Positions 1 to 64,000 are shown, numbered from the stretch's first letter. The stretch is 64,000 nucleotides of DNA from Candidatus Bathyarchaeota archaeon (GCA_963833575.1 CAWHXY010000007.1:448001-512000); one strand, 5' to 3'. Numbers and translations: made by a program. Notes: a model not told the origin generated them from the letters alone.

Positions 1-98
1 CCTGCTAAGTAAAGTAGGTGCCCTGTAGTGGTTGATTTTCCTGCGTCAACGTGCCCCATAATGATAATGTTTAAGTGGGGTTTGTCTGATTTACTCAT
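1..98 (-). CDS. tuf: Elongation factor 1-alpha, 5' part (runs off the window start)
   Basis: Hand translation from ATG at 98 gives [32 protein letters not shown], the EF-1alpha N-terminus with G1 P-loop GHVDxGKST. GAGG RBS-like motif upstream. Not in the ORF track. Confidence 0.95.
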
Positions 99-282
99 TT
101 TTTCATCCTCAATTAATCTTACCTAATTTATGAATTCGTTAACACATCAGTTCTTCCAATTATTTTAAGTTTCCGTGTCATTTACGTTTGGAAATATGAC
201 TGAAAAATCCAAGAGAAAGTGAGAATCAAGCAATATGACTTATAAATTCAAATGCTGTGGCTATTTTTGAGTGCTTGCGTGA

Positions 283-927
283 ATGGCTGAGGGCGTATCG
301 GTGGTAACAACCACTTGGAACGAAGGGGAAAACATCAAAGAACTAATTCTTAGAGTCAGATCAACACTCAAAGATACCCCGCACGAAGTGATTGTTATCG
401 ATGACAGCTCAACTGATGGTACACTAGAAATTGCAAAACAATACGCTGACATCGCCGTCAACAAGGTAAGAGAAGGCCAAACTAAGGGCTTACTATATGG
501 AATGCGGTTTGCTAAGTTTCCAGTCATAGTTACGATTGATTCTGACTTAGAAAATAGCCCTGAACTGATTCCTGAGCTCATTAAAAAACTCGATAAATAC
601 GGTGTAGTGAATGCGTCACGTTCGGTTGTTCCGCGATTTTCCGAGCGGTGGGCAGCCAAAACGCTGGGTAAAATGGTTGGGGTGTCGGATTTTTACTCGA
701 ATTTTAGAGCTTTCAAAAAAGAAGTGACTGCAAAGTTTGATTTGAAGTGGGGAGAAACTTTCGGCGGTGAACTTTTGGTTATTGCTAAAAAGAACGGTTT
801 CAAAATTGGCGAAGTGATCTATGAGGCCCCACCAAGGCGAAGCAAACCTAGAATAGGTGGAAACGTCAAGGCTAATTTGAGGATATCTGTTGCTTCTTCG
901 AAATGTTTTTTGGTTTACCTATTTTGA
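283..927 (+). CDS. Family 2 glycosyltransferase (Dol-P-Man synthase-like)
   Basis: VSVV..TWNE, VIDDSSTDGT and TIDSDL motifs of the GT-A fold. Confidence 0.88.
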   Translation: MAEGVSVVTTTWNEGENIKELILRVRSTLKDTPHEVIVIDDSSTDGTLEIAKQYADIAVNKVREGQTKGLLYGMRFAKFPVIVTIDSDLENSPELIPELIKKLDKYGVVNASRSVVPRFSERWAAKTLGKMVGVSDFYSNFRAFKKEVTAKFDLKWGETFGGELLVIAKKNGFKIGEVIYEAPPRRSKPRIGGNVKANLRISVASSKCFLVYLF

Positions 928-1038
928 AGGCTTCTTTGACGATTATTCAAAATTCCCTTTTACTCATATATTTCGTTATATTCTATTTGAAAAGTTTGCA
1001 AAGAGAATAAGTGTTGAATCTGATCCTGTTTGAATAGT

Positions 1039-1311
1039 TTATGTGGGATCCAGGGATATTTCTATTAGTTGACCTGCTAAATTTTCGTTTTTACCACTGC
1101 ATTCGAACATTGTGGCTTTGGGAATAAATATGCGTCCGTCCTTGCCCATTTTCGCATAGAAAAATTCCCACCCTTTCCCAAACCCAGTTATTCCAACATG
1201 GAGAACTTGATTGGGCTCTAATTTAAACTGCCATCGAATAATCTTTGGAACCTGAACTTTATTGCAGCCTTCTAAAGGCCTCTCAAATGATACTCTACCC
1301 GTTAATGGCAT
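1039..1311 (-). CDS. Small AbrB/MazE/SpoVT-like swapped-hairpin DNA-binding protein (two half-domains)
   Basis: NKVQVPKIIRWQFKL and KDGRIFIPK resemble AbrB-type GRIxIPK motifs. Likely start is ATG 1311 with GGAG upstream (ORF track starts at 1329). Confidence 0.55.
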   Translation of the reverse strand: MPLTGRVSFERPLEGCNKVQVPKIIRWQFKLEPNQVLHVGITGFGKGWEFFYAKMGKDGRIFIPKATMFECSGKNENLAGQLIEISLDPT

Positions 1312-1330
1312 AGCTACTTGCAACTCCACT

Positions 1331-1396
1331 GACTTATTTTAACTATTTACGACTAATTTTAACTTTTGCTGACTTATTTTGACTTATTTTGACTCA
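1331..1396. repeat. Degenerate 10-bp tandem repeat (consensus GACTTATTTT, about 6.5 units)
   Basis: gacttatttt aactatttac gactaatttt aacttttgct gacttatttt gacttatttt gactca, read directly. Confidence 0.85.
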
Positions 1397-1526
1397 ACCT
1401 GCAAACAAACCAAACCCCAAATCAAAAAAGCATCTCAAAACAATCTGAACAAAAGTTGCACCAAAATCACCAAAAACTCAATGCCTATCTGCGAAAGACT
1501 TAAAGTGTGTTCTGTGACTTTAGCTT

Positions 1527-1847
1527 TGGCGGTGGATCTTAGGCGGTGGGGTAGGGGTCCATTGTACCGTAAACCCTCTATACGACGGGCTGACATCTGC
1601 GGATGAGGCGCCGAAGGCCGTTTGGATCTTCATTTCCGAAACATTGACTATCCGTCCTTTGGGGCTGGCGGTCAATGAGCTGCTTCCGTAGGGGAGTTGC
1701 GTCATTGTCTACCAGGCGAACCTGGCTAGGCTCGGGAGAGAGCAACCTAAGTTTGGACGTTATGCGCTCAAGGGGATGCGGGTAAGAGCGTAGGGTTTGG
1801 ATGGTCCAGGCGGAGTCTGGGTGTCAAACTGCAGTGGTCCACCGCTA
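1527..1847 (+). ncRNA. ffs: Archaeal signal recognition particle (7S) RNA
   Basis: About 320-nt GC-rich island. Terminal pairing TGGCGGTGGA/TCCACCGCTA, helix 6 with GTAG tetraloop (CTTCC GTAG GGGAG), helix 8 motif TAGGCTC GGGA GAGAGCAACCTAAG with GNRA loop and AGCA internal loop. Confidence 0.92.
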
Positions 1848-1863
1848 CTAATTTTGCCGCTAG

Positions 1864-2460
1864 TCACCTTTTTTCATCAAAACTTTTCTTATAAAGAGCC
1901 TTATCGATCACTCGTACATCTAAGTTTTGTTTAGCAGCAGTTTTCCTTATTGCCTCAAGTAGTTTAAGGTAATTCTGGGTTGACAACACATTGGCCGGTG
2001 GATTACCAAGCAACGCCTTCCACACTGCCACATCTAAAATACAATATTGTTTCGGATCAAAAAACGCCAAGATCACGCTGGCCAAAACTGGGTTGATGCC
2101 TTCCAGCAAAGTGAGGCAATTCATTCGGTAAGCATCTTCACAGGACGGAATACTCAAAGCTTGACAGGATAAACGATTAATAGTTGCCTCATCATTACGC
2201 ATCACTAAAGGTATAACCCGCGTTTTCTTCTCATCCTCTTCGTTATATCTCCACTCTACAACATGTACCAAATCAGCCTGCGTCAACGCTTTGGCCTTAC
2301 GGAATTTAGCACCCAACTCCCGTTCCCTCTGCGACTGCCAACCAAAAGCCTTGTCATACTTGCGGCTCCACATCAAGAAAGCAGCTTTATCCACACAAAT
2401 CACCCTATACTGCTTAATTGAGAAATAGCTTACATTTTTGCCTTTGCCTAAAACAAACAA
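1864..2460 (-). CDS. Hypothetical protein with a helix-hairpin-helix-like motif
   Basis: LTLLEGINPVLASVILAFFDP resembles an HhH motif. True start is probably downstream of 2460. Confidence 0.55.
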   Translation of the reverse strand: MFVLGKGKNVSYFSIKQYRVICVDKAAFLMWSRKYDKAFGWQSQRERELGAKFRKAKALTQADLVHVVEWRYNEEDEKKTRVIPLVMRNDEATINRLSCQALSIPSCEDAYRMNCLTLLEGINPVLASVILAFFDPKQYCILDVAVWKALLGNPPANVLSTQNYLKLLEAIRKTAAKQNLDVRVIDKALYKKSFDEKR

Positions 2461-2484
2461 AATAAAATTAAGAAAAAGTTGAAT

Positions 2485-2610
2485 TTAGTTTTGATCTACC
2501 AGATGTGCTGTTCCGTCTGGACAGTATACTTTTTCATCTTTATTTACACGCCTGTAACGTTCACTGCATATATGTAAAAGCGTGCAACCGTCGCAATCTC
2601 TACTCAGCAT
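2485..2610 (-). CDS. 41-aa Cys/His-rich microprotein (putative zinc-binding)
   Basis: Hand translation MLSRDCDGCTLLHICSERYRRVNKDEKVYCPDGTAHLVDQN*, with a strong AGGAGG RBS upstream. Below the ORF-track cutoff. Confidence 0.7.
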   Translation of the reverse strand: MLSRDCDGCTLLHICSERYRRVNKDEKVYCPDGTAHLVDQN

Positions 2611-2808
2611 ATTTTTTTTTTCGCCTCCTATTAGAGCATTGACCATCGGCGAATTTAACTTATAAAATTATGTAACATGTGTGTATATACACAAGCAAGC
2701 TTATTAGCAGCCTTTCTGGTGTGCAGCGCATGTTTCGTAGGCTATGCAAACTTCCGAGCGGGGAATAGCTGTTTTGGTTTGGCAATCCAAGACAATGTAC
2801 TGCCCTTT

Positions 2809-3318
2809 CTAAGTTTTGTCTTGCACACGGACTATCGGTTTGCCCATTACCTCGCGGATTTTATCAGCCGTTGCGAACGGGGCATGAACAAGAATTAGTT
2901 TGGTTTCGCGTTCACCTTGAGAGTTAACCGTTATTTCCCCGTAACCGAAGATTCTACCTCCAATAGATTGGTAAACCAACAAATCGCCAAACGCAGAATC
3001 TGAAACAACAAACGAATGCAGCCTGAGAATTCCATTTCTAATTTCTAAACCATCCTGCCGCAATATATAGGTGCGAGATGCCCTGAAAATCAGTAAATCC
3101 AACAAACTGAATAGCCAAACTATGATAAAAATCAGAATCGTCCATGCAAAGATCTGCAAAAACGCTAAATGTGAAAAGGCAACCTTTGCGTAAATTTCAA
3201 GCCACACAAAAATCGCCAAAACTACAAAAACAGTAATTGATCTAATAACGACTGCTGGTACAATCCAGGGCTTTCCTAACCAAACAACCTCGCCATGAAC
3301 GCCATGTTTATCAGACAA
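2809..3318 (-). CDS. Membrane protein with bacterial PH (bPH_2/YdbS-like) domain
   Basis: Two TM helices, then YIL..DGLEIRNGIL and QSIGGRIFGYGEITV. Confidence 0.8.
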   Translation of the reverse strand: MSDKHGVHGEVVWLGKPWIVPAVVIRSITVFVVLAIFVWLEIYAKVAFSHLAFLQIFAWTILIFIIVWLFSLLDLLIFRASRTYILRQDGLEIRNGILRLHSFVVSDSAFGDLLVYQSIGGRIFGYGEITVNSQGERETKLILVHAPFATADKIREVMGKPIVRVQDKT

Positions 3319-3442
3319 CTAAAACACAACCATTAGGCAATAGGCAAAAAAACTATTTAAGCATTCAAGCTTGAAATCACTCTTCAGTTAATAGGTGCAA
3401 AGGTTTCGTATGTTTATGAAAAGTGAAAAAAGGCAGACCATT

Positions 3443-3757
3443 TTACATGATAGGCCTTCGCCACAATACGCGTTCTATTGACCTTAACATTTGGTAGCCA
3501 AACAGTATTGCCACAAAATAGGTCGGCCACAAAATTATTGGCCAGTTGCCAGGGGTATAATTCCAAAGACCCATCGATACTGCGAAAAACTCCATAAGTG
3601 ATAAAGAAATCATTCCGCCAAAAGCCAAAAGCATTTGCTCTTTAACTTCGTGTTTAGCTTGCCACTTGCGGCGGAAAACCAGCAAAACTCCCCAACCTAG
3701 CAAAAATGCGAAGAAAAGCACATACCAGCTTGAGTTAAAATCAAGTAGGATATTCAT
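3443..3757 (-). CDS. Small 3-TM membrane protein
   Basis: Three hydrophobic segments, EFFAV.MGLWNY motif. Confidence 0.7.
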   Translation of the reverse strand: MNILLDFNSSWYVLFFAFLLGWGVLLVFRRKWQAKHEVKEQMLLAFGGMISLSLMEFFAVSMGLWNYTPGNWPIILWPTYFVAILFGYQMLRSIERVLWRRPIM

Positions 3758-3796
3758 GTCCAGCCAAAACCAACATAGAGTATAAAAATGATTTGA

Positions 3797-4453
3797 TTAG
3801 TCTGCTGATTTTTTCTGGTGCTTCTTGTGGGTTCGATGTGCAGGCCAACATTTTCGGCAATATACCGGTCGATCTGCGTGGGGTTGAAAGGGCACCTCAC
3901 ATTCGCAGCCACAATCACTACATACAGCAGTATACTTGGGGTCTTCATGGAATTGTTCAAATAAATGGTAATTCTTCAGGCGTGGCCATCCGGTTTTTGC
4001 GTAACGGAGCATTTCAGGTTTGTCTTTTAGCCAACGCATCATATGGAAGAAGCTTTTGCCTCTTTTTTCTTCACGTTCAGCTAAGGGTTCATAACCTAAA
4101 TTGCGGATCTCGTCAAGATAAGCGATTTCTACTAGCCTTTGTGCTTCGCCGATTACTCTTACGCGTTTAACTCGGTCTTCGCCGTAGACTTTCACAAGTT
4201 CTGTTGCTGCCACGTCAAAGATGCAGCCTTGGCAAATGTGGATTGCTTCGTCTGGTTTAGGGTTAAAACAAGCAACAAGCTTAGAGACGATGCGTGAAGA
4301 CTCTTGCAGGTACTCTTTTTCTCGAAAATTCTCTTGATAAAACTTTACATCGATCATGTCGTATTTGAATTCGCCTGTTTCTTCTCGATAAGCGCCCACT
4401 ACAACGCCGTAAAGCAAGTCGCCACTACCTGCGTCATCAACTATAACTGTCAA
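3797..4453 (-). CDS. RNase HII-like N-terminal domain fused to a C-terminal CxxC-x17-CxxC domain
   Basis: VIVDDAGSGDLLYGVVVG resembles the RNase HII GIDEAGRG motif. C-terminal CSDCG..CEVPFQP..DRPVYCRKC. Confidence 0.7.
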   Translation of the reverse strand: MTVIVDDAGSGDLLYGVVVGAYREETGEFKYDMIDVKFYQENFREKEYLQESSRIVSKLVACFNPKPDEAIHICQGCIFDVAATELVKVYGEDRVKRVRVIGEAQRLVEIAYLDEIRNLGYEPLAEREEKRGKSFFHMMRWLKDKPEMLRYAKTGWPRLKNYHLFEQFHEDPKYTAVCSDCGCECEVPFQPHADRPVYCRKCWPAHRTHKKHQKKSAD

Positions 4454-4555
4454 CTAATACGGTTCCTTCTCTCTTTAATCTCCAATGGAGTGTTTAAGTC
4501 GGCTATAAAAATAGTCCTCCCATATAGGAAGACAACTCAAGGATTCTGCTGTAGT

Positions 4556-5224
4556 TTATGGTGCAGTTGCTATTTGCTGCTTGATAGTTTCAGCGGGAAT
4601 TTGTCGTTGGCTAAGAACTCCTTTCTTTCCAAGACGTAGCTGTCTCTCGCCTCTAAAAACGCATACGTGGGCATTTCTGATTTCAATGTTTTCTCCAACT
4701 GTAACAGAGTTAATCTGTCCTTCCCAAAGGCAAAGTTTGATTTTTCCAGTATCATCCTGGACCAAGGCATTAACAACCATAACTGTGTTGCCAAACTGCG
4801 TGTGAACTTGCACAGGCTGTGGAATCTCAAGAACCTCCGCCTTAACATTAACACGTTTCATACCAGCTCTCAAATCATTAACCGCTGTAAAAACAGACTC
4901 CGTATTTTGTTTGGCAATTTTCTTTGTTATTTTATCCGTGCTCATCCAACTTTCAAAAGGATTATCTTTTCTCAACAAAAACTGCTCATCAACCCTAAAC
5001 TGAGCAACTGCACGATCCTCTTTTTTAATCAGAAAAATTATCTCATCCTTAACCTTACCCCGATACTCAACAACAAGGTTACCGCAAACGGCTTTCTCAT
5101 TATTCTTTGCTTTAATTAGCGCCTGGAAAACTTCAGAGGGATAAATATTATGTTTAACTGAAAGAAGAGCTATGTGCTCCCCTAAGGTTGATTTTTTCTG
5201 TCTCAAATTCCCTCTCCTTGCCAT
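4556..5224 (-). CDS. OB-fold single-stranded DNA-binding protein (RPA/SSB-like) with N-terminal extension
   Basis: DLRAGMKRVNVKAEV...DDTGKIKLCLWE...GENIEIRNA...QLRLGKKG, typical archaeal SSB OB fold. Confidence 0.85.
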   Translation of the reverse strand: MARRGNLRQKKSTLGEHIALLSVKHNIYPSEVFQALIKAKNNEKAVCGNLVVEYRGKVKDEIIFLIKKEDRAVAQFRVDEQFLLRKDNPFESWMSTDKITKKIAKQNTESVFTAVNDLRAGMKRVNVKAEVLEIPQPVQVHTQFGNTVMVVNALVQDDTGKIKLCLWEGQINSVTVGENIEIRNAHVCVFRGERQLRLGKKGVLSQRQIPAETIKQQIATAP

Positions 5225-5562
5225 AAGTAATTTCGAGAAAAAGCGAGTTTAAAGTTATTTCTACTTTCTCTCAATATCGAATGCCTACAATATGTCAATG
5301 GTACCTATATTAGTCTGACTATAGAAAAAGATGTTTCCAAACTATTTTATCGGAAAATAGAACATGCTTATTTTAAAAACCTCTTGTACCGTTTTTCTCC
5401 TTTATTGACTTAGATAAGGCGTTATTTTGAATAGAAAGGATGGTTTGACGTGCAAACATGAAAATGTGAGCATTCAATTTATAAGGATGGAGGACCAGAT
5501 AAAAGGGTAATGTGTAAAACAGCTTTTTGCACATCAAATATAGTAGGAGTTGAAAATAGCGA

Positions 5563-5703
5563 ATGTATAACAACCGAGAAATGCACAAGGCAACCTGTGC
5601 TGACTGCGGAAAAGAATGCGATGTTCCTTTCAAGCCAGACGGTACAAGGCCAGTTTATTGCCGAGAATGCTACTCAAAACGTAGACCACCAAGAAGATAT
5701 TAA
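5563..5703 (+). CDS. Stand-alone CxxC-x17-CxxC domain protein (46 aa)
   Basis: Hand translation MYNNREMHKATCADCGKECDVPFKPDGTRPVYCRECYSKRRPPRRY*, AGGAG upstream. Missed by the ORF track. Confidence 0.9.
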   Translation: MYNNREMHKATCADCGKECDVPFKPDGTRPVYCRECYSKRRPPRRY

Positions 5704-5816
5704 GCTAATCAGCTAAACATCTTTAACAAATCTCATTTATTTTCTTTTTATTTTTTAATACTTCATAGCAAAAACGGTTCAGCAAAGTCTTCGCGAGTGC
5801 GCTAAAAAGTAAAGCC

Positions 5817-6131
5817 TTATTCCTTGCAATACTTTGCTACTTCTTCTATGTAGTCTTTAATGTCTCGAAGCGTTGAAGGCGCATACAACTGCAAGCGAAT
5901 CTTGGCTTTTTTTCTGCCTTTAAAATATGCAATCAGAACTTCGTCTTTTATTTCGGCTTTTTCAAAATCGCCTAAGAAATACATTTCTGGATTCTGCCTC
6001 TCCAATATGTCAAAGCGGGCGTTATGCTTTTCATGTTGAATGATGAGGCGATGAGTAGTTACCCAACCTACGCCATTTGCAAGTTTGCAAGATAAGAGCT
6101 CTTTTTCATTTGGTAAACCATCAAATTTCAT
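5817..6131 (-). CDS. Hypothetical protein (possibly PH-like fold)
   Basis: Overlaps the end of the upstream ORF (coupled). WVTTHRLII segment. Confidence 0.6.
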   Translation of the reverse strand: MKFDGLPNEKELLSCKLANGVGWVTTHRLIIQHEKHNARFDILERQNPEMYFLGDFEKAEIKDEVLIAYFKGRKKAKIRLQLYAPSTLRDIKDYIEEVAKYCKE

Positions 6132-6690
6132 TCGTCTTCACATGGTTAGATTTTTCTTTTAGTTTTTCTTTCCTGAGTTTGGCTATTGCCTGGTTGTGAG
6201 CTTTTCTTCTAGCTTTGACCTCTGGCCTCATATCATAGGCTTTGTTATAGGCTTTTTTCCACGCTTTCCTTTCTGGTTTTTGTTCTCTTATCTTAGATCG
6301 GGCTCTTCTTCTAGCTTTGACTTCAGGTTTTTGGTTGATTGCCTGATCGCGAGCTTTTCTTTTTGCTTTAACTTCTGGCCTCATATTGTAGGCTTTGCTG
6401 TAGGCTCGTATTGCAGCTTTTCGGTCTGGTTTTTCATTTCGTAGTTTATAACTTCGGTTTTCGGCTTCTTTTAATTTTTTGTAACTTGATTTTGGATTTG
6501 AGTTAATGTATTGATTTTTCGGCATTAATCCAAGTTTATATCGTGTTTTTTTGATGAAGACGATTGATACTTTTAGTTTTTCTGCCATTTGTCGGTCGTT
6601 AAGATCCTGGTTATATAGTTCTAAGAATTGTTGGTCTGTAAATTTTCGTTTTTGTCGCATTTTCTTTATATCCATCGCTGGAATCAACAA
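6121..6690 (-). CDS. Highly basic protein with N-terminal HTH and 17-aa tandem repeats
   Basis: FLELYNQDLNDRQMAEKLKVS HTH-like segment, then five units with a [KR]P[ED] core. Confidence 0.7.
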   Translation of the reverse strand: MLIPAMDIKKMRQKRKFTDQQFLELYNQDLNDRQMAEKLKVSIVFIKKTRYKLGLMPKNQYINSNPKSSYKKLKEAENRSYKLRNEKPDRKAAIRAYSKAYNMRPEVKAKRKARDQAINQKPEVKARRRARSKIREQKPERKAWKKAYNKAYDMRPEVKARRKAHNQAIAKLRKEKLKEKSNHVKTNEI

Positions 6691-6982
6691 TACTTAGATA
6701 GTTATTGTTTGTTCGAGGGGTATAGATTATTCCGTTAGTAGCTGTTCCCAATTAGATTGCTAGTAGATATTATTGGTGCTAATTATGAGTAGAGGTTCAT
6801 TCGCGGATTTTAGTTCTGGTTTTTTGTCGATTTTTCTAATTGGGGTTTAGTGAGACCACTTTGAACTTCTGTTTTGTTTAGTTCGGCAGGGGACGAGTTT
6901 TGTTAGTAATGCATGATTGTTTGTTGCTGTCGATTTGGCTTGTCTTTTTTTAATATCAAAGATATAGTTTATTATTTCACCT

Positions 6983-8119
6983 TTGACATTTTGGGTAGGT
7001 TGGTTGAGAATCGTGTACATACCTATCAATCTTCCACAAATTGGCGATGAGGAAATTGCTGCTGTAGTTCGAGTTATGAAAAGCGGCATACTTACTAGCG
7101 GTTTGGGGGCGGGACCTCAAGTTGTTGAGTTCGAGAGGAATTTTGCTGAATTCGCCGGCGTTAAACATGCAATAGCTGTCAACACGGGCACGGCTGCGTT
7201 GCATGCAGCAATCATGGCTTCCAAGGTTAAATTTGGCGATGAAGTAATATTGCCCAGTTTTACTTTTGTCGCAACTGCAGAGGCCGTAGTGTTAGCTGGT
7301 GGCAAACCAGTGTTTGTTGATATTGATCCTGAAACCTTTACACTATCTTCACAAGCAGTTGAAAAAGCCATAACAGAAAAAACGAAGGCTATAGTTCCTG
7401 TGGACCTTTATGGGTTGCCCGCTGATATCAAACCAATCAGAGCGATTGCCGCCAAGCATAGTATATCCATAGTTGAGGATTGTGCCCAGTCGCACGGCGC
7501 AACCTACGAAGACAAGCCAGCAGGCGCGCTAGCGGATCTTGCTTGTTGGAGCCTTTATGCCGCTAAAAACATCGGTACAGGAGAGGGCGGAGTAGTTACA
7601 ACAGACAATGATGAAACGGCTGAAACAGTGCGTATGATTAGAACCCATGGAGAAAAAGTCAAGTACTCATCAACAATCTTAGGCACTAACTACCGTATGA
7701 CAGAGATACAAGCAGCCATCGGTATAGTTCAACTAAAAAAGCTACCAAATTTTCTAGATAAAAGAACAAGAAACGCAAACAACCTAACAACCTTCTTAGA
7801 GAAAAACGAGAAAATATTATTGCCGCCCAAAGTTGAAAATCGAAATCCAAGCTGGTACCTTTACACCATCCGAATAAAAAACGCCACGGAAGAAAAACGA
7901 AATAGCATAATTAAGCAAATGCATGAAAAAGGCATAGGCGCCGAAGCCTACTACCCCACGCCAGTTCACCATATGCAATATTATGAACAAAACTTTGGAA
8001 GATTCAATTTGCCTGAAACTGACAAAGCGGCTAAACAAGTACTATCATTGCCCATTCACCCAAGCGTTACTAATGAGCAGGTGGAGTTCATCGCTAAGAC
8101 ATTTCTAAATCTGTTGTGA
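6983..8119 (+). CDS. DegT/DnrJ/EryC1/StrS family PLP aminotransferase
   Basis: NTGTAALH, IVEDCAQSHGA, SLYAAKNIGTGEGG, GTNYRMTEIQAAIG. True start probably GTG near 7013. Confidence 0.95.
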   Translation: MTFWVGWLRIVYIPINLPQIGDEEIAAVVRVMKSGILTSGLGAGPQVVEFERNFAEFAGVKHAIAVNTGTAALHAAIMASKVKFGDEVILPSFTFVATAEAVVLAGGKPVFVDIDPETFTLSSQAVEKAITEKTKAIVPVDLYGLPADIKPIRAIAAKHSISIVEDCAQSHGATYEDKPAGALADLACWSLYAAKNIGTGEGGVVTTDNDETAETVRMIRTHGEKVKYSSTILGTNYRMTEIQAAIGIVQLKKLPNFLDKRTRNANNLTTFLEKNEKILLPPKVENRNPSWYLYTIRIKNATEEKRNSIIKQMHEKGIGAEAYYPTPVHHMQYYEQNFGRFNLPETDKAAKQVLSLPIHPSVTNEQVEFIAKTFLNLL

Positions 8120-8152
8120 AAGCAATAATCTAATTGCCGCAAATATCAGACT

Positions 8153-8968
8153 TTGTGCAATGTCTCAAATAAAATTGTCGTTGAACACATTGGTATATAT
8201 CGGTTTTTGCAATATCGTCTTAAATATGATCTCTTCATAAACAAATTATTGACAAGGACCGTGTTATCATTGGAGAAAGGAGAAAAACAAGTCCAGCATT
8301 CAACTCAAGTAGTCATAGCTGCCTTAAACGAAGAAGAAGGAATTGGCCTCACAATCGCTGAGCTAAAGCATTATCTTGGCAATCCACACGTCCTGGTGGT
8401 TGATGGGAGAAGTACCGACAGAACTGCTGAAGAAGCTAAGAACACGGGGGCTAAAGTTGTCTGTCAAGATGGTTTAGGAAAAGGGGACGCCTTGAAAAAA
8501 GCCCTCAAGTATTTGGATCCAACAGTCGAGTATATTGTCATCACAGATGCTGATTACACTTACCCAGCCGAGTACTTACCTGAAATGATTCAAATTCTCC
8601 AAGAAAACCATGATGTCGGTATGGTGTGTGGCAACCGATTCAATCATCACCTAGCGGTAGAGGCATTGCCTGATGTTTTCTATTTTGGTAATCGATTAAT
8701 TGCTTTTGCTCATAATATGCTAAATGGAGTGCCTTTGAGAGATCCGTTGACAGGTTTGCGCGTGGTCAGAACAGAGATTCTGAGAGATTGGCAGGTTAAG
8801 TCAAAAGGCTTTGACATTGAAGTAGAACTAAATCATCTTGTTGAGCGAAAAGGTTTCACCATCAAAGAAGTCGACATAGCGTATCGGCCAAGATTAGGCG
8901 AAAAGAAACTTGGAATCAGACATAGCACAGAAATTTTCAAACGCATATTACTCGAGACAATATATTAG
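8153..8968 (+). CDS. Family 2 glycosyltransferase (paralog of 41121-41789)
   Basis: VVIAALNEEEGI, VVDGRSTDRT, TDADYTYP. True start probably near 8270. Confidence 0.92.
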   Translation: MCNVSNKIVVEHIGIYRFLQYRLKYDLFINKLLTRTVLSLEKGEKQVQHSTQVVIAALNEEEGIGLTIAELKHYLGNPHVLVVDGRSTDRTAEEAKNTGAKVVCQDGLGKGDALKKALKYLDPTVEYIVITDADYTYPAEYLPEMIQILQENHDVGMVCGNRFNHHLAVEALPDVFYFGNRLIAFAHNMLNGVPLRDPLTGLRVVRTEILRDWQVKSKGFDIEVELNHLVERKGFTIKEVDIAYRPRLGEKKLGIRHSTEIFKRILLETIY

Positions 8969-8986
8969 ACATTATTTAGCGCGCGC

Positions 8987-9389
8987 ATGAAAGACTGGAT
9001 GGGCTACGTTTACCAACAACAAGCTGAACCAACCAACTTTACCGGTGTTCCAGTTCAAATCGCTGTTTTGGACTCTAATGGCAACCATTATCCTATTGAC
9101 ACTGCAACAACAGATGAAAGCGGCACCTACAGCCTCACTTGGGCGCCAACTATCACAGGGCAACTACACAGTTTACGCATCTTTCGACGGCACAAACGGT
9201 TACTGGCAATCAACGGCAGAAACACATCTGTTTGCGAGTGCTCCAGCCTCAACCGCAGCACCAACTAGTACGCCTCAATCAAACCTAGCAACAATGACAG
9301 ACCTGACAACTTCCATGATCGTTGTCGCAGTCGCAATAATCATCGCAATCGCTGTAGCCACAATACTAATCCTTAGAAAACGAGCGTAA
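8987..9389 (+). pseudogene. Frameshifted 3' fragment of a PQQ-like beta-propeller surface protein gene
   Basis: DWMGYVYQQQAEPTNF.GVPV nearly identical to the C-terminal region of 33271-36267. Reading frame shifts near 9157-9160 (ACAGGGCAAC) and continues GNYTVYASFDGTNGYW...TM-RKRA. No N-terminal part. Confidence 0.9.
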
Positions 9390-9411
9390 GACTACACAAC
9401 CAAAAAATCCA

Positions 9412-9426
9412 TTTCCCTTTTTTTAG
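9412..9426 (+). terminator. Oligo-T terminator-like tract shared by the beta-propeller gene family
   Basis: ACAACCAAAAAATCCATTTCCCTTTTTTTAG after the stop codon, near-identical to the tract after 23681-26266. Confidence 0.6.
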
Positions 9427-9747
9427 TTTTGAAAAGTAATTGATTGAGAACAAAATATCATTATACCAAAATTTAGTTAGCAGCTCCGAAAAATGGTTGA
9501 AATCTGCGAAAAGCTGCTGGGCAAGTAGTATTCCTTAAAAATTACAAACAATTGATCTATCAGGGTTTGTCGCTGCGTCATTTTAGTGAAATCAAAAATC
9601 ACTAATTAAATTGGTACGTTCATTTTTACCCGCAAAATGGCTTGTTGAATCATTTTGTTGGTTTGTTATGTTACGATTTTGGAATATTGCTTATATGGTT
9701 TTTTTGTGTTTGCCTTATTTAACGCGTGTGAGGGGTTGTAACTTAGT

Positions 9748-10011
9748 TTGCCGAAGCGTGGTTGGGGAACTATAACAATTGATATCTTAGAGGCGACTTT
9801 GACTCCTCAGAAGAAAATGAGAATAATGTACCGATCAAATTTGAATTATGCCCGTTTCAACAAATATTTTTCTGATTGCTTGAAGAAAGGTTTCATAGAA
9901 GCGAAAGAAGACCCTGATGGAAAAGTGTGTTATCACATTTCTCCACGAGGCAAAACTTTGTTGGCAGTTCTTAGGAAGGCACAGGAACTCACGGTTTCTA
10001 ATGAACTGTAA
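9748..10011 (+). CDS. Winged-helix transcriptional regulator (small archaeal wHTH)
   Basis: IDILE...KKMRIMYRSNLNY..F.KY...YHISPRGK. Confidence 0.85.
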   Translation: MPKRGWGTITIDILEATLTPQKKMRIMYRSNLNYARFNKYFSDCLKKGFIEAKEDPDGKVCYHISPRGKTLLAVLRKAQELTVSNEL

Positions 10012-10122
10012 GAGTGCAGTTTCCGGAAAAACGACTATACTGGACACAACGCTGGAAACATTATAATATTATATGCGACGGGTAAACAAACTATTCGTCT
10101 CTTTTTTCGCGGTCTTTTCTTT

Positions 10123-10347
10123 TTACTCTTTTATTTTACGTTCCATCTCTGCTCTTTTATTAGTTGTCCAAGTTGCGTCTATTTTCCCTTTGTCAATCGT
10201 GCCAATTTTTATGGATAAAGCAATAATCAAAAAGGCATCCAAAAAACCTGCGATTAGAGATAACAAGTAATTAAATGAAATCAGACCAATCATTAATAGA
10301 ATGCTGCAAGGTACAACGAACCAAGTTAATTGAACCATAATCTCCAA
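10123..10347 (-). CDS. Small membrane protein
   Basis: Two hydrophobic helices and a basic tail. Confidence 0.45.
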   Translation of the reverse strand: MEIMVQLTWFVVPCSILLMIGLISFNYLLSLIAGFLDAFLIIALSIKIGTIDKGKIDATWTTNKRAEMERKIKE

Positions 10348-10489
10348 ACTCTTATCTGCGTTAAAGCAGCGTGTGACTTTATCTTTTAAGCGTTTTTAAC
10401 ATGAGGGAATATACATTAAAAGTGTTTTTCATAGTTCTCAATTTAACTAGAGAAGAAAATGCTACAATAGTCTTTTTGATTTGAATTTT

Positions 10490-10508
10490 GGGTTTGCTGC
10501 GGCTCTGG
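10490..10508. repeat. Solo (half) copy of the beta-propeller-associated hairpin element
   Basis: GGGTTTGCTGCGGCTCTGG matches the left arm GGGTTTGCTGAGGCTCTGG at 18/19 positions, preceded by TGAATTTT as at 26641. Confidence 0.8.
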
Positions 10509-10653
10509 GCATTTTCTTCGTTAAATCTTTGAAAACGCTTCTTTAAAATAAAAACGGTGTAGTGGAGGTAGTGTCTCCAGTGAAGGGGCGTTTTAGTCTC
10601 ACCCAAATTATTGCCTGACACTTCGAGAAGCTGGTGGGTGGAGCTGGAATTAA

Positions 10654-12264
10654 TTATGTCACGGCGAAATTGGTCTTTCCTGCAAAACTTTGATACCCTT
10701 TCATTACGACATTGGTTAGTATTGTCCAAGTTCCCGTTGGAGTTCCGCTACGTGATAATTGATAGTTAAAATTGGCTACACCATTAAAGGCTGTATTTTT
10801 GTTCTGGGTCCAAACTGTCGAACCACTTGGATTTATGATGCTAACTGTTACGGATGCGCCTTGCAATGATTTTCCACTTATTGCGTCTTTCACATTAACT
10901 GTTATTGAAACAGAAGAACCTAAGTTGTATGATTGTTTGTTTGTATTTGTTGTGGCGGTTAATGTCGGAATTGGTTTTGGAGTTGATGTGGGGTTTGGAG
11001 TAGCGGTTGGTGTTGGAGACGGAGAAGCAGTAGGTGTAGGAGATGGTGAAGGAGTGGGTGAAGGCGACGGAGTTGTTCCATCGGAAAGTTGGAAGCCAAA
11101 GTGAACGTCTATTATTTGAGAAGAGGTTATGGGACCAAACTCGTTGTCAGCAAAGTATACGTTGTCATTTACAACATCTATTGCCATCCACCTGTCATTG
11201 AAACCTAAACTATTGCTTATTGCAAATAGAGGTATCATTGTTTGAGAAGTCATGTTCCATAAATATATGGTTGGTTGGAATAATTCTTGTCTTGCACATA
11301 TTTCCCACAGAAACATTGATTGTGAATCAATAGCTTCTATTGCTGGATGGTCTTCAGCTGTGGTTTCTGCAAATCCTGAGTCATACATTTGCCAATTTCC
11401 AGTTGTGCTTTTGTAAATAAAGCGGTATGTACTTACTCCTGAAGTTTCATTCGAAAGTAATCCTACTGTTATCCAATTGTTGTTTGCAGATATATGCGGA
11501 AAGTATGCTCCTGGCCCCAGATTATAAGCATAGGTTACATATTCAGTTGACCAACTTGCTAAATCTGCTGAGCTGAAAACTTTTGTTGTTACCCATCCGT
11601 TGCTTCCGCCCCCATTGTTCATGTAGGAAACATATACTTTGCCGTTAAAAATGACTGGTGTAATTTCTAAACCGCTATTCGTATCTTTTCCAATATTTAC
11701 AAAATGATAAGCTGATGGATTATTTGCTTGGTTGGGGTTTACTGACCACACACCTACAGAGTGATTTTGCATATCACAACCAAATAACAGCAAGTTGTGT
11801 AAATTGTCGTAGATAGTTTGTGTAAAGGCATTACATGTTGAGAAAGCCATTGTAACATGAGTAACTTCAGCTAAAGTTGTTTCATTGTAAACAGCAAGCA
11901 CAGTATTAGATGTTTGATACCCAATCATTGGAACATAAATCAAACCATTATAAACATACGCTTCAAAAGCCTCAGCAGTGCTTTGAGTTAAATCTGAAAG
12001 AGGCGTGGAACTTATTAACGACCCAGATAAGTCACTTTTTCTCAATGTATTGTCACTTCTACTTGAGACCATCCATAAGTACCCATCATATATGCTGGGA
12101 TAACTCAAATGGGCACTGTTGTCCGTACTAAGTACTGTATAGGAAGTTGGCACGATATCTGAACTTGATAAACTTCCCTTTGCACTATCTGCATAAATTG
12201 TTGTAACAAAAATTGAACCACAAAACATTAAAATCATAATAATAGTTATTTTTTTATATTTCAT
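10654..12264 (-). CDS. Secreted protein: beta-rich (propeller-like) domain, Pro/Thr/Ser linker, C-terminal Ig-like domain
   Basis: Signal peptide MKYKKITIIMILMFCG after an AGGTGA RBS (start 12264), PSPSPTPSPSPT linker, TNKQSYNLGSSVSITVNV Ig-like module. Confidence 0.8.
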   Translation of the reverse strand: MKYKKITIIMILMFCGSIFVTTIYADSAKGSLSSSDIVPTSYTVLSTDNSAHLSYPSIYDGYLWMVSSRSDNTLRKSDLSGSLISSTPLSDLTQSTAEAFEAYVYNGLIYVPMIGYQTSNTVLAVYNETTLAEVTHVTMAFSTCNAFTQTIYDNLHNLLLFGCDMQNHSVGVWSVNPNQANNPSAYHFVNIGKDTNSGLEITPVIFNGKVYVSYMNNGGGSNGWVTTKVFSSADLASWSTEYVTYAYNLGPGAYFPHISANNNWITVGLLSNETSGVSTYRFIYKSTTGNWQMYDSGFAETTAEDHPAIEAIDSQSMFLWEICARQELFQPTIYLWNMTSQTMIPLFAISNSLGFNDRWMAIDVVNDNVYFADNEFGPITSSQIIDVHFGFQLSDGTTPSPSPTPSPSPTPTASPSPTPTATPNPTSTPKPIPTLTATTNTNKQSYNLGSSVSITVNVKDAISGKSLQGASVTVSIINPSGSTVWTQNKNTAFNGVANFNYQLSRSGTPTGTWTILTNVVMKGYQSFAGKTNFAVT

Positions 12265-12308
12265 TTTTCTCACCTTTCTTGATAAGCGAGCGCTTCCCAT
12301 CAGTCTAA

Positions 12309-12578
12309 ATGTCTATTACTTTCTGTTTTTGTTTTATGTTTTGTGGGTCAATTGTCCATAAAAAAGAGAAATTGCGAAAGACGCATCCAATAGCATTAAG
12401 GTCCACAACATCTCCAACAACTAACCCAAATATCTGCGACCTGCCAACTTCAATAACTCAATCAATGACCTCTCCAACACCTACAGTCATAGAGTTACAA
12501 ACATGGATTGTGCTACTTTTTGCAGTTACAACACTTCTATTAACTATAATTGTCAGAAGGAAGATGCCTAAAAAATAG
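12309..12578 (+). pseudogene. Probable remnant C-terminus of a PEF-CTERM-like anchored protein
   Basis: Thr/Pro-rich stretch, PTPTVIEL (degenerate VPEF), TM helix, RRK tail. No credible N-terminal domain. Confidence 0.45.
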
Positions 12579-12744
12579 CTCGCTTTCTCTTTTTGTCATC
12601 TTCTGTAAGTGAATGCTCGTTTTTCAAGGCCTCTGTTATTAGTTCATGAGTTTCATATGAGCTCAATTGAAGTTACGATGGTTGGGATATTCAGGGTGTA
12701 ACGTATATGAGCGCGAATAATCACTAACCATTTGGTGTTTTTAG

Positions 12745-13047
12745 ATGGTTGTTGCCAGATTTGCCAAGTTCTACTTCAAAGATGACAAACGTGAGGAAGG
12801 ATTTTCAGAGTTAGACCTTATATTAAACAAACAGGTACGAAGCGCAAAAGGTTATCGAGGCTATGTTTCGATGTTTTCATGTGACCAAGATAACGTTGCC
12901 ACAATTCTAACGATGTGGGAAGACAATGAATCTTTTTTAGGTTCTCAAGAGCTATTTTCTACAGCAATTAACAAAGTTACGCCTTTTTTTGAAAAGCAAC
13001 CTGATGTAGAACAATATAGAATTGATACAGTCAATTTCAATCCGTAG
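12745..13047 (+). CDS. Antibiotic biosynthesis monooxygenase (ABM)-like dimeric alpha/beta barrel protein
   Basis: About 100 aa, AKGYRG....LTMWED..PDVEQY pattern. Confidence 0.7.
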   Translation: MVVARFAKFYFKDDKREEGFSELDLILNKQVRSAKGYRGYVSMFSCDQDNVATILTMWEDNESFLGSQELFSTAINKVTPFFEKQPDVEQYRIDTVNFNP

Positions 13048-13186
13048 GAAGTTATTGAACCTGATTGGGCTGAGCGTTTCTTTTAGTGAAATTCTTTAGA
13101 ATTAGGCAAAAGAGGGAGTTGATCGCTCTCGGCCGAGGGGAAAACATCCTAATATATTCAGAGACTACCCAATTAGGGGCGAGTGC

Positions 13187-13798
13187 ATGACAAGAACTTT
13201 AATTGTTAACTGTTCATTGAAAGATATTGAAAACAAGGTATTGTTTGACGCAATCAGTAAGTTTAGTGACTGCAAAGTTATTCCTTTTGGAGAAATAGAT
13301 TCTGATTACCAAGTCGACAAACAAGTAGACGCTGTAGTTTTGAGTGGCTCTGCAGCTAGGATTGTTGACGATTTGCATAGAGCCATGTTTGAAGGAACCG
13401 CCAATTTGATAAGAAAATTCAATCGACCGATGTTGGGCATTTGTTTTGGTCACCAGTTGCTTTGTTGGGCATGTGGTGCAACAGTTGGCTCCCTTAATCA
13501 ACCCGTTCAGGGTAGGTTCGAAAAAATTGGTGTAATTGCAGGTAATGAGTTATTTGAGGGTATTACTCAACCCATCCTAGCTGAGAATCACTACGATTAT
13601 GTTTTAAAAGAAAGTTTAGGCAAGGCAGGCTTTGTTCTACTTGCGGATTCCCCTTCTTGTGAGACTGAAGCAGTCAAACACAGAATAAAGCCCTTTTATG
13701 GCGTTCAGTTTCATCCCGAACGAGTAAAAGTAAATAATGAGGTTCACGCGGACGGGCACAGAGTGTTAGAGAATTTTTTTAAGAATGTTGTTAGGTGA
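13187..13798 (+). CDS. Class I glutamine amidotransferase (GMP synthase A-like)
   Basis: VVLSGS, PMLGICFGHQ, GVQFHPE catalytic triad motifs. Confidence 0.92.
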   Translation: MTRTLIVNCSLKDIENKVLFDAISKFSDCKVIPFGEIDSDYQVDKQVDAVVLSGSAARIVDDLHRAMFEGTANLIRKFNRPMLGICFGHQLLCWACGATVGSLNQPVQGRFEKIGVIAGNELFEGITQPILAENHYDYVLKESLGKAGFVLLADSPSCETEAVKHRIKPFYGVQFHPERVKVNNEVHADGHRVLENFFKNVVR

Positions 13799-13944
13799 TT
13801 TGTTGTCCTTTCGAATGAGATGGTGTTGGAATCAAATTGGTTAGACGGTTTTGCTATCTTTAAAAACATGTCTACGAAGTTAACTGGTCAATAACTCGTA
13901 GAGCAAAATATTTGGCATAACTTCTACTAAGTTAGAAAATCTAT

Positions 13945-14202
13945 TTAGAAATGTGTTCTAGAGACTTCCGCTTCTGTCAATATTAGAGTTAAGGTTGATC
14001 GAACTTTGTCAATGTTACGAATTTTATGTGAAACTGAAGACTTTAGCTCGTCCATAGTGTCTGCCTTGACGCGTACAATCAAATCGTATACACCATACGA
14101 CACGAAAGCTTCTTCTACGTTACACATTTTCTTAAGCTCTTTTAGAACAATATCTTCTGAACCCGACTCAACATTAATCAAAATATAAGCTCGCATAATC
14201 AA
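13945..14202 (-). CDS. Stand-alone Lrp/AsnC ligand-binding (RAM) domain protein
   Basis: AYILINVE.G, YGVYDLIVRV, VRSTLTLI. Confidence 0.9.
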   Translation of the reverse strand: MIMRAYILINVESGSEDIVLKELKKMCNVEEAFVSYGVYDLIVRVKADTMDELKSSVSHKIRNIDKVRSTLTLILTEAEVSRTHF

Positions 14203-14285
14203 ACACCTATTTTCTAATAAGCGTGAAGTTAATTAAATAGTTTGACACGAAAAGACAAAGCAATGAAAGGGCGCGCGGCGCACGT

Positions 14286-14861
14286 TCATATCTCTTTTCC
14301 AATCGAGAACGCTTGCCCTACGCCTTTTCCAACTTTATGATATGACATCCCTGCAGCATTCCAGATGATCGGGTTCGTTTTTTCAATGTCTGGAAGGTTC
14401 TTTTCATTAAGCACGGACGAATCGGCTTTGACATCTATTATTTCACCTATGAACTCTGTGTGTAGCCCAATTTCAACAATCTTAAGAACTTTGCATTCTA
14501 TAATCAGAGAAAATTCTTTCACATAGGGTGCATCAACAAGATCACTCTTCACAGGAGTAAGTCCTGTTGCTGAGAATTTATCCACCGTTCTCCCCGATGT
14601 GATGCCAAAATAATCAGCTTCCTTGGCATAAGTTTCGGATGGAATACTCACGGTAAACGCTTTACGTTCTACAATATTACCGTAGGTATATGTTGCTTTT
14701 CTCAGAGATACATAGATACACGGCGGTTGGGAACAACAAATTCCTCCCCAAGCGGCAGTCATAACATTTGGTTTTCCCTCTCGGTCATAAGTTCCTACAA
14801 CCCAGACAGGTGTCGTGGGAACGATAGTCTTTGCTCCTAAGGATTTTTTCATGGTAAACAA
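14286..14861 (-). CDS. Flavin reductase family protein (flavoredoxin-like)
   Basis: [28 protein letters not shown]...[13 protein letters not shown]. Confidence 0.92.
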
Positions 14862-14992
14862 TCCCTCAAGTAAATGCTATTGCCATTTTTACTTAATAAT
14901 GTGCGCTCATCTTTTCTCGCGCCACTTTAAACGATAGAGCGTAAAGTCTATAGTTAACTTTAGACATTGATTTTCTTGTTTTCGGAAAGGAG

Positions 14993-15658
14993 TTGTTTAG
15001 TTTGGATTTACCCGTAGATGTTGATTGTAATCTGATGATTGATCGAGTTATCGAGTCTCGAAGGTCGATCAGAAAGTTTAAGCCGGAAGCTCCTTCAAAA
15101 GAGCTAATAGAGCAAATTCTTCAAGCAGGCCTTCAAGCTCCATACGCCTCGGCAAGCGTCTCAAGAGAAGACTTTAGAAGATTCACAGTTATCCCGCGAG
15201 AAAGCAAAGCAACCGCTCAAGTCGCCGCAATTTTAAAACGTAAAGCTGAATTTTGGAGCAAACAAATGGAGCTTCAAATGCATCATGACGAATTCACTAA
15301 GCAACATGCAGGACCTTTTCTTGAGCGTCTCAAATTGATGGGTGAGCACGGCGTGCCAAACATAGGAAAAGCGCCTTACTATATCGTGGTGGCTGAACAA
15401 CGAGGGATTCCTCCTGTCGAGCATCTTTCGCTGGCACACTGTCTTCAAAACATGTGGTTAAAGGCGGCAGCTTTGGGCTTAGGCTTACAGCTTCTTTCAA
15501 TAACCCAACAATTAGACACGGATAGAGAATTCTGCGACCTGATAAAAATTCCGATTGGCGAATTTGTAATTGACGGCTGCCTAATAGGCTACCCCGACAT
15601 GAAGCCTCCAACACCAAAAAGACCAAACTTAGCCAATGTAACCGAATGGATAAACTAA
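14993..15658 (+). CDS. Nitroreductase family protein
   Basis: IESRRSIRKF, AGLQAPYA, QNMWLKAAALGLG, IGYP. Confidence 0.92.
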   Translation: MFSLDLPVDVDCNLMIDRVIESRRSIRKFKPEAPSKELIEQILQAGLQAPYASASVSREDFRRFTVIPRESKATAQVAAILKRKAEFWSKQMELQMHHDEFTKQHAGPFLERLKLMGEHGVPNIGKAPYYIVVAEQRGIPPVEHLSLAHCLQNMWLKAAALGLGLQLLSITQQLDTDREFCDLIKIPIGEFVIDGCLIGYPDMKPPTPKRPNLANVTEWIN

Positions 15659-16145
15659 CTCGGATTTTTTTCCTTCCTAAATAATCTTGTTACAATCGTC
15701 CAAGTTTCGTTTGGTGCAGCAATTTCCGTCGAACTTACAAAGTATTGAACTTAGTAAAGACGAAATCTTTAATTTTTTAAGCAATGAGCTCAAACCAGTT
15801 CGGGGGCAAGCTCGGTCTACCCCACTCTTAGCATGTTTTTGCCAGTAAACTAGGGATAAAATCCTCCTTTACGTTCGATAGGAGGGCGATGAGAAAGACA
15901 AATAGAGAGAGAGCGCTAAACTAAAAACGTCTCTTAGAATTAACCTATTATGATTTTAAAGTCAGTATTAAATGGAATGATATCTTAGTCGTCACGCGAT
16001 TTGCTGATTTTATCTTTTGTCCGTCCCTCGATAGAAATAATACACTTCATCAGGTGCCACCACTCAACCCAATGACATCAAGAGTTTAAATGATCTTCGA
16101 TTGCATTGTAAATAGAAGTTTATTTCAATAGTTTACATTTAGAAA

Positions 16146-16240
16146 GGGTTTGCTGAGGCTCTGGCACAGAAATATAGGACCAAAGAATGTAAAACACGAA
16201 CGTGAACATCGTGAATTTTCTCCAGAGCCTGTTCAGCCCC
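16146..16240 (-). repeat. Conserved hairpin element, copy 1 (3' of beta-propeller gene 1)
   Basis: Arms GGGTTTGCTGAGGCTCTGG (16146-16164) and CCAGAGCCTGTTCAGCCCC (16222-16240). Confidence 0.9.
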
Positions 16241-16304
16241 AATTTTTTTCTTCATTTTGTTTTAGAGGACTAAAAAAAGGGAAAGTGGTTTTTGTTGTTG
16301 GTGT

Positions 16305-18926
16305 CTATGGTCTTTTTCTGAGCATCAGTAATGCCAGTATTGCGAATCCAATTATGATGAGGACAATTATGGCTACTACTGAGGGAATGAAGTATAGGTC
16401 AGCTGTGGATGGTGCTGGGGTTGGAGCTGGCGATGCTGTTGGTGCTGCATTTGCAACGTTGAATGATGTTTCAGCGGCAGATGGATAATATGATTCGGAG
16501 CCTGCGAATTTAGCGTAGACGGTGTAGTCGCCAGATATGTTCGGAGTCCATGTGAAGGTGAACATGCCGCTGCCGTCGCTTGTGGTGGTGCCTATTTGTC
16601 TGTAGTTGCCGTTTGCGTCAAGAACGTAGATGCTGACTGGAACACCTGTCACGTTTGTTGGGCATTGCTGTTGCATGTATACGTATTCCATCCAGCCACT
16701 TTGGCTTGCGTCAGAAACAGCTGGGACACCGCTGGGGAAGTTTGCGGCTTGCGCTTGTTGTTGGGTGCCGGCAGAGATGTCGGTTACTGTACCTCGTATC
16801 ACCATTGATGAACCAAACGGTTGAGCTTCGACGGTCATAGCGCTGGGTCCTTTGCCATAGGCGTATAGTTGGTTGTCATATGCATTAAGAGCTATCATTG
16901 TGCCATCTACAATGGGAGCCGCGTTGGTAACGTCAAATCCTAGTATCTCCCAGATTAACGATCCATCAGTAATGTTTATGGCCAGTTGCTGTGCGCCGCG
17001 GAATAATGGTGGACTGTACTCATGACCTACGTTGAGGAAATAAACTCCATCAGCAATGGATCCTCCGCTAAAGACCCAGAGAGGCCACACACCGTAAGGA
17101 GTATCAGATCCCGCTTCGCCAATGAGAGTGTTAGTGTTTGTGTACCAGTTTTCTTTTCCAGTATTTACGTCCACAGACCATATGTCGCCTCCGAAGCCTA
17201 TGATGTATAGTGTTCCATTAGCAAGTTCAGTCTGGTAGCCGCCGATGCTGTCGTAAGGATCCGGCACAGGGTAATTCCCATTATCACCAGTGAGGGCTAC
17301 TGGACCCCATACCAAAGATCCAGTATTCAAACTGTAAGCTCTGATTGTTCCCAAGTCTGCATCAAGTCTAACGTAGACGCCGTATCCAACTTTGGTGATT
17401 TGGTCTCTTGCGAAGGCATTTAGCGTTCGATTAGTTATCCATAGCTGTGCACCTGTGTTTGCATTGAAACCTGCTTCGATTCCAAAGCCAGTATTGAAGG
17501 TTCCTGACACGTCCGGAGCAGGAACCGCTGTCATTAGCACTACGCCGCTGTTGACACTGTTAATGGCGAGAGTCTGTGGCAGAGGAACATTTGAAAGGCT
17601 GGTAGGTAACGGTACTGTCCAAACTATTCCACGTTTGAAGTCAATGACTTGGTTTTGTAGAGGTCTCCAATTCCAGTTTGCCACGGTAATTCCTGGCACG
17701 AATTGGCTGGTGGGGTAAAGAATTGCTTGTGTCGAGTTCCACATGTTCAGTGTTGGGGCGGTTGGAATAGTTGAGTTGACATAGTAACCTATCAAATTCC
17801 CGCTGGCATCCTCTGTAAGTGTCATTGCAGAACCGTTTACAATGCTTAGGATGAAGTTTCCCGTTTGGGCATCATACATATTCCAAACAGCGCCATTCAC
17901 ACTGGGACCAGTGCCGAGGTTAAAGGCGTTTATCAGCAGGGGGTTGCTCCATAAGTATGCAAGAGAGCCGTATTGGTTGGGGTTCACCATTTGGAGAAGT
18001 TGCCCGCATCTTAAAATGTCGGTTGTATTCTTTGTCCATAGTGTTTGTCCCGTGCGTATGTCTACTGCAACCCAGCCGCCTGGAGTAGTGTAGGAATTTG
18101 GGTATGTTACGTAATACATGACGCCGTTTATGATAATTGGCGCCCATTTTGGCTCATACTGCGATGTTGAATAATAGTTGCTTGTGTCAGTTCCGCCGAA
18201 TTCTCCGCCAACTAAACCTCCAAACGCTACCGGCTTTGTCCACAAGATGTGGGCGGCTTTTGGCGCTTGAGAGTATGGATTATAGTCTCCGGTGATGTTG
18301 TATTTTCCAGTGTTTGCAAATGATGATGCGCCGAACCCAAGCCAGTTACCCATAATAGTAGACCACAGCACGTTTCCCGATTGCACTGGACGAGTCCAGT
18401 AGCTTGTTGGAAGCGGATTTAACGGAAGAAGTGGAACTGGGTTCTGTTGCACTGTAAGATATGCTACTTCGCTAGTGGAAGCCAGAAAAGAGTCATTAAC
18501 ATATGGACTGGCTCCTCCTCCATTTTCGCCTGTTAATATTTGACTGGGAAAGTTGAACACGAAAGAGTAGTTGCCTAGTTGGCTTGGCGTGTAAAGCGTG
18601 AATGTTCCACCTGTATCGTCCGATGTGAATGGTCCTAGTGTTTCTGTGGTTCCGTCAGGATGTGTAACTGTCACCATAAAGTTGTGCCATCTGTCTCCCG
18701 TTGCTGCGCTGGCTGAGGGCGGGGGTATTTGTAGCCACATGCCTATTGTGACTTGTTGACCGAGACCTGCAGGGTTAGGTGCAACGTTAACGAAGGCTTG
18801 CGTTGGAATCTGCCATGCTGGCGTATGTGCATTAGTAGTTGGCATTAATGTCATTGAAGCTGCCATTGAAATTGTTAAGAGTAAAGCAATCATAATAGCT
18901 GCTATTTTATTTTTTATAATTGTCAT
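16305..18926 (-). CDS. PQQ-like beta-propeller repeat cell-surface protein, paralog 1
   Basis: Signal peptide, repeated [DN]xxTGxxxW propeller motifs, Ig-like terminal domains, Pro/Thr linker, TM helix + RKRP. Confidence 0.9.
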   Translation of the reverse strand: MTIIKNKIAAIMIALLLTISMAASMTLMPTTNAHTPAWQIPTQAFVNVAPNPAGLGQQVTIGMWLQIPPPSASAATGDRWHNFMVTVTHPDGTTETLGPFTSDDTGGTFTLYTPSQLGNYSFVFNFPSQILTGENGGGASPYVNDSFLASTSEVAYLTVQQNPVPLLPLNPLPTSYWTRPVQSGNVLWSTIMGNWLGFGASSFANTGKYNITGDYNPYSQAPKAAHILWTKPVAFGGLVGGEFGGTDTSNYYSTSQYEPKWAPIIINGVMYYVTYPNSYTTPGGWVAVDIRTGQTLWTKNTTDILRCGQLLQMVNPNQYGSLAYLWSNPLLINAFNLGTGPSVNGAVWNMYDAQTGNFILSIVNGSAMTLTEDASGNLIGYYVNSTIPTAPTLNMWNSTQAILYPTSQFVPGITVANWNWRPLQNQVIDFKRGIVWTVPLPTSLSNVPLPQTLAINSVNSGVVLMTAVPAPDVSGTFNTGFGIEAGFNANTGAQLWITNRTLNAFARDQITKVGYGVYVRLDADLGTIRAYSLNTGSLVWGPVALTGDNGNYPVPDPYDSIGGYQTELANGTLYIIGFGGDIWSVDVNTGKENWYTNTNTLIGEAGSDTPYGVWPLWVFSGGSIADGVYFLNVGHEYSPPLFRGAQQLAINITDGSLIWEILGFDVTNAAPIVDGTMIALNAYDNQLYAYGKGPSAMTVEAQPFGSSMVIRGTVTDISAGTQQQAQAANFPSGVPAVSDASQSGWMEYVYMQQQCPTNVTGVPVSIYVLDANGNYRQIGTTTSDGSGMFTFTWTPNISGDYTVYAKFAGSESYYPSAAETSFNVANAAPTASPAPTPAPSTADLYFIPSVVAIIVLIIIGFAILALLMLRKRP

Positions 18927-19118
18927 TTTTCTTTTCTCCTTTTCTTTCTGCTAACAATTTATGCGGGCGAAGTCAATTTAAGACCTGCGATAGAACAACA
19001 AAAATGTCTGACAAAGAAAACAAAAAGCAGCAGAATAGTCAATATTGTACGAAAAAAGACAACAAATATAAAACAGAAAAACACTTAAATGACACTTCAC
19101 TAACAAAATCACGAATGG

Positions 19119-20105
19119 TTGTTCTCAACGAAAGAAATTGATCATATTGATGCAATAATCATAAAGGAACTACTAAAAGACGGCCGAAGAAACTTCACTG
19201 AAATTGCAGAAGAATGCAACCTATCAAAAAGTATGATACAGAAACGGTACAGAGAACTAAAAAGCGCAGGCATAATTGTTGGCGCCACGGTTCAACTGGA
19301 TTACCCAAGTTTTGGCTTCAATGTAGTGGGAAACATTTTGTTCAAAGTCGAGCCTCAGCAAGCGGACCAGATCGTAGAGTACGTGAACAAAATGCCAAAC
19401 ATCCATGCCGCTTGGCGAACAGCCAGAACAAACGAAATAAATGCTGTAGCAGTAATGGAAGACCTTGAAAAGTTAGACAAAATCAAAGAAAGCATTAGAA
19501 AAATACCGCCAGCTTCGGAACTAAGAACGTATATTTGGACAGGCATAAGAAACATTAGAGAAAACTTGGCGATAACACCTCTGCAAATGCCGAACAAAAT
19601 GGACATAACAAACGAACATGTAACGAATAAGTCCAAAAGCACGGAAAGCAAAATTGACGAAACTGATAAGCGCATAATTGAGAAGCTTGCGGTTAATGGT
19701 AGAATATCTTTTAGGAAACTGGCGAAAGAACTGGCGATATCCACTGATACAGTTGCAAGAAGATATGAAAAACTGAAAAGAAATGGCATAATTAAGGTTT
19801 TAGTTCAAGTGGATACATCAAAGATTGGGTACAATGGTTACGCTACTTTCTATATTGCATTTCTACCTCAAAGCAGCTTGATTTCAATGGTAGAGAATCT
19901 TTGCAAAATCCCGGATGTAGTTTTGATTGTTCAGACCAGTGGAAGTTTTGACCTCTTGGTGGAAGCAATGATAAAAGATCTTGATCAATTATTATCGGTC
20001 CAAGATAGCATCACAAACATGCCTGGCGTCGCAAGGAGTGAAATGCATTTAAGTAGAACTAATGCCGTTTTTCCCACTCCCCGCGAGTATATATCAACAT
20101 TCTAA
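19119..20105 (+). CDS. Tandem (double) Lrp/AsnC transcriptional regulator
   Basis: Two HTH-RAM units: IDHIDAIIIKELLKDGRRNFTEIA and IDETDKRIIEKLAVNGRISFRKLA. Confidence 0.92.
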   Translation: MFSTKEIDHIDAIIIKELLKDGRRNFTEIAEECNLSKSMIQKRYRELKSAGIIVGATVQLDYPSFGFNVVGNILFKVEPQQADQIVEYVNKMPNIHAAWRTARTNEINAVAVMEDLEKLDKIKESIRKIPPASELRTYIWTGIRNIRENLAITPLQMPNKMDITNEHVTNKSKSTESKIDETDKRIIEKLAVNGRISFRKLAKELAISTDTVARRYEKLKRNGIIKVLVQVDTSKIGYNGYATFYIAFLPQSSLISMVENLCKIPDVVLIVQTSGSFDLLVEAMIKDLDQLLSVQDSITNMPGVARSEMHLSRTNAVFPTPREYISTF

Positions 20106-20612
20106 AAGAATTGTTCACGAGTTTGGATACTCTCAAACCTTTCTTACCACGAATTACATTTCTTGACATAAAGACTTTACCCAGCAGGACAATCGTTTTT
20201 TTCCACAAACATTCGTTTGAACGCTCTTTTGTTCACTTGATTCTAATCAGGACAATGCGGGGCTGACATACGTCCCTCAATCAATTCATTTTTTGTGTAA
20301 CTTCCAGTTCAATAAATAAAATTCTTATTAACTTTGTATCAATAAGTTAAATTCAACATTAATTATTATATCATACGAGTTCTGTTTTGGCAAATCATAA
20401 ATATCGCGTGCTATTTGGGTTCCAAATAGAGAATTGAAGTGAGAGCAGCCGCAGGCACAGAACGTGTCCTTAAAGACTAATCCTCTAAAACTGCTCATAA
20501 ACTAAATTCCTCTTAAAAATTCTTTGTTTGCTAAATCCTAACTCCAAAAATAGCACCCTTTCAGTCGCCAAAGCGGCTGAACTTCACTTCCAAAATGTAT
20601 TAAAGAACGCAA

Positions 20613-21038
20613 ATGGAGGTGAAAAAAGTGAACAAAAAGGCTTTGCTTGCCTCAATCTCGGTACTCTTGGCTTCAAGCTTAATTGCGGTGCCAGTTTTGG
20701 CCTTGAGTTTGCCGTCAGATTTTACGGCAGGGGGATGGGGGTATGTTAACATTCCTGGACATATTTATTATTCAGGCGAGACCATACGAAGCGTAACAAC
20801 GACTTTGGGGACACAGGTCGTGATAACTATACCTAGTTTTCTGCCGAATGAAGCATTTTGGAGTGTTAGTTCTTATATCATATATGGCGGTGTTGAAACT
20901 ATAAAGACTGGAATTGGATATTGGGGTTACACAGGCATCCATCTTAGTCCAATAACCGTCATTGTTCACCTAAACGCACCATACCTTGTTGTTGCATACG
21001 GTTCAGGCGTCTACTTCATCGGTACCTTGCAATCTTAA
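20613..21038 (+). CDS. Secreted hypothetical protein
   Basis: Signal peptide after a GGAGGTGA RBS (true start probably GTG 20628), aromatic beta-rich mature region. Confidence 0.7.
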   Translation: MEVKKVNKKALLASISVLLASSLIAVPVLALSLPSDFTAGGWGYVNIPGHIYYSGETIRSVTTTLGTQVVITIPSFLPNEAFWSVSSYIIYGGVETIKTGIGYWGYTGIHLSPITVIVHLNAPYLVVAYGSGVYFIGTLQS

Positions 21039-21381
21039 GAAAGCGCTAAAAGCATGTTTAATTCTATCTCTTTTTTAGTTTCTCTATTTAGCCTTTGAAG
21101 CTCTACACTAATCACTGCAAAGTTATAGATTAAATTACTAACAAGTAACCCTCTTTTCTCTTGTTTGCGAACGATCTAACGATCTAACTAACGAGCTAAC
21201 GAAAGAATGCGTGGGAGAGAGTGATAAGAAGAGTGAGTCAGTAGTCGTTAGTCATGGTTATTGATAGAGAGAAAGATTAAATTTTAGTGCACACACACAC
21301 TTGTTCTTCGGTTTGTGGCTTTAGGATTCTTCAGCGGTTAAACCTAAAAGAGAAGAAAATGCAGAAAAACTAAACATGAAA

Positions 21382-21621
21382 TTAGCCTAAAGAACGGGGT
21401 TGCGGTTGACCATGCGTCCAACGCCACTGCATAGTAAAGAAAAAGAACAAAAGAACAATCGAAACCACAACGAGAAATAAACCTAATACTAAAAGGGGCA
21501 ACGCAAACAATGAATCAGCAGAAAAGTAGAGTCGGGAAATTGCTAGGGACAAGATGCCTGAGATACCGAACGGAAGAGCCATTAAGCCGTAAGTTCGTGA
21601 ATTAAACCATTTTGCGGACAT
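21382..21621 (-). CDS. Small 2-TM membrane protein
   Basis: Two hydrophobic helices, GAGGGA upstream. Confidence 0.6.
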   Translation of the reverse strand: MSAKWFNSRTYGLMALPFGISGILSLAISRLYFSADSLFALPLLVLGLFLVVVSIVLLFFFFTMQWRWTHGQPQPRSLG

Positions 21622-21964
21622 TCTTATCCCTCAGTTACAGTGGGCTTTATCAGTTTAAGAGTTTTTGCTATGAAATCAACATGGACTCTGTTTTTGCACA
21701 AGTAGAATTATCTTATAATAGTGGTGCGTAAGGCGCGCGCTTGGCGATGAAAATCCCCCTGATAATATGAACTATCTCGCCCCCTACATTTGGTACAATA
21801 CTTGTATTTACAGAATAAAAAAAGAAAAGGTTTAGGAAGCCCAGATAACAAAAACTGTCAAGTTGACTTCTCAAGAATGCAAAGGTTTCCATACAAAAAA
21901 GCGAAATGCCCTTCTTAAAAAACATTATACGGTAAGCAAGTACTAGAAACTTGAAACTGTTGGG

Positions 21965-22219
21965 GTGATTTTTATAAACAGAAATCAAGAAAATATAGCA
22001 ATTGAAGATTTAGAAAATAATACTGATAAGATTTTTAGCAAAATGCCGGTTTATAGGTGTTCATGTGGAATCGAAATTTTGGTTATTCCAGATTTACATG
22101 TCATGGTAAAAGCTATAATGAAGCACTTAACGGAACATAAAAAAGTAACAGGGCAGTGCTTAACTGAGGAACTTCTGACACAGGAAATCCTAAAAATCAT
22201 AGGTGACGTCTTCGTTTGA
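21965..22219 (+). CDS. Small hypothetical protein with CxCG...HxxxH motif
   Basis: YRCSCGIEILVIPD...KHLTEH, potential zinc site. Confidence 0.6.
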   Translation: MIFINRNQENIAIEDLENNTDKIFSKMPVYRCSCGIEILVIPDLHVMVKAIMKHLTEHKKVTGQCLTEELLTQEILKIIGDVFV

Positions 22220-22256
22220 ACTCCTTTGAGTTCTTATTCTAGGACAAAAAAGAAGA

Positions 22257-22347
22257 GCGGACTTTTTTTAATCCTTGGGAGAGAAATCATGGCATAGAAT
22301 AGGAGTGAGAAGGCTTTTTCTTTTAGGTGAGGATTAACAAAGTCCGC
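22257..22347. repeat. Imperfect 18-19 bp inverted repeat
   Basis: GCGGACTTTTTTTAATCCT (22257-22275) versus AGGATTAACAAAGTCCGC (22330-22347). Confidence 0.65.
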
Positions 22348-22792
22348 CAAGATATGTTGGGTGTTTCAAAAGATAAATGGTTGTGAGTGGCTGCTTACAA
22401 CAACAAAGGAAAATAAGAATTGAGATTTATTTTTGCTTCTTATGCTCATGATGTTTCAGAAAAAAATCGCCCTTAGACTGCCCATGTGTGGTGGAAAAAC
22501 TGAATAATTAGCCAATATGAAAAAATAGAAAAATTGCTTGTAACTAACCTCTTAAGCGCGCGGGTTTAGTCATCAATTATTTCAAGCATGGGCTGACCAC
22601 AACAAGTTGGATTCTTTTGTTCATTGAAATTCTGAGATTCAGTGCAGTCGCAAGTATCATAATCAGCCTTTATCTTCTTACCGCACGTCTTGCATTGGAA
22701 TGTAGGCATAACTCATCTATTATAACTTTAGGAAACATACCAAAAAACTTTGCTATTTTTCTTAGCACGCGCTATAAATCGGGCATGTGTCG

Positions 22793-23491
22793 CTATTTGG
22801 TCGCTAAAGGGGCATGCTCTTTGTTTTTCGCCTTAATTACGAAAGCAAAGATGATTACCACACCAGTTGAGATTGCTGTCGCAATTGCAACTGAATGCTG
22901 CTGGTAGAAGGGCAACTTTGAATTATTCCCATAAGAGTTTAAAAAGTTATAGTGGATTACGCTTACATTCTCAGTAGCGCCAGTCACGGCGACCGTTCCA
23001 TCGGGCAGCAGGTTCCAGCCGTCACCTTCACTAACAACCGTGTGGTTCCCAAAAACAACAGTCCATTCAGCAGTTGAAATCGATTCTCTTTGTCCAGAGA
23101 AAAGACCAAAGTTCAAGATTTGTTCACCATGACCATCAACTTTAAATCTTAACCTTTCGCTCTGAAAGGTAGTGCCATTATTAATTAGGAAAGAGAAAAT
23201 TGTAACATTGGAGTTTTGAGTTGAAATCCTAAAATCTCTAAGCATCTGTGACCCGTTGAGTTGTAAATCAGTGAAAACCCAAGTGTTATTTTCAAAGACT
23301 GCCGTAGAATAGGAGCCATTTACTGCAAAACTAACCGCGCCATCGAGTACCGGAATATCAAATTTGTCTGCAGGACTAAAAGTCACACTTGTTTGCGCCT
23401 GCGTATTGGGAAAGACACAAAGTAATAAGAAAACAGTAATTGCGGCAACTCCACTTGTGCTCTTGATTTTGTTCACCACCAAACTCCTCAC
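22793..23491 (-). CDS. Secreted protein with C-terminal membrane anchor
   Basis: Signal peptide, many NxS/T sequons, C-terminal TM helix + basic tail. Confidence 0.8.
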   Translation of the reverse strand: MRSLVVNKIKSTSGVAAITVFLLLCVFPNTQAQTSVTFSPADKFDIPVLDGAVSFAVNGSYSTAVFENNTWVFTDLQLNGSQMLRDFRISTQNSNVTIFSFLINNGTTFQSERLRFKVDGHGEQILNFGLFSGQRESISTAEWTVVFGNHTVVSEGDGWNLLPDGTVAVTGATENVSVIHYNFLNSYGNNSKLPFYQQHSVAIATAISTGVVIIFAFVIKAKNKEHAPLATK

Positions 23492-23507
23492 TACTTACTT
23501 TGTTAAT

Positions 23508-23619
23508 TGGTTTGCTGAGGCTCTGGAAAACTTTAAAGGAGAAAAACAAGCAAATGAAAATGCTCTATCACGAAACTATGGCAGGTATCGTGAATTTTAA
23601 CCAGAGCCTTCTCAGCCCC
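23508..23619 (-). repeat. Conserved hairpin element, copy 2
   Basis: TGGTTTGCTGAGGCTCTGG (23508-23526) and CCAGAGCCTTCTCAGCCCC (23601-23619). Confidence 0.9.
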
Positions 23620-23680
23620 ACATTTTTATCCGATACTTTCAAGACTAAAAAAGGGGAAATGGATTTTTTGGTTGTTGTTT

Positions 23681-26266
23681 TTATGGCTTCTTTCTCATTA
23701 AAAGTAATCCGACTATAGCTATTGCGATGATTATGGCTATGACGCCTACTGCTAAGTACATCATTAGGTCTGTTGGTGTTGCGTAGTTTAGGGGTGCTGG
23801 TACGGGAGTTAAGGTTGCTGAGGCCGCTTGTACGGTTACGGCAGTTTCTGCTGACGAGCCAAAGTAAGAGTTAGATCCTGCAAAGGTAGCTGTTACCATG
23901 TAGATTCCGGGTACTGTAGGTGTCCAGTCCAATGCAAATTTCCCATTCATGTCGCTGACGGTTGTGCCAATGACGTAGGTGTTGTGGTTTGAGTCAAGAA
24001 CGCTTAGAGTTACCGGGACACCTGTAGCATTCATAGGTTCAGGTTGTTGGTCGTAGAGGTAATCCATCCATGCGGTCATGCTGTCGTCGGATATTGCGGG
24101 AGTGCCTGCTGCAGGGATACCTAAGCATGTGCTACCTGATGACTGGTCCGTAACAGTACCTTGAACTAGAACTGTCGCTCCTAATGTTTGAGCATCTTGA
24201 GGCGCAGAGACTGTTGTGGCAGTTTGTCCTTGACCATAAGCGTATAACACGTTGTTGTATGCGTTCGGTTTCACGAAGATGCCATCTGCGAGGAGTGCGC
24301 TAGCTCCGTTAGAGTCATCAAAGCTTGAATCGCTCCAAACTAAGGCTCCTGTAGTGGCGTTTATTGCGTATACTTGTGCGCCTATAAACATGGGTGGACT
24401 ATATGTATGTCCTCCTGCAACGAATACTTCGCCGCCGCCGACTGCCTCAACATGTACCAAAGGCCATATACCATATGGAGTATCGTATCCTGCGCTACCT
24501 GTTGAAAATTGCCAGACCTGTTTTCCTGTGGTAATATTATATGCATGTACTTGTCCACCGAAGTCAGATGCGTATAGCATACCGTAAGCAATGATCGGTT
24601 TATAGTTGACAAAGTATGCCCAAGGCGGGCTATTGTAGGGATCTGAAGTCCAGACTGATTGTCCAGTAAGCGCGTTGTAGGCACTCCAGGTTAATGATTC
24701 GTGATTGAATTCGAACCACATTCCATTTAAAATGCCATTCGTGTCAATTCTGGCCCATGCGCCTACCGTTTCGTTTATCGGACCCCATATTTGTTGTCCT
24801 GTGATCGAACTGTAACCTGCTATTATGCGCCAAGGTGGTAGCCAGCTAAGCCCTCCGTTCAAAGTGCTGTCAACTGAAGTCATGAGGATCATGTTTGAAC
24901 CGATTGCTCCAATTCCAAGAGTTGGGCTGAATGTCACGCCAGATATGTTGGTAGCTAGTGGCATTGACCACATTATTCCTTTACGAAAGTCTATTTGTGC
25001 ACCCTGCGTTGGTCTCCATTGCCAAGCTGCTGGACCATTGGTTCCGACTAGTATACATTGCGTTGAGTTCCACATGTTAATTGTAGGTGCATGATACGCA
25101 TTCGCTGTGCTTGTGTTAACATAGTAGCCAATCAAATCGCCACTGTCATCTTCCGTGAGAGTAAAAGTTGTAGCATTAACAATACTTAGTACGTAGTCTC
25201 CAGTCATTGCGTCAAACATGCCGTAGGTAGTTCCAGTGTTTGGACTAACCGTTGGCAATGTGCTCCAGAGGTATGGGATGCCGCCGTACTGGTTTGGTGT
25301 GATGTAGTCTAATAGTTGACCGCATAATAAGGGCAGAGTAGTGTTAATGAACCATAACTGTTTTCCAGTCCTAAGGTTTAAAGCCATCCAACCTGCGGGA
25401 TTAGACGAGCTTCCAGGTGTTTCTTGGTAGTAGAGTATACCGTTTATGACAATTCCGCCAAATTTCGGTTCATATTGTGAAGTTGAATAGTAGCTGCTGC
25501 CATATTCACTGCCGCCAAATTCGCCGCCAAGTAAGCCTCCAGCTGCTAGTGGTTGTGTCCATAAGATGTGAGCACTAGTTGGAGCGGTAGTATAGGGATT
25601 GTAGTTTCCGGTGTAGTTGTATTCGCCAGTAACCATAGTAAAACCAACTGCTGCAAGGCCAAGCCAATTTCCGCTAATTGTGTACCAGTTTAGGTTCTCG
25701 CCGTAGATTGGTCGTTGCCAGTAACCTGTTGGAAGCGGAGCAGTCGACTGAGAGGGTATGGGTGCCTCTTGTACAGCGAGCGTCACTGCTGAACTCGTGC
25801 TAGGTTGATAGTAATCTCCAATCAATGTCTGTATTGCTGCAGAGTAGCCAGCTGGTGGTGGATTGCTACCTGTTAACGTTTGTCCAGAAAAGCTGAACTG
25901 GAATGTATAATTGCCCAAGACGGCAGGTGTGTAAGTTGTATGTGCTCCTCCTGTGTCATCGGATGTAAACGGTCCTAGCGTTTCAGTGGTGCCATCAGGT
26001 TTGGTAACTTTTACTATGAAATTCTGCCATCTATCACCATAAATTGTAGCCGCTGTTGGAGGTGCCTTGTCAATCCAGAAGTTAACGTAAGCAGCTTGAC
26101 CTACGCCTACAGGGTTAGGCTCGACGCTAATGTACGCCCATGTTGGAATATTAAATGGAGGTGTATGCGCGTTAGCGCTTGGTATTAACATTGTTGAAGC
26201 TGACATCGAAATAGTCATCAAAATAACAATCGTAATAGCTGCAATTCTGTTTTTTAGATTTAACAT
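23681..26266 (-). CDS. PQQ-like beta-propeller repeat cell-surface protein, paralog 2
   Basis: Same architecture as paralog 1. Start ATG 26266 (MLNLKNR) after the family-type GAAAGGAAGAAAA leader, C-terminal TM + RKKP. Confidence 0.9.
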   Translation of the reverse strand: MLNLKNRIAAITIVILMTISMSASTMLIPSANAHTPPFNIPTWAYISVEPNPVGVGQAAYVNFWIDKAPPTAATIYGDRWQNFIVKVTKPDGTTETLGPFTSDDTGGAHTTYTPAVLGNYTFQFSFSGQTLTGSNPPPAGYSAAIQTLIGDYYQPSTSSAVTLAVQEAPIPSQSTAPLPTGYWQRPIYGENLNWYTISGNWLGLAAVGFTMVTGEYNYTGNYNPYTTAPTSAHILWTQPLAAGGLLGGEFGGSEYGSSYYSTSQYEPKFGGIVINGILYYQETPGSSSNPAGWMALNLRTGKQLWFINTTLPLLCGQLLDYITPNQYGGIPYLWSTLPTVSPNTGTTYGMFDAMTGDYVLSIVNATTFTLTEDDSGDLIGYYVNTSTANAYHAPTINMWNSTQCILVGTNGPAAWQWRPTQGAQIDFRKGIMWSMPLATNISGVTFSPTLGIGAIGSNMILMTSVDSTLNGGLSWLPPWRIIAGYSSITGQQIWGPINETVGAWARIDTNGILNGMWFEFNHESLTWSAYNALTGQSVWTSDPYNSPPWAYFVNYKPIIAYGMLYASDFGGQVHAYNITTGKQVWQFSTGSAGYDTPYGIWPLVHVEAVGGGEVFVAGGHTYSPPMFIGAQVYAINATTGALVWSDSSFDDSNGASALLADGIFVKPNAYNNVLYAYGQGQTATTVSAPQDAQTLGATVLVQGTVTDQSSGSTCLGIPAAGTPAISDDSMTAWMDYLYDQQPEPMNATGVPVTLSVLDSNHNTYVIGTTVSDMNGKFALDWTPTVPGIYMVTATFAGSNSYFGSSAETAVTVQAASATLTPVPAPLNYATPTDLMMYLAVGVIAIIIAIAIVGLLLMRKKP

Positions 26267-26648
26267 TTTTTTTCTTCCTTTCATTTTTGGTTGTAAGAAG
26301 CATTTGTATCTGCGTTCTTCCAACTAAACAATCATCTTGTTAGAGTAAAGCTTAAATGATTTGCTTATCTCTAAACCTAGAAAAAAACTTAAAAAAATGT
26401 CCAGAGCTAAGATAATAAGAAAAATTTTGAATTATTACAAAGCAAATCGTTTAAAAAAACGCGCAGTAAAATTTTCTTGATTATCAATCAAAGATTATTT
26501 TAAGCTCTCACTCATAGAGTTGACTGGAGATAACCCATGAAAAGGCAAATTAACCTTTTCGGGGGCAACACAATTTATCTGAAGCATCGCCCGCAGAGCT
26601 GAATATGTTGCAATAGTTTTTTTGATTTGAAAATATGGTATGAATTTT

Positions 26649-26757
26649 GGGTTTGCTGAGGCTCTGGAAAACAAGGAGAAAATAAAGCAAATGCAAATGC
26701 TCTATCTTCCAAATACTTAGCTATCTCTTGAAATTCAACCAGAGCCTGCTCAGCCCC
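26649..26757 (-). repeat. Conserved hairpin element, copy 3
   Basis: GGGTTTGCTGAGGCTCTGG (26649-26667) and CCAGAGCCTGCTCAGCCCC (26739-26757). Confidence 0.9.
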
Positions 26758-26820
26758 ATCCATACTCATTGACTTCAAAAAAATAAAAAAGGGAAATGAT
26801 TTTTGATATGCATTTTTGGT

Positions 26821-29541
26821 TTATGGGTGTTTTCTTGTGACAAGAATTGCGAGAACAGCGCCTATTACGATTATCGCGATTATGATTGCTATCCCTATGT
26901 ATTCAAGTGTGCTTTGAGTGGCTACGTTGCCAATCGCTGTTGCTGTGGGCACTTGTGTTGCTTGTGGGAGGCTTGCGTAGAAAGCTGTTGTTGCAGATGA
27001 TTCATAGTAAGATTGGGTGCCTGCGAAAGTGGCTGTAACTGTAAAGTTGCCTGGTATTGTTGGTGTCCACGTAAGACTGTAGAAACCGCTTGGAGTTGTC
27101 GTTGCAGTGCCGATTGGGTAGCAGTTGCCGTTAGAATCAGTGACCGCTATCGTAACTGGAACGCCGGTTATGTTTGATGGCATTACCTGCTGCTCGTAGA
27201 CTGCTTCCATGAACTGTGTCATGCTAGCGTCGGATACACATGGAAGACCGTTGGGGAAGTTCGCTGCGATTGCTTCTTGCTTTGAGCCGGCTGAGATGTC
27301 CATAGCTGTGCCAGTGATTGTTACTGGCGTGGATGTTGTAACGGCATTTTGTGGAGTTGAAACCGTTGTTGCGCTGGGTCCTTTGCCGTATGCGTAGATT
27401 TGGTTGTCGTAGGCGTTCATAACTGTGGCGATACCGAAGGCGATTGCAGGGGGGTTTGTGACATCGAAACCCAATATTTTCCACACAAGTTGTCCAGTTG
27501 TAATGTTTATAGCCAATTGTTGAGCTCCGTGAAACAGCGGTGGACTGTATTCGTGACCTTCCGGTACGTATAGGATTCCGTCGGCGACTGTACCGCAATC
27601 GAAAGTCCATAAGGGCCAAGTGCCGTAGGGTGTGTTAGTTCCTGCATCACCTTGTAGCGTGTTGGTATTTGTCTGCCAAATGATAGTTCCGTTTGCCATG
27701 TTAATAGCCCAAATATCTCCTCCGAAGCCATAAAGATACATTATGCCATTAGCAAGCACGTTTCTGAAGCCTCCTGTTGAGTCGTATGGATTACAATTGG
27801 TTAACTGCAGAGTCCATAATTGAGAGCCTGTTGTGGCACTGTAACCGATGGCTTGGTAATTATCTTGGTTGATTTCCACGTAGATTTCGGAAGAAGGTGA
27901 GGTTATGTCAACTCTGGTGCCAGGTGCTTCTGTTCGATTAACTGCCCAAAGCTGTTGACCTGTTCTGGAACTGTAGGCTGCTTCAATCTGAAAACCGGTG
28001 TTGAAAAAGTTTTCACCCGGAGTTATGCAAGTCAAAAGTACCACACCACTATTTACGCTGCCCCCGATGTCTGAACCTGTTGCTCCAAAAGACAAGCTTT
28101 GAGGCAGAGGAACGCCCGTAATGTTTGTGGCTATTGGCATTGACCATTCTAGTCCATAGCTAAAGGGTATGATAGCGCCTTGTGGCGGTCGCCATTCCCA
28201 AATGTTGGTGTTGAAGTTTGTTGCTAAGTCATAGTTTTGAACGCATAATGTTGAGTTCCATTCGTTTAATGTTTCTGTTGTAGAGTTAATGTAGTAACCG
28301 ATGAGATTCCCCTGATCATCTTCTGTAAGAGTCATTGCGGTTCCGTTGACGATACTTAGAATATAGTTTCCTGTTGATGCATCGAACATGTTGTAGGTTG
28401 TGGACGCAGTGGCGGCGTGGGTAAATTGGTCGACCATAACGGTAGGTGCAATGTTTGTGGCTGCTGCTACCATGGCAGGTGTTCCAGTACTCCAAAGGTA
28501 AGTAAGCGCTCCGAATTGGTTTGGACTCACGTAATAAAGCGTCTGTCCGCATCTTAACACTGTACAGGGTCCTGCTGATGCAACGTTTGGTTGAAGCGTG
28601 GAAGTTGAGCCTATTGGGGATGGTAGCGTAAGCGGATAATCCGTCGTCCACAGAGTCTTACCAGTGTACAAGTCAACTGCGACCCACCCTGTGGGGTTAG
28701 CGATAGTGCCTTGGTATTGAGTATAGTACATGACGCCGTTCATTATTATGGGTGCAAATTTTGGTTCGTACTGAGAGGTTGCATAATAGTTGCTTGTTCC
28801 GGTTGCTCCAAATTCTCCTCCAAGTACACCTCCAGGTGCTGCGGGTCTGGTCCACATAATGTGAGCGGTTGTGGGCGATGTAGTGTAAGGATTGTAGTTT
28901 GATGTACAGTTATAATTTCCTGTATTCGCGCTAAATATTTGTCCCAAACCAAGCCAGTTTCCTGTAAGAATAGACCATGGGTATACGTTTTCGGAGTTTA
29001 CGGGTGTTTGCCAGTAGTTGGTTGGAAGTGGATTAGTAGGCAACGAAGGTATTGGTTGCTGCTGTACAGTTAGCGTTGCACTTATGTTGCTAGGTTCAAA
29101 ATAGTCTCCGATGAATGCTTTTGTGAAGGCTGTTGTTGCTGGACTGAGATTGCTGCCTGCTAGAATTTGTCCTGGAAAAGTAAAGAAGAAGCTGTAATTT
29201 CCCAGTTGAGAAGGCGTATACGTGGTGTACGTTCCACCAGTATCGTCGGAAGTAAATGGTCCGAGTGTTTCAGTTGTGCCGTCCGGTTTTGTTACTACCA
29301 CTTTGAAGTTTTGCCATCTGTCACCATACTGCACGTTCGCTGTCGGAGGGGGTTGAGCTAGCCACATGCCAATTGTTACTGTTTGTCCGACGCCTGCAGG
29401 GTTAGGTGCAACATTAAGGTATGCTATGGTCGGCAAAGAAATGTTACCGGCTTTAGCTAAAGGAGCTGCGTGAGATGCCATCGAAAGTATGAAGAATATT
29501 ACAATAGTGATTGCTGCAATTTTATTTTTTCGTGTTTTCAT
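26821..29541 (-). CDS. PQQ-like beta-propeller repeat cell-surface protein, paralog 3
   Basis: Same architecture. Start ATG 29541 (MKTRKNK) after GGAGAAAAGAAAA, C-terminal TM + RKHP. Confidence 0.9.
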   Translation of the reverse strand: MKTRKNKIAAITIVIFFILSMASHAAPLAKAGNISLPTIAYLNVAPNPAGVGQTVTIGMWLAQPPPTANVQYGDRWQNFKVVVTKPDGTTETLGPFTSDDTGGTYTTYTPSQLGNYSFFFTFPGQILAGSNLSPATTAFTKAFIGDYFEPSNISATLTVQQQPIPSLPTNPLPTNYWQTPVNSENVYPWSILTGNWLGLGQIFSANTGNYNCTSNYNPYTTSPTTAHIMWTRPAAPGGVLGGEFGATGTSNYYATSQYEPKFAPIIMNGVMYYTQYQGTIANPTGWVAVDLYTGKTLWTTDYPLTLPSPIGSTSTLQPNVASAGPCTVLRCGQTLYYVSPNQFGALTYLWSTGTPAMVAAATNIAPTVMVDQFTHAATASTTYNMFDASTGNYILSIVNGTAMTLTEDDQGNLIGYYINSTTETLNEWNSTLCVQNYDLATNFNTNIWEWRPPQGAIIPFSYGLEWSMPIATNITGVPLPQSLSFGATGSDIGGSVNSGVVLLTCITPGENFFNTGFQIEAAYSSRTGQQLWAVNRTEAPGTRVDITSPSSEIYVEINQDNYQAIGYSATTGSQLWTLQLTNCNPYDSTGGFRNVLANGIMYLYGFGGDIWAINMANGTIIWQTNTNTLQGDAGTNTPYGTWPLWTFDCGTVADGILYVPEGHEYSPPLFHGAQQLAINITTGQLVWKILGFDVTNPPAIAFGIATVMNAYDNQIYAYGKGPSATTVSTPQNAVTTSTPVTITGTAMDISAGSKQEAIAANFPNGLPCVSDASMTQFMEAVYEQQVMPSNITGVPVTIAVTDSNGNCYPIGTATTTPSGFYSLTWTPTIPGNFTVTATFAGTQSYYESSATTAFYASLPQATQVPTATAIGNVATQSTLEYIGIAIIIAIIVIGAVLAILVTRKHP

Positions 29542-29753
29542 TTTTCTTTTCTCCATAATCCACAATATTTTCAATTTCTTTATAATACTTTTCAAAAGTG
29601 CAGAAAATAGTGAACATAACCGTTAAATTTGTGGATTTCAAACGACTATTTCACACATTCGCGCGCGCTAGATGTAGTCAATTCCCGAAAAATCCATGCT
29701 GGTTACTTACTAATTTTTTAGTACCGTCATGTAACTGATTTTGATGATAAGTA

Positions 29754-32700
29754 ATGGAAAAGCAGTCGGATTATCGCCAGCTTTACAATTCAATGCTTGA
29801 AGCCTTTGATGCCGTTAATCTGAACTATTTTGTCGTTGAAGTAAAATGTGACAAGAATGGTAAGCCTATAGATGTTCTTTACGTTGATGTTAGTCCAGCT
29901 ACAGAACGGTTGATAGGGAAAAGTAAGAAGGAGATTTTAGGAAAAACAAGGACTGAACTTATTGAAAAAGTAAATGATGAATTTCCAGAAAAATTCTTTA
30001 AAGTTATCCAAACAGGCAAGCCTGTTCATTTTCAAAGTTACGGTGCGGCAACTAAAAAGTATTATGATGTTTACGCTTGGAAGGTTACAAACCAAGAAGT
30101 AGCTGCTATAGTAACCGATGTAACTGAACGCAAAAATGCTGAAGAAGTACTTAAAGAAAGTGAAGAGCGCTTTTCCAAAGCATTCCATAAAAACCAACAA
30201 GCGATGGCAATCTCTGAATTAGATGGCAAAATAATTGAAATTAATGATAAATTCGCGCAACTATTTGACGTTGGCCGCCAGGAATTAGTTGGGCATTATA
30301 TGTCTGGTTTTGTCAAGTACGGTGACATATCCAAAAGGGAAAAGACGTTAAAGCTACTTAATGAGGGAAAAGAAGTTGAAGATGAGCAATCATACGTGCT
30401 TCAAACAGGCAGAAAGATAGATACAATATATTTCGTCCAAGTAATCAACGTGAATGGTAAAAAGCGTCTTTTTGGCATGTGGCAAAACATAACTGAACGC
30501 AAAAAAGCAGAACAAGCCCTTAAAGAAAGTGAGGAACGATTCCGAATTGCCCTCAAGAACTCGTCCGTTTCAGTTGCAGCTCAAGATTGTAACTTAAAAT
30601 ATGTTTGGGCATTTAACCAGAGAACTGCGCTCCCTGAACAAATAATTGGTAAATTGGATAGTGAAATATTTACTGCTGAAGAAGCGCTGCATCTTGATAA
30701 AGTCAAATGTCGGGTAATTAAAGAAAACATCGAAGTGAGAGAACAGTCTTGGTACAATAGACCAGATGGAAGAATCTTTTTAGATGTTACTTGGACACCT
30801 CTTCATGATTATAAAGGCAAAGTCATTGGAGTTGCAAGTGCAACGGTTGACTTGACTAGTTCGAAACTTTCTGAATTAGCGTTGAAAGAAAGCGAGAGCC
30901 GTTTTCGCTCCGTGTTGGACAATGCCCAAGACGTTATTTATAGGTTTAACCTTCAGACCGGGAAATATGAGTACACAAGCCCCTCAGTTAGAAAAATGGG
31001 GTTTGAACCCGAAGAATTGGTTGCCTTAAGCAGTAAAGAGGTATTTTCCCGCATACATCCAGAAGATGTAAATTTGTTTCTGAAAGGGCTAAACGACGCC
31101 AACATGAATGGCAAGAGCACGGTTGAGTATCGCTGGATGGATAAAGGAGGCCGATATAGATGGTGGTCTGTGCAGCTTATTATCGTTAAAGATGATAAAG
31201 GACGACCTCTTTATCGTGATGGCTTTGCCAGAGATATTACGGAGCGTAAAGAAAGGCAGGAGAAACTGGAAGACCAAGCCTCTCTTATTGACCTCAGCCC
31301 AGATGCTATACTTATTAAGAATATGGATGATACCATAATCTTTTGGAGTAAAGGCGCTGAAGAACTCTATGGTTGGACGAAAGAGGAGGCTATAGGGCAG
31401 AAAAGCCGTGTTCTTTTCAAGACTAGGTTCCCTGAACCCTATGTGGAAATATTGGCTGCGTTGCATTCTAAGGGGACCTGGACGGGAGAAAAGACACATA
31501 CCACAAAGAGTGGTAAACAAATTGTTGTCAACAGTCGGTGGCTTGCTAAACGAAATGAAAAGAGGCAACTGATGGAAATATTTGAAACTAACGAAGATAT
31601 TAGTGACCGCAAGATAGCAGAAAAAGAATTAAAGATAACTCGTGATCGGTTCTATGATAGTCTTTCTAAAATGCATGGTGCAATTCTGCTTGTTTCTACT
31701 GAAAATAGGGTTGAGTTTGCTAACCAAGCTTTCACTGAAATTTTTGATTTAAGTGAGACCCCATCGCAACTCCAAGGGCTTACTGCTGAAGAAATAATCG
31801 AGAAAATGAAGGATGGCTATGTGTCACCTAGTAGGGAGGAAGCAAGGATAAAGGAAATTGTCGTTGGCGGCAAACCTGTAATAGGTGAGGAGGTTGAGAT
31901 GACTGGTGGAAGAACTTACCTGCGAGATTTTATACCCTTAAATAAACAAGGAAGAACTGTCAGCCGTTTGTGGCACCATCTTGACATAACTAAGCAGAAA
32001 ATGGCGGAAAAATCACTGAAAGATCGAACTGAGCAGTTGGAGCAAACGCAAAAGAAGCTTGAAGAAAATGCTTGCTCACTCGAAGAGTACGCAAATCAAA
32101 TGGAAGAACTAGCTAAGCAAAGACTAAGTCAATTAAAAGATGCTGAACGATTGGCAGCTATTGGTGCCACAGCAGGTATGGTTGGCCATGATATTCGAAA
32201 TCCTCTACAGGCGATCATTGGCGATTTATATTTGGCAAAAATAGATTTGGCTGAGGGGCCAGACTGCGAAGGGAAAAACAAGGCTTTGGAGTCAATTGAG
32301 GAGATAGAAAAAAATGTCGACTACATAAACAAGATTGTAGCTGACCTTCAAGATTATGCTCGGCCTCTTAATCCGCAATTGCAAGAAACAAGCGTGAAAT
32401 CGGTGTTTGATGAAATATTGGCTAAGAATGGGGTTCCCAAAAACATTAAGGTAACTGTTGAAGTAGAAGATTTATCAGACAAGGTTATTGTTGATCCTGC
32501 ATACCTTAAGCGTATAGCAGCAAACTTAACTTTGAATGCAGTTCAAGCTATGCCTGAGGGTGGTAAACTAAATATTAGAGCCTTTCTCGACAAACAGACT
32601 GACGACGTTTTGATAACAGTTAAAGATACAGGGGTTGGAATTCCCGAAGATGTCAAGCCCAAACTGTTTACTCCTATGATAACGACGAAATCTAAAGGTC

Positions 32701-32822
32701 AAGGATTCGGGTTAGCTGTGATCAAACGTATGACTGAAGCGTTAGGCGGCACGGTAACTTTCGAGAGCAAAGAAGGTGAAGGAACAACCTTCATCATACG
32801 TTTACCTCCGCAAAAAAAATGA
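29754..32822 (+). CDS. Cytoplasmic multi-PAS sensor histidine kinase
   Basis: Several PAS/PAC units ending DITERK-like, H-box GHDIRNPL, NAVQAM, DTGVGI, GQGFGL. No TM segment. Confidence 0.95.
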   Translation: MEKQSDYRQLYNSMLEAFDAVNLNYFVVEVKCDKNGKPIDVLYVDVSPATERLIGKSKKEILGKTRTELIEKVNDEFPEKFFKVIQTGKPVHFQSYGAATKKYYDVYAWKVTNQEVAAIVTDVTERKNAEEVLKESEERFSKAFHKNQQAMAISELDGKIIEINDKFAQLFDVGRQELVGHYMSGFVKYGDISKREKTLKLLNEGKEVEDEQSYVLQTGRKIDTIYFVQVINVNGKKRLFGMWQNITERKKAEQALKESEERFRIALKNSSVSVAAQDCNLKYVWAFNQRTALPEQIIGKLDSEIFTAEEALHLDKVKCRVIKENIEVREQSWYNRPDGRIFLDVTWTPLHDYKGKVIGVASATVDLTSSKLSELALKESESRFRSVLDNAQDVIYRFNLQTGKYEYTSPSVRKMGFEPEELVALSSKEVFSRIHPEDVNLFLKGLNDANMNGKSTVEYRWMDKGGRYRWWSVQLIIVKDDKGRPLYRDGFARDITERKERQEKLEDQASLIDLSPDAILIKNMDDTIIFWSKGAEELYGWTKEEAIGQKSRVLFKTRFPEPYVEILAALHSKGTWTGEKTHTTKSGKQIVVNSRWLAKRNEKRQLMEIFETNEDISDRKIAEKELKITRDRFYDSLSKMHGAILLVSTENRVEFANQAFTEIFDLSETPSQLQGLTAEEIIEKMKDGYVSPSREEARIKEIVVGGKPVIGEEVEMTGGRTYLRDFIPLNKQGRTVSRLWHHLDITKQKMAEKSLKDRTEQLEQTQKKLEENACSLEEYANQMEELAKQRLSQLKDAERLAAIGATAGMVGHDIRNPLQAIIGDLYLAKIDLAEGPDCEGKNKALESIEEIEKNVDYINKIVADLQDYARPLNPQLQETSVKSVFDEILAKNGVPKNIKVTVEVEDLSDKVIVDPAYLKRIAANLTLNAVQAMPEGGKLNIRAFLDKQTDDVLITVKDTGVGIPEDVKPKLFTPMITTKSKGQGFGLAVIKRMTEALGGTVTFESKEGEGTTFIIRLPPQKK

Positions 32823-32970
32823 ACGCACATTGGTCTTCAAGAAAGCATAGTTTCTTAGATGCGAATCTACTGCTCTGAATTTGGCAGGCGTAACCAGTCT
32901 TAGCACTAACTTCTAAGAGTGAAAACTCAATAACTTTTCAATCTTTGAACAAATGAACCAAAATGAGGTT

Positions 32971-33026
32971 GAAAACGACGTGGAAAAAATTGTAATAACC
33001 TTGTCCGGGGTAAACCTAATTTAAGT
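32971..33026. repeat. About 55-bp direct repeat, copy A
   Basis: GAAAACGACGTGGAAAAAATTGTAATAACCTTGTCCGGGGTAAACCTAATTTAAGT, similar to 37479-37534. Confidence 0.8.
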
Positions 33027-33080
33027 GCAGTGGTCTCCACAGAGAAGAATATTCTGCAATAATCTTTTTGGTTTTAATTT

Positions 33081-33208
33081 GGGTTTGCTGAGGCTCTGGC
33101 TCAGAAATATAGAAAGAAATTTTCTTTTAGGAGAAAAAGAAAAAATGCTTTTGTTATCGCGATACTATGCCACGTATCGTGAATTTTAGATAAAGCCTAC
33201 TCAGCCCT
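33081..33208 (-). repeat. Conserved hairpin element, copy 4
   Basis: GGGTTTGCTGAGGCTCTGG (33081-33099) and degenerate ATAAAGCCTACTCAGCCCT (33190-33208). Internal TCGCGATAC-N8-GTATCGTGA hairpin. Confidence 0.85.
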
Positions 33209-33270
33209 ATTTTTTTCTCCATTATTTTTTAAGACTAAAAAAAGGGAATGTTGTTTTAGATTTGCTTTTT

Positions 33271-36246
33271 TTATGGTCGCTTCCTAACTGATATCAGTAT
33301 TAGAGCACCGACTATGGCTATCGCAATTATCATTGCGACCGCCGCTGCTGCGATGTACATTTCGGTTGGAGGCTGCGCTGTCACTGGTTGTGGAGATGCC
33401 GTCGACCCTGGAGCGCTGACAACCATTGAGGTTTCTGCGCTTGATGACCAGTAACCATTGGTGCCGGCGAAGGTTGCCGTGACTGTGTATTTGCCTGAAA
33501 TGTCAGGTGTCCATGAGAGGCTGTACGAGCCAGTTGCGTCGGTTGTTGCGGTTCCTATGACCCTGCTATTGCCGTTAGAGTCTACAACGCTGATTGTCAC
33601 TGGAACTCCTATGAAGTTGGTTGGTTCGGCTTGTTGCTGGTAAACGTAGCCCATCCAGTCAGTCATGTTTGCGTCAGATACAACTGGAACTCCATTTGGA
33701 AAGTCAGCTGCTTGTGCAGTTTGTTTTGTGCCAGCGGAAGTATCTATGACTGCGCCTCGAATTACTAGTGGTTGCCCAAAGGTTAAACCGGCATCTGGTG
33801 CTGTGATTGTGGTAGTGCTTGGTCCTTGGCCGACAGTGTAGATTTGCATGTCATAACCGTTTAGGAATGATGCGTAGCCGTCAGCTATTGCGGGAGTAGC
33901 CATACTGCCGTAACATGAAAGCGTCCAGATTTCTTGTCCTGTCGTTGCGTTAATTGCTCGCGCTTCTGCTCCTTTGTAAATAGGGTCAGTGATTGTGTGC
34001 TCGTTACTCATCAGGTATACTACACCGTTACCGCCGATAGGCCCGACGTAGGTTGGGTATTCACCGTAAACCGAGCTTAAGCTCATGGTGCTGTTGCCTG
34101 GGTCACCATTGCCATATGTCCATTTCAAAGCACCAGTCGAATCGTCAAAGCAGTAGCAAATTCCGCCCATGTTATCGATGTAGAGATTGCCGTAAGCAAT
34201 CGCGCCGATTATGCCATAGCCGAGTTCATAGTACTGCATGGCCACCATAGGTGATGTTGGACCCCATATCTGTTGACCTGTTGTTAGACTGTATCCTACA
34301 AATTGCTCTGGTTCCTCATAGTATACGGCGAAAGTTCGGGTTTGCCAGTCGGCTCCGGTAATGCTAAGAGTGAGGTTGCCTGCTGGTGGGTTATACGTTT
34401 GCATCCATAGTATCGAGCCAATTGCTCCACGAGATGCGTTGAGGTTGAGTGCGAATAGTGTGTAGGGAAGTTGTGGGTAGCCTGTTGAGGTAGTTGCGAA
34501 GCCGCTAGGTAGAGAGCCGTTTCTGCAAAGCATTATATCGTTAAAGTCGGTTGCAACGATCGTTAAGGGACATGTTCCGCCTGCTGCAAAGTCGCCAATA
34601 GCTGTTCCTTGTTCAGTGGGGGTTACTGTTTGTCCTGTTGCTGAGTTAAAGGTGGGTTGCAAGGGCATGGTGTTGAGCCAAGGGACGGAAATGTTCCAGT
34701 CGAAAGTTGTTCGTGCACCAACATTAAGCGGGTATACTGTTGTAGAGTTAAGCGGGATGAAAGCATTGTCTGTTATTGTTGACCCATAGGGAATAAAAAC
34801 TGAGGCTCCAGTTGGCGTGGTACCAGTAGTGCCCAAAGTTGTTAGGGGGATGCCTGAAGACGAAACGAGGACTCCATTGGATGCATTTACAACTGATGGT
34901 GACAGACTTCCACCGAACGTGTATGGATTAACGTCGGATTGCCACAGGTCGGATGAGTTCCACTGAGCTAAATACCAATTGGGATTGGCGGATGTGCCAT
35001 AGTTCATGAATACATATTTGATTTGTTCGCTGCTTGGACCCGGTACTGTTGCGGTTGTGAGTGCTACGGCTGGCTGACCTCCTACAAGCTGACCTGTTTG
35101 TGGTGCGAAACCTGGAACATTAGTTACGTTGAATAATTGTTGTCCTGTGAATCCATCCCAAAGCGTCCACATCGAAGGCAAACCAGTTACTCCGCCTCCT
35201 GCTGTTGAAACTAGTATTGGCGGAAATACTCCGTGTTGTTCGCCGTTCCAAAGGTTATAGATGTACGCGAATGATAGCGAATGTATGGCATTCGAAGACC
35301 AAACAAGTTGTCCTGTTTGTAAGTTGACGCAATTTAATGGTCCGTTGCTGCCCCCTGTGAATCCTTCTGGTCCGTTATAGTAAAGGTATCCGTCGACTAT
35401 TATCGGATTGGAGAATCTTCCGATGTAGCATGAGCCTTCAAAGTAACCTACGCCTTGAGCTGTGGGGTATTCGTTACCTCCTACAACTCCGCCCTGCTGA
35501 ATTGGCTGTGTCCACATAATGTGAGAAGTCAGTGGTCCCACTGCATCGCCATGATATGTCGAGGAGCTAGTGTAACCAGCTATCTGAGGTGAACCTGAAC
35601 CTAGCCAGTTTGAAGAAATCGTGTACCAATTAGTATTTTCACCGTATATTGGCCTTGTCCAGTAGTTTGTCGGCATCGGTTCTGAGGTTACAGCGGCGGG
35701 GATTGGTGCCTGCTGAACAGTGATTGTTGTTGAAGCACTGCTTGGCAGATAAGTGTCATTCATCAATATTGAACCAGAATAGCCGTCACCACTTGCCCCA
35801 TACACTTGCCCTGGGAAAGTAAAGTTAAACGTGTATGTGCCAGTTTGTGTTGGGGTGAAAGATGTTACCTCGTTAGATGTAGTGTCTTCAATTGTTGGAA
35901 AAGTAGTTTTGGTCGCTGTACCGTCAGGAGCTGTGATTGTAAGCTGGAAGTTCTGGAATCTGTAGTTGTTTGAAGTCAGGGCTGCGCTGGCTGTGTAACC
36001 GTTTGTTCCGATTACGGCGCTGGTTCCGCCTGCTGCTCCGTAGACCATGTCTAGCCACATGTAAACTTGTATTGGTTGACCGACGCCAATTATGCTGGGT
36101 TCTACGCTAATGTAGGCATATGTTGGAATATTCCATGCAGGTGTATGCGCGTTTGCTCTTGGGATTAGTGTGATTGAAGCAGTCATTGAAAATGCAAAGA
36201 GGATAATAATTGTCATAGCTGCAATTTTATTTTTGATAATTTTCAT
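33271..36246 (-). CDS. PQQ-like beta-propeller repeat cell-surface protein, paralog 4 (most divergent)
   Basis: Same architecture. Start ATG 36246 (MKIIKNK), C-terminal TM + RKRP. Confidence 0.9.
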   Translation of the reverse strand: MKIIKNKIAAMTIIILFAFSMTASITLIPRANAHTPAWNIPTYAYISVEPSIIGVGQPIQVYMWLDMVYGAAGGTSAVIGTNGYTASAALTSNNYRFQNFQLTITAPDGTATKTTFPTIEDTTSNEVTSFTPTQTGTYTFNFTFPGQVYGASGDGYSGSILMNDTYLPSSASTTITVQQAPIPAAVTSEPMPTNYWTRPIYGENTNWYTISSNWLGSGSPQIAGYTSSSTYHGDAVGPLTSHIMWTQPIQQGGVVGGNEYPTAQGVGYFEGSCYIGRFSNPIIVDGYLYYNGPEGFTGGSNGPLNCVNLQTGQLVWSSNAIHSLSFAYIYNLWNGEQHGVFPPILVSTAGGGVTGLPSMWTLWDGFTGQQLFNVTNVPGFAPQTGQLVGGQPAVALTTATVPGPSSEQIKYVFMNYGTSANPNWYLAQWNSSDLWQSDVNPYTFGGSLSPSVVNASNGVLVSSSGIPLTTLGTTGTTPTGASVFIPYGSTITDNAFIPLNSTTVYPLNVGARTTFDWNISVPWLNTMPLQPTFNSATGQTVTPTEQGTAIGDFAAGGTCPLTIVATDFNDIMLCRNGSLPSGFATTSTGYPQLPYTLFALNLNASRGAIGSILWMQTYNPPAGNLTLSITGADWQTRTFAVYYEEPEQFVGYSLTTGQQIWGPTSPMVAMQYYELGYGIIGAIAYGNLYIDNMGGICYCFDDSTGALKWTYGNGDPGNSTMSLSSVYGEYPTYVGPIGGNGVVYLMSNEHTITDPIYKGAEARAINATTGQEIWTLSCYGSMATPAIADGYASFLNGYDMQIYTVGQGPSTTTITAPDAGLTFGQPLVIRGAVIDTSAGTKQTAQAADFPNGVPVVSDANMTDWMGYVYQQQAEPTNFIGVPVTISVVDSNGNSRVIGTATTDATGSYSLSWTPDISGKYTVTATFAGTNGYWSSSAETSMVVSAPGSTASPQPVTAQPPTEMYIAAAAVAMIIAIAIVGALILISVRKRP

Positions 36247-36315
36247 TTTTCTTTTTCTTCCTTTCAATTTTAGTTACATCATCAAGTAGCTCGCGCGAAT
36301 ATTTTAGAACCGTTT

Positions 36316-36330
36316 ACTGAGACTCTCAGT
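36316..36330. promoter_or_regulatory. Perfect palindrome, candidate operator in the paralog 4/TrmB divergent promoter
   Basis: ACTGAGA-C-TCTCAGT. Confidence 0.5.
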
Positions 36331-36562
36331 CAATGCTGTAATAGAAGATAGCAATGTAAAATTAAAAGAGGGAAAATTTTGTACTAAACCTCGTAGATAA
36401 GTTCATATTTTGGAGGAACTATTGTGTTTTTCTATTCATACTAAACTAAACAGATAATGTTTACTATAAAAATAATTGAGGCAATAATTTTATTGATTAA
36501 ACGGTAAACATTGAATAATTTTATATATTAATTCATATAGAATAGCGAGAGGAGAATGACAC

Positions 36563-37375
36563 TTGACTTCAAATACCATTGAATCCTCTGCAATACAAGT
36601 CTTGCATGCTTTTGGCTTAACAACAAATCAAGCCAAAATTTACCTTGCTATAGCTCATTCAAAAGCGGATACGGTAAGAGCAATTTGCGAAGCCTCGAAC
36701 ATCCCTTTAGAAAGTATTTACAGAATTATGCCGTCGCTTGAGGAAATGAACCTTGTAAAAAGAGTATTTACAGCTCCTGTAAAGTATAGGGCAGTGCCAA
36801 TAAGGGATGGAATAGCGATCCTGAAAACAAGGGACAAAAAAGAAAGGGAAAAATTATACAAGAAAACGGAAAGTCTAATGCAGACTCTTGTCGTTGAAGT
36901 TCCAATGAGCAAAATTTCAACGCTCTTTGATGAAACGATATTAATCACTGGGTTTAAACCATGGGTATTGGAAATCGGGCAAACTGTCAAAAATGCAAAA
37001 GAGTCTTTTCATAGCGTTACCTTTCCCCAAAGTTATCGAGCTGGCTTATTTCAAAATGGAGACCACTACAAACATTGTGTTCAGCGAGGAGTTGAATGCC
37101 ACATTGCTATCCTTCAATCCGGGGAAATAACGTCTTACAACCTAGGCGACAAAAAAGTAATAAACAACCCCCTATGGAAGCGCAAATTTATCACTCCTAT
37201 TCCAACAAATTTTATGCTAATTGATAATAGTGAACTCTTTGTTTCGTTAACGTATGGCGAAATGGGCCAAAAATTCAGAGGCTTGCATACAACAAGCTCT
37301 TGCCTTGTAACCCTTGCTAGAGACTTTTTTGACAAGCTATGGATTAATCCGACCGAACAGCAAATGGAAATATAG
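36563..37375 (+). CDS. TrmB family transcriptional regulator
   Basis: FGLTTNQAKIYLA...SIYRIMPSLEEMNLV..P.KYRAV N-terminal wHTH, C-terminal FMLID..E...FFDKLW effector domain. Confidence 0.9.
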   Translation: MTSNTIESSAIQVLHAFGLTTNQAKIYLAIAHSKADTVRAICEASNIPLESIYRIMPSLEEMNLVKRVFTAPVKYRAVPIRDGIAILKTRDKKEREKLYKKTESLMQTLVVEVPMSKISTLFDETILITGFKPWVLEIGQTVKNAKESFHSVTFPQSYRAGLFQNGDHYKHCVQRGVECHIAILQSGEITSYNLGDKKVINNPLWKRKFITPIPTNFMLIDNSELFVSLTYGEMGQKFRGLHTTSSCLVTLARDFFDKLWINPTEQQMEI

Positions 37376-37478
37376 TCTAAGAATTTAAGAAAAAACAGTT
37401 TTATTAAAAAGAATGAAGCGTGCGCTTAATCCTATGTATATTGTGTAATAATTGACATTTTTAATGTTGAAAAATAGT

Positions 37479-37534
37479 GAAACGGCATGGATAAAAAATG
37501 TAATAACCGTTGCCGGGGTAAACTTAATTTAAGT
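37479..37534. repeat. About 55-bp direct repeat, copy B
   Basis: GAAACGGCATGGATAAAAAATGTAATAACCGTTGCCGGGGTAAACTTAATTTAAGT. Confidence 0.8.
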
Positions 37535-37795
37535 TTAGTCTTCGTTTGAGATTGCTTCTTGCGCGTGCTCTGTAAGGCTCCTCGCATTTTGGGTTTTGGC
37601 TAAGAAACTATTGAGGCTTCTTTCTGTTACCACAAGTCTTTATTAATGTTATTTCGGAAGCATTGTTAGTTAATAAAATCTTGAGGTTTATTTTATGAAA
37701 AAACTATACTTTGCTATAGCAAAAAGCGTGAATCCTGCATCTGATACGCAGACAAATTCAATCATATTTTCTTTAAACTGGATGGTGACGTAGAC

Positions 37796-39580
37796 ATGAC
37801 GAATAAAATAGCGGCAAATCTGATAATTACCCTGCTTCTAATTGGTGTAATTGCTGGAGTTTCAGTCACTTCTTTCCGATCCCTCAACAACGAAGCTTCC
37901 CAGGTTGTTAATGCTGCAACTTTATTTCCTGTTCCAGGTGCTTCAGTAAGTGCTTCTGGGGGAACGGTTGGAAGTGGGTCTACTTTAGCTGACTCCCAAG
38001 GCCAGTATCTCATATCGACCTTTTTGGATTCAGGCAATTATACGGTGACGGCGTCTGCACCGGGTTTCATTGATCAGCAAGTGGACAATATAGTTGTGAC
38101 TGCTGGAGCCTTAACCCCCAATGTTAATATTGTTATGAGCGTTTCGGGTGGCATTTCTGGAAAAGTAACTGATGCAGTGTCTGGTTTGCCTGTGTATTTG
38201 GCGATAGTGAGTGTTGAAAGTGCAGATGGCTTAAGCACTGGGGCAGCTGTCACTGATGCGAATGGCAATTATCAAATAATTCAAAACCTTCAAACTGGAA
38301 TTTACAATGCAACAGTTGACTATCTCTTAGGTGCAATAGGTTACGTATCACAGACCCAAACGGGGATTGCTGTCACTGCGGGTTCAATGACCAACAATGT
38401 GAACTTTGCCTTACCTCATTCAGGCATGATTACCGGAACTGTGACAGATGCAAACACTCATGCTCCATTGCAAGGGATATCCGTTGTAGCGGAAAGTTCA
38501 GATGGTGCCTCAGTGGGCTTTGCAGCAACAAATTCCTCAGGGCAATACACAATCAACAGCAATCTAGCCACTGGAACTTACAATGTTACCACATTTTTCC
38601 CTAAGGGGTATCTTGAAAATTCTGTATCGGGCATAGTTGTAACTGCTGGACAGTCTACCATCGCTAACCTCGCTCTTAATCCGTCGGGGGTTATTTCTGG
38701 AAGAGTAACAAACGGCGCAAACGGACAGCCCATTTCAGGAGCAACTGTTACTGCGATATCTGCCAGTGGAATCGGCTCAGCAACAACTGACTCGTCAGGA
38801 AACTATGTAATCTCAACTGATTTAACAACCGGAAGCTACGTTGTATCGGCTTCTTATGGGACAGGTTTTTCCACGAATCCAAGCGTAAGTGTCACCTCAG
38901 GCGCGACGACGTCTGGCATTGATTTCCAGCTGACTGTTGCAGCATCTGGAACGATAAGTGGACAAGTTATGAGCGGCGGTGTTCCAGTGGTTGGTGCAAC
39001 TGTTTCTGCGCAAGGAACAGGAGGCTCCAACTCAAACGATACAGACAGCAACGGCAACTACATAATATCCTCCGGTCTAGGAACAGGATCTTACACCGTA
39101 AATGTTACTGCAACAGGATACTTATCGCAGCAGCAAACTGGCGTTCTTGTAACGGTTAATCAAATAACACCTAACATTAATTTCGCATTAGTTGCTGCAC
39201 CTTCAGGAAGCATTTCTGGCCAAATCCTCTCGGCACAAACATCACCTTTCCCCTCTCCAACTCCAGTACCAACGGCAGTTCCAACAGCAGTGCCTACAGC
39301 AGTACCTACAGCAGTACCTACAGCAGTTCCGACGGCTGTGCCAACGGCGGTTCCTACAGCAGCACCAACTTCATATTCAAGTTCAACTCAAACGGCTGTT
39401 CCAACAGCAGCACCAACGGCAGCTCCAACAGCTAAACCAGCCACAACTCCAACGCCTAAACCAACTTCTGCAGTTCCAGAGTTTTCCTCATCCATAGTCT
39501 TGTCGTTGCTCATCACATTAGTCGTGGCCGCTTTAGCTATGCTAATGCTAAGAAAACGAGTGGTAAAAAGCCACAGTTAA
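37796..39580 (+). CDS. Surface protein with about five carboxypeptidase-regulatory-like (CnaB-type) domains, PTAV linker and PEF-CTERM sorting signal
   Basis: Repeated SG.ISG.VT...TDxxGNY.I..L.TG.Y.V units, VPEF + TM + RKR at the C-terminus. Confidence 0.9.
   Translation: MTNKIAANLIITLLLIGVIAGVSVTSFRSLNNEASQVVNAATLFPVPGASVSASGGTVGSGSTLADSQGQYLISTFLDSGNYTVTASAPGFIDQQVDNIVVTAGALTPNVNIVMSVSGGISGKVTDAVSGLPVYLAIVSVESADGLSTGAAVTDANGNYQIIQNLQTGIYNATVDYLLGAIGYVSQTQTGIAVTAGSMTNNVNFALPHSGMITGTVTDANTHAPLQGISVVAESSDGASVGFAATNSSGQYTINSNLATGTYNVTTFFPKGYLENSVSGIVVTAGQSTIANLALNPSGVISGRVTNGANGQPISGATVTAISASGIGSATTDSSGNYVISTDLTTGSYVVSASYGTGFSTNPSVSVTSGATTSGIDFQLTVAASGTISGQVMSGGVPVVGATVSAQGTGGSNSNDTDSNGNYIISSGLGTGSYTVNVTATGYLSQQQTGVLVTVNQITPNINFALVAAPSGSISGQILSAQTSPFPSPTPVPTAVPTAVPTAVPTAVPTAVPTAVPTAVPTAAPTSYSSSTQTAVPTAAPTAAPTAKPATTPTPKPTSAVPEFSSSIVLSLLITLVVAALAMLMLRKRVVKSHS
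39269..39364 (+). repeat. 12-bp coding tandem repeat: (PTAV)x7 then PTAA
   Basis: CCNACRGCNGTN units read directly. Confidence 0.9.
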
Positions 39581-39675
39581 TATCGACTTTGGCAAAACCA
39601 CTACTACCCTTTTTTTTTGTTAACAAACAACTTTACAAAAATTGTTGAAACCGCGAAGTTTTCAGAAGCGTCCAT

Positions 39676-39882
39676 TTAGTTTTCCGTTAAAAGTATGTCT
39701 TGCCATTCGGGTTTGATTTTGATTCTGCATGTTTTTTCTTCGTATGTGATTAAGCCTTTTTTGGATAGGAAATGTGCGAATTCGGTTAACTTGTCTGTTG
39801 GCACTTTGATTTGGACAGACAGGTCGGTTAAGTCGTGCCATTTTCCGTCTTTGAGAATTGTGAAGAATTTTTCTATAGTCAT
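39676..39882 (-). CDS. Small winged-helix-like protein
   Basis: ILKDGKWHDLTDLS...FLSKKGLI. Confidence 0.7.
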   Translation of the reverse strand: MTIEKFFTILKDGKWHDLTDLSVQIKVPTDKLTEFAHFLSKKGLITYEEKTCRIKIKPEWQDILLTEN

Positions 39883-40094
39883 CTGTTTTCTGGGTTCAAT
39901 ATCTTTGGTATTGTATTTAACGGTGGTAGAACCTGTGATATGGGTTTGTCCTGATTGTAATCTGTATTTTTCGCTTCTGGTTTTATAGATAAGTTGTCGA
40001 ACGTTTACTAGATTGTATCTATGATAACTATCTAGTGGGTAGTGTTCTTTGGTCCCTACTTGTTGTTCTACATGTTTTATAACACTGGTGCGCT

Positions 40095-40559
40095 ATGTTC
40101 TTGATTAATGAGCACAGTAATTCTGGTATATTCTGCTCCGGTTCACGGGGGGATGGAAGAGTAGTGACTATCGAAAGTTCTGATCCATCAATTGTTGATG
40201 TGGAAGAGGTTAAGGCGGAGTGGAAGTTGCTTTGGCGGGGGCGTATCGAAGATAAGGTTCGGGCCGAAGGCATGGCGGACCAGAGTTTTCCGTTGTTGTT
40301 CGTCGAGCGAGGCACTGTAATTGTTGCTTCGAGAGATTTTAAATCATTGAATTTGAAAGAGATTTTGAGTTCTTATAATGTCCAGAACATGGAACGAGTT
40401 GTTGGTCCGCGTCCGTTGGAGGGTGGATGGACAAAGTTTGCCAAGACTGTGCTGAATAAGCAGACTCGAGTTCAAAAATTTAAGGCTGAGGTAGAGCCTG
40501 TACGTTCTGGAAAGAGGGCGCAGCTTAAGAAGGGTGGCAGAGGCTGGCTTCACCAATAA
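40095..40559 (+). CDS. Hypothetical protein
   Basis: Protein-like composition in operon context. Start probably near 40164. Confidence 0.7.
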   Translation: MFLINEHSNSGIFCSGSRGDGRVVTIESSDPSIVDVEEVKAEWKLLWRGRIEDKVRAEGMADQSFPLLFVERGTVIVASRDFKSLNLKEILSSYNVQNMERVVGPRPLEGGWTKFAKTVLNKQTRVQKFKAEVEPVRSGKRAQLKKGGRGWLHQ

Positions 40560-40630
40560 ACAAATAGATTATGCTATTTTCGGAAGAATTTTGGTTCATT
40601 AAATTTTGTTTTCTCAGATAATTTTGGGAG

Positions 40631-41017
40631 TTGAAGCGTTTGTCTTTGAAGGATCGGGAAGTTGTGAGTAAGAATCGTTGCAGTTTGGATATTGTGCGTG
40701 AAGTGCTTTCTGTAGCTTCGGTTAAGGTTCGGAAGACTAAGATTATGTATGGGGCTAACTTGAATTTTCTTCAGGTGGAAAAATATTTGAATGCCCTTTT
40801 GGGCAATGGTCTTTTGGAACGAGATGGCAATTCCAGTTACATAATTACTGGGGCGGGGTTGGAGTTTCTTCAACGCTACGAAGAGTATCTGAAGCGAACT
40901 TTTCAGTTAAAAGTCGAGACTCAGATGAACATGAAGGATAAGCTTCAGCTTGAGCGTATGTGTTTTGCCAGCAAAAATCGGGTTGTAAGTGAACAAAGTC
41001 AGGGCTCAAAGACTTGA
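40631..41017 (+). CDS. Winged-helix regulator (same family as 9748-10011)
   Basis: R..LDIV.EVL...KTKIMYGANLNF..YL..L...Y.IT..G.EFL. Confidence 0.88.
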   Translation: MKRLSLKDREVVSKNRCSLDIVREVLSVASVKVRKTKIMYGANLNFLQVEKYLNALLGNGLLERDGNSSYIITGAGLEFLQRYEEYLKRTFQLKVETQMNMKDKLQLERMCFASKNRVVSEQSQGSKT

Positions 41018-41120
41018 TATGTTTAGTTTGACATATCGATTTAGGGTGGACTTGGGTATGATTAATAAAAGAGATAGTTAGTTGAATTTTAGTGGGCAAC
41101 AGTCGTTGTAGGGTACATCT

Positions 41121-41789
41121 TTGATGCAAGTCATCATTGCTGCTTTGAATGAGGAAAAAGGCATTGGTCTTACCATATCCGAGTTAAACAAGACTTTGAA
41201 GAATCCTCGGATTTTGGTAGTTGACGGCAGAAGTACCGACAGGACTGTTGAAGTGGCCAGGGAGTTAGGTGCCGATGTTGTTTTGCAAGATGGATTAGGC
41301 AAAGGTGATGCCTTGGCGAAAGCAATCAAATGCGCGGATTTATCGGGTGATTACGTAGTCATAACAGATGCAGACTACACCTATCCCGCTACGTACGTTC
41401 CAGAGATGGTTCAGATACTTGAAAAGAAACCCAATGTAGGCATGGTTTGTGGCAACCGGTTTAGTGGCTACTTAGATCTGAAAGGGTTGAATAGCCTTTT
41501 TTACTTTGGCAACAGGGCAATCGCATTTACGCACAACTTTCTAAATGGCATCCAATTGGCTGACCCGTTGACGGGGTTGCGTGTTGTCCGGGCGAAAATT
41601 CTTCGAAACTGGAAAATCCTATCGAAGGGGTTTGACGTTGAGGTAGAGCTTAATCACCGTGTTGAGCGGGAAGGTTTTAGCATCGAAGAGGTTCCGATTC
41701 AATATCGAGAAAGACTAGGCGAGAAGAAACTTGGGGTCAGGCATGGTGCAGAAATTTTAAAGCGCATAATGCTCGAAACAATGTATTGA
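41121..41789 (+). CDS. Family 2 glycosyltransferase (paralog of 8153-8968)
   Basis: VIIAALNEEKGI, VVDGRSTDRT, TDADYTYP. Confidence 0.93.
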   Translation: MMQVIIAALNEEKGIGLTISELNKTLKNPRILVVDGRSTDRTVEVARELGADVVLQDGLGKGDALAKAIKCADLSGDYVVITDADYTYPATYVPEMVQILEKKPNVGMVCGNRFSGYLDLKGLNSLFYFGNRAIAFTHNFLNGIQLADPLTGLRVVRAKILRNWKILSKGFDVEVELNHRVEREGFSIEEVPIQYRERLGEKKLGVRHGAEILKRIMLETMY

Positions 41790-41866
41790 CATAGCTAAAA
41801 CGTTCAAGAATGGACATTATGTCTTGTTTTCCTTATTGCTTTAAATAATAGGGTGACGAAGAAGTT

Positions 41867-42058
41867 ATGTTTGAGAGTGTGTGGATGGAGAAGGTAGCGA
41901 AGCAGAGTGTTCCGACGCAAGTTATCTTGGCTGAGTTACGCGAAGAAACTAAAATCGGATTTGCCAAAACAAATGTTAACCAATGTTTTGAGAATATCTA
42001 TGCTGTCATCCAACCTAACCATGTCATCCGGACGCATCAAGACGATTATGAAATTTGA
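41867..42058 (+). CDS. Small hypothetical protein
   Basis: ATG preceded by a GGGTGA RBS-like motif, co-oriented with the cluster. Confidence 0.45.
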   Translation: MFESVWMEKVAKQSVPTQVILAELREETKIGFAKTNVNQCFENIYAVIQPNHVIRTHQDDYEI

Positions 42059-42221
42059 TACTAATGTGTATTGTAAACGTTTAGTTACAGCTCACTTTGT
42101 TTCTTGTCCGCTTCTGTCAAGAAGGGATAATGTAGACTTGCCTGCGCATAATAAACTCCTATGTATGACGTTGTTTTGGGTTGTTTAAATCTTTTATTTT
42201 TTTTGGGGGGGTGCTGAAAAT

Positions 42222-42932
42222 TTGAAGAATACTACAAGAATAATTATTTTGGCCGGTGGCAATGGAGAGCGATTGTTTCCTTTTACCAGTGTGATCCCCA
42301 AGTGTTTAATTCCGGTGGCAGGAAAACCTTGTGTGCGGTGGATAGTGGAAGATGCCCTCCAACAAGGGTTTAATGACATTGTTTTGTGTATAAATAAAAA
42401 AGATGAGTCAAATTTTAGACATGAATTCAGAGATCTTGACGTGACATTTAGTGTTAATTGCGAAACCACTGGAACTGTGAATGAACTCTTATGTGCAAAG
42501 CGCCATGGGTTAATTGTTGATACTTTCATTTTAAGATATGGCGATGATCTCACTGAGATTTCTCTAAAAAATATGGTTAATTTTCATAAGGAAAAAGAAG
42601 CAATTGCCACGCTTCCCTTTACAAAGGAACTTAAACTTCCAGTTGGTATCTTGAGATTAAACGATGAAGGCGCCGTTGAGGAGTTCATTGAAAAACCCAG
42701 GTTAGAGAAGCCTTCATGGATAGGCGTAGCGGTTTTTGAACCAAAAGTCTTGAATTACTTTGAACCAGGTGAAGACATTGCTAGTCATGGAATACCACGA
42801 TTGTTGAATGCTAAAGAAAAAGTCTATTCTTTTGAAACACTAAATCATTGGTACGACGTTGGAAATTTGGAACATTGGCGAAAAGCTGACGAGTACTTTA
42901 GGAAAAAAAGCGAGCAATCTCAAAACATTTAG
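42222..42932 (+). CDS. Sugar-phosphate nucleotidyltransferase
   Basis: ILAGGNGERLFP.T..IPKCL, YGDD, FIEKP, WYDVG. Confidence 0.95.
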   Translation: MKNTTRIIILAGGNGERLFPFTSVIPKCLIPVAGKPCVRWIVEDALQQGFNDIVLCINKKDESNFRHEFRDLDVTFSVNCETTGTVNELLCAKRHGLIVDTFILRYGDDLTEISLKNMVNFHKEKEAIATLPFTKELKLPVGILRLNDEGAVEEFIEKPRLEKPSWIGVAVFEPKVLNYFEPGEDIASHGIPRLLNAKEKVYSFETLNHWYDVGNLEHWRKADEYFRKKSEQSQNI

Positions 42933-42958
42933 ACCATAAATTTTTCGTAAATTGTTTT

Positions 42959-43657
42959 TTGTGTGATTTCATGATTGACCTTATTCCAAATGTAAGCGTT
43001 ATAGTGCCTGCTTACGATGAGCAAGGAACAATCTATGAGGTCATTTCAGAGTTGCTTCGCCTAAGAAAATTAATTCCTTCTATGGAGATAATAGTTGTTG
43101 ACGATGGTTCAACTGACAACACCTCCTTAATTGCATCCAAGTTTTCCTCAATAAAACTAATCAAGCACCGTAAAAATATGGGCAAAGGTGCCGCTCTCCA
43201 AACAGGTTTTCGAGCCGCCAAAGGCAAAGTAATAGTGATTCAAGACGCCGATATGGAGTATTATCCCCGTGAGATCCCCCGTATCATTCATCCAATCTTA
43301 ACTGGAAAAGCAGATGTAGTTTTTGGGTCAAGATTTAGAAAAAAACCCTCTGGAATGGGTATGTCACACTTTCTTGGAAACATTATGCTCTCTTTTGTTG
43401 CAAGCGTAATATATACAGCAAGAATAACTGATATCATGACAGGGTACAAAGCATTTTCCAACAAAGTCTTAGAATCAGTAAATATAAGGGAAAAAGGTTT
43501 TTTGGTTGAAGTAGAGTTAACCGATCAGATTCTTCAAAACGGTTGGCGTTTTCAAGAAGTCCCAATAGACTATACGTACAGAAACGAAGGGATTTCGAAA
43601 ATAACAAGCCGAGACGGATTAAAAAGCTTACTTCTTATCTTTTCCCGGATTGTCTAG
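42959..43657 (+). CDS. Family 2 glycosyltransferase (DPM1-like)
   Basis: SVIVPAYDE, VDDGSTD, NMGKGAA, QDADMEY. Confidence 0.95.
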   Translation: MCDFMIDLIPNVSVIVPAYDEQGTIYEVISELLRLRKLIPSMEIIVVDDGSTDNTSLIASKFSSIKLIKHRKNMGKGAALQTGFRAAKGKVIVIQDADMEYYPREIPRIIHPILTGKADVVFGSRFRKKPSGMGMSHFLGNIMLSFVASVIYTARITDIMTGYKAFSNKVLESVNIREKGFLVEVELTDQILQNGWRFQEVPIDYTYRNEGISKITSRDGLKSLLLIFSRIV

Positions 43658-43837
43658 CGTGCGCTGGAATTGTTTCAATAGTTCAATTGCGCCCAGAAAG
43701 TATTTAATTGGGTTTGCCCTGCTTCGGTTCAATCTTTTCTGCGACTGGATAGGCAGATACAGGATAAGGTCTTCAAGACAATTTTAACATTTTCAAAACC
43801 GTTAGAAACTCTAGGATAATACTGAAAGGGTGTTTAG

Positions 43838-45049
43838 TTGAAGGTTCTCTTCTTGAGCGCCGCGCACAGTCCCTCTTGGACAGGAGGAGGGTCGGGCGTT
43901 GCTAGGATTTTGCGCACTTCGCTTTCGGAACGAGGTATGAAAGTCAGTGCTGCCTGGTTTCCTCGCTCGTTTATGGATATGCAGCTTTTCAGCCAGTTGT
44001 CGACCAAGCCCTTGTCAGTACTAAACTCGGAAATTGTTCACATGTACCGGTGCTGCATACAAAAGAACCGGCCTGACGTGATTATTACGGATTACGACAT
44101 TGATCTTTCAGCTTTCTGGGCAAGTGTACTTTCGGGGATTCCCACAATCGCACAGGCTATGACCCCTTGGCCTATATGCCCAAAAGGTGACCTTTTCGTT
44201 TCAATTCGGCATACACGGTGCGAAGGACCAAATTTAACTTGCGGACAATGTGTGGCTAGTAAATCTGGATTCCGAGAAATGAGACCATTTTTGATGTCTT
44301 CATTAGCTAATGTATCCTTAGCAACGCTTACTCTAATTGAATTAAACAAAATCAGGCGGATCAGGTCTAAACTAGACTCTGCTTCGGCAATAGTCAGCTG
44401 TGATCTGTTTCTGAAAAACAAATTGGTCCAGATGGGTTACGATCCTATAAAAATTCATGCGATTTATAATGGTGTCGATCTGAATAAAATCAAGCCCGTG
44501 GCACCCGTGACAATTAGGAGCAAAGAAAAAATCGTTCTGTTCCTAGCTTATCAAGAAACTGAACATTCACAAGCGATAAAAGGTTGTCACCATTTTGTTC
44601 AACTTGCGAAAAGCCTGAAGCCAGAGTTTCCCGACGTAAGATTCCTGTGGGTTGGGCGGCAACAGATTCAAGCAGACAGCTTTGAAACTAAAAGTTACAT
44701 TTGGAATGAGCAGGATCTTCATGAAACGTATAGATCAAGCTATTTGCTCCTCTTGCCGTCTTTGTGGCCGGAAACAATGAGTTACTCTGTTCAACAAGCA
44801 ATGGCCCATGGAAAACCCGTAGTAGCTTACGACACTGGAGCAAACAAAGAAGCAATAATCCACAACGAAACTGGCCTGCTGGCGGAATGGGGAAACATCA
44901 AGCAACTAACAGCGCACGTACGATCACTTCTGCTAGACGAGAGGACAGCCATACGCATGGGAAACAACGCCAGAAAGGTAGCAGAAGCTAAGTTTGGCAT
45001 AGAAAAAATGACAAATGATTACGTAAAGCTTATAGAAGAAATAGCATAA
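43838..45049 (+). CDS. Family 4 glycosyltransferase with Cys-rich insert
   Basis: IYNGVD, PSLWPE...AMAHGKPVV. Insert WPICP...RC...CGQC. Confidence 0.92.
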   Translation: MKVLFLSAAHSPSWTGGGSGVARILRTSLSERGMKVSAAWFPRSFMDMQLFSQLSTKPLSVLNSEIVHMYRCCIQKNRPDVIITDYDIDLSAFWASVLSGIPTIAQAMTPWPICPKGDLFVSIRHTRCEGPNLTCGQCVASKSGFREMRPFLMSSLANVSLATLTLIELNKIRRIRSKLDSASAIVSCDLFLKNKLVQMGYDPIKIHAIYNGVDLNKIKPVAPVTIRSKEKIVLFLAYQETEHSQAIKGCHHFVQLAKSLKPEFPDVRFLWVGRQQIQADSFETKSYIWNEQDLHETYRSSYLLLLPSLWPETMSYSVQQAMAHGKPVVAYDTGANKEAIIHNETGLLAEWGNIKQLTAHVRSLLLDERTAIRMGNNARKVAEAKFGIEKMTNDYVKLIEEIA

Positions 45050-45188
45050 ACACGAACAGTATTAGAATAAACTCACTTTATGCGCTGGTTTATCAGCTCT
45101 GATTGATAGGCGCATAGTCTTTCATAAACAGTCGAGAATACAAATGAAGCATAATTAAAATTAGGTCTCAGTCAAAGAATTACTATCT

Positions 45189-46346
45189 TTGAGTGATCAC
45201 ATTTTGAACACAATTCCTTTGTATAAGCCTCAAAACTCATTAGGTAATGAAGAAGTAGATGCAGTTAGAGAAGTTTTTAAATCCGGATGGCTGACTCTGG
45301 GGCCAAAAACAGTCGAGTTTGAAAGAGTCTTCGCAGAATATGTGAGAGTAAAATATGGCGTTGCCACGAGCTCGTGCACCACTGCCCTTTACTTGGCTCT
45401 GGACGGTTTGGGAATAGGAAAAGGTGATTTTGTTGTGGTTCCAGTCAACACTTTTGTTGCCACTGCAAATGCTGTTCGATTGCGTGGAGCCGAACCTGTT
45501 TTTTGTGACGTATGTGAAGATGGAGAAATCGACCCAGAAAAGTTAGCGAATATTCTTGAAACCAATGAAAAGGTCAAATGCATAATACCAGTACATGTTT
45601 ACGGTTATCCTTGCAACATGAAGATCATCAGTCGATTGGTCAGGAAACATCGGGTGAGAATGATCGAGGACTGTGCTCAAGCTCAAGGCGCGACATTCGG
45701 AGGCAAAAAAGTTGGCAGTTTTGGCAATGTTGGGTGTTTTAGCTTCTATGCTACAAAAAACATATCAACAGGTGAAGGCGGGATGCTTGTGACAAGCAGT
45801 AAGAAAGTACAAAAAAGGGCTTTACTTGTGAGAAACCATTGTCAAACCAAAACCCCGGCAGAAAAGGCTGCTGACTGGCATTATGATGTAACTGATCTTG
45901 GTTTCAATTTCCGAATGAGTGAAATCGAAGCTGCAATTGGACTTGAACAAATAAAGAAGCTTGACCTGATTACAAAAAATAGGCGGGAACTTGCTAAAAA
46001 GTATAAAGAATCGTTGAAAGAGATAGAAGGGATAAAGATGCTGCATGACCCTGATGATAGTATATGTCGCGGCGTCTTTCATTTGCTGGAAGTCAAGGTT
46101 GAAAAACCGTATCCATTAACTAGAGACGAACTGTATAACTATTTAAGGGAAAGAGGCATAATTGCCGGAGTGCACTATATTCCCCTGCACTACTTTTCTT
46201 ATTATAAAAGAACTACAAAATACAAAAAGGGGAATTTCCCATGCGCAGAAGGATTGTTCCAAAAAATTTTGTCGCTTCCAATGTTTCCGTTCATGGCAGA
46301 ACAGGAATTTCAAATCATAATAGGGGCTCTTAAGGCAGGCGTTTAG
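45189..46346 (+). CDS. DegT-family aminotransferase (PseC/ArnB-like, probable C4 aminotransferase)
   Basis: SGWLTLGP, SSCTTAL, EDCAQA, FSFYATKNISTGEGG, GFNFRMSEI, GVHYIPLH. Confidence 0.93.
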   Translation: MSDHILNTIPLYKPQNSLGNEEVDAVREVFKSGWLTLGPKTVEFERVFAEYVRVKYGVATSSCTTALYLALDGLGIGKGDFVVVPVNTFVATANAVRLRGAEPVFCDVCEDGEIDPEKLANILETNEKVKCIIPVHVYGYPCNMKIISRLVRKHRVRMIEDCAQAQGATFGGKKVGSFGNVGCFSFYATKNISTGEGGMLVTSSKKVQKRALLVRNHCQTKTPAEKAADWHYDVTDLGFNFRMSEIEAAIGLEQIKKLDLITKNRRELAKKYKESLKEIEGIKMLHDPDDSICRGVFHLLEVKVEKPYPLTRDELYNYLRERGIIAGVHYIPLHYFSYYKRTTKYKKGNFPCAEGLFQKILSLPMFPFMAEQEFQIIIGALKAGV

Positions 46347-46374
46347 ACATTTTCCAGCAACTAAAAAATTTGAG

Positions 46375-47481
46375 TTGATGCAGTTGATGGAAAATACGTT
46401 AAACTATGTGGGTTTTAGACCTCGCAATTATAATTTGGGTGATGAAGCTCTATACCCTATCGATCAAGAAATTTTTGCAAGATATAATCTTAGACTATGT
46501 CGAATAGCTGATCCACTCAGGCAGAAGCATAGCCAAACATCACTAATAGGTGGTGGAACATGTCTACCTCTGATTGCCTGGTATATGCGACCCACAAAAT
46601 ACGTTTATGTTTTTGGGGCGGGTGCCGGTGAACGTGCGGTTAATCAACGACTAATCGAAAGATTCACATCACTAAATTTCAGGCTTGTCGGCGTAAGGGG
46701 CAGAATTTCAAAAGCTATACTTCGAGAATGGGGATTAGATTCCGAAGTAATAGGCGATCCGTGCCTAAGCCAAAAACCTACGGGAGCCTTGGACAGACGT
46801 AATAACAGAATTGCCATAAACATTGGCGACGCCAAGGATAATTACTCATTGAAAAGCACATTCCAAACAATCAAAGAGTTGGTCAAAGTTTGCAAGGTCT
46901 TGAAAGCTGACGGCTATGAACTTATTATAGTTCCATTTTGGAAAGAGAATATGGAAAACGTCAAAAGCCTCTCCGAACAGACATCTATCAAAGTCTTCGA
47001 TAACTGGCAAGATATCGGAGCGACTATGAATTTGCTCTCTTCCTGTAAGGTGTTTATAGGGGAGAAATTGCATTCTCTGGTTTTTAGCGCTGCCGCAAAC
47101 ACACCCTTTATAGGACTCGCGTATGCACCTGAACATTTTGACTTCGCAGACAGCGTTGGGTTTTCAGATTTAACCATGCCTACTAATGCAACTACAGCTG
47201 AAAAGATCCTGCTCATGTTCCATGAGGTCATTAACAATTACGAGACGCTACAAAACAGATTAGCTGCCAACGTCAACGAATATCGCGAAAAGCAACGCCG
47301 ATTTGCAGAAAGAATAAGTTCTGATATCGAATCTTTACCCGCAGATAAGTGGGCCGTTCAAAACACCTTTGGAAATACATTAGTTATGGGGGCAGATCGT
47401 GTTCTATACTCAAGAATGAAGAAAATGTGGAGTGTTTGGGATACACTTATCTTCTCTCGTATAAAGCGTTATCTCGCTTAA
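46375..47481 (+). CDS. Polysaccharide pyruvyl transferase family protein
   Basis: NLGDEA, IGGGT, VGVRG..S, IGDP, KLHSLV. Confidence 0.9.
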   Translation: MMQLMENTLNYVGFRPRNYNLGDEALYPIDQEIFARYNLRLCRIADPLRQKHSQTSLIGGGTCLPLIAWYMRPTKYVYVFGAGAGERAVNQRLIERFTSLNFRLVGVRGRISKAILREWGLDSEVIGDPCLSQKPTGALDRRNNRIAINIGDAKDNYSLKSTFQTIKELVKVCKVLKADGYELIIVPFWKENMENVKSLSEQTSIKVFDNWQDIGATMNLLSSCKVFIGEKLHSLVFSAAANTPFIGLAYAPEHFDFADSVGFSDLTMPTNATTAEKILLMFHEVINNYETLQNRLAANVNEYREKQRRFAERISSDIESLPADKWAVQNTFGNTLVMGADRVLYSRMKKMWSVWDTLIFSRIKRYLA

Positions 47482-47531
47482 TTTTTAGAAGTTTGGGAAT
47501 TGAGTTTTCAAATCGACGAATGTGATTCATC

Positions 47532-48785
47532 ATGAAGATATTCATTACCAACAACGGGTGCGAGGTAAGCCAACTTTATTCAACGTACATACACAAGTGT
47601 TTTCTCAACCTTGATCCAGGAATAATATTAGTAACAAGTCCTCGAGAAGCCGACTTGATAGTCTTCTATGCTTGCGGACTCACTGAAACTAAAGAGGAAA
47701 AATCGCTTTCCATAATTGAAGTTCTTAAATCGATGATGAAACCCTCGGCCAGACTAGTTGTTTGGGGCTGCCTCTCAAAGCAAAACCCCCAATCATTGAA
47801 TGGCACATACATTGGTCCCATCATTGGTCCCAAGGATGTATTCCCCTTTGAAGCCGTTTTAAAACAAATGATAGATGAATCTAAATGGTCGACTCTAACG
47901 CAAATTCCAGACGCCAATTTCCTCAATATGCGAGAGGCACCTGAATCTAACTCATCAGCCAAGCAAAGTATTCTCTACCATCATCTGACCGACCTCGATA
48001 AGTATCTAACCAGACTATTCTTCAAAACCAATTCTTCACCTTTTTACATAAGAGTTTCCGAAGGCTGCACTTCCCATTGTACTTATTGCAGCGAGCGCCT
48101 CGTTTGGGGAACAGTAAGAAGCAAGTCAATCGAAAAAGTAATTTCTGAATTTGAAGATGGCTTGGAAAAAGGGTATAGAGACTTCTTCCTCTGTTCAGAA
48201 GACTTCGGGGCATACGGCTTGGATATCGGCTTAAATGCTTGTGATCTGCTCAAACAGTTAATACAAGTCAAGAAAGAAGCAAATTATAGAATAATTATTA
48301 ACGAATTAAGCCCTCTGCACTTAAAAAATATGTTTTCAGACTTTGAACAAATCTTCGCTTCTGGAAGAATAAGCACGCTAGGTGTTCAAGTGGAATCGGG
48401 CAGCGATAGGATTCTCAAATTAATGGGCAGGCAGTACAAAGCGGAAGAATGGAGAAACCTAATGTTATACATTAATCGAAAATTCCCGAGCATCAATCTC
48501 TCAACGCACTTAATGGTTGGTTTTCCTACAGAAACTGAAGAAGATTTTAGAGCTACAATGAATCTTCTTAGGCGCCCATTGACCCTTCAGGAAATAGTAA
48601 TCTTCAAGTTCTCACCAAGACCAGGCATCCCAGCAGCGAAACTGGCTGGACAAATACCAAAAGATGTTATCGAACTGAGGGCAAGAAAACTGCACCGAAC
48701 GTTTTTGTATACCTACCCATCGAACATGGCAATTCGTTATTCATATTTGCTCGTCAAAAAATTAAGCCATCATTCAGTAAACTAA
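47532..48785 (+). CDS. Methylthiotransferase-like (MiaB/MtaB-type) radical SAM protein lacking a TRAM domain
   Basis: N-terminal three-Cys MTTase domain (NGC, YAC, WGC), IRVSEGCTSHCTYC, ESGSDRILKLMGR, MVGFPTETEEDF, FSPRPG. Confidence 0.88.
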   Translation: MKIFITNNGCEVSQLYSTYIHKCFLNLDPGIILVTSPREADLIVFYACGLTETKEEKSLSIIEVLKSMMKPSARLVVWGCLSKQNPQSLNGTYIGPIIGPKDVFPFEAVLKQMIDESKWSTLTQIPDANFLNMREAPESNSSAKQSILYHHLTDLDKYLTRLFFKTNSSPFYIRVSEGCTSHCTYCSERLVWGTVRSKSIEKVISEFEDGLEKGYRDFFLCSEDFGAYGLDIGLNACDLLKQLIQVKKEANYRIIINELSPLHLKNMFSDFEQIFASGRISTLGVQVESGSDRILKLMGRQYKAEEWRNLMLYINRKFPSINLSTHLMVGFPTETEEDFRATMNLLRRPLTLQEIVIFKFSPRPGIPAAKLAGQIPKDVIELRARKLHRTFLYTYPSNMAIRYSYLLVKKLSHHSVN

Positions 48786-48934
48786 ATGGTCAACTGCCCT
48801 CAAAGCAATGTAAATATGGAAACAACAAAAAGGCATGTGGGTTAGAAAAGCGCGCGCCCTGAAAACATCATCTCAGTCTATTGTTTTAGATTAAAGAACA
48901 GAAAAACGAATAATTTATTGGGAGTGATTAACTG

Positions 48935-50287
48935 TTGAAACCGATTAATGTCTTCGAAGAAGGTAAGTTTTCAGATGATCAACAACAGAGCTTTAACGAG
49001 TTTCTCTTAAGTGCCAAGTCTCAAAATCTAAACACTCAAGTCATAAAGCAATTATTTCTAAAGCCGTATCTTCCAGCTATTGAAATCTGCAGAGAGTTCG
49101 AAATTAGCAAGGCTCAGCTTGAAAAAACCCACGACTTTATCAGATCGTCTAAGAAAAGCAGAGACTTTTTTGCGGATTCTCCCTACTCATATTTGGTTAA
49201 CGCAATGGGACAGTTATCAAAGGATGCCAAGCGGACGTTGGCAGTCGTTAAAGGTGAAGAACCTCTTCCTTTATCGGATGTTCTTGAACTTTTTGTCAGC
49301 AACTCTTGCAACGCGAATTGCAAATTCTGCTACAGAAACGATAACGTGTATCACCGTCGAGATAAAGTTCTCTCCACTTCAGAATTTGTGCAGTTAATAA
49401 ACGATTATGCGGACTTGAACGGGCAAAATCTTGTTGTGAGTGGTGGTCTTGAACCTCTACTCAGCTGTTCCTTGCTAGATGTTCTGAAAACTGGAATAGA
49501 GCGCAAACTGAACGTACAGCTGTACACAAATGGCATTGCACTTGGTGAAGATAGTGAGATTACGGAACAACTTATGAAGCTACCAAAAGTCAGAATCAGC
49601 CTTAACGCGTCTAACAGAGAAAACTACAAGGAAATTCTGGGAGTAGACAAATTCGATCGGGTTATAGAAAATTTGAGATATCTCGTTGAAACAAAGAGGA
49701 AAAGTAAATCGAGTGTTAGGATCGGCGTTGGCTTCGCAATTTTCAGACAAAACTATTCATTCATCCCTGAGGCTTTAGAACTTGCACAAAAACTTGAACT
49801 TGATTTCGTAGACCTGAGGTTTGTTGAAAAATTAAGTCGTGAAGAAATCGACCCCCAACAAAAGACAGAGTTAAGATCTGTTATTGCCGAGGTGAGACAA
49901 AAGAAAATGCGAAATGAGTATGGAGCGCTCAATGTAACTGTTGCAGACACCTTTAACTCAGTCATTAGCCCTGGAACTGATTGCATGAAATACGTCAAGA
50001 AAGATTTGGTAAAAGAGCTCTGGCACTTCAGGATTACCGTTACGCCACACGGGAGGGTCTATGCTTTGAACCTAATTGGTCAACCTTCAAGGGAGGACAA
50101 TCGGTTTCTGATAGGCAAAATAGGTCAGAACGATCTCTCCGCAATACTACGCAAGGAAAAGAAAATTCCTTATGATAAAAATACCTTACTTGCTCATGAC
50201 ATTACCTTAATGCTGGCACTTTCTAAATTAACCTCCGATTTGGAGTACGGAATTAGCTTAGAAGAAAACCCGTTTTGCTGGGAGTAA
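48935..50287 (+). CDS. Radical SAM enzyme, DesII-like (NDP-4-amino-4,6-dideoxyhexose deaminase-like)
   Basis: CNANCKFC, SGGLEPL, LYTN, FDRVIENLR, DFVDLR motifs as recalled for DesII. Confidence 0.75.
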   Translation: MKPINVFEEGKFSDDQQQSFNEFLLSAKSQNLNTQVIKQLFLKPYLPAIEICREFEISKAQLEKTHDFIRSSKKSRDFFADSPYSYLVNAMGQLSKDAKRTLAVVKGEEPLPLSDVLELFVSNSCNANCKFCYRNDNVYHRRDKVLSTSEFVQLINDYADLNGQNLVVSGGLEPLLSCSLLDVLKTGIERKLNVQLYTNGIALGEDSEITEQLMKLPKVRISLNASNRENYKEILGVDKFDRVIENLRYLVETKRKSKSSVRIGVGFAIFRQNYSFIPEALELAQKLELDFVDLRFVEKLSREEIDPQQKTELRSVIAEVRQKKMRNEYGALNVTVADTFNSVISPGTDCMKYVKKDLVKELWHFRITVTPHGRVYALNLIGQPSREDNRFLIGKIGQNDLSAILRKEKKIPYDKNTLLAHDITLMLALSKLTSDLEYGISLEENPFCWE

Positions 50288-50472
50288 TCTTAAGAGAAAT
50301 CAGATTTGAATTTGCGAATTGAACCAAAAAGAATCGCTAGCGCGCTAGTTGCAGACATCAAAGGTGTTTTGGAAAATTGGGATGCTTTGGCCATCAGAGC
50401 AAACTCGTTAAACAAATCCAAACGCGTAATTGAATTGGCTTTCGGACAGAACTACGATGGGGTTGAGGTTGC

Positions 50473-51561
50473 GTGATTAAATTTATAGATTTTGAGAGAG
50501 AATTTGCGGAAATAGGTGAGAAAGCAGCAGAAGCCATGCTGACGACCCAAAAGAGTGGCCGTTTTGTCCTAGGCGAGAATGTAGAACAGTTTGAAAAAGA
50601 GTTTTCCCGTTATGTTGGAGCCAGATTTGGAATAGGCGTAAATTCCGGCTCTGACGCACTGTTTCTAGCAGTTAAAGCCCTAGGGATTTCCAAAAATGAC
50701 GAAGTTATCACTGTTTCGCACACCATGTGTTCAACTGTTGATGCAATAAGCAGAAACGGAGCCAAACCTGTTTTTGTTGACATCGAACCCGACACGTTCA
50801 CAATGGACGTCTCAAAAATTGAGACTAATATTTCGGATAGGACACGAGCGATAATACCTGTTCACCTTTACGGTCAACCAGTAGACATGACTCCACTGCT
50901 CAGAATTGCAGAAGAGCACGATATACCAGTAATCGAAGACGCATGCCAAGCCCATGGCTCGACATACTGCAACAAACAAGTAGGAAACTTGGCAGATATT
51001 GGTTGCTTCAGTTTCTACCCCACAAAAAACCTCGGCTCCTATGGCGACGCAGGCATGATTACCACGAACAACAAAGAACTGGCGGAAAAACTGGCAAAAA
51101 TGAGAAACTACGGTCAATCCACAAGGTACAGTCAAGATTTTGTGGGCATAAACAGCCGATTGGATGAAATCCAAGCGGCAGTACTACGGGTAAAACTGCA
51201 AAAATTAGACGAATGGAATGAAAGAAGAAGAAAAAACGCCAAACTCTACAATGATCTCCTAGAAGACAAGAATATTACAACGCCTATCGAAAGAGAATAC
51301 GCCAAACATGTATATCACTTGTACGTAATAACCCACAATAAACGTGACGGCCTCAAAAACCATTTAATGAAAAACGAAATTCAAACGTTGATACACTACC
51401 CAACTCCAGTTCACAAGCAGAAGGCATACGCAACAAAAGCAAACCTTCCCATAACGGAAACAACATGCGAAAGAATTCTGTCACTACCTATTCATCCTTG
51501 GCTAAACGAAGATGAGGTCAGGAAGATATCTGACTGCATCACCGAGTACTGCAGAAACTAA
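50473..51561 (+). CDS. DegT-family aminotransferase (FdtB/DesV/EryCI-like, probable C3 aminotransferase)
   Basis: [62 protein letters not shown]. Confidence 0.93.
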
Positions 51562-51940
51562 AAATAGAGTCAGTTTACACCGTGGTTATTATAAAGCGCG
51601 CCCTTGGGAAGGTCTCATCTTGATGAAAAACTGTTTCGCCATTCTTGTCTGCTCACGCAGCACGTCCGCACTAGCTATTATAGACCGAGAGCTTTATTGT
51701 TCTCTTCACGACAAATATTATGAATTCTAAGAATAGATTCCTAATTTAGCTCACCGCTGTTCCTGCTATCGAGTCTGTACGCAAGCCAATTAAAGCTGAA
51801 TTTGATTAGGTCACGGGCGAATACAATGACGGCGGAAAAATATCCTGCAAACTCGAGCAAAAGCCAAAAAATCCCAGTTTTTGTTGTGTTAATGTTCAGA
51901 TTATCATAAACCAATCACTTTTGAGAAGCGTTCAACCGAA

Positions 51941-53110
51941 ATGAGTCTGACAACAACTATCGTTACAGATTCAAGCAGACTCGCTGGAATTGAAAAGGAA
52001 TTGAATATTTTTGTTCAAGAGTGGGGCGAAACTCCTTTTGGGTTACCAGCATTTCTCAAAGCAGGAATGAACATCTGCAATTCTAAGGGAAATCAATTTC
52101 CCGCAATTCTACTCACAAAAGTAGATGGGAAACTTGTTGGTCTGACATCCTTAGCGATACGACGACTTTATGGAATTCGTTATGCTGAATCTCTACTTGA
52201 CTTTTGGTCTGGCACTGATCTTGTAATGGACGATGATTACAGGCAAATTGTGACAGATCACATTTTACGAACTATTTTAGAGAAATTGCAGTGTAAATTA
52301 GCAATGCTATACTTGCCGCTTGAATCATCATATCTGCAAGATTTGCAGCGGACTTGCAAATCTAACAAACTACACTCCGTCCTTGACTTTGAACCGTATA
52401 TAAGTCATGGTGTTGTGTCAACAGAGCATTCTTGGAGTGAATTTTTGAAATTTAGGGGGAGATATTTCCAAAAAGACCTCAGAGCCATAGAAAGAAAGTT
52501 GAATACTGCGGGCAAATGGAAAGTGACACTAATAGAAAATAACATTGGTTGTAGCGAAGAGAACATATATGACAAGATAATTTCTATTGAAAAATCAAGC
52601 TGGAAAGAAGTCTACAGGCAAAACAAAGGGAAACCCGTTGATGAAACGCTCAAATGGTTAATGGAGTCATCTAATTTAATTATAGACAATAATTCCATTT
52701 TGAAGCGAAAAATTTGGTTTTTGCAACTTAATGATCGGCCCATCGCTTTTTCAATAGTTCTCGAATACAAGGGGACTGCCTTCATTATGAAAACGTCGTT
52801 TGACGAGAAGTATCGGAAACTGAGTCCGGGGATTTTTATCAACAACATCGCAGTTAAGGATTTATTTGACAAACGAGAAGTTAAAAAGATCGACTTTATG
52901 TCATCCATGCCAATTGTAAGCACTTGGGGTCCCAAAATTTTGCCAAGAGTCAGGTTTAATTTGGGTGGTCGAAGCGGCATTGGTACACTGAAAGTTAGGC
53001 GTATGATCAAAAAGCTTGTTTCCGAGCTTGAGCACTCAGAAAAAACTTGGCCTTTCTACTTTACTGCCAGAGAACAACTCAAAAAGTCAAAAAAGCACAT
53101 TACGTGGTAA
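51941..53110 (+). CDS. GNAT acetyltransferase (CelD/BcsL-like)
   Basis: IEKSSWK, L.LNDRPIAF, TSFDEKYRKLSPG, IDF. Confidence 0.85.
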   Translation: MSLTTTIVTDSSRLAGIEKELNIFVQEWGETPFGLPAFLKAGMNICNSKGNQFPAILLTKVDGKLVGLTSLAIRRLYGIRYAESLLDFWSGTDLVMDDDYRQIVTDHILRTILEKLQCKLAMLYLPLESSYLQDLQRTCKSNKLHSVLDFEPYISHGVVSTEHSWSEFLKFRGRYFQKDLRAIERKLNTAGKWKVTLIENNIGCSEENIYDKIISIEKSSWKEVYRQNKGKPVDETLKWLMESSNLIIDNNSILKRKIWFLQLNDRPIAFSIVLEYKGTAFIMKTSFDEKYRKLSPGIFINNIAVKDLFDKREVKKIDFMSSMPIVSTWGPKILPRVRFNLGGRSGIGTLKVRRMIKKLVSELEHSEKTWPFYFTAREQLKKSKKHITW

Positions 53111-53258
53111 GGATTATCTGGTAGCGCGCACTTCCACAATTCCAATTTTTGCGCCTCAAACTTACTTCCTGCCAAAACTCCAAAACGCAAGTGGCTCTTC
53201 AGAGGCGACATCAAAGAAAAATAGATGCTGACTCCTTCGTACTAAGTACGCACTTAAC

Positions 53259-54467
53259 TTGAAGGCGCAAAATTCAGTGACAATCCATTTATTGTTCATC
53301 GGCGACCTATTCATACATAAAAACGACTTTCTTCCGTTTCTCAACAATCACGGATATGACGTAACCGTCGTAGAAACCTCCACTGTCTATACTCCTCCCA
53401 AGAGAATAGCTGGGACAGAAATCGAAGTAGAAAACTTGTATAATTCACGTTTAGCTCGGAGGCTTTTTCGTGGAAATGTTGGTTGGTTTACAAAAGCCGG
53501 AGTATATACTTTGTTTGGTTCGACAAGGCTTTTCAGTAATAGGGTTCAGAAAATCATAAAACAAAAAGACATAGACATTATTTACGGTAGCTGGGGCAGT
53601 CCAGATCTTCCTGAAATGCGAATGGTGCAGGAACTTGGATTACCAGTTGTATATGAATTTTTGGCATATCCATATTTCGAACGCTTTTTTCTAGAAAAAG
53701 TTGAGAACGCTTTCAATAATCGTACAATATGTAGGCTTGATGGTAGAATAGTCCCTACGGAAAGAATGTTGAATTATCTAAAAAGCACTTTTAGTATACG
53801 CTATGGTGAGAATATTGTTTTTCCGGAATTGTATAGCGAACAATGCTTTTATCGAAAAAGATTGCCTCGCTTATCCGATTCCGATTGTGAACCACACATC
53901 ATTTTCTTAGGCATATCCTCATATGGAAGTGAAATTTCTTCACAGTTTGAAGAGATTTTGCGAAGGCGGATACATGTTCATGTATGTGAAACAAGTGATT
54001 ATGCGAAAATGTTACGAAAGTCCAAGTATAATGGCTTCTTTCACACATTTAGAGAATTTGATGAAGCCGAATTATATTGTGGCTCTTTTGCCACTTTCAT
54101 GACACAATTTGATGCCTGTTTGGTTACGTATAATTCTAGTAAAGGGACGACCCTGAATAGAATTTATAACAGTGTTCCGAACAGGTTTTCGTTCGCTTTT
54201 ACAGGAGGAATCCCAATCATTATGCCATACGGATATCTGCTGGGTTGCGAAGAAATAGTTGACAAAAATCAAACTGGGTTTACTTATAGAAACTATGATG
54301 ATTTGAAAGAGAAGCTTTCAAATATAGACCTGATGGCGTATTATCGCAATAATGCAATTAGAAACAAGAAAATATATACTCTGGAAAATAACTTCGAAAA
54401 AATTGATGGGTTTCTGAAGAAATGCCTTGAACATCATAAACAGGGAACAACAATTTCTGCACGTTAG
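53259..54467 (+). CDS. Putative GT-B fold glycosyltransferase
   Basis: QFDACLV...SVPNRF.F..GGIPII resembles the GT-B C-terminal PNK motif. Cluster context. Confidence 0.6.
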   Translation: MKAQNSVTIHLLFIGDLFIHKNDFLPFLNNHGYDVTVVETSTVYTPPKRIAGTEIEVENLYNSRLARRLFRGNVGWFTKAGVYTLFGSTRLFSNRVQKIIKQKDIDIIYGSWGSPDLPEMRMVQELGLPVVYEFLAYPYFERFFLEKVENAFNNRTICRLDGRIVPTERMLNYLKSTFSIRYGENIVFPELYSEQCFYRKRLPRLSDSDCEPHIIFLGISSYGSEISSQFEEILRRRIHVHVCETSDYAKMLRKSKYNGFFHTFREFDEAELYCGSFATFMTQFDACLVTYNSSKGTTLNRIYNSVPNRFSFAFTGGIPIIMPYGYLLGCEEIVDKNQTGFTYRNYDDLKEKLSNIDLMAYYRNNAIRNKKIYTLENNFEKIDGFLKKCLEHHKQGTTISAR

Positions 54468-54561
54468 TAGCTATTAGTAGATAATGGACTATTATGATAA
54501 ATTCCTCGATATGCTTTCTAGAAATGCTGAAGGATTAGGATTAAACACTTGGTAGGTTATA

Positions 54562-55602
54562 TTGCATTCCGAAATCCAGTTTTGTTGTCCAAAATGTAAG
54601 GGTCCTTTGATAAAAGAAGATAACTGCTTCATATGCACTACTTGTCATGTTGAAGGGAGAGTTCGGGAGGGTATTCCTTCATTTGCCAGTGGTGAGTTTT
54701 ATTGGAATCAGATATCAAAAGAAAATATGGCTAGATTGCTCAAGGTTGCCACAGAGAATGGGTGGCGAGTGGCATTGGAAAAGATACTACGTCCGTTGAC
54801 AGATAAATACACTTTTAATTATGCCGTTAATGAGAGCAGAGCTGATTGGCATTTAATGCTCCCCATAAAAGCAGACGCTAAGATCCTTGATTTAGGTTGC
54901 GGATGGGGACCAGTAACGGTGATGCTTGCCCGTCACTACAAAACTGTAGTCGGCGCAGACACTACGATTGAAACCTTGAAGTTCTTAAGAATTAGAGCAC
55001 AACAAGAAGAAATAGAAAATATTCAATTAGCTCATATAGATCCAATTGATTATGGAACTTTACCATTCCAAGATTCTCAGTTTGATTTGGCAGTAATGAA
55101 CGGCATACTGGAATGGGTCGGTGCTGCGCGCACAGATGTACAGCCCCAGGTCTGTCAAAAGGTTGCACTAAGCGAAATTAGGCGCGTGCTAAAGCCTATG
55201 GGTATGATATATATTGGTATTGAGAACCGATTCAGCTTGAGCAACTTTCTGGGGTATGTTAGCCATAGCAAAGTACCTTTCGCCGACATTTTACCTAGGC
55301 GATTTGCCAATTTATGGTGCAAAATGATGGGCAAAGAGGATGGGTATCGTACCTATATCTACTCAAGTCTTGGTTACAAAAAGTTACTTTCGCAATCTGG
55401 TTTTGAGAATTTTCAATTGCTTTTACCTTTCCCTTCTTATCGAGATCCTTTCATTATATTCCCTGTCCAAAAAAATATGCTTAGATATTATGTAGACCAC
55501 TCTTTTAGTTCACTGCCAAAAAGACAATTGGCTCGTTCATTTCCTCAAATAGTCAAGTTTCTTGCAACTGACTACAGCATCACGGCGGAAGCAAGAAAAT
55601 GA
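54562..55602 (+). CDS. Class I SAM-dependent methyltransferase with N-terminal Trm112-like zinc finger
   Basis: CPKC...CTTC...EGIP, ILDLGCGWG, LPFQDSQFD, GILEW, RVLKP.G. Confidence 0.93.
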   Translation: MHSEIQFCCPKCKGPLIKEDNCFICTTCHVEGRVREGIPSFASGEFYWNQISKENMARLLKVATENGWRVALEKILRPLTDKYTFNYAVNESRADWHLMLPIKADAKILDLGCGWGPVTVMLARHYKTVVGADTTIETLKFLRIRAQQEEIENIQLAHIDPIDYGTLPFQDSQFDLAVMNGILEWVGAARTDVQPQVCQKVALSEIRRVLKPMGMIYIGIENRFSLSNFLGYVSHSKVPFADILPRRFANLWCKMMGKEDGYRTYIYSSLGYKKLLSQSGFENFQLLLPFPSYRDPFIIFPVQKNMLRYYVDHSFSSLPKRQLARSFPQIVKFLATDYSITAEARK

Positions 55603-56612
55603 TAGAAAAGTTGAAAGAATTGATATTAGAGCAATATGCTGTTCTGGGAATAGAAAAGAATGCAAAAATATCTATAATGAAAGCAGGAGGGAGCAACGCA
55701 ACTTATGCTTCCGCCCCTTTTCTAGTTTTCATAAATGATGATGATTTCCCAATTCTTTTTGTAAGAGTCCCACGAGTATTTGCATACACCGAGAAAATAT
55801 ACAACGAATTTAGTAATTTGTCATACTTTTATGAAACTGTCAGAAGCCCAGAACTCAAAAAAACTATGCCTCTTCCTTTAATGTTATCAAGAGATGAACA
55901 TTTTCCTGTTCTGATAGAAAGTGCCTTGGCCGGCAAATCAATGTCCTTAGACCTACAAGAGAAGAGAATGCCATACAATTTCAAAATTGCCATTGATTGG
56001 TTGATAAGTTTTCACAAAGAAACTGAAAGCTTACGAACAACGATTGGCGACGCTTCACTTACGAAATATTTGATCGCAATAACTGATTGTTTCTTGTCGC
56101 AACTTGATAAAACAGACTTAACGTTCTTTAACGATTTTTTTAGGAACTTATTTGTTGAAATTGATAGTTTTAAAGGTGAAGAAATTCCGATAGCCAGCAT
56201 TCATGGGGACTTTAACCCATTCAACATCCTGATAATTAGAGACAATAAACTGAGCATAATCGATTGGGAGGATTCATTAATGAATTCCTTGCCTTTCTTT
56301 GACTTATATCACCTGTTAGTTGTGAGTTCCTTTAGTATGCTCCGCGACAAAGGAACAAAAGAAGAGCGGTTTAATGAACGGTTTATCAAGCAGAATTGGT
56401 TCAAGGATTTGGCTGATAAATGTATTGTAAATTATTGTAGTAGAATGAGCATTAACGTCGATTTGGCGCGTTTATTTATTCCCTTATATTTAGCTTCATT
56501 GGTAAATAAACAAATGGAACAACAAAGAAAGGACAAAGCATTCTTTTTGATTTGGAAGGCCATGTTACGAAAATATGTGCAGCAAGAATGCCCACAAAAA
56601 TTAACCAATTAG
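55599..56612 (+). CDS. APH/choline kinase-like phosphotransferase
   Basis: HGDFNPFNILI and IIDWED motifs. ATGA overlap with the methyltransferase. Confidence 0.9.
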   Translation: MIEKLKELILEQYAVLGIEKNAKISIMKAGGSNATYASAPFLVFINDDDFPILFVRVPRVFAYTEKIYNEFSNLSYFYETVRSPELKKTMPLPLMLSRDEHFPVLIESALAGKSMSLDLQEKRMPYNFKIAIDWLISFHKETESLRTTIGDASLTKYLIAITDCFLSQLDKTDLTFFNDFFRNLFVEIDSFKGEEIPIASIHGDFNPFNILIIRDNKLSIIDWEDSLMNSLPFFDLYHLLVVSSFSMLRDKGTKEERFNERFIKQNWFKDLADKCIVNYCSRMSINVDLARLFIPLYLASLVNKQMEQQRKDKAFFLIWKAMLRKYVQQECPQKLTN

Positions 56613-56899
56613 GAAGCGGCACAGCAAATTTTAATATTAAACACTTCAATTAAAAAATCGCAATAGTTTGGGCTGCGGATAATTCTTGGTCGCAACGCAC
56701 GCCAAAAATCAAGAAAATGAAAAACTGACACAAAAAAGCCGAAGTCCTTACAGCGAATACACAGTTCAGCAACTCGGAAAATTCGCGCGCTCGACTTTTT
56801 TCCATCCTTTACCCTAAGTATTCGAACTCGAACAAGCTTAAACAGCAATATGCTAATCAAGCGCGCGATAGGGTTGCTACGACTAAGGAGTAATCAAAA

Positions 56900-57685
56900 A
56901 TGGAAACATTTGATAAATCTGCTATATTCTTTGTGGTATTAGCTAGAACGCGAGAGGGTGTTGCAGAAAAGGCATTTGAATTAAGAAGGCTTGGCGTGCC
57001 ATTTATTGTTTTTTGCGGCGAAAAAATGAGTTATCCAGAAGTGATTTATAGACAGAAAAAAGGTAAATTTGACGCCATAAATTTTGCAGCCAAATTTATT
57101 GACAAAAATGTTAAAATTGTCTGTTTGAATGATGTAGATACTAAATTATTTAATTTTGAAAAAGCTCTTGAGGTAATGCGCGATAGGAAGGCTGGTTTAG
57201 TTTTCTGTAAAGTAAAGGTTGATTCTGGGCCTCAGGTACATTTTTACTCTTTAATGGATGGAATAAGACGATACTTTCCAGTTACATCGAGCGGAGAACT
57301 TATGTTAATTCGAAAAGAAGTGTTCGATAGGATTTTACCTATTCCTCCTTGCAAAACTGAAGATAATTATGTTTCATTGAAAGTTGCAGAGCTTGGTTAC
57401 CGCGTTTCTTTTTGTGAAGATTGTTGGGTAGAAACGAAAAGAACACAGACCTTGGAAGAAGAATCACAATATAAAACCAGAACTGTCACTGGCCTTTATC
57501 AGGCTCTTTCCTTTACTAAAGGTTCTCCTTTGGTTCGTGCTTTTTATTTAGGCCTTCCATTTATTGCTCCGCTTTTGCTGCTTCAAGGTAAACGAGGCGG
57601 AGCTTGGGTGAAGGGCATAATTCAAGGGTATGCAAATTTTCTTGCTGGCGACAAGATAGGCGCATTTGAGAAAATTGCTGGTTAA
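56900..57685 (+). CDS. Family 2 glycosyltransferase
   Basis: GKFDAINFA, LNDVDT, SGELMLIR, TED motifs. Confidence 0.85.
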   Translation: METFDKSAIFFVVLARTREGVAEKAFELRRLGVPFIVFCGEKMSYPEVIYRQKKGKFDAINFAAKFIDKNVKIVCLNDVDTKLFNFEKALEVMRDRKAGLVFCKVKVDSGPQVHFYSLMDGIRRYFPVTSSGELMLIRKEVFDRILPIPPCKTEDNYVSLKVAELGYRVSFCEDCWVETKRTQTLEEESQYKTRTVTGLYQALSFTKGSPLVRAFYLGLPFIAPLLLLQGKRGGAWVKGIIQGYANFLAGDKIGAFEKIAG

Positions 57686-57851
57686 TCAAAATAATAGTGA
57701 ACTGTTTTAGAGAGGTAGCTTTGTTTGAGATTTGAGTTGCCTTTTTGTTTGAATTATTGTAGTAGCGTTGAACGTTCAGGTAGAGCATTCGCTACAATAG
57801 TAGCGCGTTAGTTTAAGAATATGATAATTTTGTTATTTAGGGGTAGGTTAT

Positions 57852-59624
57852 CTGGAAAACGAATTTGAAAAACATGCAAGTTTTCTTTCGATTTTATCTA
57901 TCCTTCTTGCTACTCTAGGGGTTATTGTAGATGTATTTTTCTTAAGAAATGTTGAAAATGGGGCTCCAGTAATTCTTCTTTTTGCGGGTTCACTTACTCT
58001 TGCAGCAGGTAACGTTTTAGCTTTTCTAACGGTCACTTATCACAAAGCGCCTTTCTTCTTTGTCCTCTTTGTTACCACATTCTTTTTAGTTACGATATAC
58101 GACCTTAGATTCAGTGTCTTGCAGGGTACTGACATTAATTTTGAGTATGTATCGGCTAAGGTTACATTGGAAAATGGTTTTTGGTCCCTTTCAAGATCAG
58201 CGGTTGGGGAACAGTATTTTACTGCTGCTTCTGTTTCTTTGTTTCCCGCTATAGTTTCCAAGATAACTGGCATAGATTTGATGCCTATTTTTCAATGGAT
58301 TTTACGTGCGGTTTTGGCTATTCTTCCCTTTGCTATCTTTCAGACAGTTCAAGAAGTTTTTGATGACGTTAAGCTTTCTGCTCTCTCAGCTTTGATTTTC
58401 GCTCAATTTTACTTTACTTTTAACGATCTTAATTGGCTGATTCGTCAAGGGGTAGCTGAATTATTCCTTGTCCTGACAATTTATTCGCTGGTGAAAGTGT
58501 ACAAGGCTAAAAATCAACTAGCTTATTCAATCTTGACTGTTTTTTCTGTGCTAGGTTTGGTGGTTAGCCATTACACGATAGATTACTTTAGCATTATCAT
58601 ATTTGTAGGCATTTTCGTTTTGTGTGGTCTAATTAGTTATTTGCCTAAAAAGCTGTTGTCTTTTCTTAAATTTTCAAGTATTAGCGCGGAAAAGCAAGTT
58701 ATTGACAAGGTTTTTTTGATTTTTCTTATTTGTGTAAGTTTGTTTTGGATTTATTTTACGGATTTAATACCTTTTCTTACTGTGATTCATAATCAAATTT
58801 ATAATATTCGTAATTTAATTATCACTACTCCTGGTCAAGTTGCTTCGACTACACCTACGCCTTCTTGGTTTTTGAATAATCCTGCTGGACCAGTAGTAGG
58901 TTTTTGGCTTGACTTTACTCTTGTTTTAATTCCTTTGGGTTTTTTGTTTTTGTTTTTTAAATCTACCAAGCGACCGGTGCAAATGCCTTGGATATGGGGC
59001 GGATTGATTAGTGTTGTTATGGTGGGGGTGTGGGTTTTGGCTGGAACAGCTGTTCTTGCGGTTTTTGTTGATAGAGTGATTCTTTTTGGCTTTCCTTTCT
59101 TTTGTTCTTTTATAGCAGTGAGTATGTTGCTTTTTAATAAAAAATTACTTCTAAATAAAAAACGTGCGGTGCGTATTTTTGCGGTTGTCTTTCTGATTAT
59201 GTTTTTGATGATTAATCTTCCTCTGAATATGATTATTCCTGACTATACACGATACGTTTTGTATCAGCCGAGAGACAGTGTTAACCCAGCTGTTGCCATA
59301 AAGCAAGGAATTATTGGAGTAAACGAATATACGGCGTCCATTTGGCTAGATCAACATGGTTCTGAAAATGTAACCTATTGGACAGATTGGAGCAACGATT
59401 GGTTTTATGCAGCTTGGGATATAACAATTAGTGGGAATGAAAAAGGACCAATTAATAGTACAGACACCTATTTCCTGCTTAATCATTATAATTTACAATT
59501 TGGTATGTGGAGAGTAGTTTCAGGTTCGACCCTATATTTTCCAATTAACGACTTGCTAGGAAATAGTAGTGTCTTTTATAACAACGGAGATTCAGCGTTT
59601 ATAGCTAAATTAGGTAGCGGCTAG
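57852..59624 (+). CDS. Multi-pass membrane protein (DUF2206-like / GT-C or polymerase-like)
   Basis: GTDINFEY, RQGVAELF, LVVSHYT, YNNG motifs and many TM helices. Frame is open 89 codons upstream of the ORF-track start (58119) back to CTG 57852. Confidence 0.8.
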   Translation: MENEFEKHASFLSILSILLATLGVIVDVFFLRNVENGAPVILLFAGSLTLAAGNVLAFLTVTYHKAPFFFVLFVTTFFLVTIYDLRFSVLQGTDINFEYVSAKVTLENGFWSLSRSAVGEQYFTAASVSLFPAIVSKITGIDLMPIFQWILRAVLAILPFAIFQTVQEVFDDVKLSALSALIFAQFYFTFNDLNWLIRQGVAELFLVLTIYSLVKVYKAKNQLAYSILTVFSVLGLVVSHYTIDYFSIIIFVGIFVLCGLISYLPKKLLSFLKFSSISAEKQVIDKVFLIFLICVSLFWIYFTDLIPFLTVIHNQIYNIRNLIITTPGQVASTTPTPSWFLNNPAGPVVGFWLDFTLVLIPLGFLFLFFKSTKRPVQMPWIWGGLISVVMVGVWVLAGTAVLAVFVDRVILFGFPFFCSFIAVSMLLFNKKLLLNKKRAVRIFAVVFLIMFLMINLPLNMIIPDYTRYVLYQPRDSVNPAVAIKQGIIGVNEYTASIWLDQHGSENVTYWTDWSNDWFYAAWDITISGNEKGPINSTDTYFLLNHYNLQFGMWRVVSGSTLYFPINDLLGNSSVFYNNGDSAFIAKLGSG

Positions 59625-59636
59625 GAGGCGAGCGGG

Positions 59637-59843
59637 TTGCTTAATCTATCCCTGATTATCGGATGCCTATTCTTAATATTCCTAACCTGCTTTTTTATAA
59701 ATACTTTATCACGATCTACCTCAGTCCTAAAAAGACTCATTAGTACAGAAATAACCCAATTTCTCACTGCATTATTAGGTTTAATTTTTGTTGGATTTGT
59801 TATGTATGCGATGGTAGTCAAGTTTTTTATTTTAGGTTTCTAA
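59637..59843 (+). CDS. Small 2-TM membrane protein
   Basis: AGGAGG RBS, two hydrophobic helices, operon position. Confidence 0.65.
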   Translation: MLNLSLIIGCLFLIFLTCFFINTLSRSTSVLKRLISTEITQFLTALLGLIFVGFVMYAMVVKFFILGF

Positions 59844-59864
59844 TATAAATGCAAAAACTCTAAT

Positions 59865-61022
59865 GTGTGGTCTAAAATGCGAATTGCCATGATTCTTGAC
59901 AAACCACTTTTCTTTGGAGGAGGTGAGAATCACGCATATGAAATTTCTAAACAATTAGTAAAGTTGGGACATGAAATTGATTTCATTCAACTGTTTGGCT
60001 ATCCAATGAAACGCTCTCTTCGCAAAAATGAAGAACTAAAGCCTTTACCATGGATTCAAGCTCCAAAATCTGAATATTTAAGTGCAGTTTATTTTCGACT
60101 GATATGGTTATACGGCTATTGCGTTATACCCTTTGTTTACAGAGAGATTCGCAAAGGCCAATACGACATTTTACATATTCATGGCTTTGGCAGTTCTTGC
60201 AGTTTAATCGCAGCGTATTTAGCCAAATCAAATTCAAGCAAAATAATATGCACATTGCATAATGATACAGGACGCCATATTGATCGTAAAATAATCAAGC
60301 GACTTTCATCATCGGTAAACGCCTTTATCGCAGTCAGTAAATCGATGCAGATTAAGTGGATGGATGCTTACGGTCAAGAACCTTATTTAATACACAACGG
60401 TGTTGATGTTAATCGTTTTAGTCCAACTGTGGATGGCTCTAAGATCAGGCTCGGGTTAGGACTAAGAAACAAATTTGTTATACTTAATATTTCACGATTG
60501 GCGAATCAAAAAGGTTTAGAATACCTTATTGCGGCCGCAACGCAACTTAAAGAAAAAAATCTCGATTTTACTATCTTAATTTGTGGAACTGGTGAAAAAG
60601 AAGACTATTTGAAAAAGTTAACGAAAGAGCTTCACTTGGAGGATTGTGTGCGATTTTTGGGTTATGTATCTTCTTTAGACGTCCCTGAGTTTTATGCTGC
60701 TTGTGATTTGTTTATTATTCCCTCCGTTTTTGAGGTTTTCAGTTTAACACTCCTCGAAGCCCTTAGTTCAGGGAAACAAGTTATAAGCACCATTGGTGGC
60801 ACACCCAAAGAAGCGATCCCAGAATTAGAAAATGTTTGCGATGTTAAAATAATTGAGTCACGAGATTCCATTGAAATCGCGAATGCAATACTAGAGTGTT
60901 ATAACAATAGAAAAGTAGACAATTCGAACAAAAAAGCTATTATCCGACATGAATATGTAATGAAGAACTATTCTTGGCAAAATATTGCTAAAGAAACTGA
61001 AGAAGTTTATTTATCTAGTTAA
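59865..61022 (+). CDS. Family 4 glycosyltransferase
   Basis: GGGENH, IHNGVD, SRL..QKG, PS.FE.F.L.LLEALSSG. Confidence 0.95.
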   Translation: MWSKMRIAMILDKPLFFGGGENHAYEISKQLVKLGHEIDFIQLFGYPMKRSLRKNEELKPLPWIQAPKSEYLSAVYFRLIWLYGYCVIPFVYREIRKGQYDILHIHGFGSSCSLIAAYLAKSNSSKIICTLHNDTGRHIDRKIIKRLSSSVNAFIAVSKSMQIKWMDAYGQEPYLIHNGVDVNRFSPTVDGSKIRLGLGLRNKFVILNISRLANQKGLEYLIAAATQLKEKNLDFTILICGTGEKEDYLKKLTKELHLEDCVRFLGYVSSLDVPEFYAACDLFIIPSVFEVFSLTLLEALSSGKQVISTIGGTPKEAIPELENVCDVKIIESRDSIEIANAILECYNNRKVDNSNKKAIIRHEYVMKNYSWQNIAKETEEVYLSS

Positions 61023-61587
61023 ATTCATAGAAAATATAACATTGAGAATTCTTGTATTTCTTAATCACGACCTAGGATTATGCGGGATACTTTGCCCTGC
61101 CGACTCGAGCGCGCGCGTTGAAGAAAGGTATTCAAACTTTAAGGCTCGCTCTCCTGTTGAGTATATTTAATGCAATCCTCTTTATTGTGATTGATATGAG
61201 CAGAATCAAGAGTGAGTTCAAAAGGCTCATCTTGGAAATATCGTTATATAAGAGTTAAGGCAAAGTCATAATTGCAAAATATCTACTATTAAAACTGGAG
61301 TTAATAGCCAGTTTACCCCTAAATCAGAGAGTAGCTTAGCCCTTAATTTTCTGTTAAAGGGCATTTCTTCAATGTTTGGGATTCCTTTCGTTCTCCTGCC
61401 CTAATAACATTGAGTAGGGTGCTATGTCTGACAAATCTGCTGGCACGTAGTTTTCAGGCTTCCTAGCCTTAAGGAAAACTTCTGGGATGTGCAAGATCTT
61501 TTTCGAGAGTTAAAACCTCAAAATCTTTGAACATCATCGATATATCCTAAATCTCGTATTTCCAAGTTAAGAATAGAGGATGAAGAA

Positions 61588-62199
61588 TTGAAGCTAAGAC
61601 AACATCCAAAAATATATGAATTCGGTGATAATCCGGGTGTAGTATTTTGTTTAAAGCCAGCTTGCAAAGTTGAGGTTGGGAAAGGTTCTTATTCCTCAAG
61701 ATTAATCCCGATTACCATTTTCTCTTCAGAGGAACAAAAACTTACCATAGGAAAATATGTCTCAATATCGGGTGGCGTTAAAATAATAATGGCGGGTGGG
61801 CACAACCCTAGTCTTTTATCAACTTATCCTTTCAAGGAATTAATGAGTAAAGAAGAGATTGCAACACAAAAATATGGATATATAACAATAGGTAACGATG
61901 TTTGGATAGGTCAAGATGTCGCTTTAATCGGAGGTTGCACTATAGGCGATGGTGTTGTTGTTGGCGCTGAAAGTTTAGTTACCTCAAAGCAGCATCTTGA
62001 AGATTACGGCGTTTATGGTGGCAATCCGGCAAAGCTGTTAAGATACAGATTTTCAGAACAAATAATAAAAGAACTTGTTGAGTTGAAATGGTGGAACTTA
62101 AGCGAAAAAATCATTAAGGAAAACATGGAACTTTTCTATTTAAAGAACATTCAGGAAGCTATAACTAAATTAAAAACGATTAAACATCTCGAATTATGA
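61588..62199 (+). CDS. CatB/Vat-related hexapeptide-repeat O-acetyltransferase
   Basis: LTIGKYVSI, H...LSTYPF, IGNDVWIG, GGNPAK..RYRF, WWN. Confidence 0.93.
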   Translation: MKLRQHPKIYEFGDNPGVVFCLKPACKVEVGKGSYSSRLIPITIFSSEEQKLTIGKYVSISGGVKIIMAGGHNPSLLSTYPFKELMSKEEIATQKYGYITIGNDVWIGQDVALIGGCTIGDGVVVGAESLVTSKQHLEDYGVYGGNPAKLLRYRFSEQIIKELVELKWWNLSEKIIKENMELFYLKNIQEAITKLKTIKHLEL

Positions 62200-62334
62200 A
62201 TCATTTTTTTCTTAGCGCGCCGCGCGAAAAAGTCTATTAAATCTTTAGGCTTCAAATTAATTTTAGCTTTACCTCTTGTCTTATTCCATGCTTTTAAGAA
62301 TGATTGATGCCTAATTACGAACGGCTTATCGTCT

Positions 62335-63432
62335 TTAGAATTGCACGTGGTATTTCTCAATCGAAATTAATCTATTTTCATAGTTCTGATACACTTGCAT
62401 ATAATATTTTTTGGCAAACGAATCTGGCAAAAAACATAGTCCGATTGGTAATTTGAGCCTGATGAACTTATTGTATAAAATCTGAGGAGATATTTTTGCT
62501 TTTTCCCAATGTTTAAGCCGATTCACCCAAATATACTTAAAATTTCTAAAACTCCAAGTTAAGGCATGAAATCGCCCTGAAAAGACAGCGCGATTTCTTT
62601 TCGAGGCATAGTTGATCAGATCGTAAAAAGTTGAAAAAGCATGGACTAGCAGAGCTTTAGCCAAATCGTTTAAGTAATAATTAACATCGAACAAAATCAG
62701 TATTTTTGATCTTTCGCCATGAAACTCTTTAAAGCAGAGGTTGTCTCCAGTGGCGGCTTCGCCTATATGAAAAATCTTCGATTTTGAAACAGTTACAACT
62801 CGTTTACCTGCGAGCCAAGTTTTAATTGAAAGAAGATTATCATCATAGTAAAAAGTAATCTCGGGATTAAATAGACCCGATTGATTGACTATTTCCCTTC
62901 TACCAATCATTGCAGCTCCGCTGGTATAAGAGACCTCAAAAATAGGTGGTAATGACGTCGTGTTTTGGTAATCTTTGAAGAGCGAACGTTTAAAATAATA
63001 ATAATCGCTCAAAAGAAAACCTGCTGTTTGAATTACTTGACCATCGATTGAAAACACAAGACCTTGAGCTAAACCTATTGATTCATCATCTTCTAATGTT
63101 TGAACGAGATGAGTTAGCCATTCAGGATCTACTATTGTATCGCTGTTAAGAAAAACGATGTACTTGCCGATAGAATGTTTAAAGCCAACATTATTTCCTC
63201 CGCTAAAGCCTAAATTACTCTTGTTCCTAACGATTCTAAGTCGTTGGTTGTCTCCGAATAAACTCTCAATCATATTTAGACTGTTGTCCATTGATGCATT
63301 ATCAACTAGGATAATCTCAAAAATAGGGTATCTTGTTTGTAAAACTGAAAAAATGCACTTGCTTAGATAATCTTTCCCATTAAAATTCAAGATTATAATC
63401 GACACAAGGGGCAGTTTAGACTGAATTGACAA
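62335..63432 (-). CDS. Family 2 glycosyltransferase
   Basis: VSIIILNFNG, VDNAS.D, NLGFSGGNN.G, FLNSDT, SGAAM. Confidence 0.95.
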   Translation of the reverse strand: MSIQSKLPLVSIIILNFNGKDYLSKCIFSVLQTRYPIFEIILVDNASMDNSLNMIESLFGDNQRLRIVRNKSNLGFSGGNNVGFKHSIGKYIVFLNSDTIVDPEWLTHLVQTLEDDESIGLAQGLVFSIDGQVIQTAGFLLSDYYYFKRSLFKDYQNTTSLPPIFEVSYTSGAAMIGRREIVNQSGLFNPEITFYYDDNLLSIKTWLAGKRVVTVSKSKIFHIGEAATGDNLCFKEFHGERSKILILFDVNYYLNDLAKALLVHAFSTFYDLINYASKRNRAVFSGRFHALTWSFRNFKYIWVNRLKHWEKAKISPQILYNKFIRLKLPIGLCFLPDSFAKKYYMQVYQNYENRLISIEKYHVQF

Positions 63433-63686
63433 GATTTTGCTTCCTATCCAAGTTTATGCTCTCCCTTTTTCGTATTAGTACGCTCTAACCAACTTTCAAG
63501 TGCTTTTTCAATCAGCAAGCTTCATCGAGAGTTAAAAGAACTTTCTCAAATTCTTAAAGATATCTTCGCTTGCGGGGTATCTAACTATTATTTTGTAGAC
63601 CAAAAGCCATGAATAAAACCAAAAAGACCTGAAATATGTATCTCCGTTACAAAATAACAAGTGCCTCCTATAAGGTATGTTCGGCT

Positions 63687-64000
63687 CTAACTATTGAAGT
63701 TAACAGTAATGCTTTTGTCTGCGTCCATTTTGAAGGTGAATGGGTTTGTTGTTGCGACTGTTCCATTTGAGAAGGTGTAGTTTCCAAATGAACCTGTTGT
63801 CGCTGTTGCAGTTAGTTTTATATTTGAATTTGTTGGAAACTGCCATAAATTGCCACTTATTGAAGATAAACCTTGATTGCACCAAGAGTTGCTTTCTGAA
63901 ATAGAGCCGCTGCCTGTTCCTTCCAAAGTAATATTTAGGGTCTGCCATCCGCTTAATCCAGTGTTGCCTTGTAAGGTCATATTTTGAACTTGGGTAATTG
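63687..64000 (-). CDS. 3' end of a surface protein with a divergent InlB B-repeat-like domain (starts beyond the window)
   Basis: TLNITLEGTGSGS...IKLTATA..G.F...NP.TF.MDADKSITVNF. Confidence 0.65.
   Translation of the reverse strand, partial: ITQVQNMTLQGNTGLSGWQTLNITLEGTGSGSISESNSWCNQGLSSISGNLWQFPTNSNIKLTATATTGSFGNYTFSNGTVATTNPFTFKMDADKSITVNFNS

Follow-up and report, generated by a model that had tools for sequence, protein, structure and literature searches.

What is the hairpin that recurs at a fixed distance behind the large surface-protein genes of this bathyarchaeal genome, and does it act as DNA or as RNA? In the window, i.e., the whole 64,000-nt stretch of DNA that was analysed, a first-pass annotation had described four copies on the minus strand, about 62-65 bp past the stop codons, and had proposed either an RNA processing element or a folded single-stranded DNA site. 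All four copies were recovered (Table 1), at offsets of 61-64 nt. As described, their arms are much better kept than the interior and copy 4 retains its inner stem through a U.G pair. The shared tract before each element is likewise present, as an oligo-T tract that ends ~26 nt upstream of each copy and is likely the terminator of the upstream gene. The 18-nt 3' arm matches five times in the window against a chance expectation of 0.02, and the 5' arm four times. The fifth 3' arm, missing from the four-copy list, belongs to a remnant whose downstream flank resembles those of copies 3 and 4 by sequence comparison.

Table 1 Elements, predicted rings and neighbouring surface-protein genes in the window.
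Feature	Position	Strand	Description
Copy 1	16146-16240	-	95 nt; E 3e-15 (R1); arm spacing 57 nt; starts 64 nt past stop codon
Copy 1 BHB arms		-	GGG/GCUG/AAC/AGGCUCUGG ... CCAGAGCCU/CAGC/AAA/CCC
Copy 1 predicted excised ring	16150-16231	-	82 nt
Copy 1 anti-SD	16176-16184	-	UUUGGUCCU, degenerate
Copy 2	23508-23619	-	112 nt; E 6e-26; arm spacing 74 nt; starts 61 nt past stop codon
Copy 2 predicted ring	23512-23610	-	99 nt
Copy 2 anti-start/anti-SD stretch	23537-23562	-	CAU...UUUUUCUCCU
Copy 3	26649-26757	-	109 nt; arm spacing 71 nt; starts 63 nt past stop codon
Copy 3 predicted ring	26653-26748	-	96 nt
Copy 3 anti-TIR stretch	26674-26699	-	predicted to be locked into a long hairpin
Copy 4	33081-33208	-	128 nt; arm spacing 90 nt; starts 62 nt past stop codon
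Copy 4 predicted ring	33085-33199	-	115 nt
Copy 4 anti-TIR stretch	33129-33147	-	
Remnant	10491-10508	-	3' arm only (CCAGAGCCGCAGCAAACC); 146 nt behind truncated family gene (10654-12300)
Surface-protein gene 1	16305-18926	-	PQQ_2 beta-propeller, Ig-like domain, C-terminal membrane anchor ending ...LRKRP-stop
Gene 1 start region	around 18915-18951	-	AAGGAGAAAAGAAAAAUG
Surface-protein gene 2	23681-26323	-	likely start ATG at 26266; start region 26255-26291
Surface-protein gene 3	26821-29595	-	likely start ATG at 29541, AUGGAGAAAAGAAAAAUG ahead of ATG
Surface-protein gene 4	33271-36267	-	likely start ATG at 36246, AAAGGAAGAAAAAGAAAAAUG ahead of ATG
Oligo-T tract	23647-23652	-	TTTCCCCTTTTTT; between gene 2 stop codon and copy 2
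Other oligo-T tracts	16272-16278, 26777-26790, 33237-33243	-	

The motif named bulge-helix-bulge (BHB) is defined, in the section of PMC4090602 that describes it, as a 4-bp helix between two 3-nt bulges. The first-pass annotation had reported an 8-bp inner stem and had qualified its reading by a central helix of 5 bp rather than the canonical 4. In a covariation set of 107 copies from 22 genomes, we found that the U after CCAGAGCC has a partner in the conserved last base of what had been taken for the bulge, leaving a 4-bp central helix and a 9-bp inner stem. The element thus reads as the canonical hBHBh' motif, GGG / GCUG / A-R-N / 9 bp ... 9 bp / CAGC / AAA / CCC. Of the 107 copies, 103 fit the 4-bp register and 95 the 5-bp one, both being possible in 76; as the alignment came from a covariance model that assumed the 5-bp register, the fit is biased against the 4-bp result. 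We prefer the 4-bp register because the ninth inner pair covaries (A:U in 76 copies, G:U in 16, G:C in 11, other in 4), whereas the rival 5-bp partner (column 8) is A in 107/107 copies and unable to pair in 12. The final base of the supposed bulge thereby becomes a base of the stem, and the 5-bp caveat falls away.

Both partners vary in 20 of the 22 modelled pairs, pairing is kept in 93.4% of cells over the 107 copies, and none of 500 shuffles reached the observed covariation values. Pairing is most complete in the central helix GCUG:CAGC (98.4% of cells) and the 9-bp inner helix h' (95.7%); the outer helix h comprises only 3 bp (89.1%), its outermost pair being open in 25/107 copies. Bulge length is conserved in this larger alignment as well, with A-R-N at the 5' bulge in 107/107 copies and AAA at the 3' bulge in 104/107. 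Only when read on the minus (gene-sense) strand is each bulge placed 3' of the central helix; on the plus strand both would fall 5' of it.

We then asked where such an RNA would be cut. The RNA evidence consists of assembled metatranscriptome contigs of relatives, 85-99% alike, which carry neither strand nor level. Two contigs of run X20, at depths of 20.2 and 8.7, carry the sequence ...CCAGAGCCUCAGCAA/N/AGGCUCUGG...; their match to copy 2 ends at 23609 and resumes at another copy's 3' cleavage site, the joints landing at 26653 (copy 3) and 33085 (copy 4). In run X7, the match of contig 31 (145 nt) spans 33085-33199 and coincides exactly with the 115-nt ring predicted for copy 4; the extra 30 nt of this contig probably represent wrap-around. 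Contig 28 begins its match exactly at 26653, one end of the ring predicted for copy 3. The joins fit cleavage after the second bulge base, as CAGCAA/N-AGGCUCUGG in X20 and as ring-start to ring-end in X7; RNA contigs of relatives thus show junctions or ends at the predicted cut sites. Cleavage at this base and closure of the excised piece into a ring are what the processing sections of PMC7714728 and PMC12558985 describe for BHB motifs. The junction contigs are of low depth (4-20) and occur in two of the three RNA runs examined, with none in X10. At the DNA level, contigs of X5 (5-6 kb) cross an element unbroken and in linear order, and the junction motif gave no match in this genome in its specific form and four unrelated matches in a looser one. 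Among 101 genus genomes it had no exact match; two matches with one mismatch lie in stretches that hold no element, and the one inspected looks coding.

The genome encodes the enzymes for such processing. PF01974 (EndA) scores over the cut-off twice, in frames of 184 and 185 aa, i.e., two paralogues, and PF01139 (RtcB) once (E 6e-177). The canonical BHB, its covariation and the junction contigs support the earlier proposal that the element, tied to the surface-protein genes, is a substrate from which EndA and RtcB would make a processed or circular RNA. Comparison with Rfam assigned the element to no family at the gathering score, at which Archaea_SRP was the sole match in the window; copy 2 had matches at E 3.4 and 4.3 only, chance-level and far below the cut-offs. 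We found no published description of the element family in the literature.

The family comprises 27 copies in this genome and occurs in 21 of 24 sampled genus genomes, as well as in a single genome from another family; the remaining three genus genomes have the protein family and gave no match to the element. Element and protein family are both present in genera g1 and g16, and neither in 15 genomes of 14 other genera. The first-pass annotation had placed a copy behind every full-length beta-propeller gene, which holds within the window but not genome-wide: a gene whose product has a membrane-anchor tail is found 47-96 nt ahead of 18/27 copies here and of 56/81 evaluable copies in relatives, and 9/27 copies here lack such a gene. 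Conversely, of the 34 ORFs that have this tail and reach 800 aa or more, 18 carry the element and 16 do not.

Antisense content of the interior had not figured in the first-pass annotation. We aligned the reverse complement of the interior to positions -25 to +12 of gene starts. Scores of at least 16 were reached by 18/33 family genes and 4/1596 controls, and scores of at least 18 by 12/33 and 1/1596, respectively (Mann-Whitney p 7e-19). Duplex energy separated the groups modestly, with 8/33 family genes below the first percentile of the controls. A run of at least three T followed by CTCC occurs in 73/107 copies; the median distance from its end to the 3' arm is 11 nt. Across species, no other part of the interior is conserved as well as the UUUUCUCC stretch, whose distance from that arm is fixed at 9-13 nt. 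The elements of G040, a genome from another family, hold AUUCCUUC, and the genes linked to them start GAAGGAAU...AUG; lineage-matched pairing was seen for 2/3 G040 genes. Fold prediction has the anti-SD sequestered in 3 of 24 rings. We observed no preference for pairing in cis, the own gene ranking a median 19th of 33 (n = 17), and genes with and without an element pair equally well (p 0.32).

Could the element nevertheless work as DNA, either as a MITE with terminal inverted repeats or as an attC-like folded single-strand cassette site? Its many dispersed copies with terminal inverted repeats would suit such an origin, and covariation of inverted repeats can arise in DNA too. However, G:U pairs outnumber A:C pairs 107 to 49 over all stems (BHB stems, 62 to 32; hairpin P2, 45 to 17), an excess that is meaningful solely for RNA of the gene-sense strand and thus argues for RNA. 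The asymmetric bulges are kept in both length and sequence. Target-site duplications are absent, the flanking direct repeats of the 107 copies being as long as with shuffled partners, which speaks against a plain MITE, and an attC-like site finds no support: the strand-specific G:U excess argues for RNA, as does a joined form that appears in RNA runs and is missing from DNA contigs and the 101 genus genomes. We therefore regard a DNA-level element as highly improbable.

Among the readings at the RNA level, a selfish, BHB-intron-like repeat would be excised by EndA without any regulatory job and spread with host-gene duplication or by reverse splicing; the complementarity to start sites could then be left over from an origin in which the 5' end of a family gene was copied in inverted orientation. 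Such a repeat would account for the multiple copies with sharp ends and with arms kept better than the interior, for the 9/27 copies without a family gene ahead, for pairing without cis or class preference and for the likeness in flanks between the remnant and copies 3 and 4, which points to segmental duplication. It sits poorly with the conservation and fixed position of the UUUUCUCC stretch, with a G040 interior that changed in step with the start sites of that lineage, with gene linkage at 47-96 nt in two genera and with the lack of target-site duplications, and we consider it unlikely. Slightly less likely still is a cis-acting 3'-end module, in which EndA cleavage sets or trims the 3' end of the upstream mRNA, or the element pairs with the 5' start of the same mRNA, the ring being a by-product. 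The position fixed at 58-73 nt past the stop codon in 18/27 copies, conserved in relatives, and a start-site-like leader (GGAG at most 30 nt upstream) in 34/105 copies agree with it. Against this, family genes without an element retain the same oligo-T tract, so that the normal 3' end would seem to be the tract rather than the element; moreover, the own gene is not a copy's best match and nine copies stand geneless. Gene 2 is represented by contigs 90-99% alike in X7, X10 and X20, and the X7 contigs stop at 23654 on gene 2, at the T tract, and at 26813 on gene 3, just past the stop codon; no contig among the RNA contigs shown bridges gene and element, although contig ends are weak evidence.

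How does the element compare to known systems? The BHB introns of archaeal pre-tRNAs and the BHB processing stems of pre-16S/23S rRNA are cleaved by EndA and ligated by RtcB, with circular products. The motif is the same in the element, and so are the predicted cut site and ring product, as judged from the parts of PMC4090602, PMC7714728 and PMC12558985 devoted to them. Unlike these, the element stands alone, is ~100 nt long, exists in 27 copies behind protein genes and holds its conserved, apparently functional sequence in the excised piece, not in the exons. For the BHB intron in the 5' UTR of Haloferax volcanii HVO_1309, a circular RNA and EndA cleavage in vitro are reported in the relevant section of PMC7714728. 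This intron and that of the Crenarchaeota cbf5 mRNA are tied to protein-gene transcripts, as is the element; however, they are single-copy, lie in a 5' UTR or coding region, and their removal matures one mRNA, whereas the element lies downstream of a terminator tract, recurs behind many members of a gene family and has an interior antisense to their start sites. Functional rings made by BHB cleavage include the C/D box sRNA in the tRNA-Trp intron of Haloferax, Halobacterium and Pyrococcus (PMC12558985, in its account of this intron). That sRNA is carried by a tRNA gene and serves as a guide for rRNA/tRNA methylation; the element is not inside a tRNA, and no C/D boxes were seen in it by eye. 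The permuted SRP RNA of Thermoproteus is reported to become functional via BHB cleavage and circularisation (PMC4731332) and is thus a functional RNA other than tRNA or rRNA that needs EndA-type processing, as proposed here. It is a single housekeeping RNA whose permuted order is repaired, whereas the element has many copies and no permutation. The proposed pairing over Shine-Dalgarno sequence and start codon, and the location behind a coding gene, recall trans antisense sRNAs. Bacterial and methanogen antisense sRNAs mask ribosome-binding sites by pairing, and 3'-UTR-derived sRNAs lie behind coding genes; the known trans antisense sRNAs are linear and arise from transcription termination or RNase cleavage. 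To our knowledge, none is made by tRNA-splicing enzymes or is circular.

The reading we favour is that of a ring-shaped antisense RNA. Transcription of the element would proceed on the gene-sense strand, either because the oligo-T tract is read through or because the element has its own promoter, overlapping that tract. The tract between gene and element speaks against this, as does an internal run of at least five T in 50/107 copies, which could halt archaeal sense-strand transcription. The termini would then fold into the hBHBh' motif, whose pairing covariation shows, EndA would cut after the second base of each bulge, as the junction positions suggest, and RtcB would join the ends into a ring of 82-115 nt, consistent with the junction contigs in the RNA runs of close relatives. 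The ring interior, CAU...UUUUCUCCU, mirrors AGGAGAAAA...AUG and is mostly unpaired in prediction, and would pair in trans with the start regions of sister genes; here the complementarity is observed, while its effect, and with it a regulatory role of the ring, is what we infer. Taken together, our analysis suggests that the element probably gives rise to an EndA-cut, RtcB-closed antisense ring that would pair with the ribosome-binding sites and start codons of the surface-protein family's mRNAs and restrain their translation.

The sequence bears out the four copies of the element where the first-pass annotation had placed them, all on the minus strand. Their distance from the stop codons, put at about 62-65 bp, was measured as element starts at 64, 61, 63 and 62 nt behind genes 1-4. 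The 18-nt 3' arm CCAGAGCCTCAGCAAACC occurs five times in the window, compared with 0.02 occurrences expected from shuffles, and the 5' arm occurs four times. The ORFs upstream of the four copies span 873-998 aa, and each encodes a PQQ_2 β-propeller, an Ig-like domain and a C-terminal membrane anchor ending in RK(R/K/H)P. Behind the fifth 3'-arm match, the downstream flank (CCCAAAATTCAAATCAAAAAGACTATTG...) resembles the flanks of copies 3 and 4. This remnant and the truncated family gene before it look like a decayed gene-plus-element module, which points to segmental duplication. The presence of a full-length SRP RNA marks the window, positions 448001-512000 of contig C7 in a 2.75-Mb genome with 41% G+C, as archaeal. 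A histidine kinase and an Lrp/AsnC-type regulator are possible regulators of the surface-gene cluster. Excision of the ring, i.e. the predicted excised piece, from copy 2 would shorten the upstream leader of a 232-aa ORF that starts just behind it; in the window, such a neighbour was found at copy 2 only.

Features of the window discussed in the text
Feature	Position	Strand	Remarks
Archaea_SRP RNA	1530-1844	+	full length, 151.6 bits
Element remnant	10491-10508	-	3' arm only; fifth 3'-arm match, behind truncated family gene
Truncated family ORF	10654-12300	-	548 aa; MG2-like domain only, without membrane anchor; remnant 146 nt downstream
Element copy 1	16146-16240	-
Predicted ring 1	16150-16231	-	82 nt
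Oligo-T tract 1	16272-16278	-
Surface-protein gene 1	16305-18926	-
Lrp/AsnC-type regulator	19119-20105		double HTH
232-aa ORF	22793-23491	-	no Pfam match; GTG start 17 nt past end of copy 2, preceded by GTGAGGAG
Element copy 2	23508-23619	-
Predicted ring 2	23512-23610	-	99 nt
Oligo-T tract 2	23647-23652	-
Surface-protein gene 2	23681-26323	-
Element copy 3	26649-26757	-
Predicted ring 3	26653-26748	-	96 nt
Oligo-T tract 3	26777-26790	-
Surface-protein gene 3	26821-29595	-
Histidine kinase	29754-32822	+	multi-PAS, 1022 aa; between surface-protein genes 3 and 4
Element copy 4	33081-33208	-
Predicted ring 4	33085-33199	-	115 nt
Oligo-T tract 4	33237-33243	-
Surface-protein gene 4	33271-36267	-

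The last conserved base of what had been taken as a bulge can pair with the U after CCAGAGCC. This re-registered motif consists of helix h (GGG:CCC), a 4-bp central helix H (GCUG:CAGC), a 5' bulge A-R-N, a 3' bulge AAA and a 9-bp helix h', and it replaces the 5-bp central helix of which the first-pass annotation had warned. As described in PMC4090602, the canonical hBHBh' is a 4-bp helix between two 3-nt bulges; the motif of the element is a canonical hBHBh' bulge-helix-bulge (BHB). We aligned 107 copies to R1, a covariance model of the element built from 24 full copies, taking 100 of 110 eligible loci (the relatives' loci L069-L072, L082, L083, L088, L089, L093 and L094 were left out, and the own-genome duplicates or remnants L012, L014, L018, L020 and L027 lie outside the alignment). 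The ninth pair is A:U in 76 copies, G:U in 16, G:C in 11 and unpaired in 4, and this in an alignment biased against the 4-bp register, since the 5-bp one underlies R1. Column 8, the rival partner, never departs from A (107/107 copies), and of the 12 copies with C as the 3' base, 11 have G as the ninth-pair base. Across the structure as a whole, pairing holds in 93.4% of cells, and both sides vary in 20 of the 22 pairs (125 cells). The observed pairing and covariation values were reached by 0 of 500 shuffles, a count that is not a probability because the copies are related; slid controls pair at 28-51%. An initial MAFFT/RNAalifold run misaligned the interior and so recovered the outer stem alone; a manual structure and covariance model took its place.

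In the BHB stems there are 62 G:U against 32 A:C, in an interior hairpin (P2) 45 against 17, and the bulges lie 3' of the central helix on the minus strand only. Together, the G:U excess and the bulge geometry argue for an RNA of the gene-sense strand. As judged by eye, a K-turn or C/D box reading of GCUGA...UCAGC was rejected, as the bulges are followed by GG and CC, not GA. A coding reading was likewise discarded: short frames are unconserved on both strands, the peptides differ, some copies lack the ATG and indels do not come in threes. The comparison with Rfam suggested by the first-pass annotation returned no gathering-score match to the element, and copy 2 gave only two chance-level matches (E 3.4 and 4.3).

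The covariance-model search proposed alongside it uncovered an element family. R1 detects 27 copies in the own genome at E≤0.01, and the 3' arm with at most two mismatches also occurs 27 times there (backwards control, 0). Among 40 relatives, R1 matched 21 of the 24 that belong to the same genus and one of the 16 from other genera of the order, the latter being G040, a genome of another family, with 16 matches. The claim that the element stands behind every full-length gene holds within the window but fails genome-wide: of the 27 copies, 18 follow an anchor-tailed ORF of 840-1076 aa at 58-73 nt and 9 do not, and the element is present behind 18 of the 34 anchor-tailed ORFs of at least 800 aa. 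For the relatives, the evaluation covered the better-scoring R1 matches listed and is therefore no random sample; an anchor tail precedes the element by 47-96 nt in 56 of the 81 evaluable copies (3/4 in G040). The protein family was found in 24/24 genus genomes and in G040, and in 0/15 other genomes. Protein family and element thus occur in the same two genera, a co-occurrence that is suggestive and not a statistic, because it involves two lineages only. Tandem elements were seen behind one gene of the own genome (contig C4, 949048-949163 and 949346-949446, plus strand), and locus L037 of the relative G013 holds three copies within 900 nt; in such loci the distal copies are more divergent.

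To place the cuts, we relied on tRNA introns at position 37/38: as described in PMC4090602, the central helix there includes the first two bases of the anticodon, a geometry that implies a cut behind the second base of each bulge. We aligned contigs from three metatranscriptome runs (X7, X10, X20) and from one DNA run (X5) to positions 16000-34000 of the window. Two X20 contigs reach 23609, carry one differing letter for 23610 and continue at 33085 (depth 20.2) or 26653 (depth 8.7), reading ...CCAGAGCCUCAGCAA-U-AGGCUCUGG... and ...CAGCAA-C-AGGCUCUGG... on the sense strand. Each is a ring end joined to a ring start. In X7, which belongs to a study other than that of X20, a 145-nt contig matches exactly 33085-33199 with 4 differences and adds 30 further letters, which would fit, as we infer, the k-1 overlap of a circular path; the match of a 128-nt contig begins exactly at 26653. 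For a 201-nt stretch, X20 yielded a contig of 115 nt, both loose ends of which begin with the junction; X10 and X7 yielded nothing, which is no proof of absence. The contigs of X10 contain no junction, and X5 contigs of 5-6 kb traverse an element linearly. In its specific form, the junction motif is absent from the own genome (a looser form has four matches, all unrelated), and no exact match occurs in 101 genus genomes, where two one-mismatch matches lack an element by covariance model; the one inspected resembles coding sequence. The junction contigs come from relatives 85-99% alike and, being assembled, carry neither strand nor level. Apparent ligation, but not cleavage, could also arise from template switching where cut linear pieces end. 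The genome encodes RtcB, at C4:637563-638873, and, in the regions of C7:351219 and C6:37209, two EndA paralogues of 184 and 185 aa, one with the His motif (EHAPYMV) and one (DTAPYLV) without that His, as judged by eye. This is presumably the pattern of the two-subunit crenarchaeal-type enzyme. With a canonical 4-bp register and junctions exactly where the cuts are predicted, the evidence supports and sharpens the first-pass annotation's reading as a BHB and circular RNA, and the elements are very probably RNAs processed by EndA and RtcB.

The interior comprises the covarying hairpin P2 (UCACGA...UCGUGA), a second hairpin that varies, and a U-rich stretch that is conserved. Of the 107 copies, 73 have T(≥3)CTCC and most others a variant of it; the median distance from its end to the 3' arm is 11 nt (IQR 9-13), and CAT precedes it in 76/107 copies. 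The antisense stretch of the ring reads CAU...UUUUCUCCU, and the reverse complement of the U-rich stretch resembles a Shine-Dalgarno sequence followed by ATG; start regions of the gene family read (U)AGGAGAAAA(R)(R)AAAAAUG(C/A)AAAU. Reverse complements of 27 interiors were locally aligned to positions -25 to +12 of gene starts, using 1596 other ORFs of at least 200 aa as controls, with starts assigned by a crude rule. The median best score was 16 for 33 family genes versus 8.5 for controls (Mann-Whitney p 7e-19); scores of at least 16 were reached by 18/33 family genes versus 4/1596 controls, and of at least 18 by 12/33 versus 1/1596. RNAduplex energies of whole interiors separated family from controls modestly because GC-rich chance duplexes dominate, and the local-alignment score was therefore used. 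A fixed 17-mer mirror-motif search performed poorly because the spacing varies, recovering mostly the elements themselves and only one family gene start. Elements of G040 carry ...UUUUUUCAUUCCUUC, and the three linked G040 genes examined start with GAAGGAAUAAAAAAUG, GAGGAAUGAACAUG and GGUGAAAAUACAAAUG. The G040 elements match 2/3 of these genes better than own-genome elements do, whereas on own-genome genes the own elements score a median of 16 versus 11.5 for those of G040. In predicted ring folds of 24 copies, the motif has a mean unpaired probability of 0.60 versus 0.44 for the whole ring and is sequestered in 3. Genes with and without an element do not differ in matching (p 0.32).

An oligo-T tract lies between gene and element. 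As element-less family genes of the own genome keep this tract (one also retains part of the leader), it is likely the gene terminator, in line with the earlier caveat that the element lies beyond a putative terminator. In 85 of 105 copies the tract ends a median of 26 nt (IQR 22-29) upstream of the element, close to the distance from an archaeal TATA box to the start site. Because of this spacing, an own element promoter overlapping the terminator is possible, and the tract could act as terminator for the gene and as a TATA-like box for the element alike. In one gene-less copy, TATATATA lies 25 nt upstream, and 50/107 copies contain an internal run of at least five T on the sense strand. A start-site-like leader (..GCAATGGAGAAAAAAAT), conserved across species, directly precedes the 5' arm, e.g. 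at 33209-33236 (minus strand); GGAG is found within 30 nt upstream in 34/105 copies, mostly 10-13 nt from the arm. Complementary to the ring's own UUUUCUCC, the leader remains part of the 5' exon once the ring has been cut out, and it could be either a mask for the antisense stretch while in the precursor or the remnant of a gene start. RNA libraries contain contigs 90-99% alike to genes 2-4. In libraries labelled peat and permafrost, contigs on the surface-protein genes (23681-29595 and 33271-34000) are up to 2.7 kb long, and the intervening genes for the regulator and the kinase (19005-22600 and 29823-32800) have almost no cover; contig depth cannot rank expression.

Several readings compete for these data. 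A DNA-level element, as the first-pass annotation had considered, would be a MITE or an attC-like ssDNA site; no target-site duplications beyond those of shuffled partners speak for a MITE, and the strand-specific G:U excess and a junction seen in RNA only argue against a folded DNA site, leaving this reading without support and highly improbable. We regard a selfish BHB repeat as unlikely; among own-genome family genes no clean empty site was seen, a comparison undecided on mobility. The linkage to anchor-tailed genes brings in a cis 3'-end module of the upstream mRNA, which appears quite unlikely. A copy's own upstream gene stands at median rank 19 of 33 (n=17), i.e. without cis preference. 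Contigs of X7 stop at 23654 (gene 2, at the T tract) and 26813 (gene 3, just past the stop codon), and none of those shown bridges gene and element, although contig ends are weak evidence.

We favour the full model, an EndA/RtcB-processed RNA combined with antisense control of translation, as reasonably likely. More tentatively, the tRNA-splicing machinery may be a dedicated maker of circular trans-acting antisense RNAs, encoded behind members of a surface-protein family of about 30 genes and masking the ribosome-binding sites of sister genes, with EndA and RtcB gating surface-protein output. Known BHB substrates, as described in PMC7714728 and PMC12558985, include the processing stems of rRNA, the introns of tRNAs (the one in tRNA-Trp carries a C/D box sRNA), the cbf5 mRNA intron and the HVO_1309 5'-UTR intron; PMC4731332 adds the permuted Thermoproteus SRP RNA. 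The full-text literature searched, which covers few subscription journals and no supplements, describes no BHB-framed antisense or circular RNA that stands in many copies behind surface-protein genes. Apart from a very small number of single-copy mRNA introns, the known natural substrates of the archaeal splicing endonuclease are introns of tRNAs and processing stems of rRNAs; multi-copy, genus-wide, stand-alone BHB-framed RNAs would extend the tRNA-splicing enzymes to the making of regulatory RNAs, especially because the ring mirrors the translation start sites of one gene family. As a compact natural scaffold, the element also lends itself to the production of RNA rings. It would be the first candidate circular antisense regulator in prokaryotes and, if true, would provide these abundant uncultivated archaea of peat and sediment with a regulatory system based on circular RNA and with a way of controlling surface variation.
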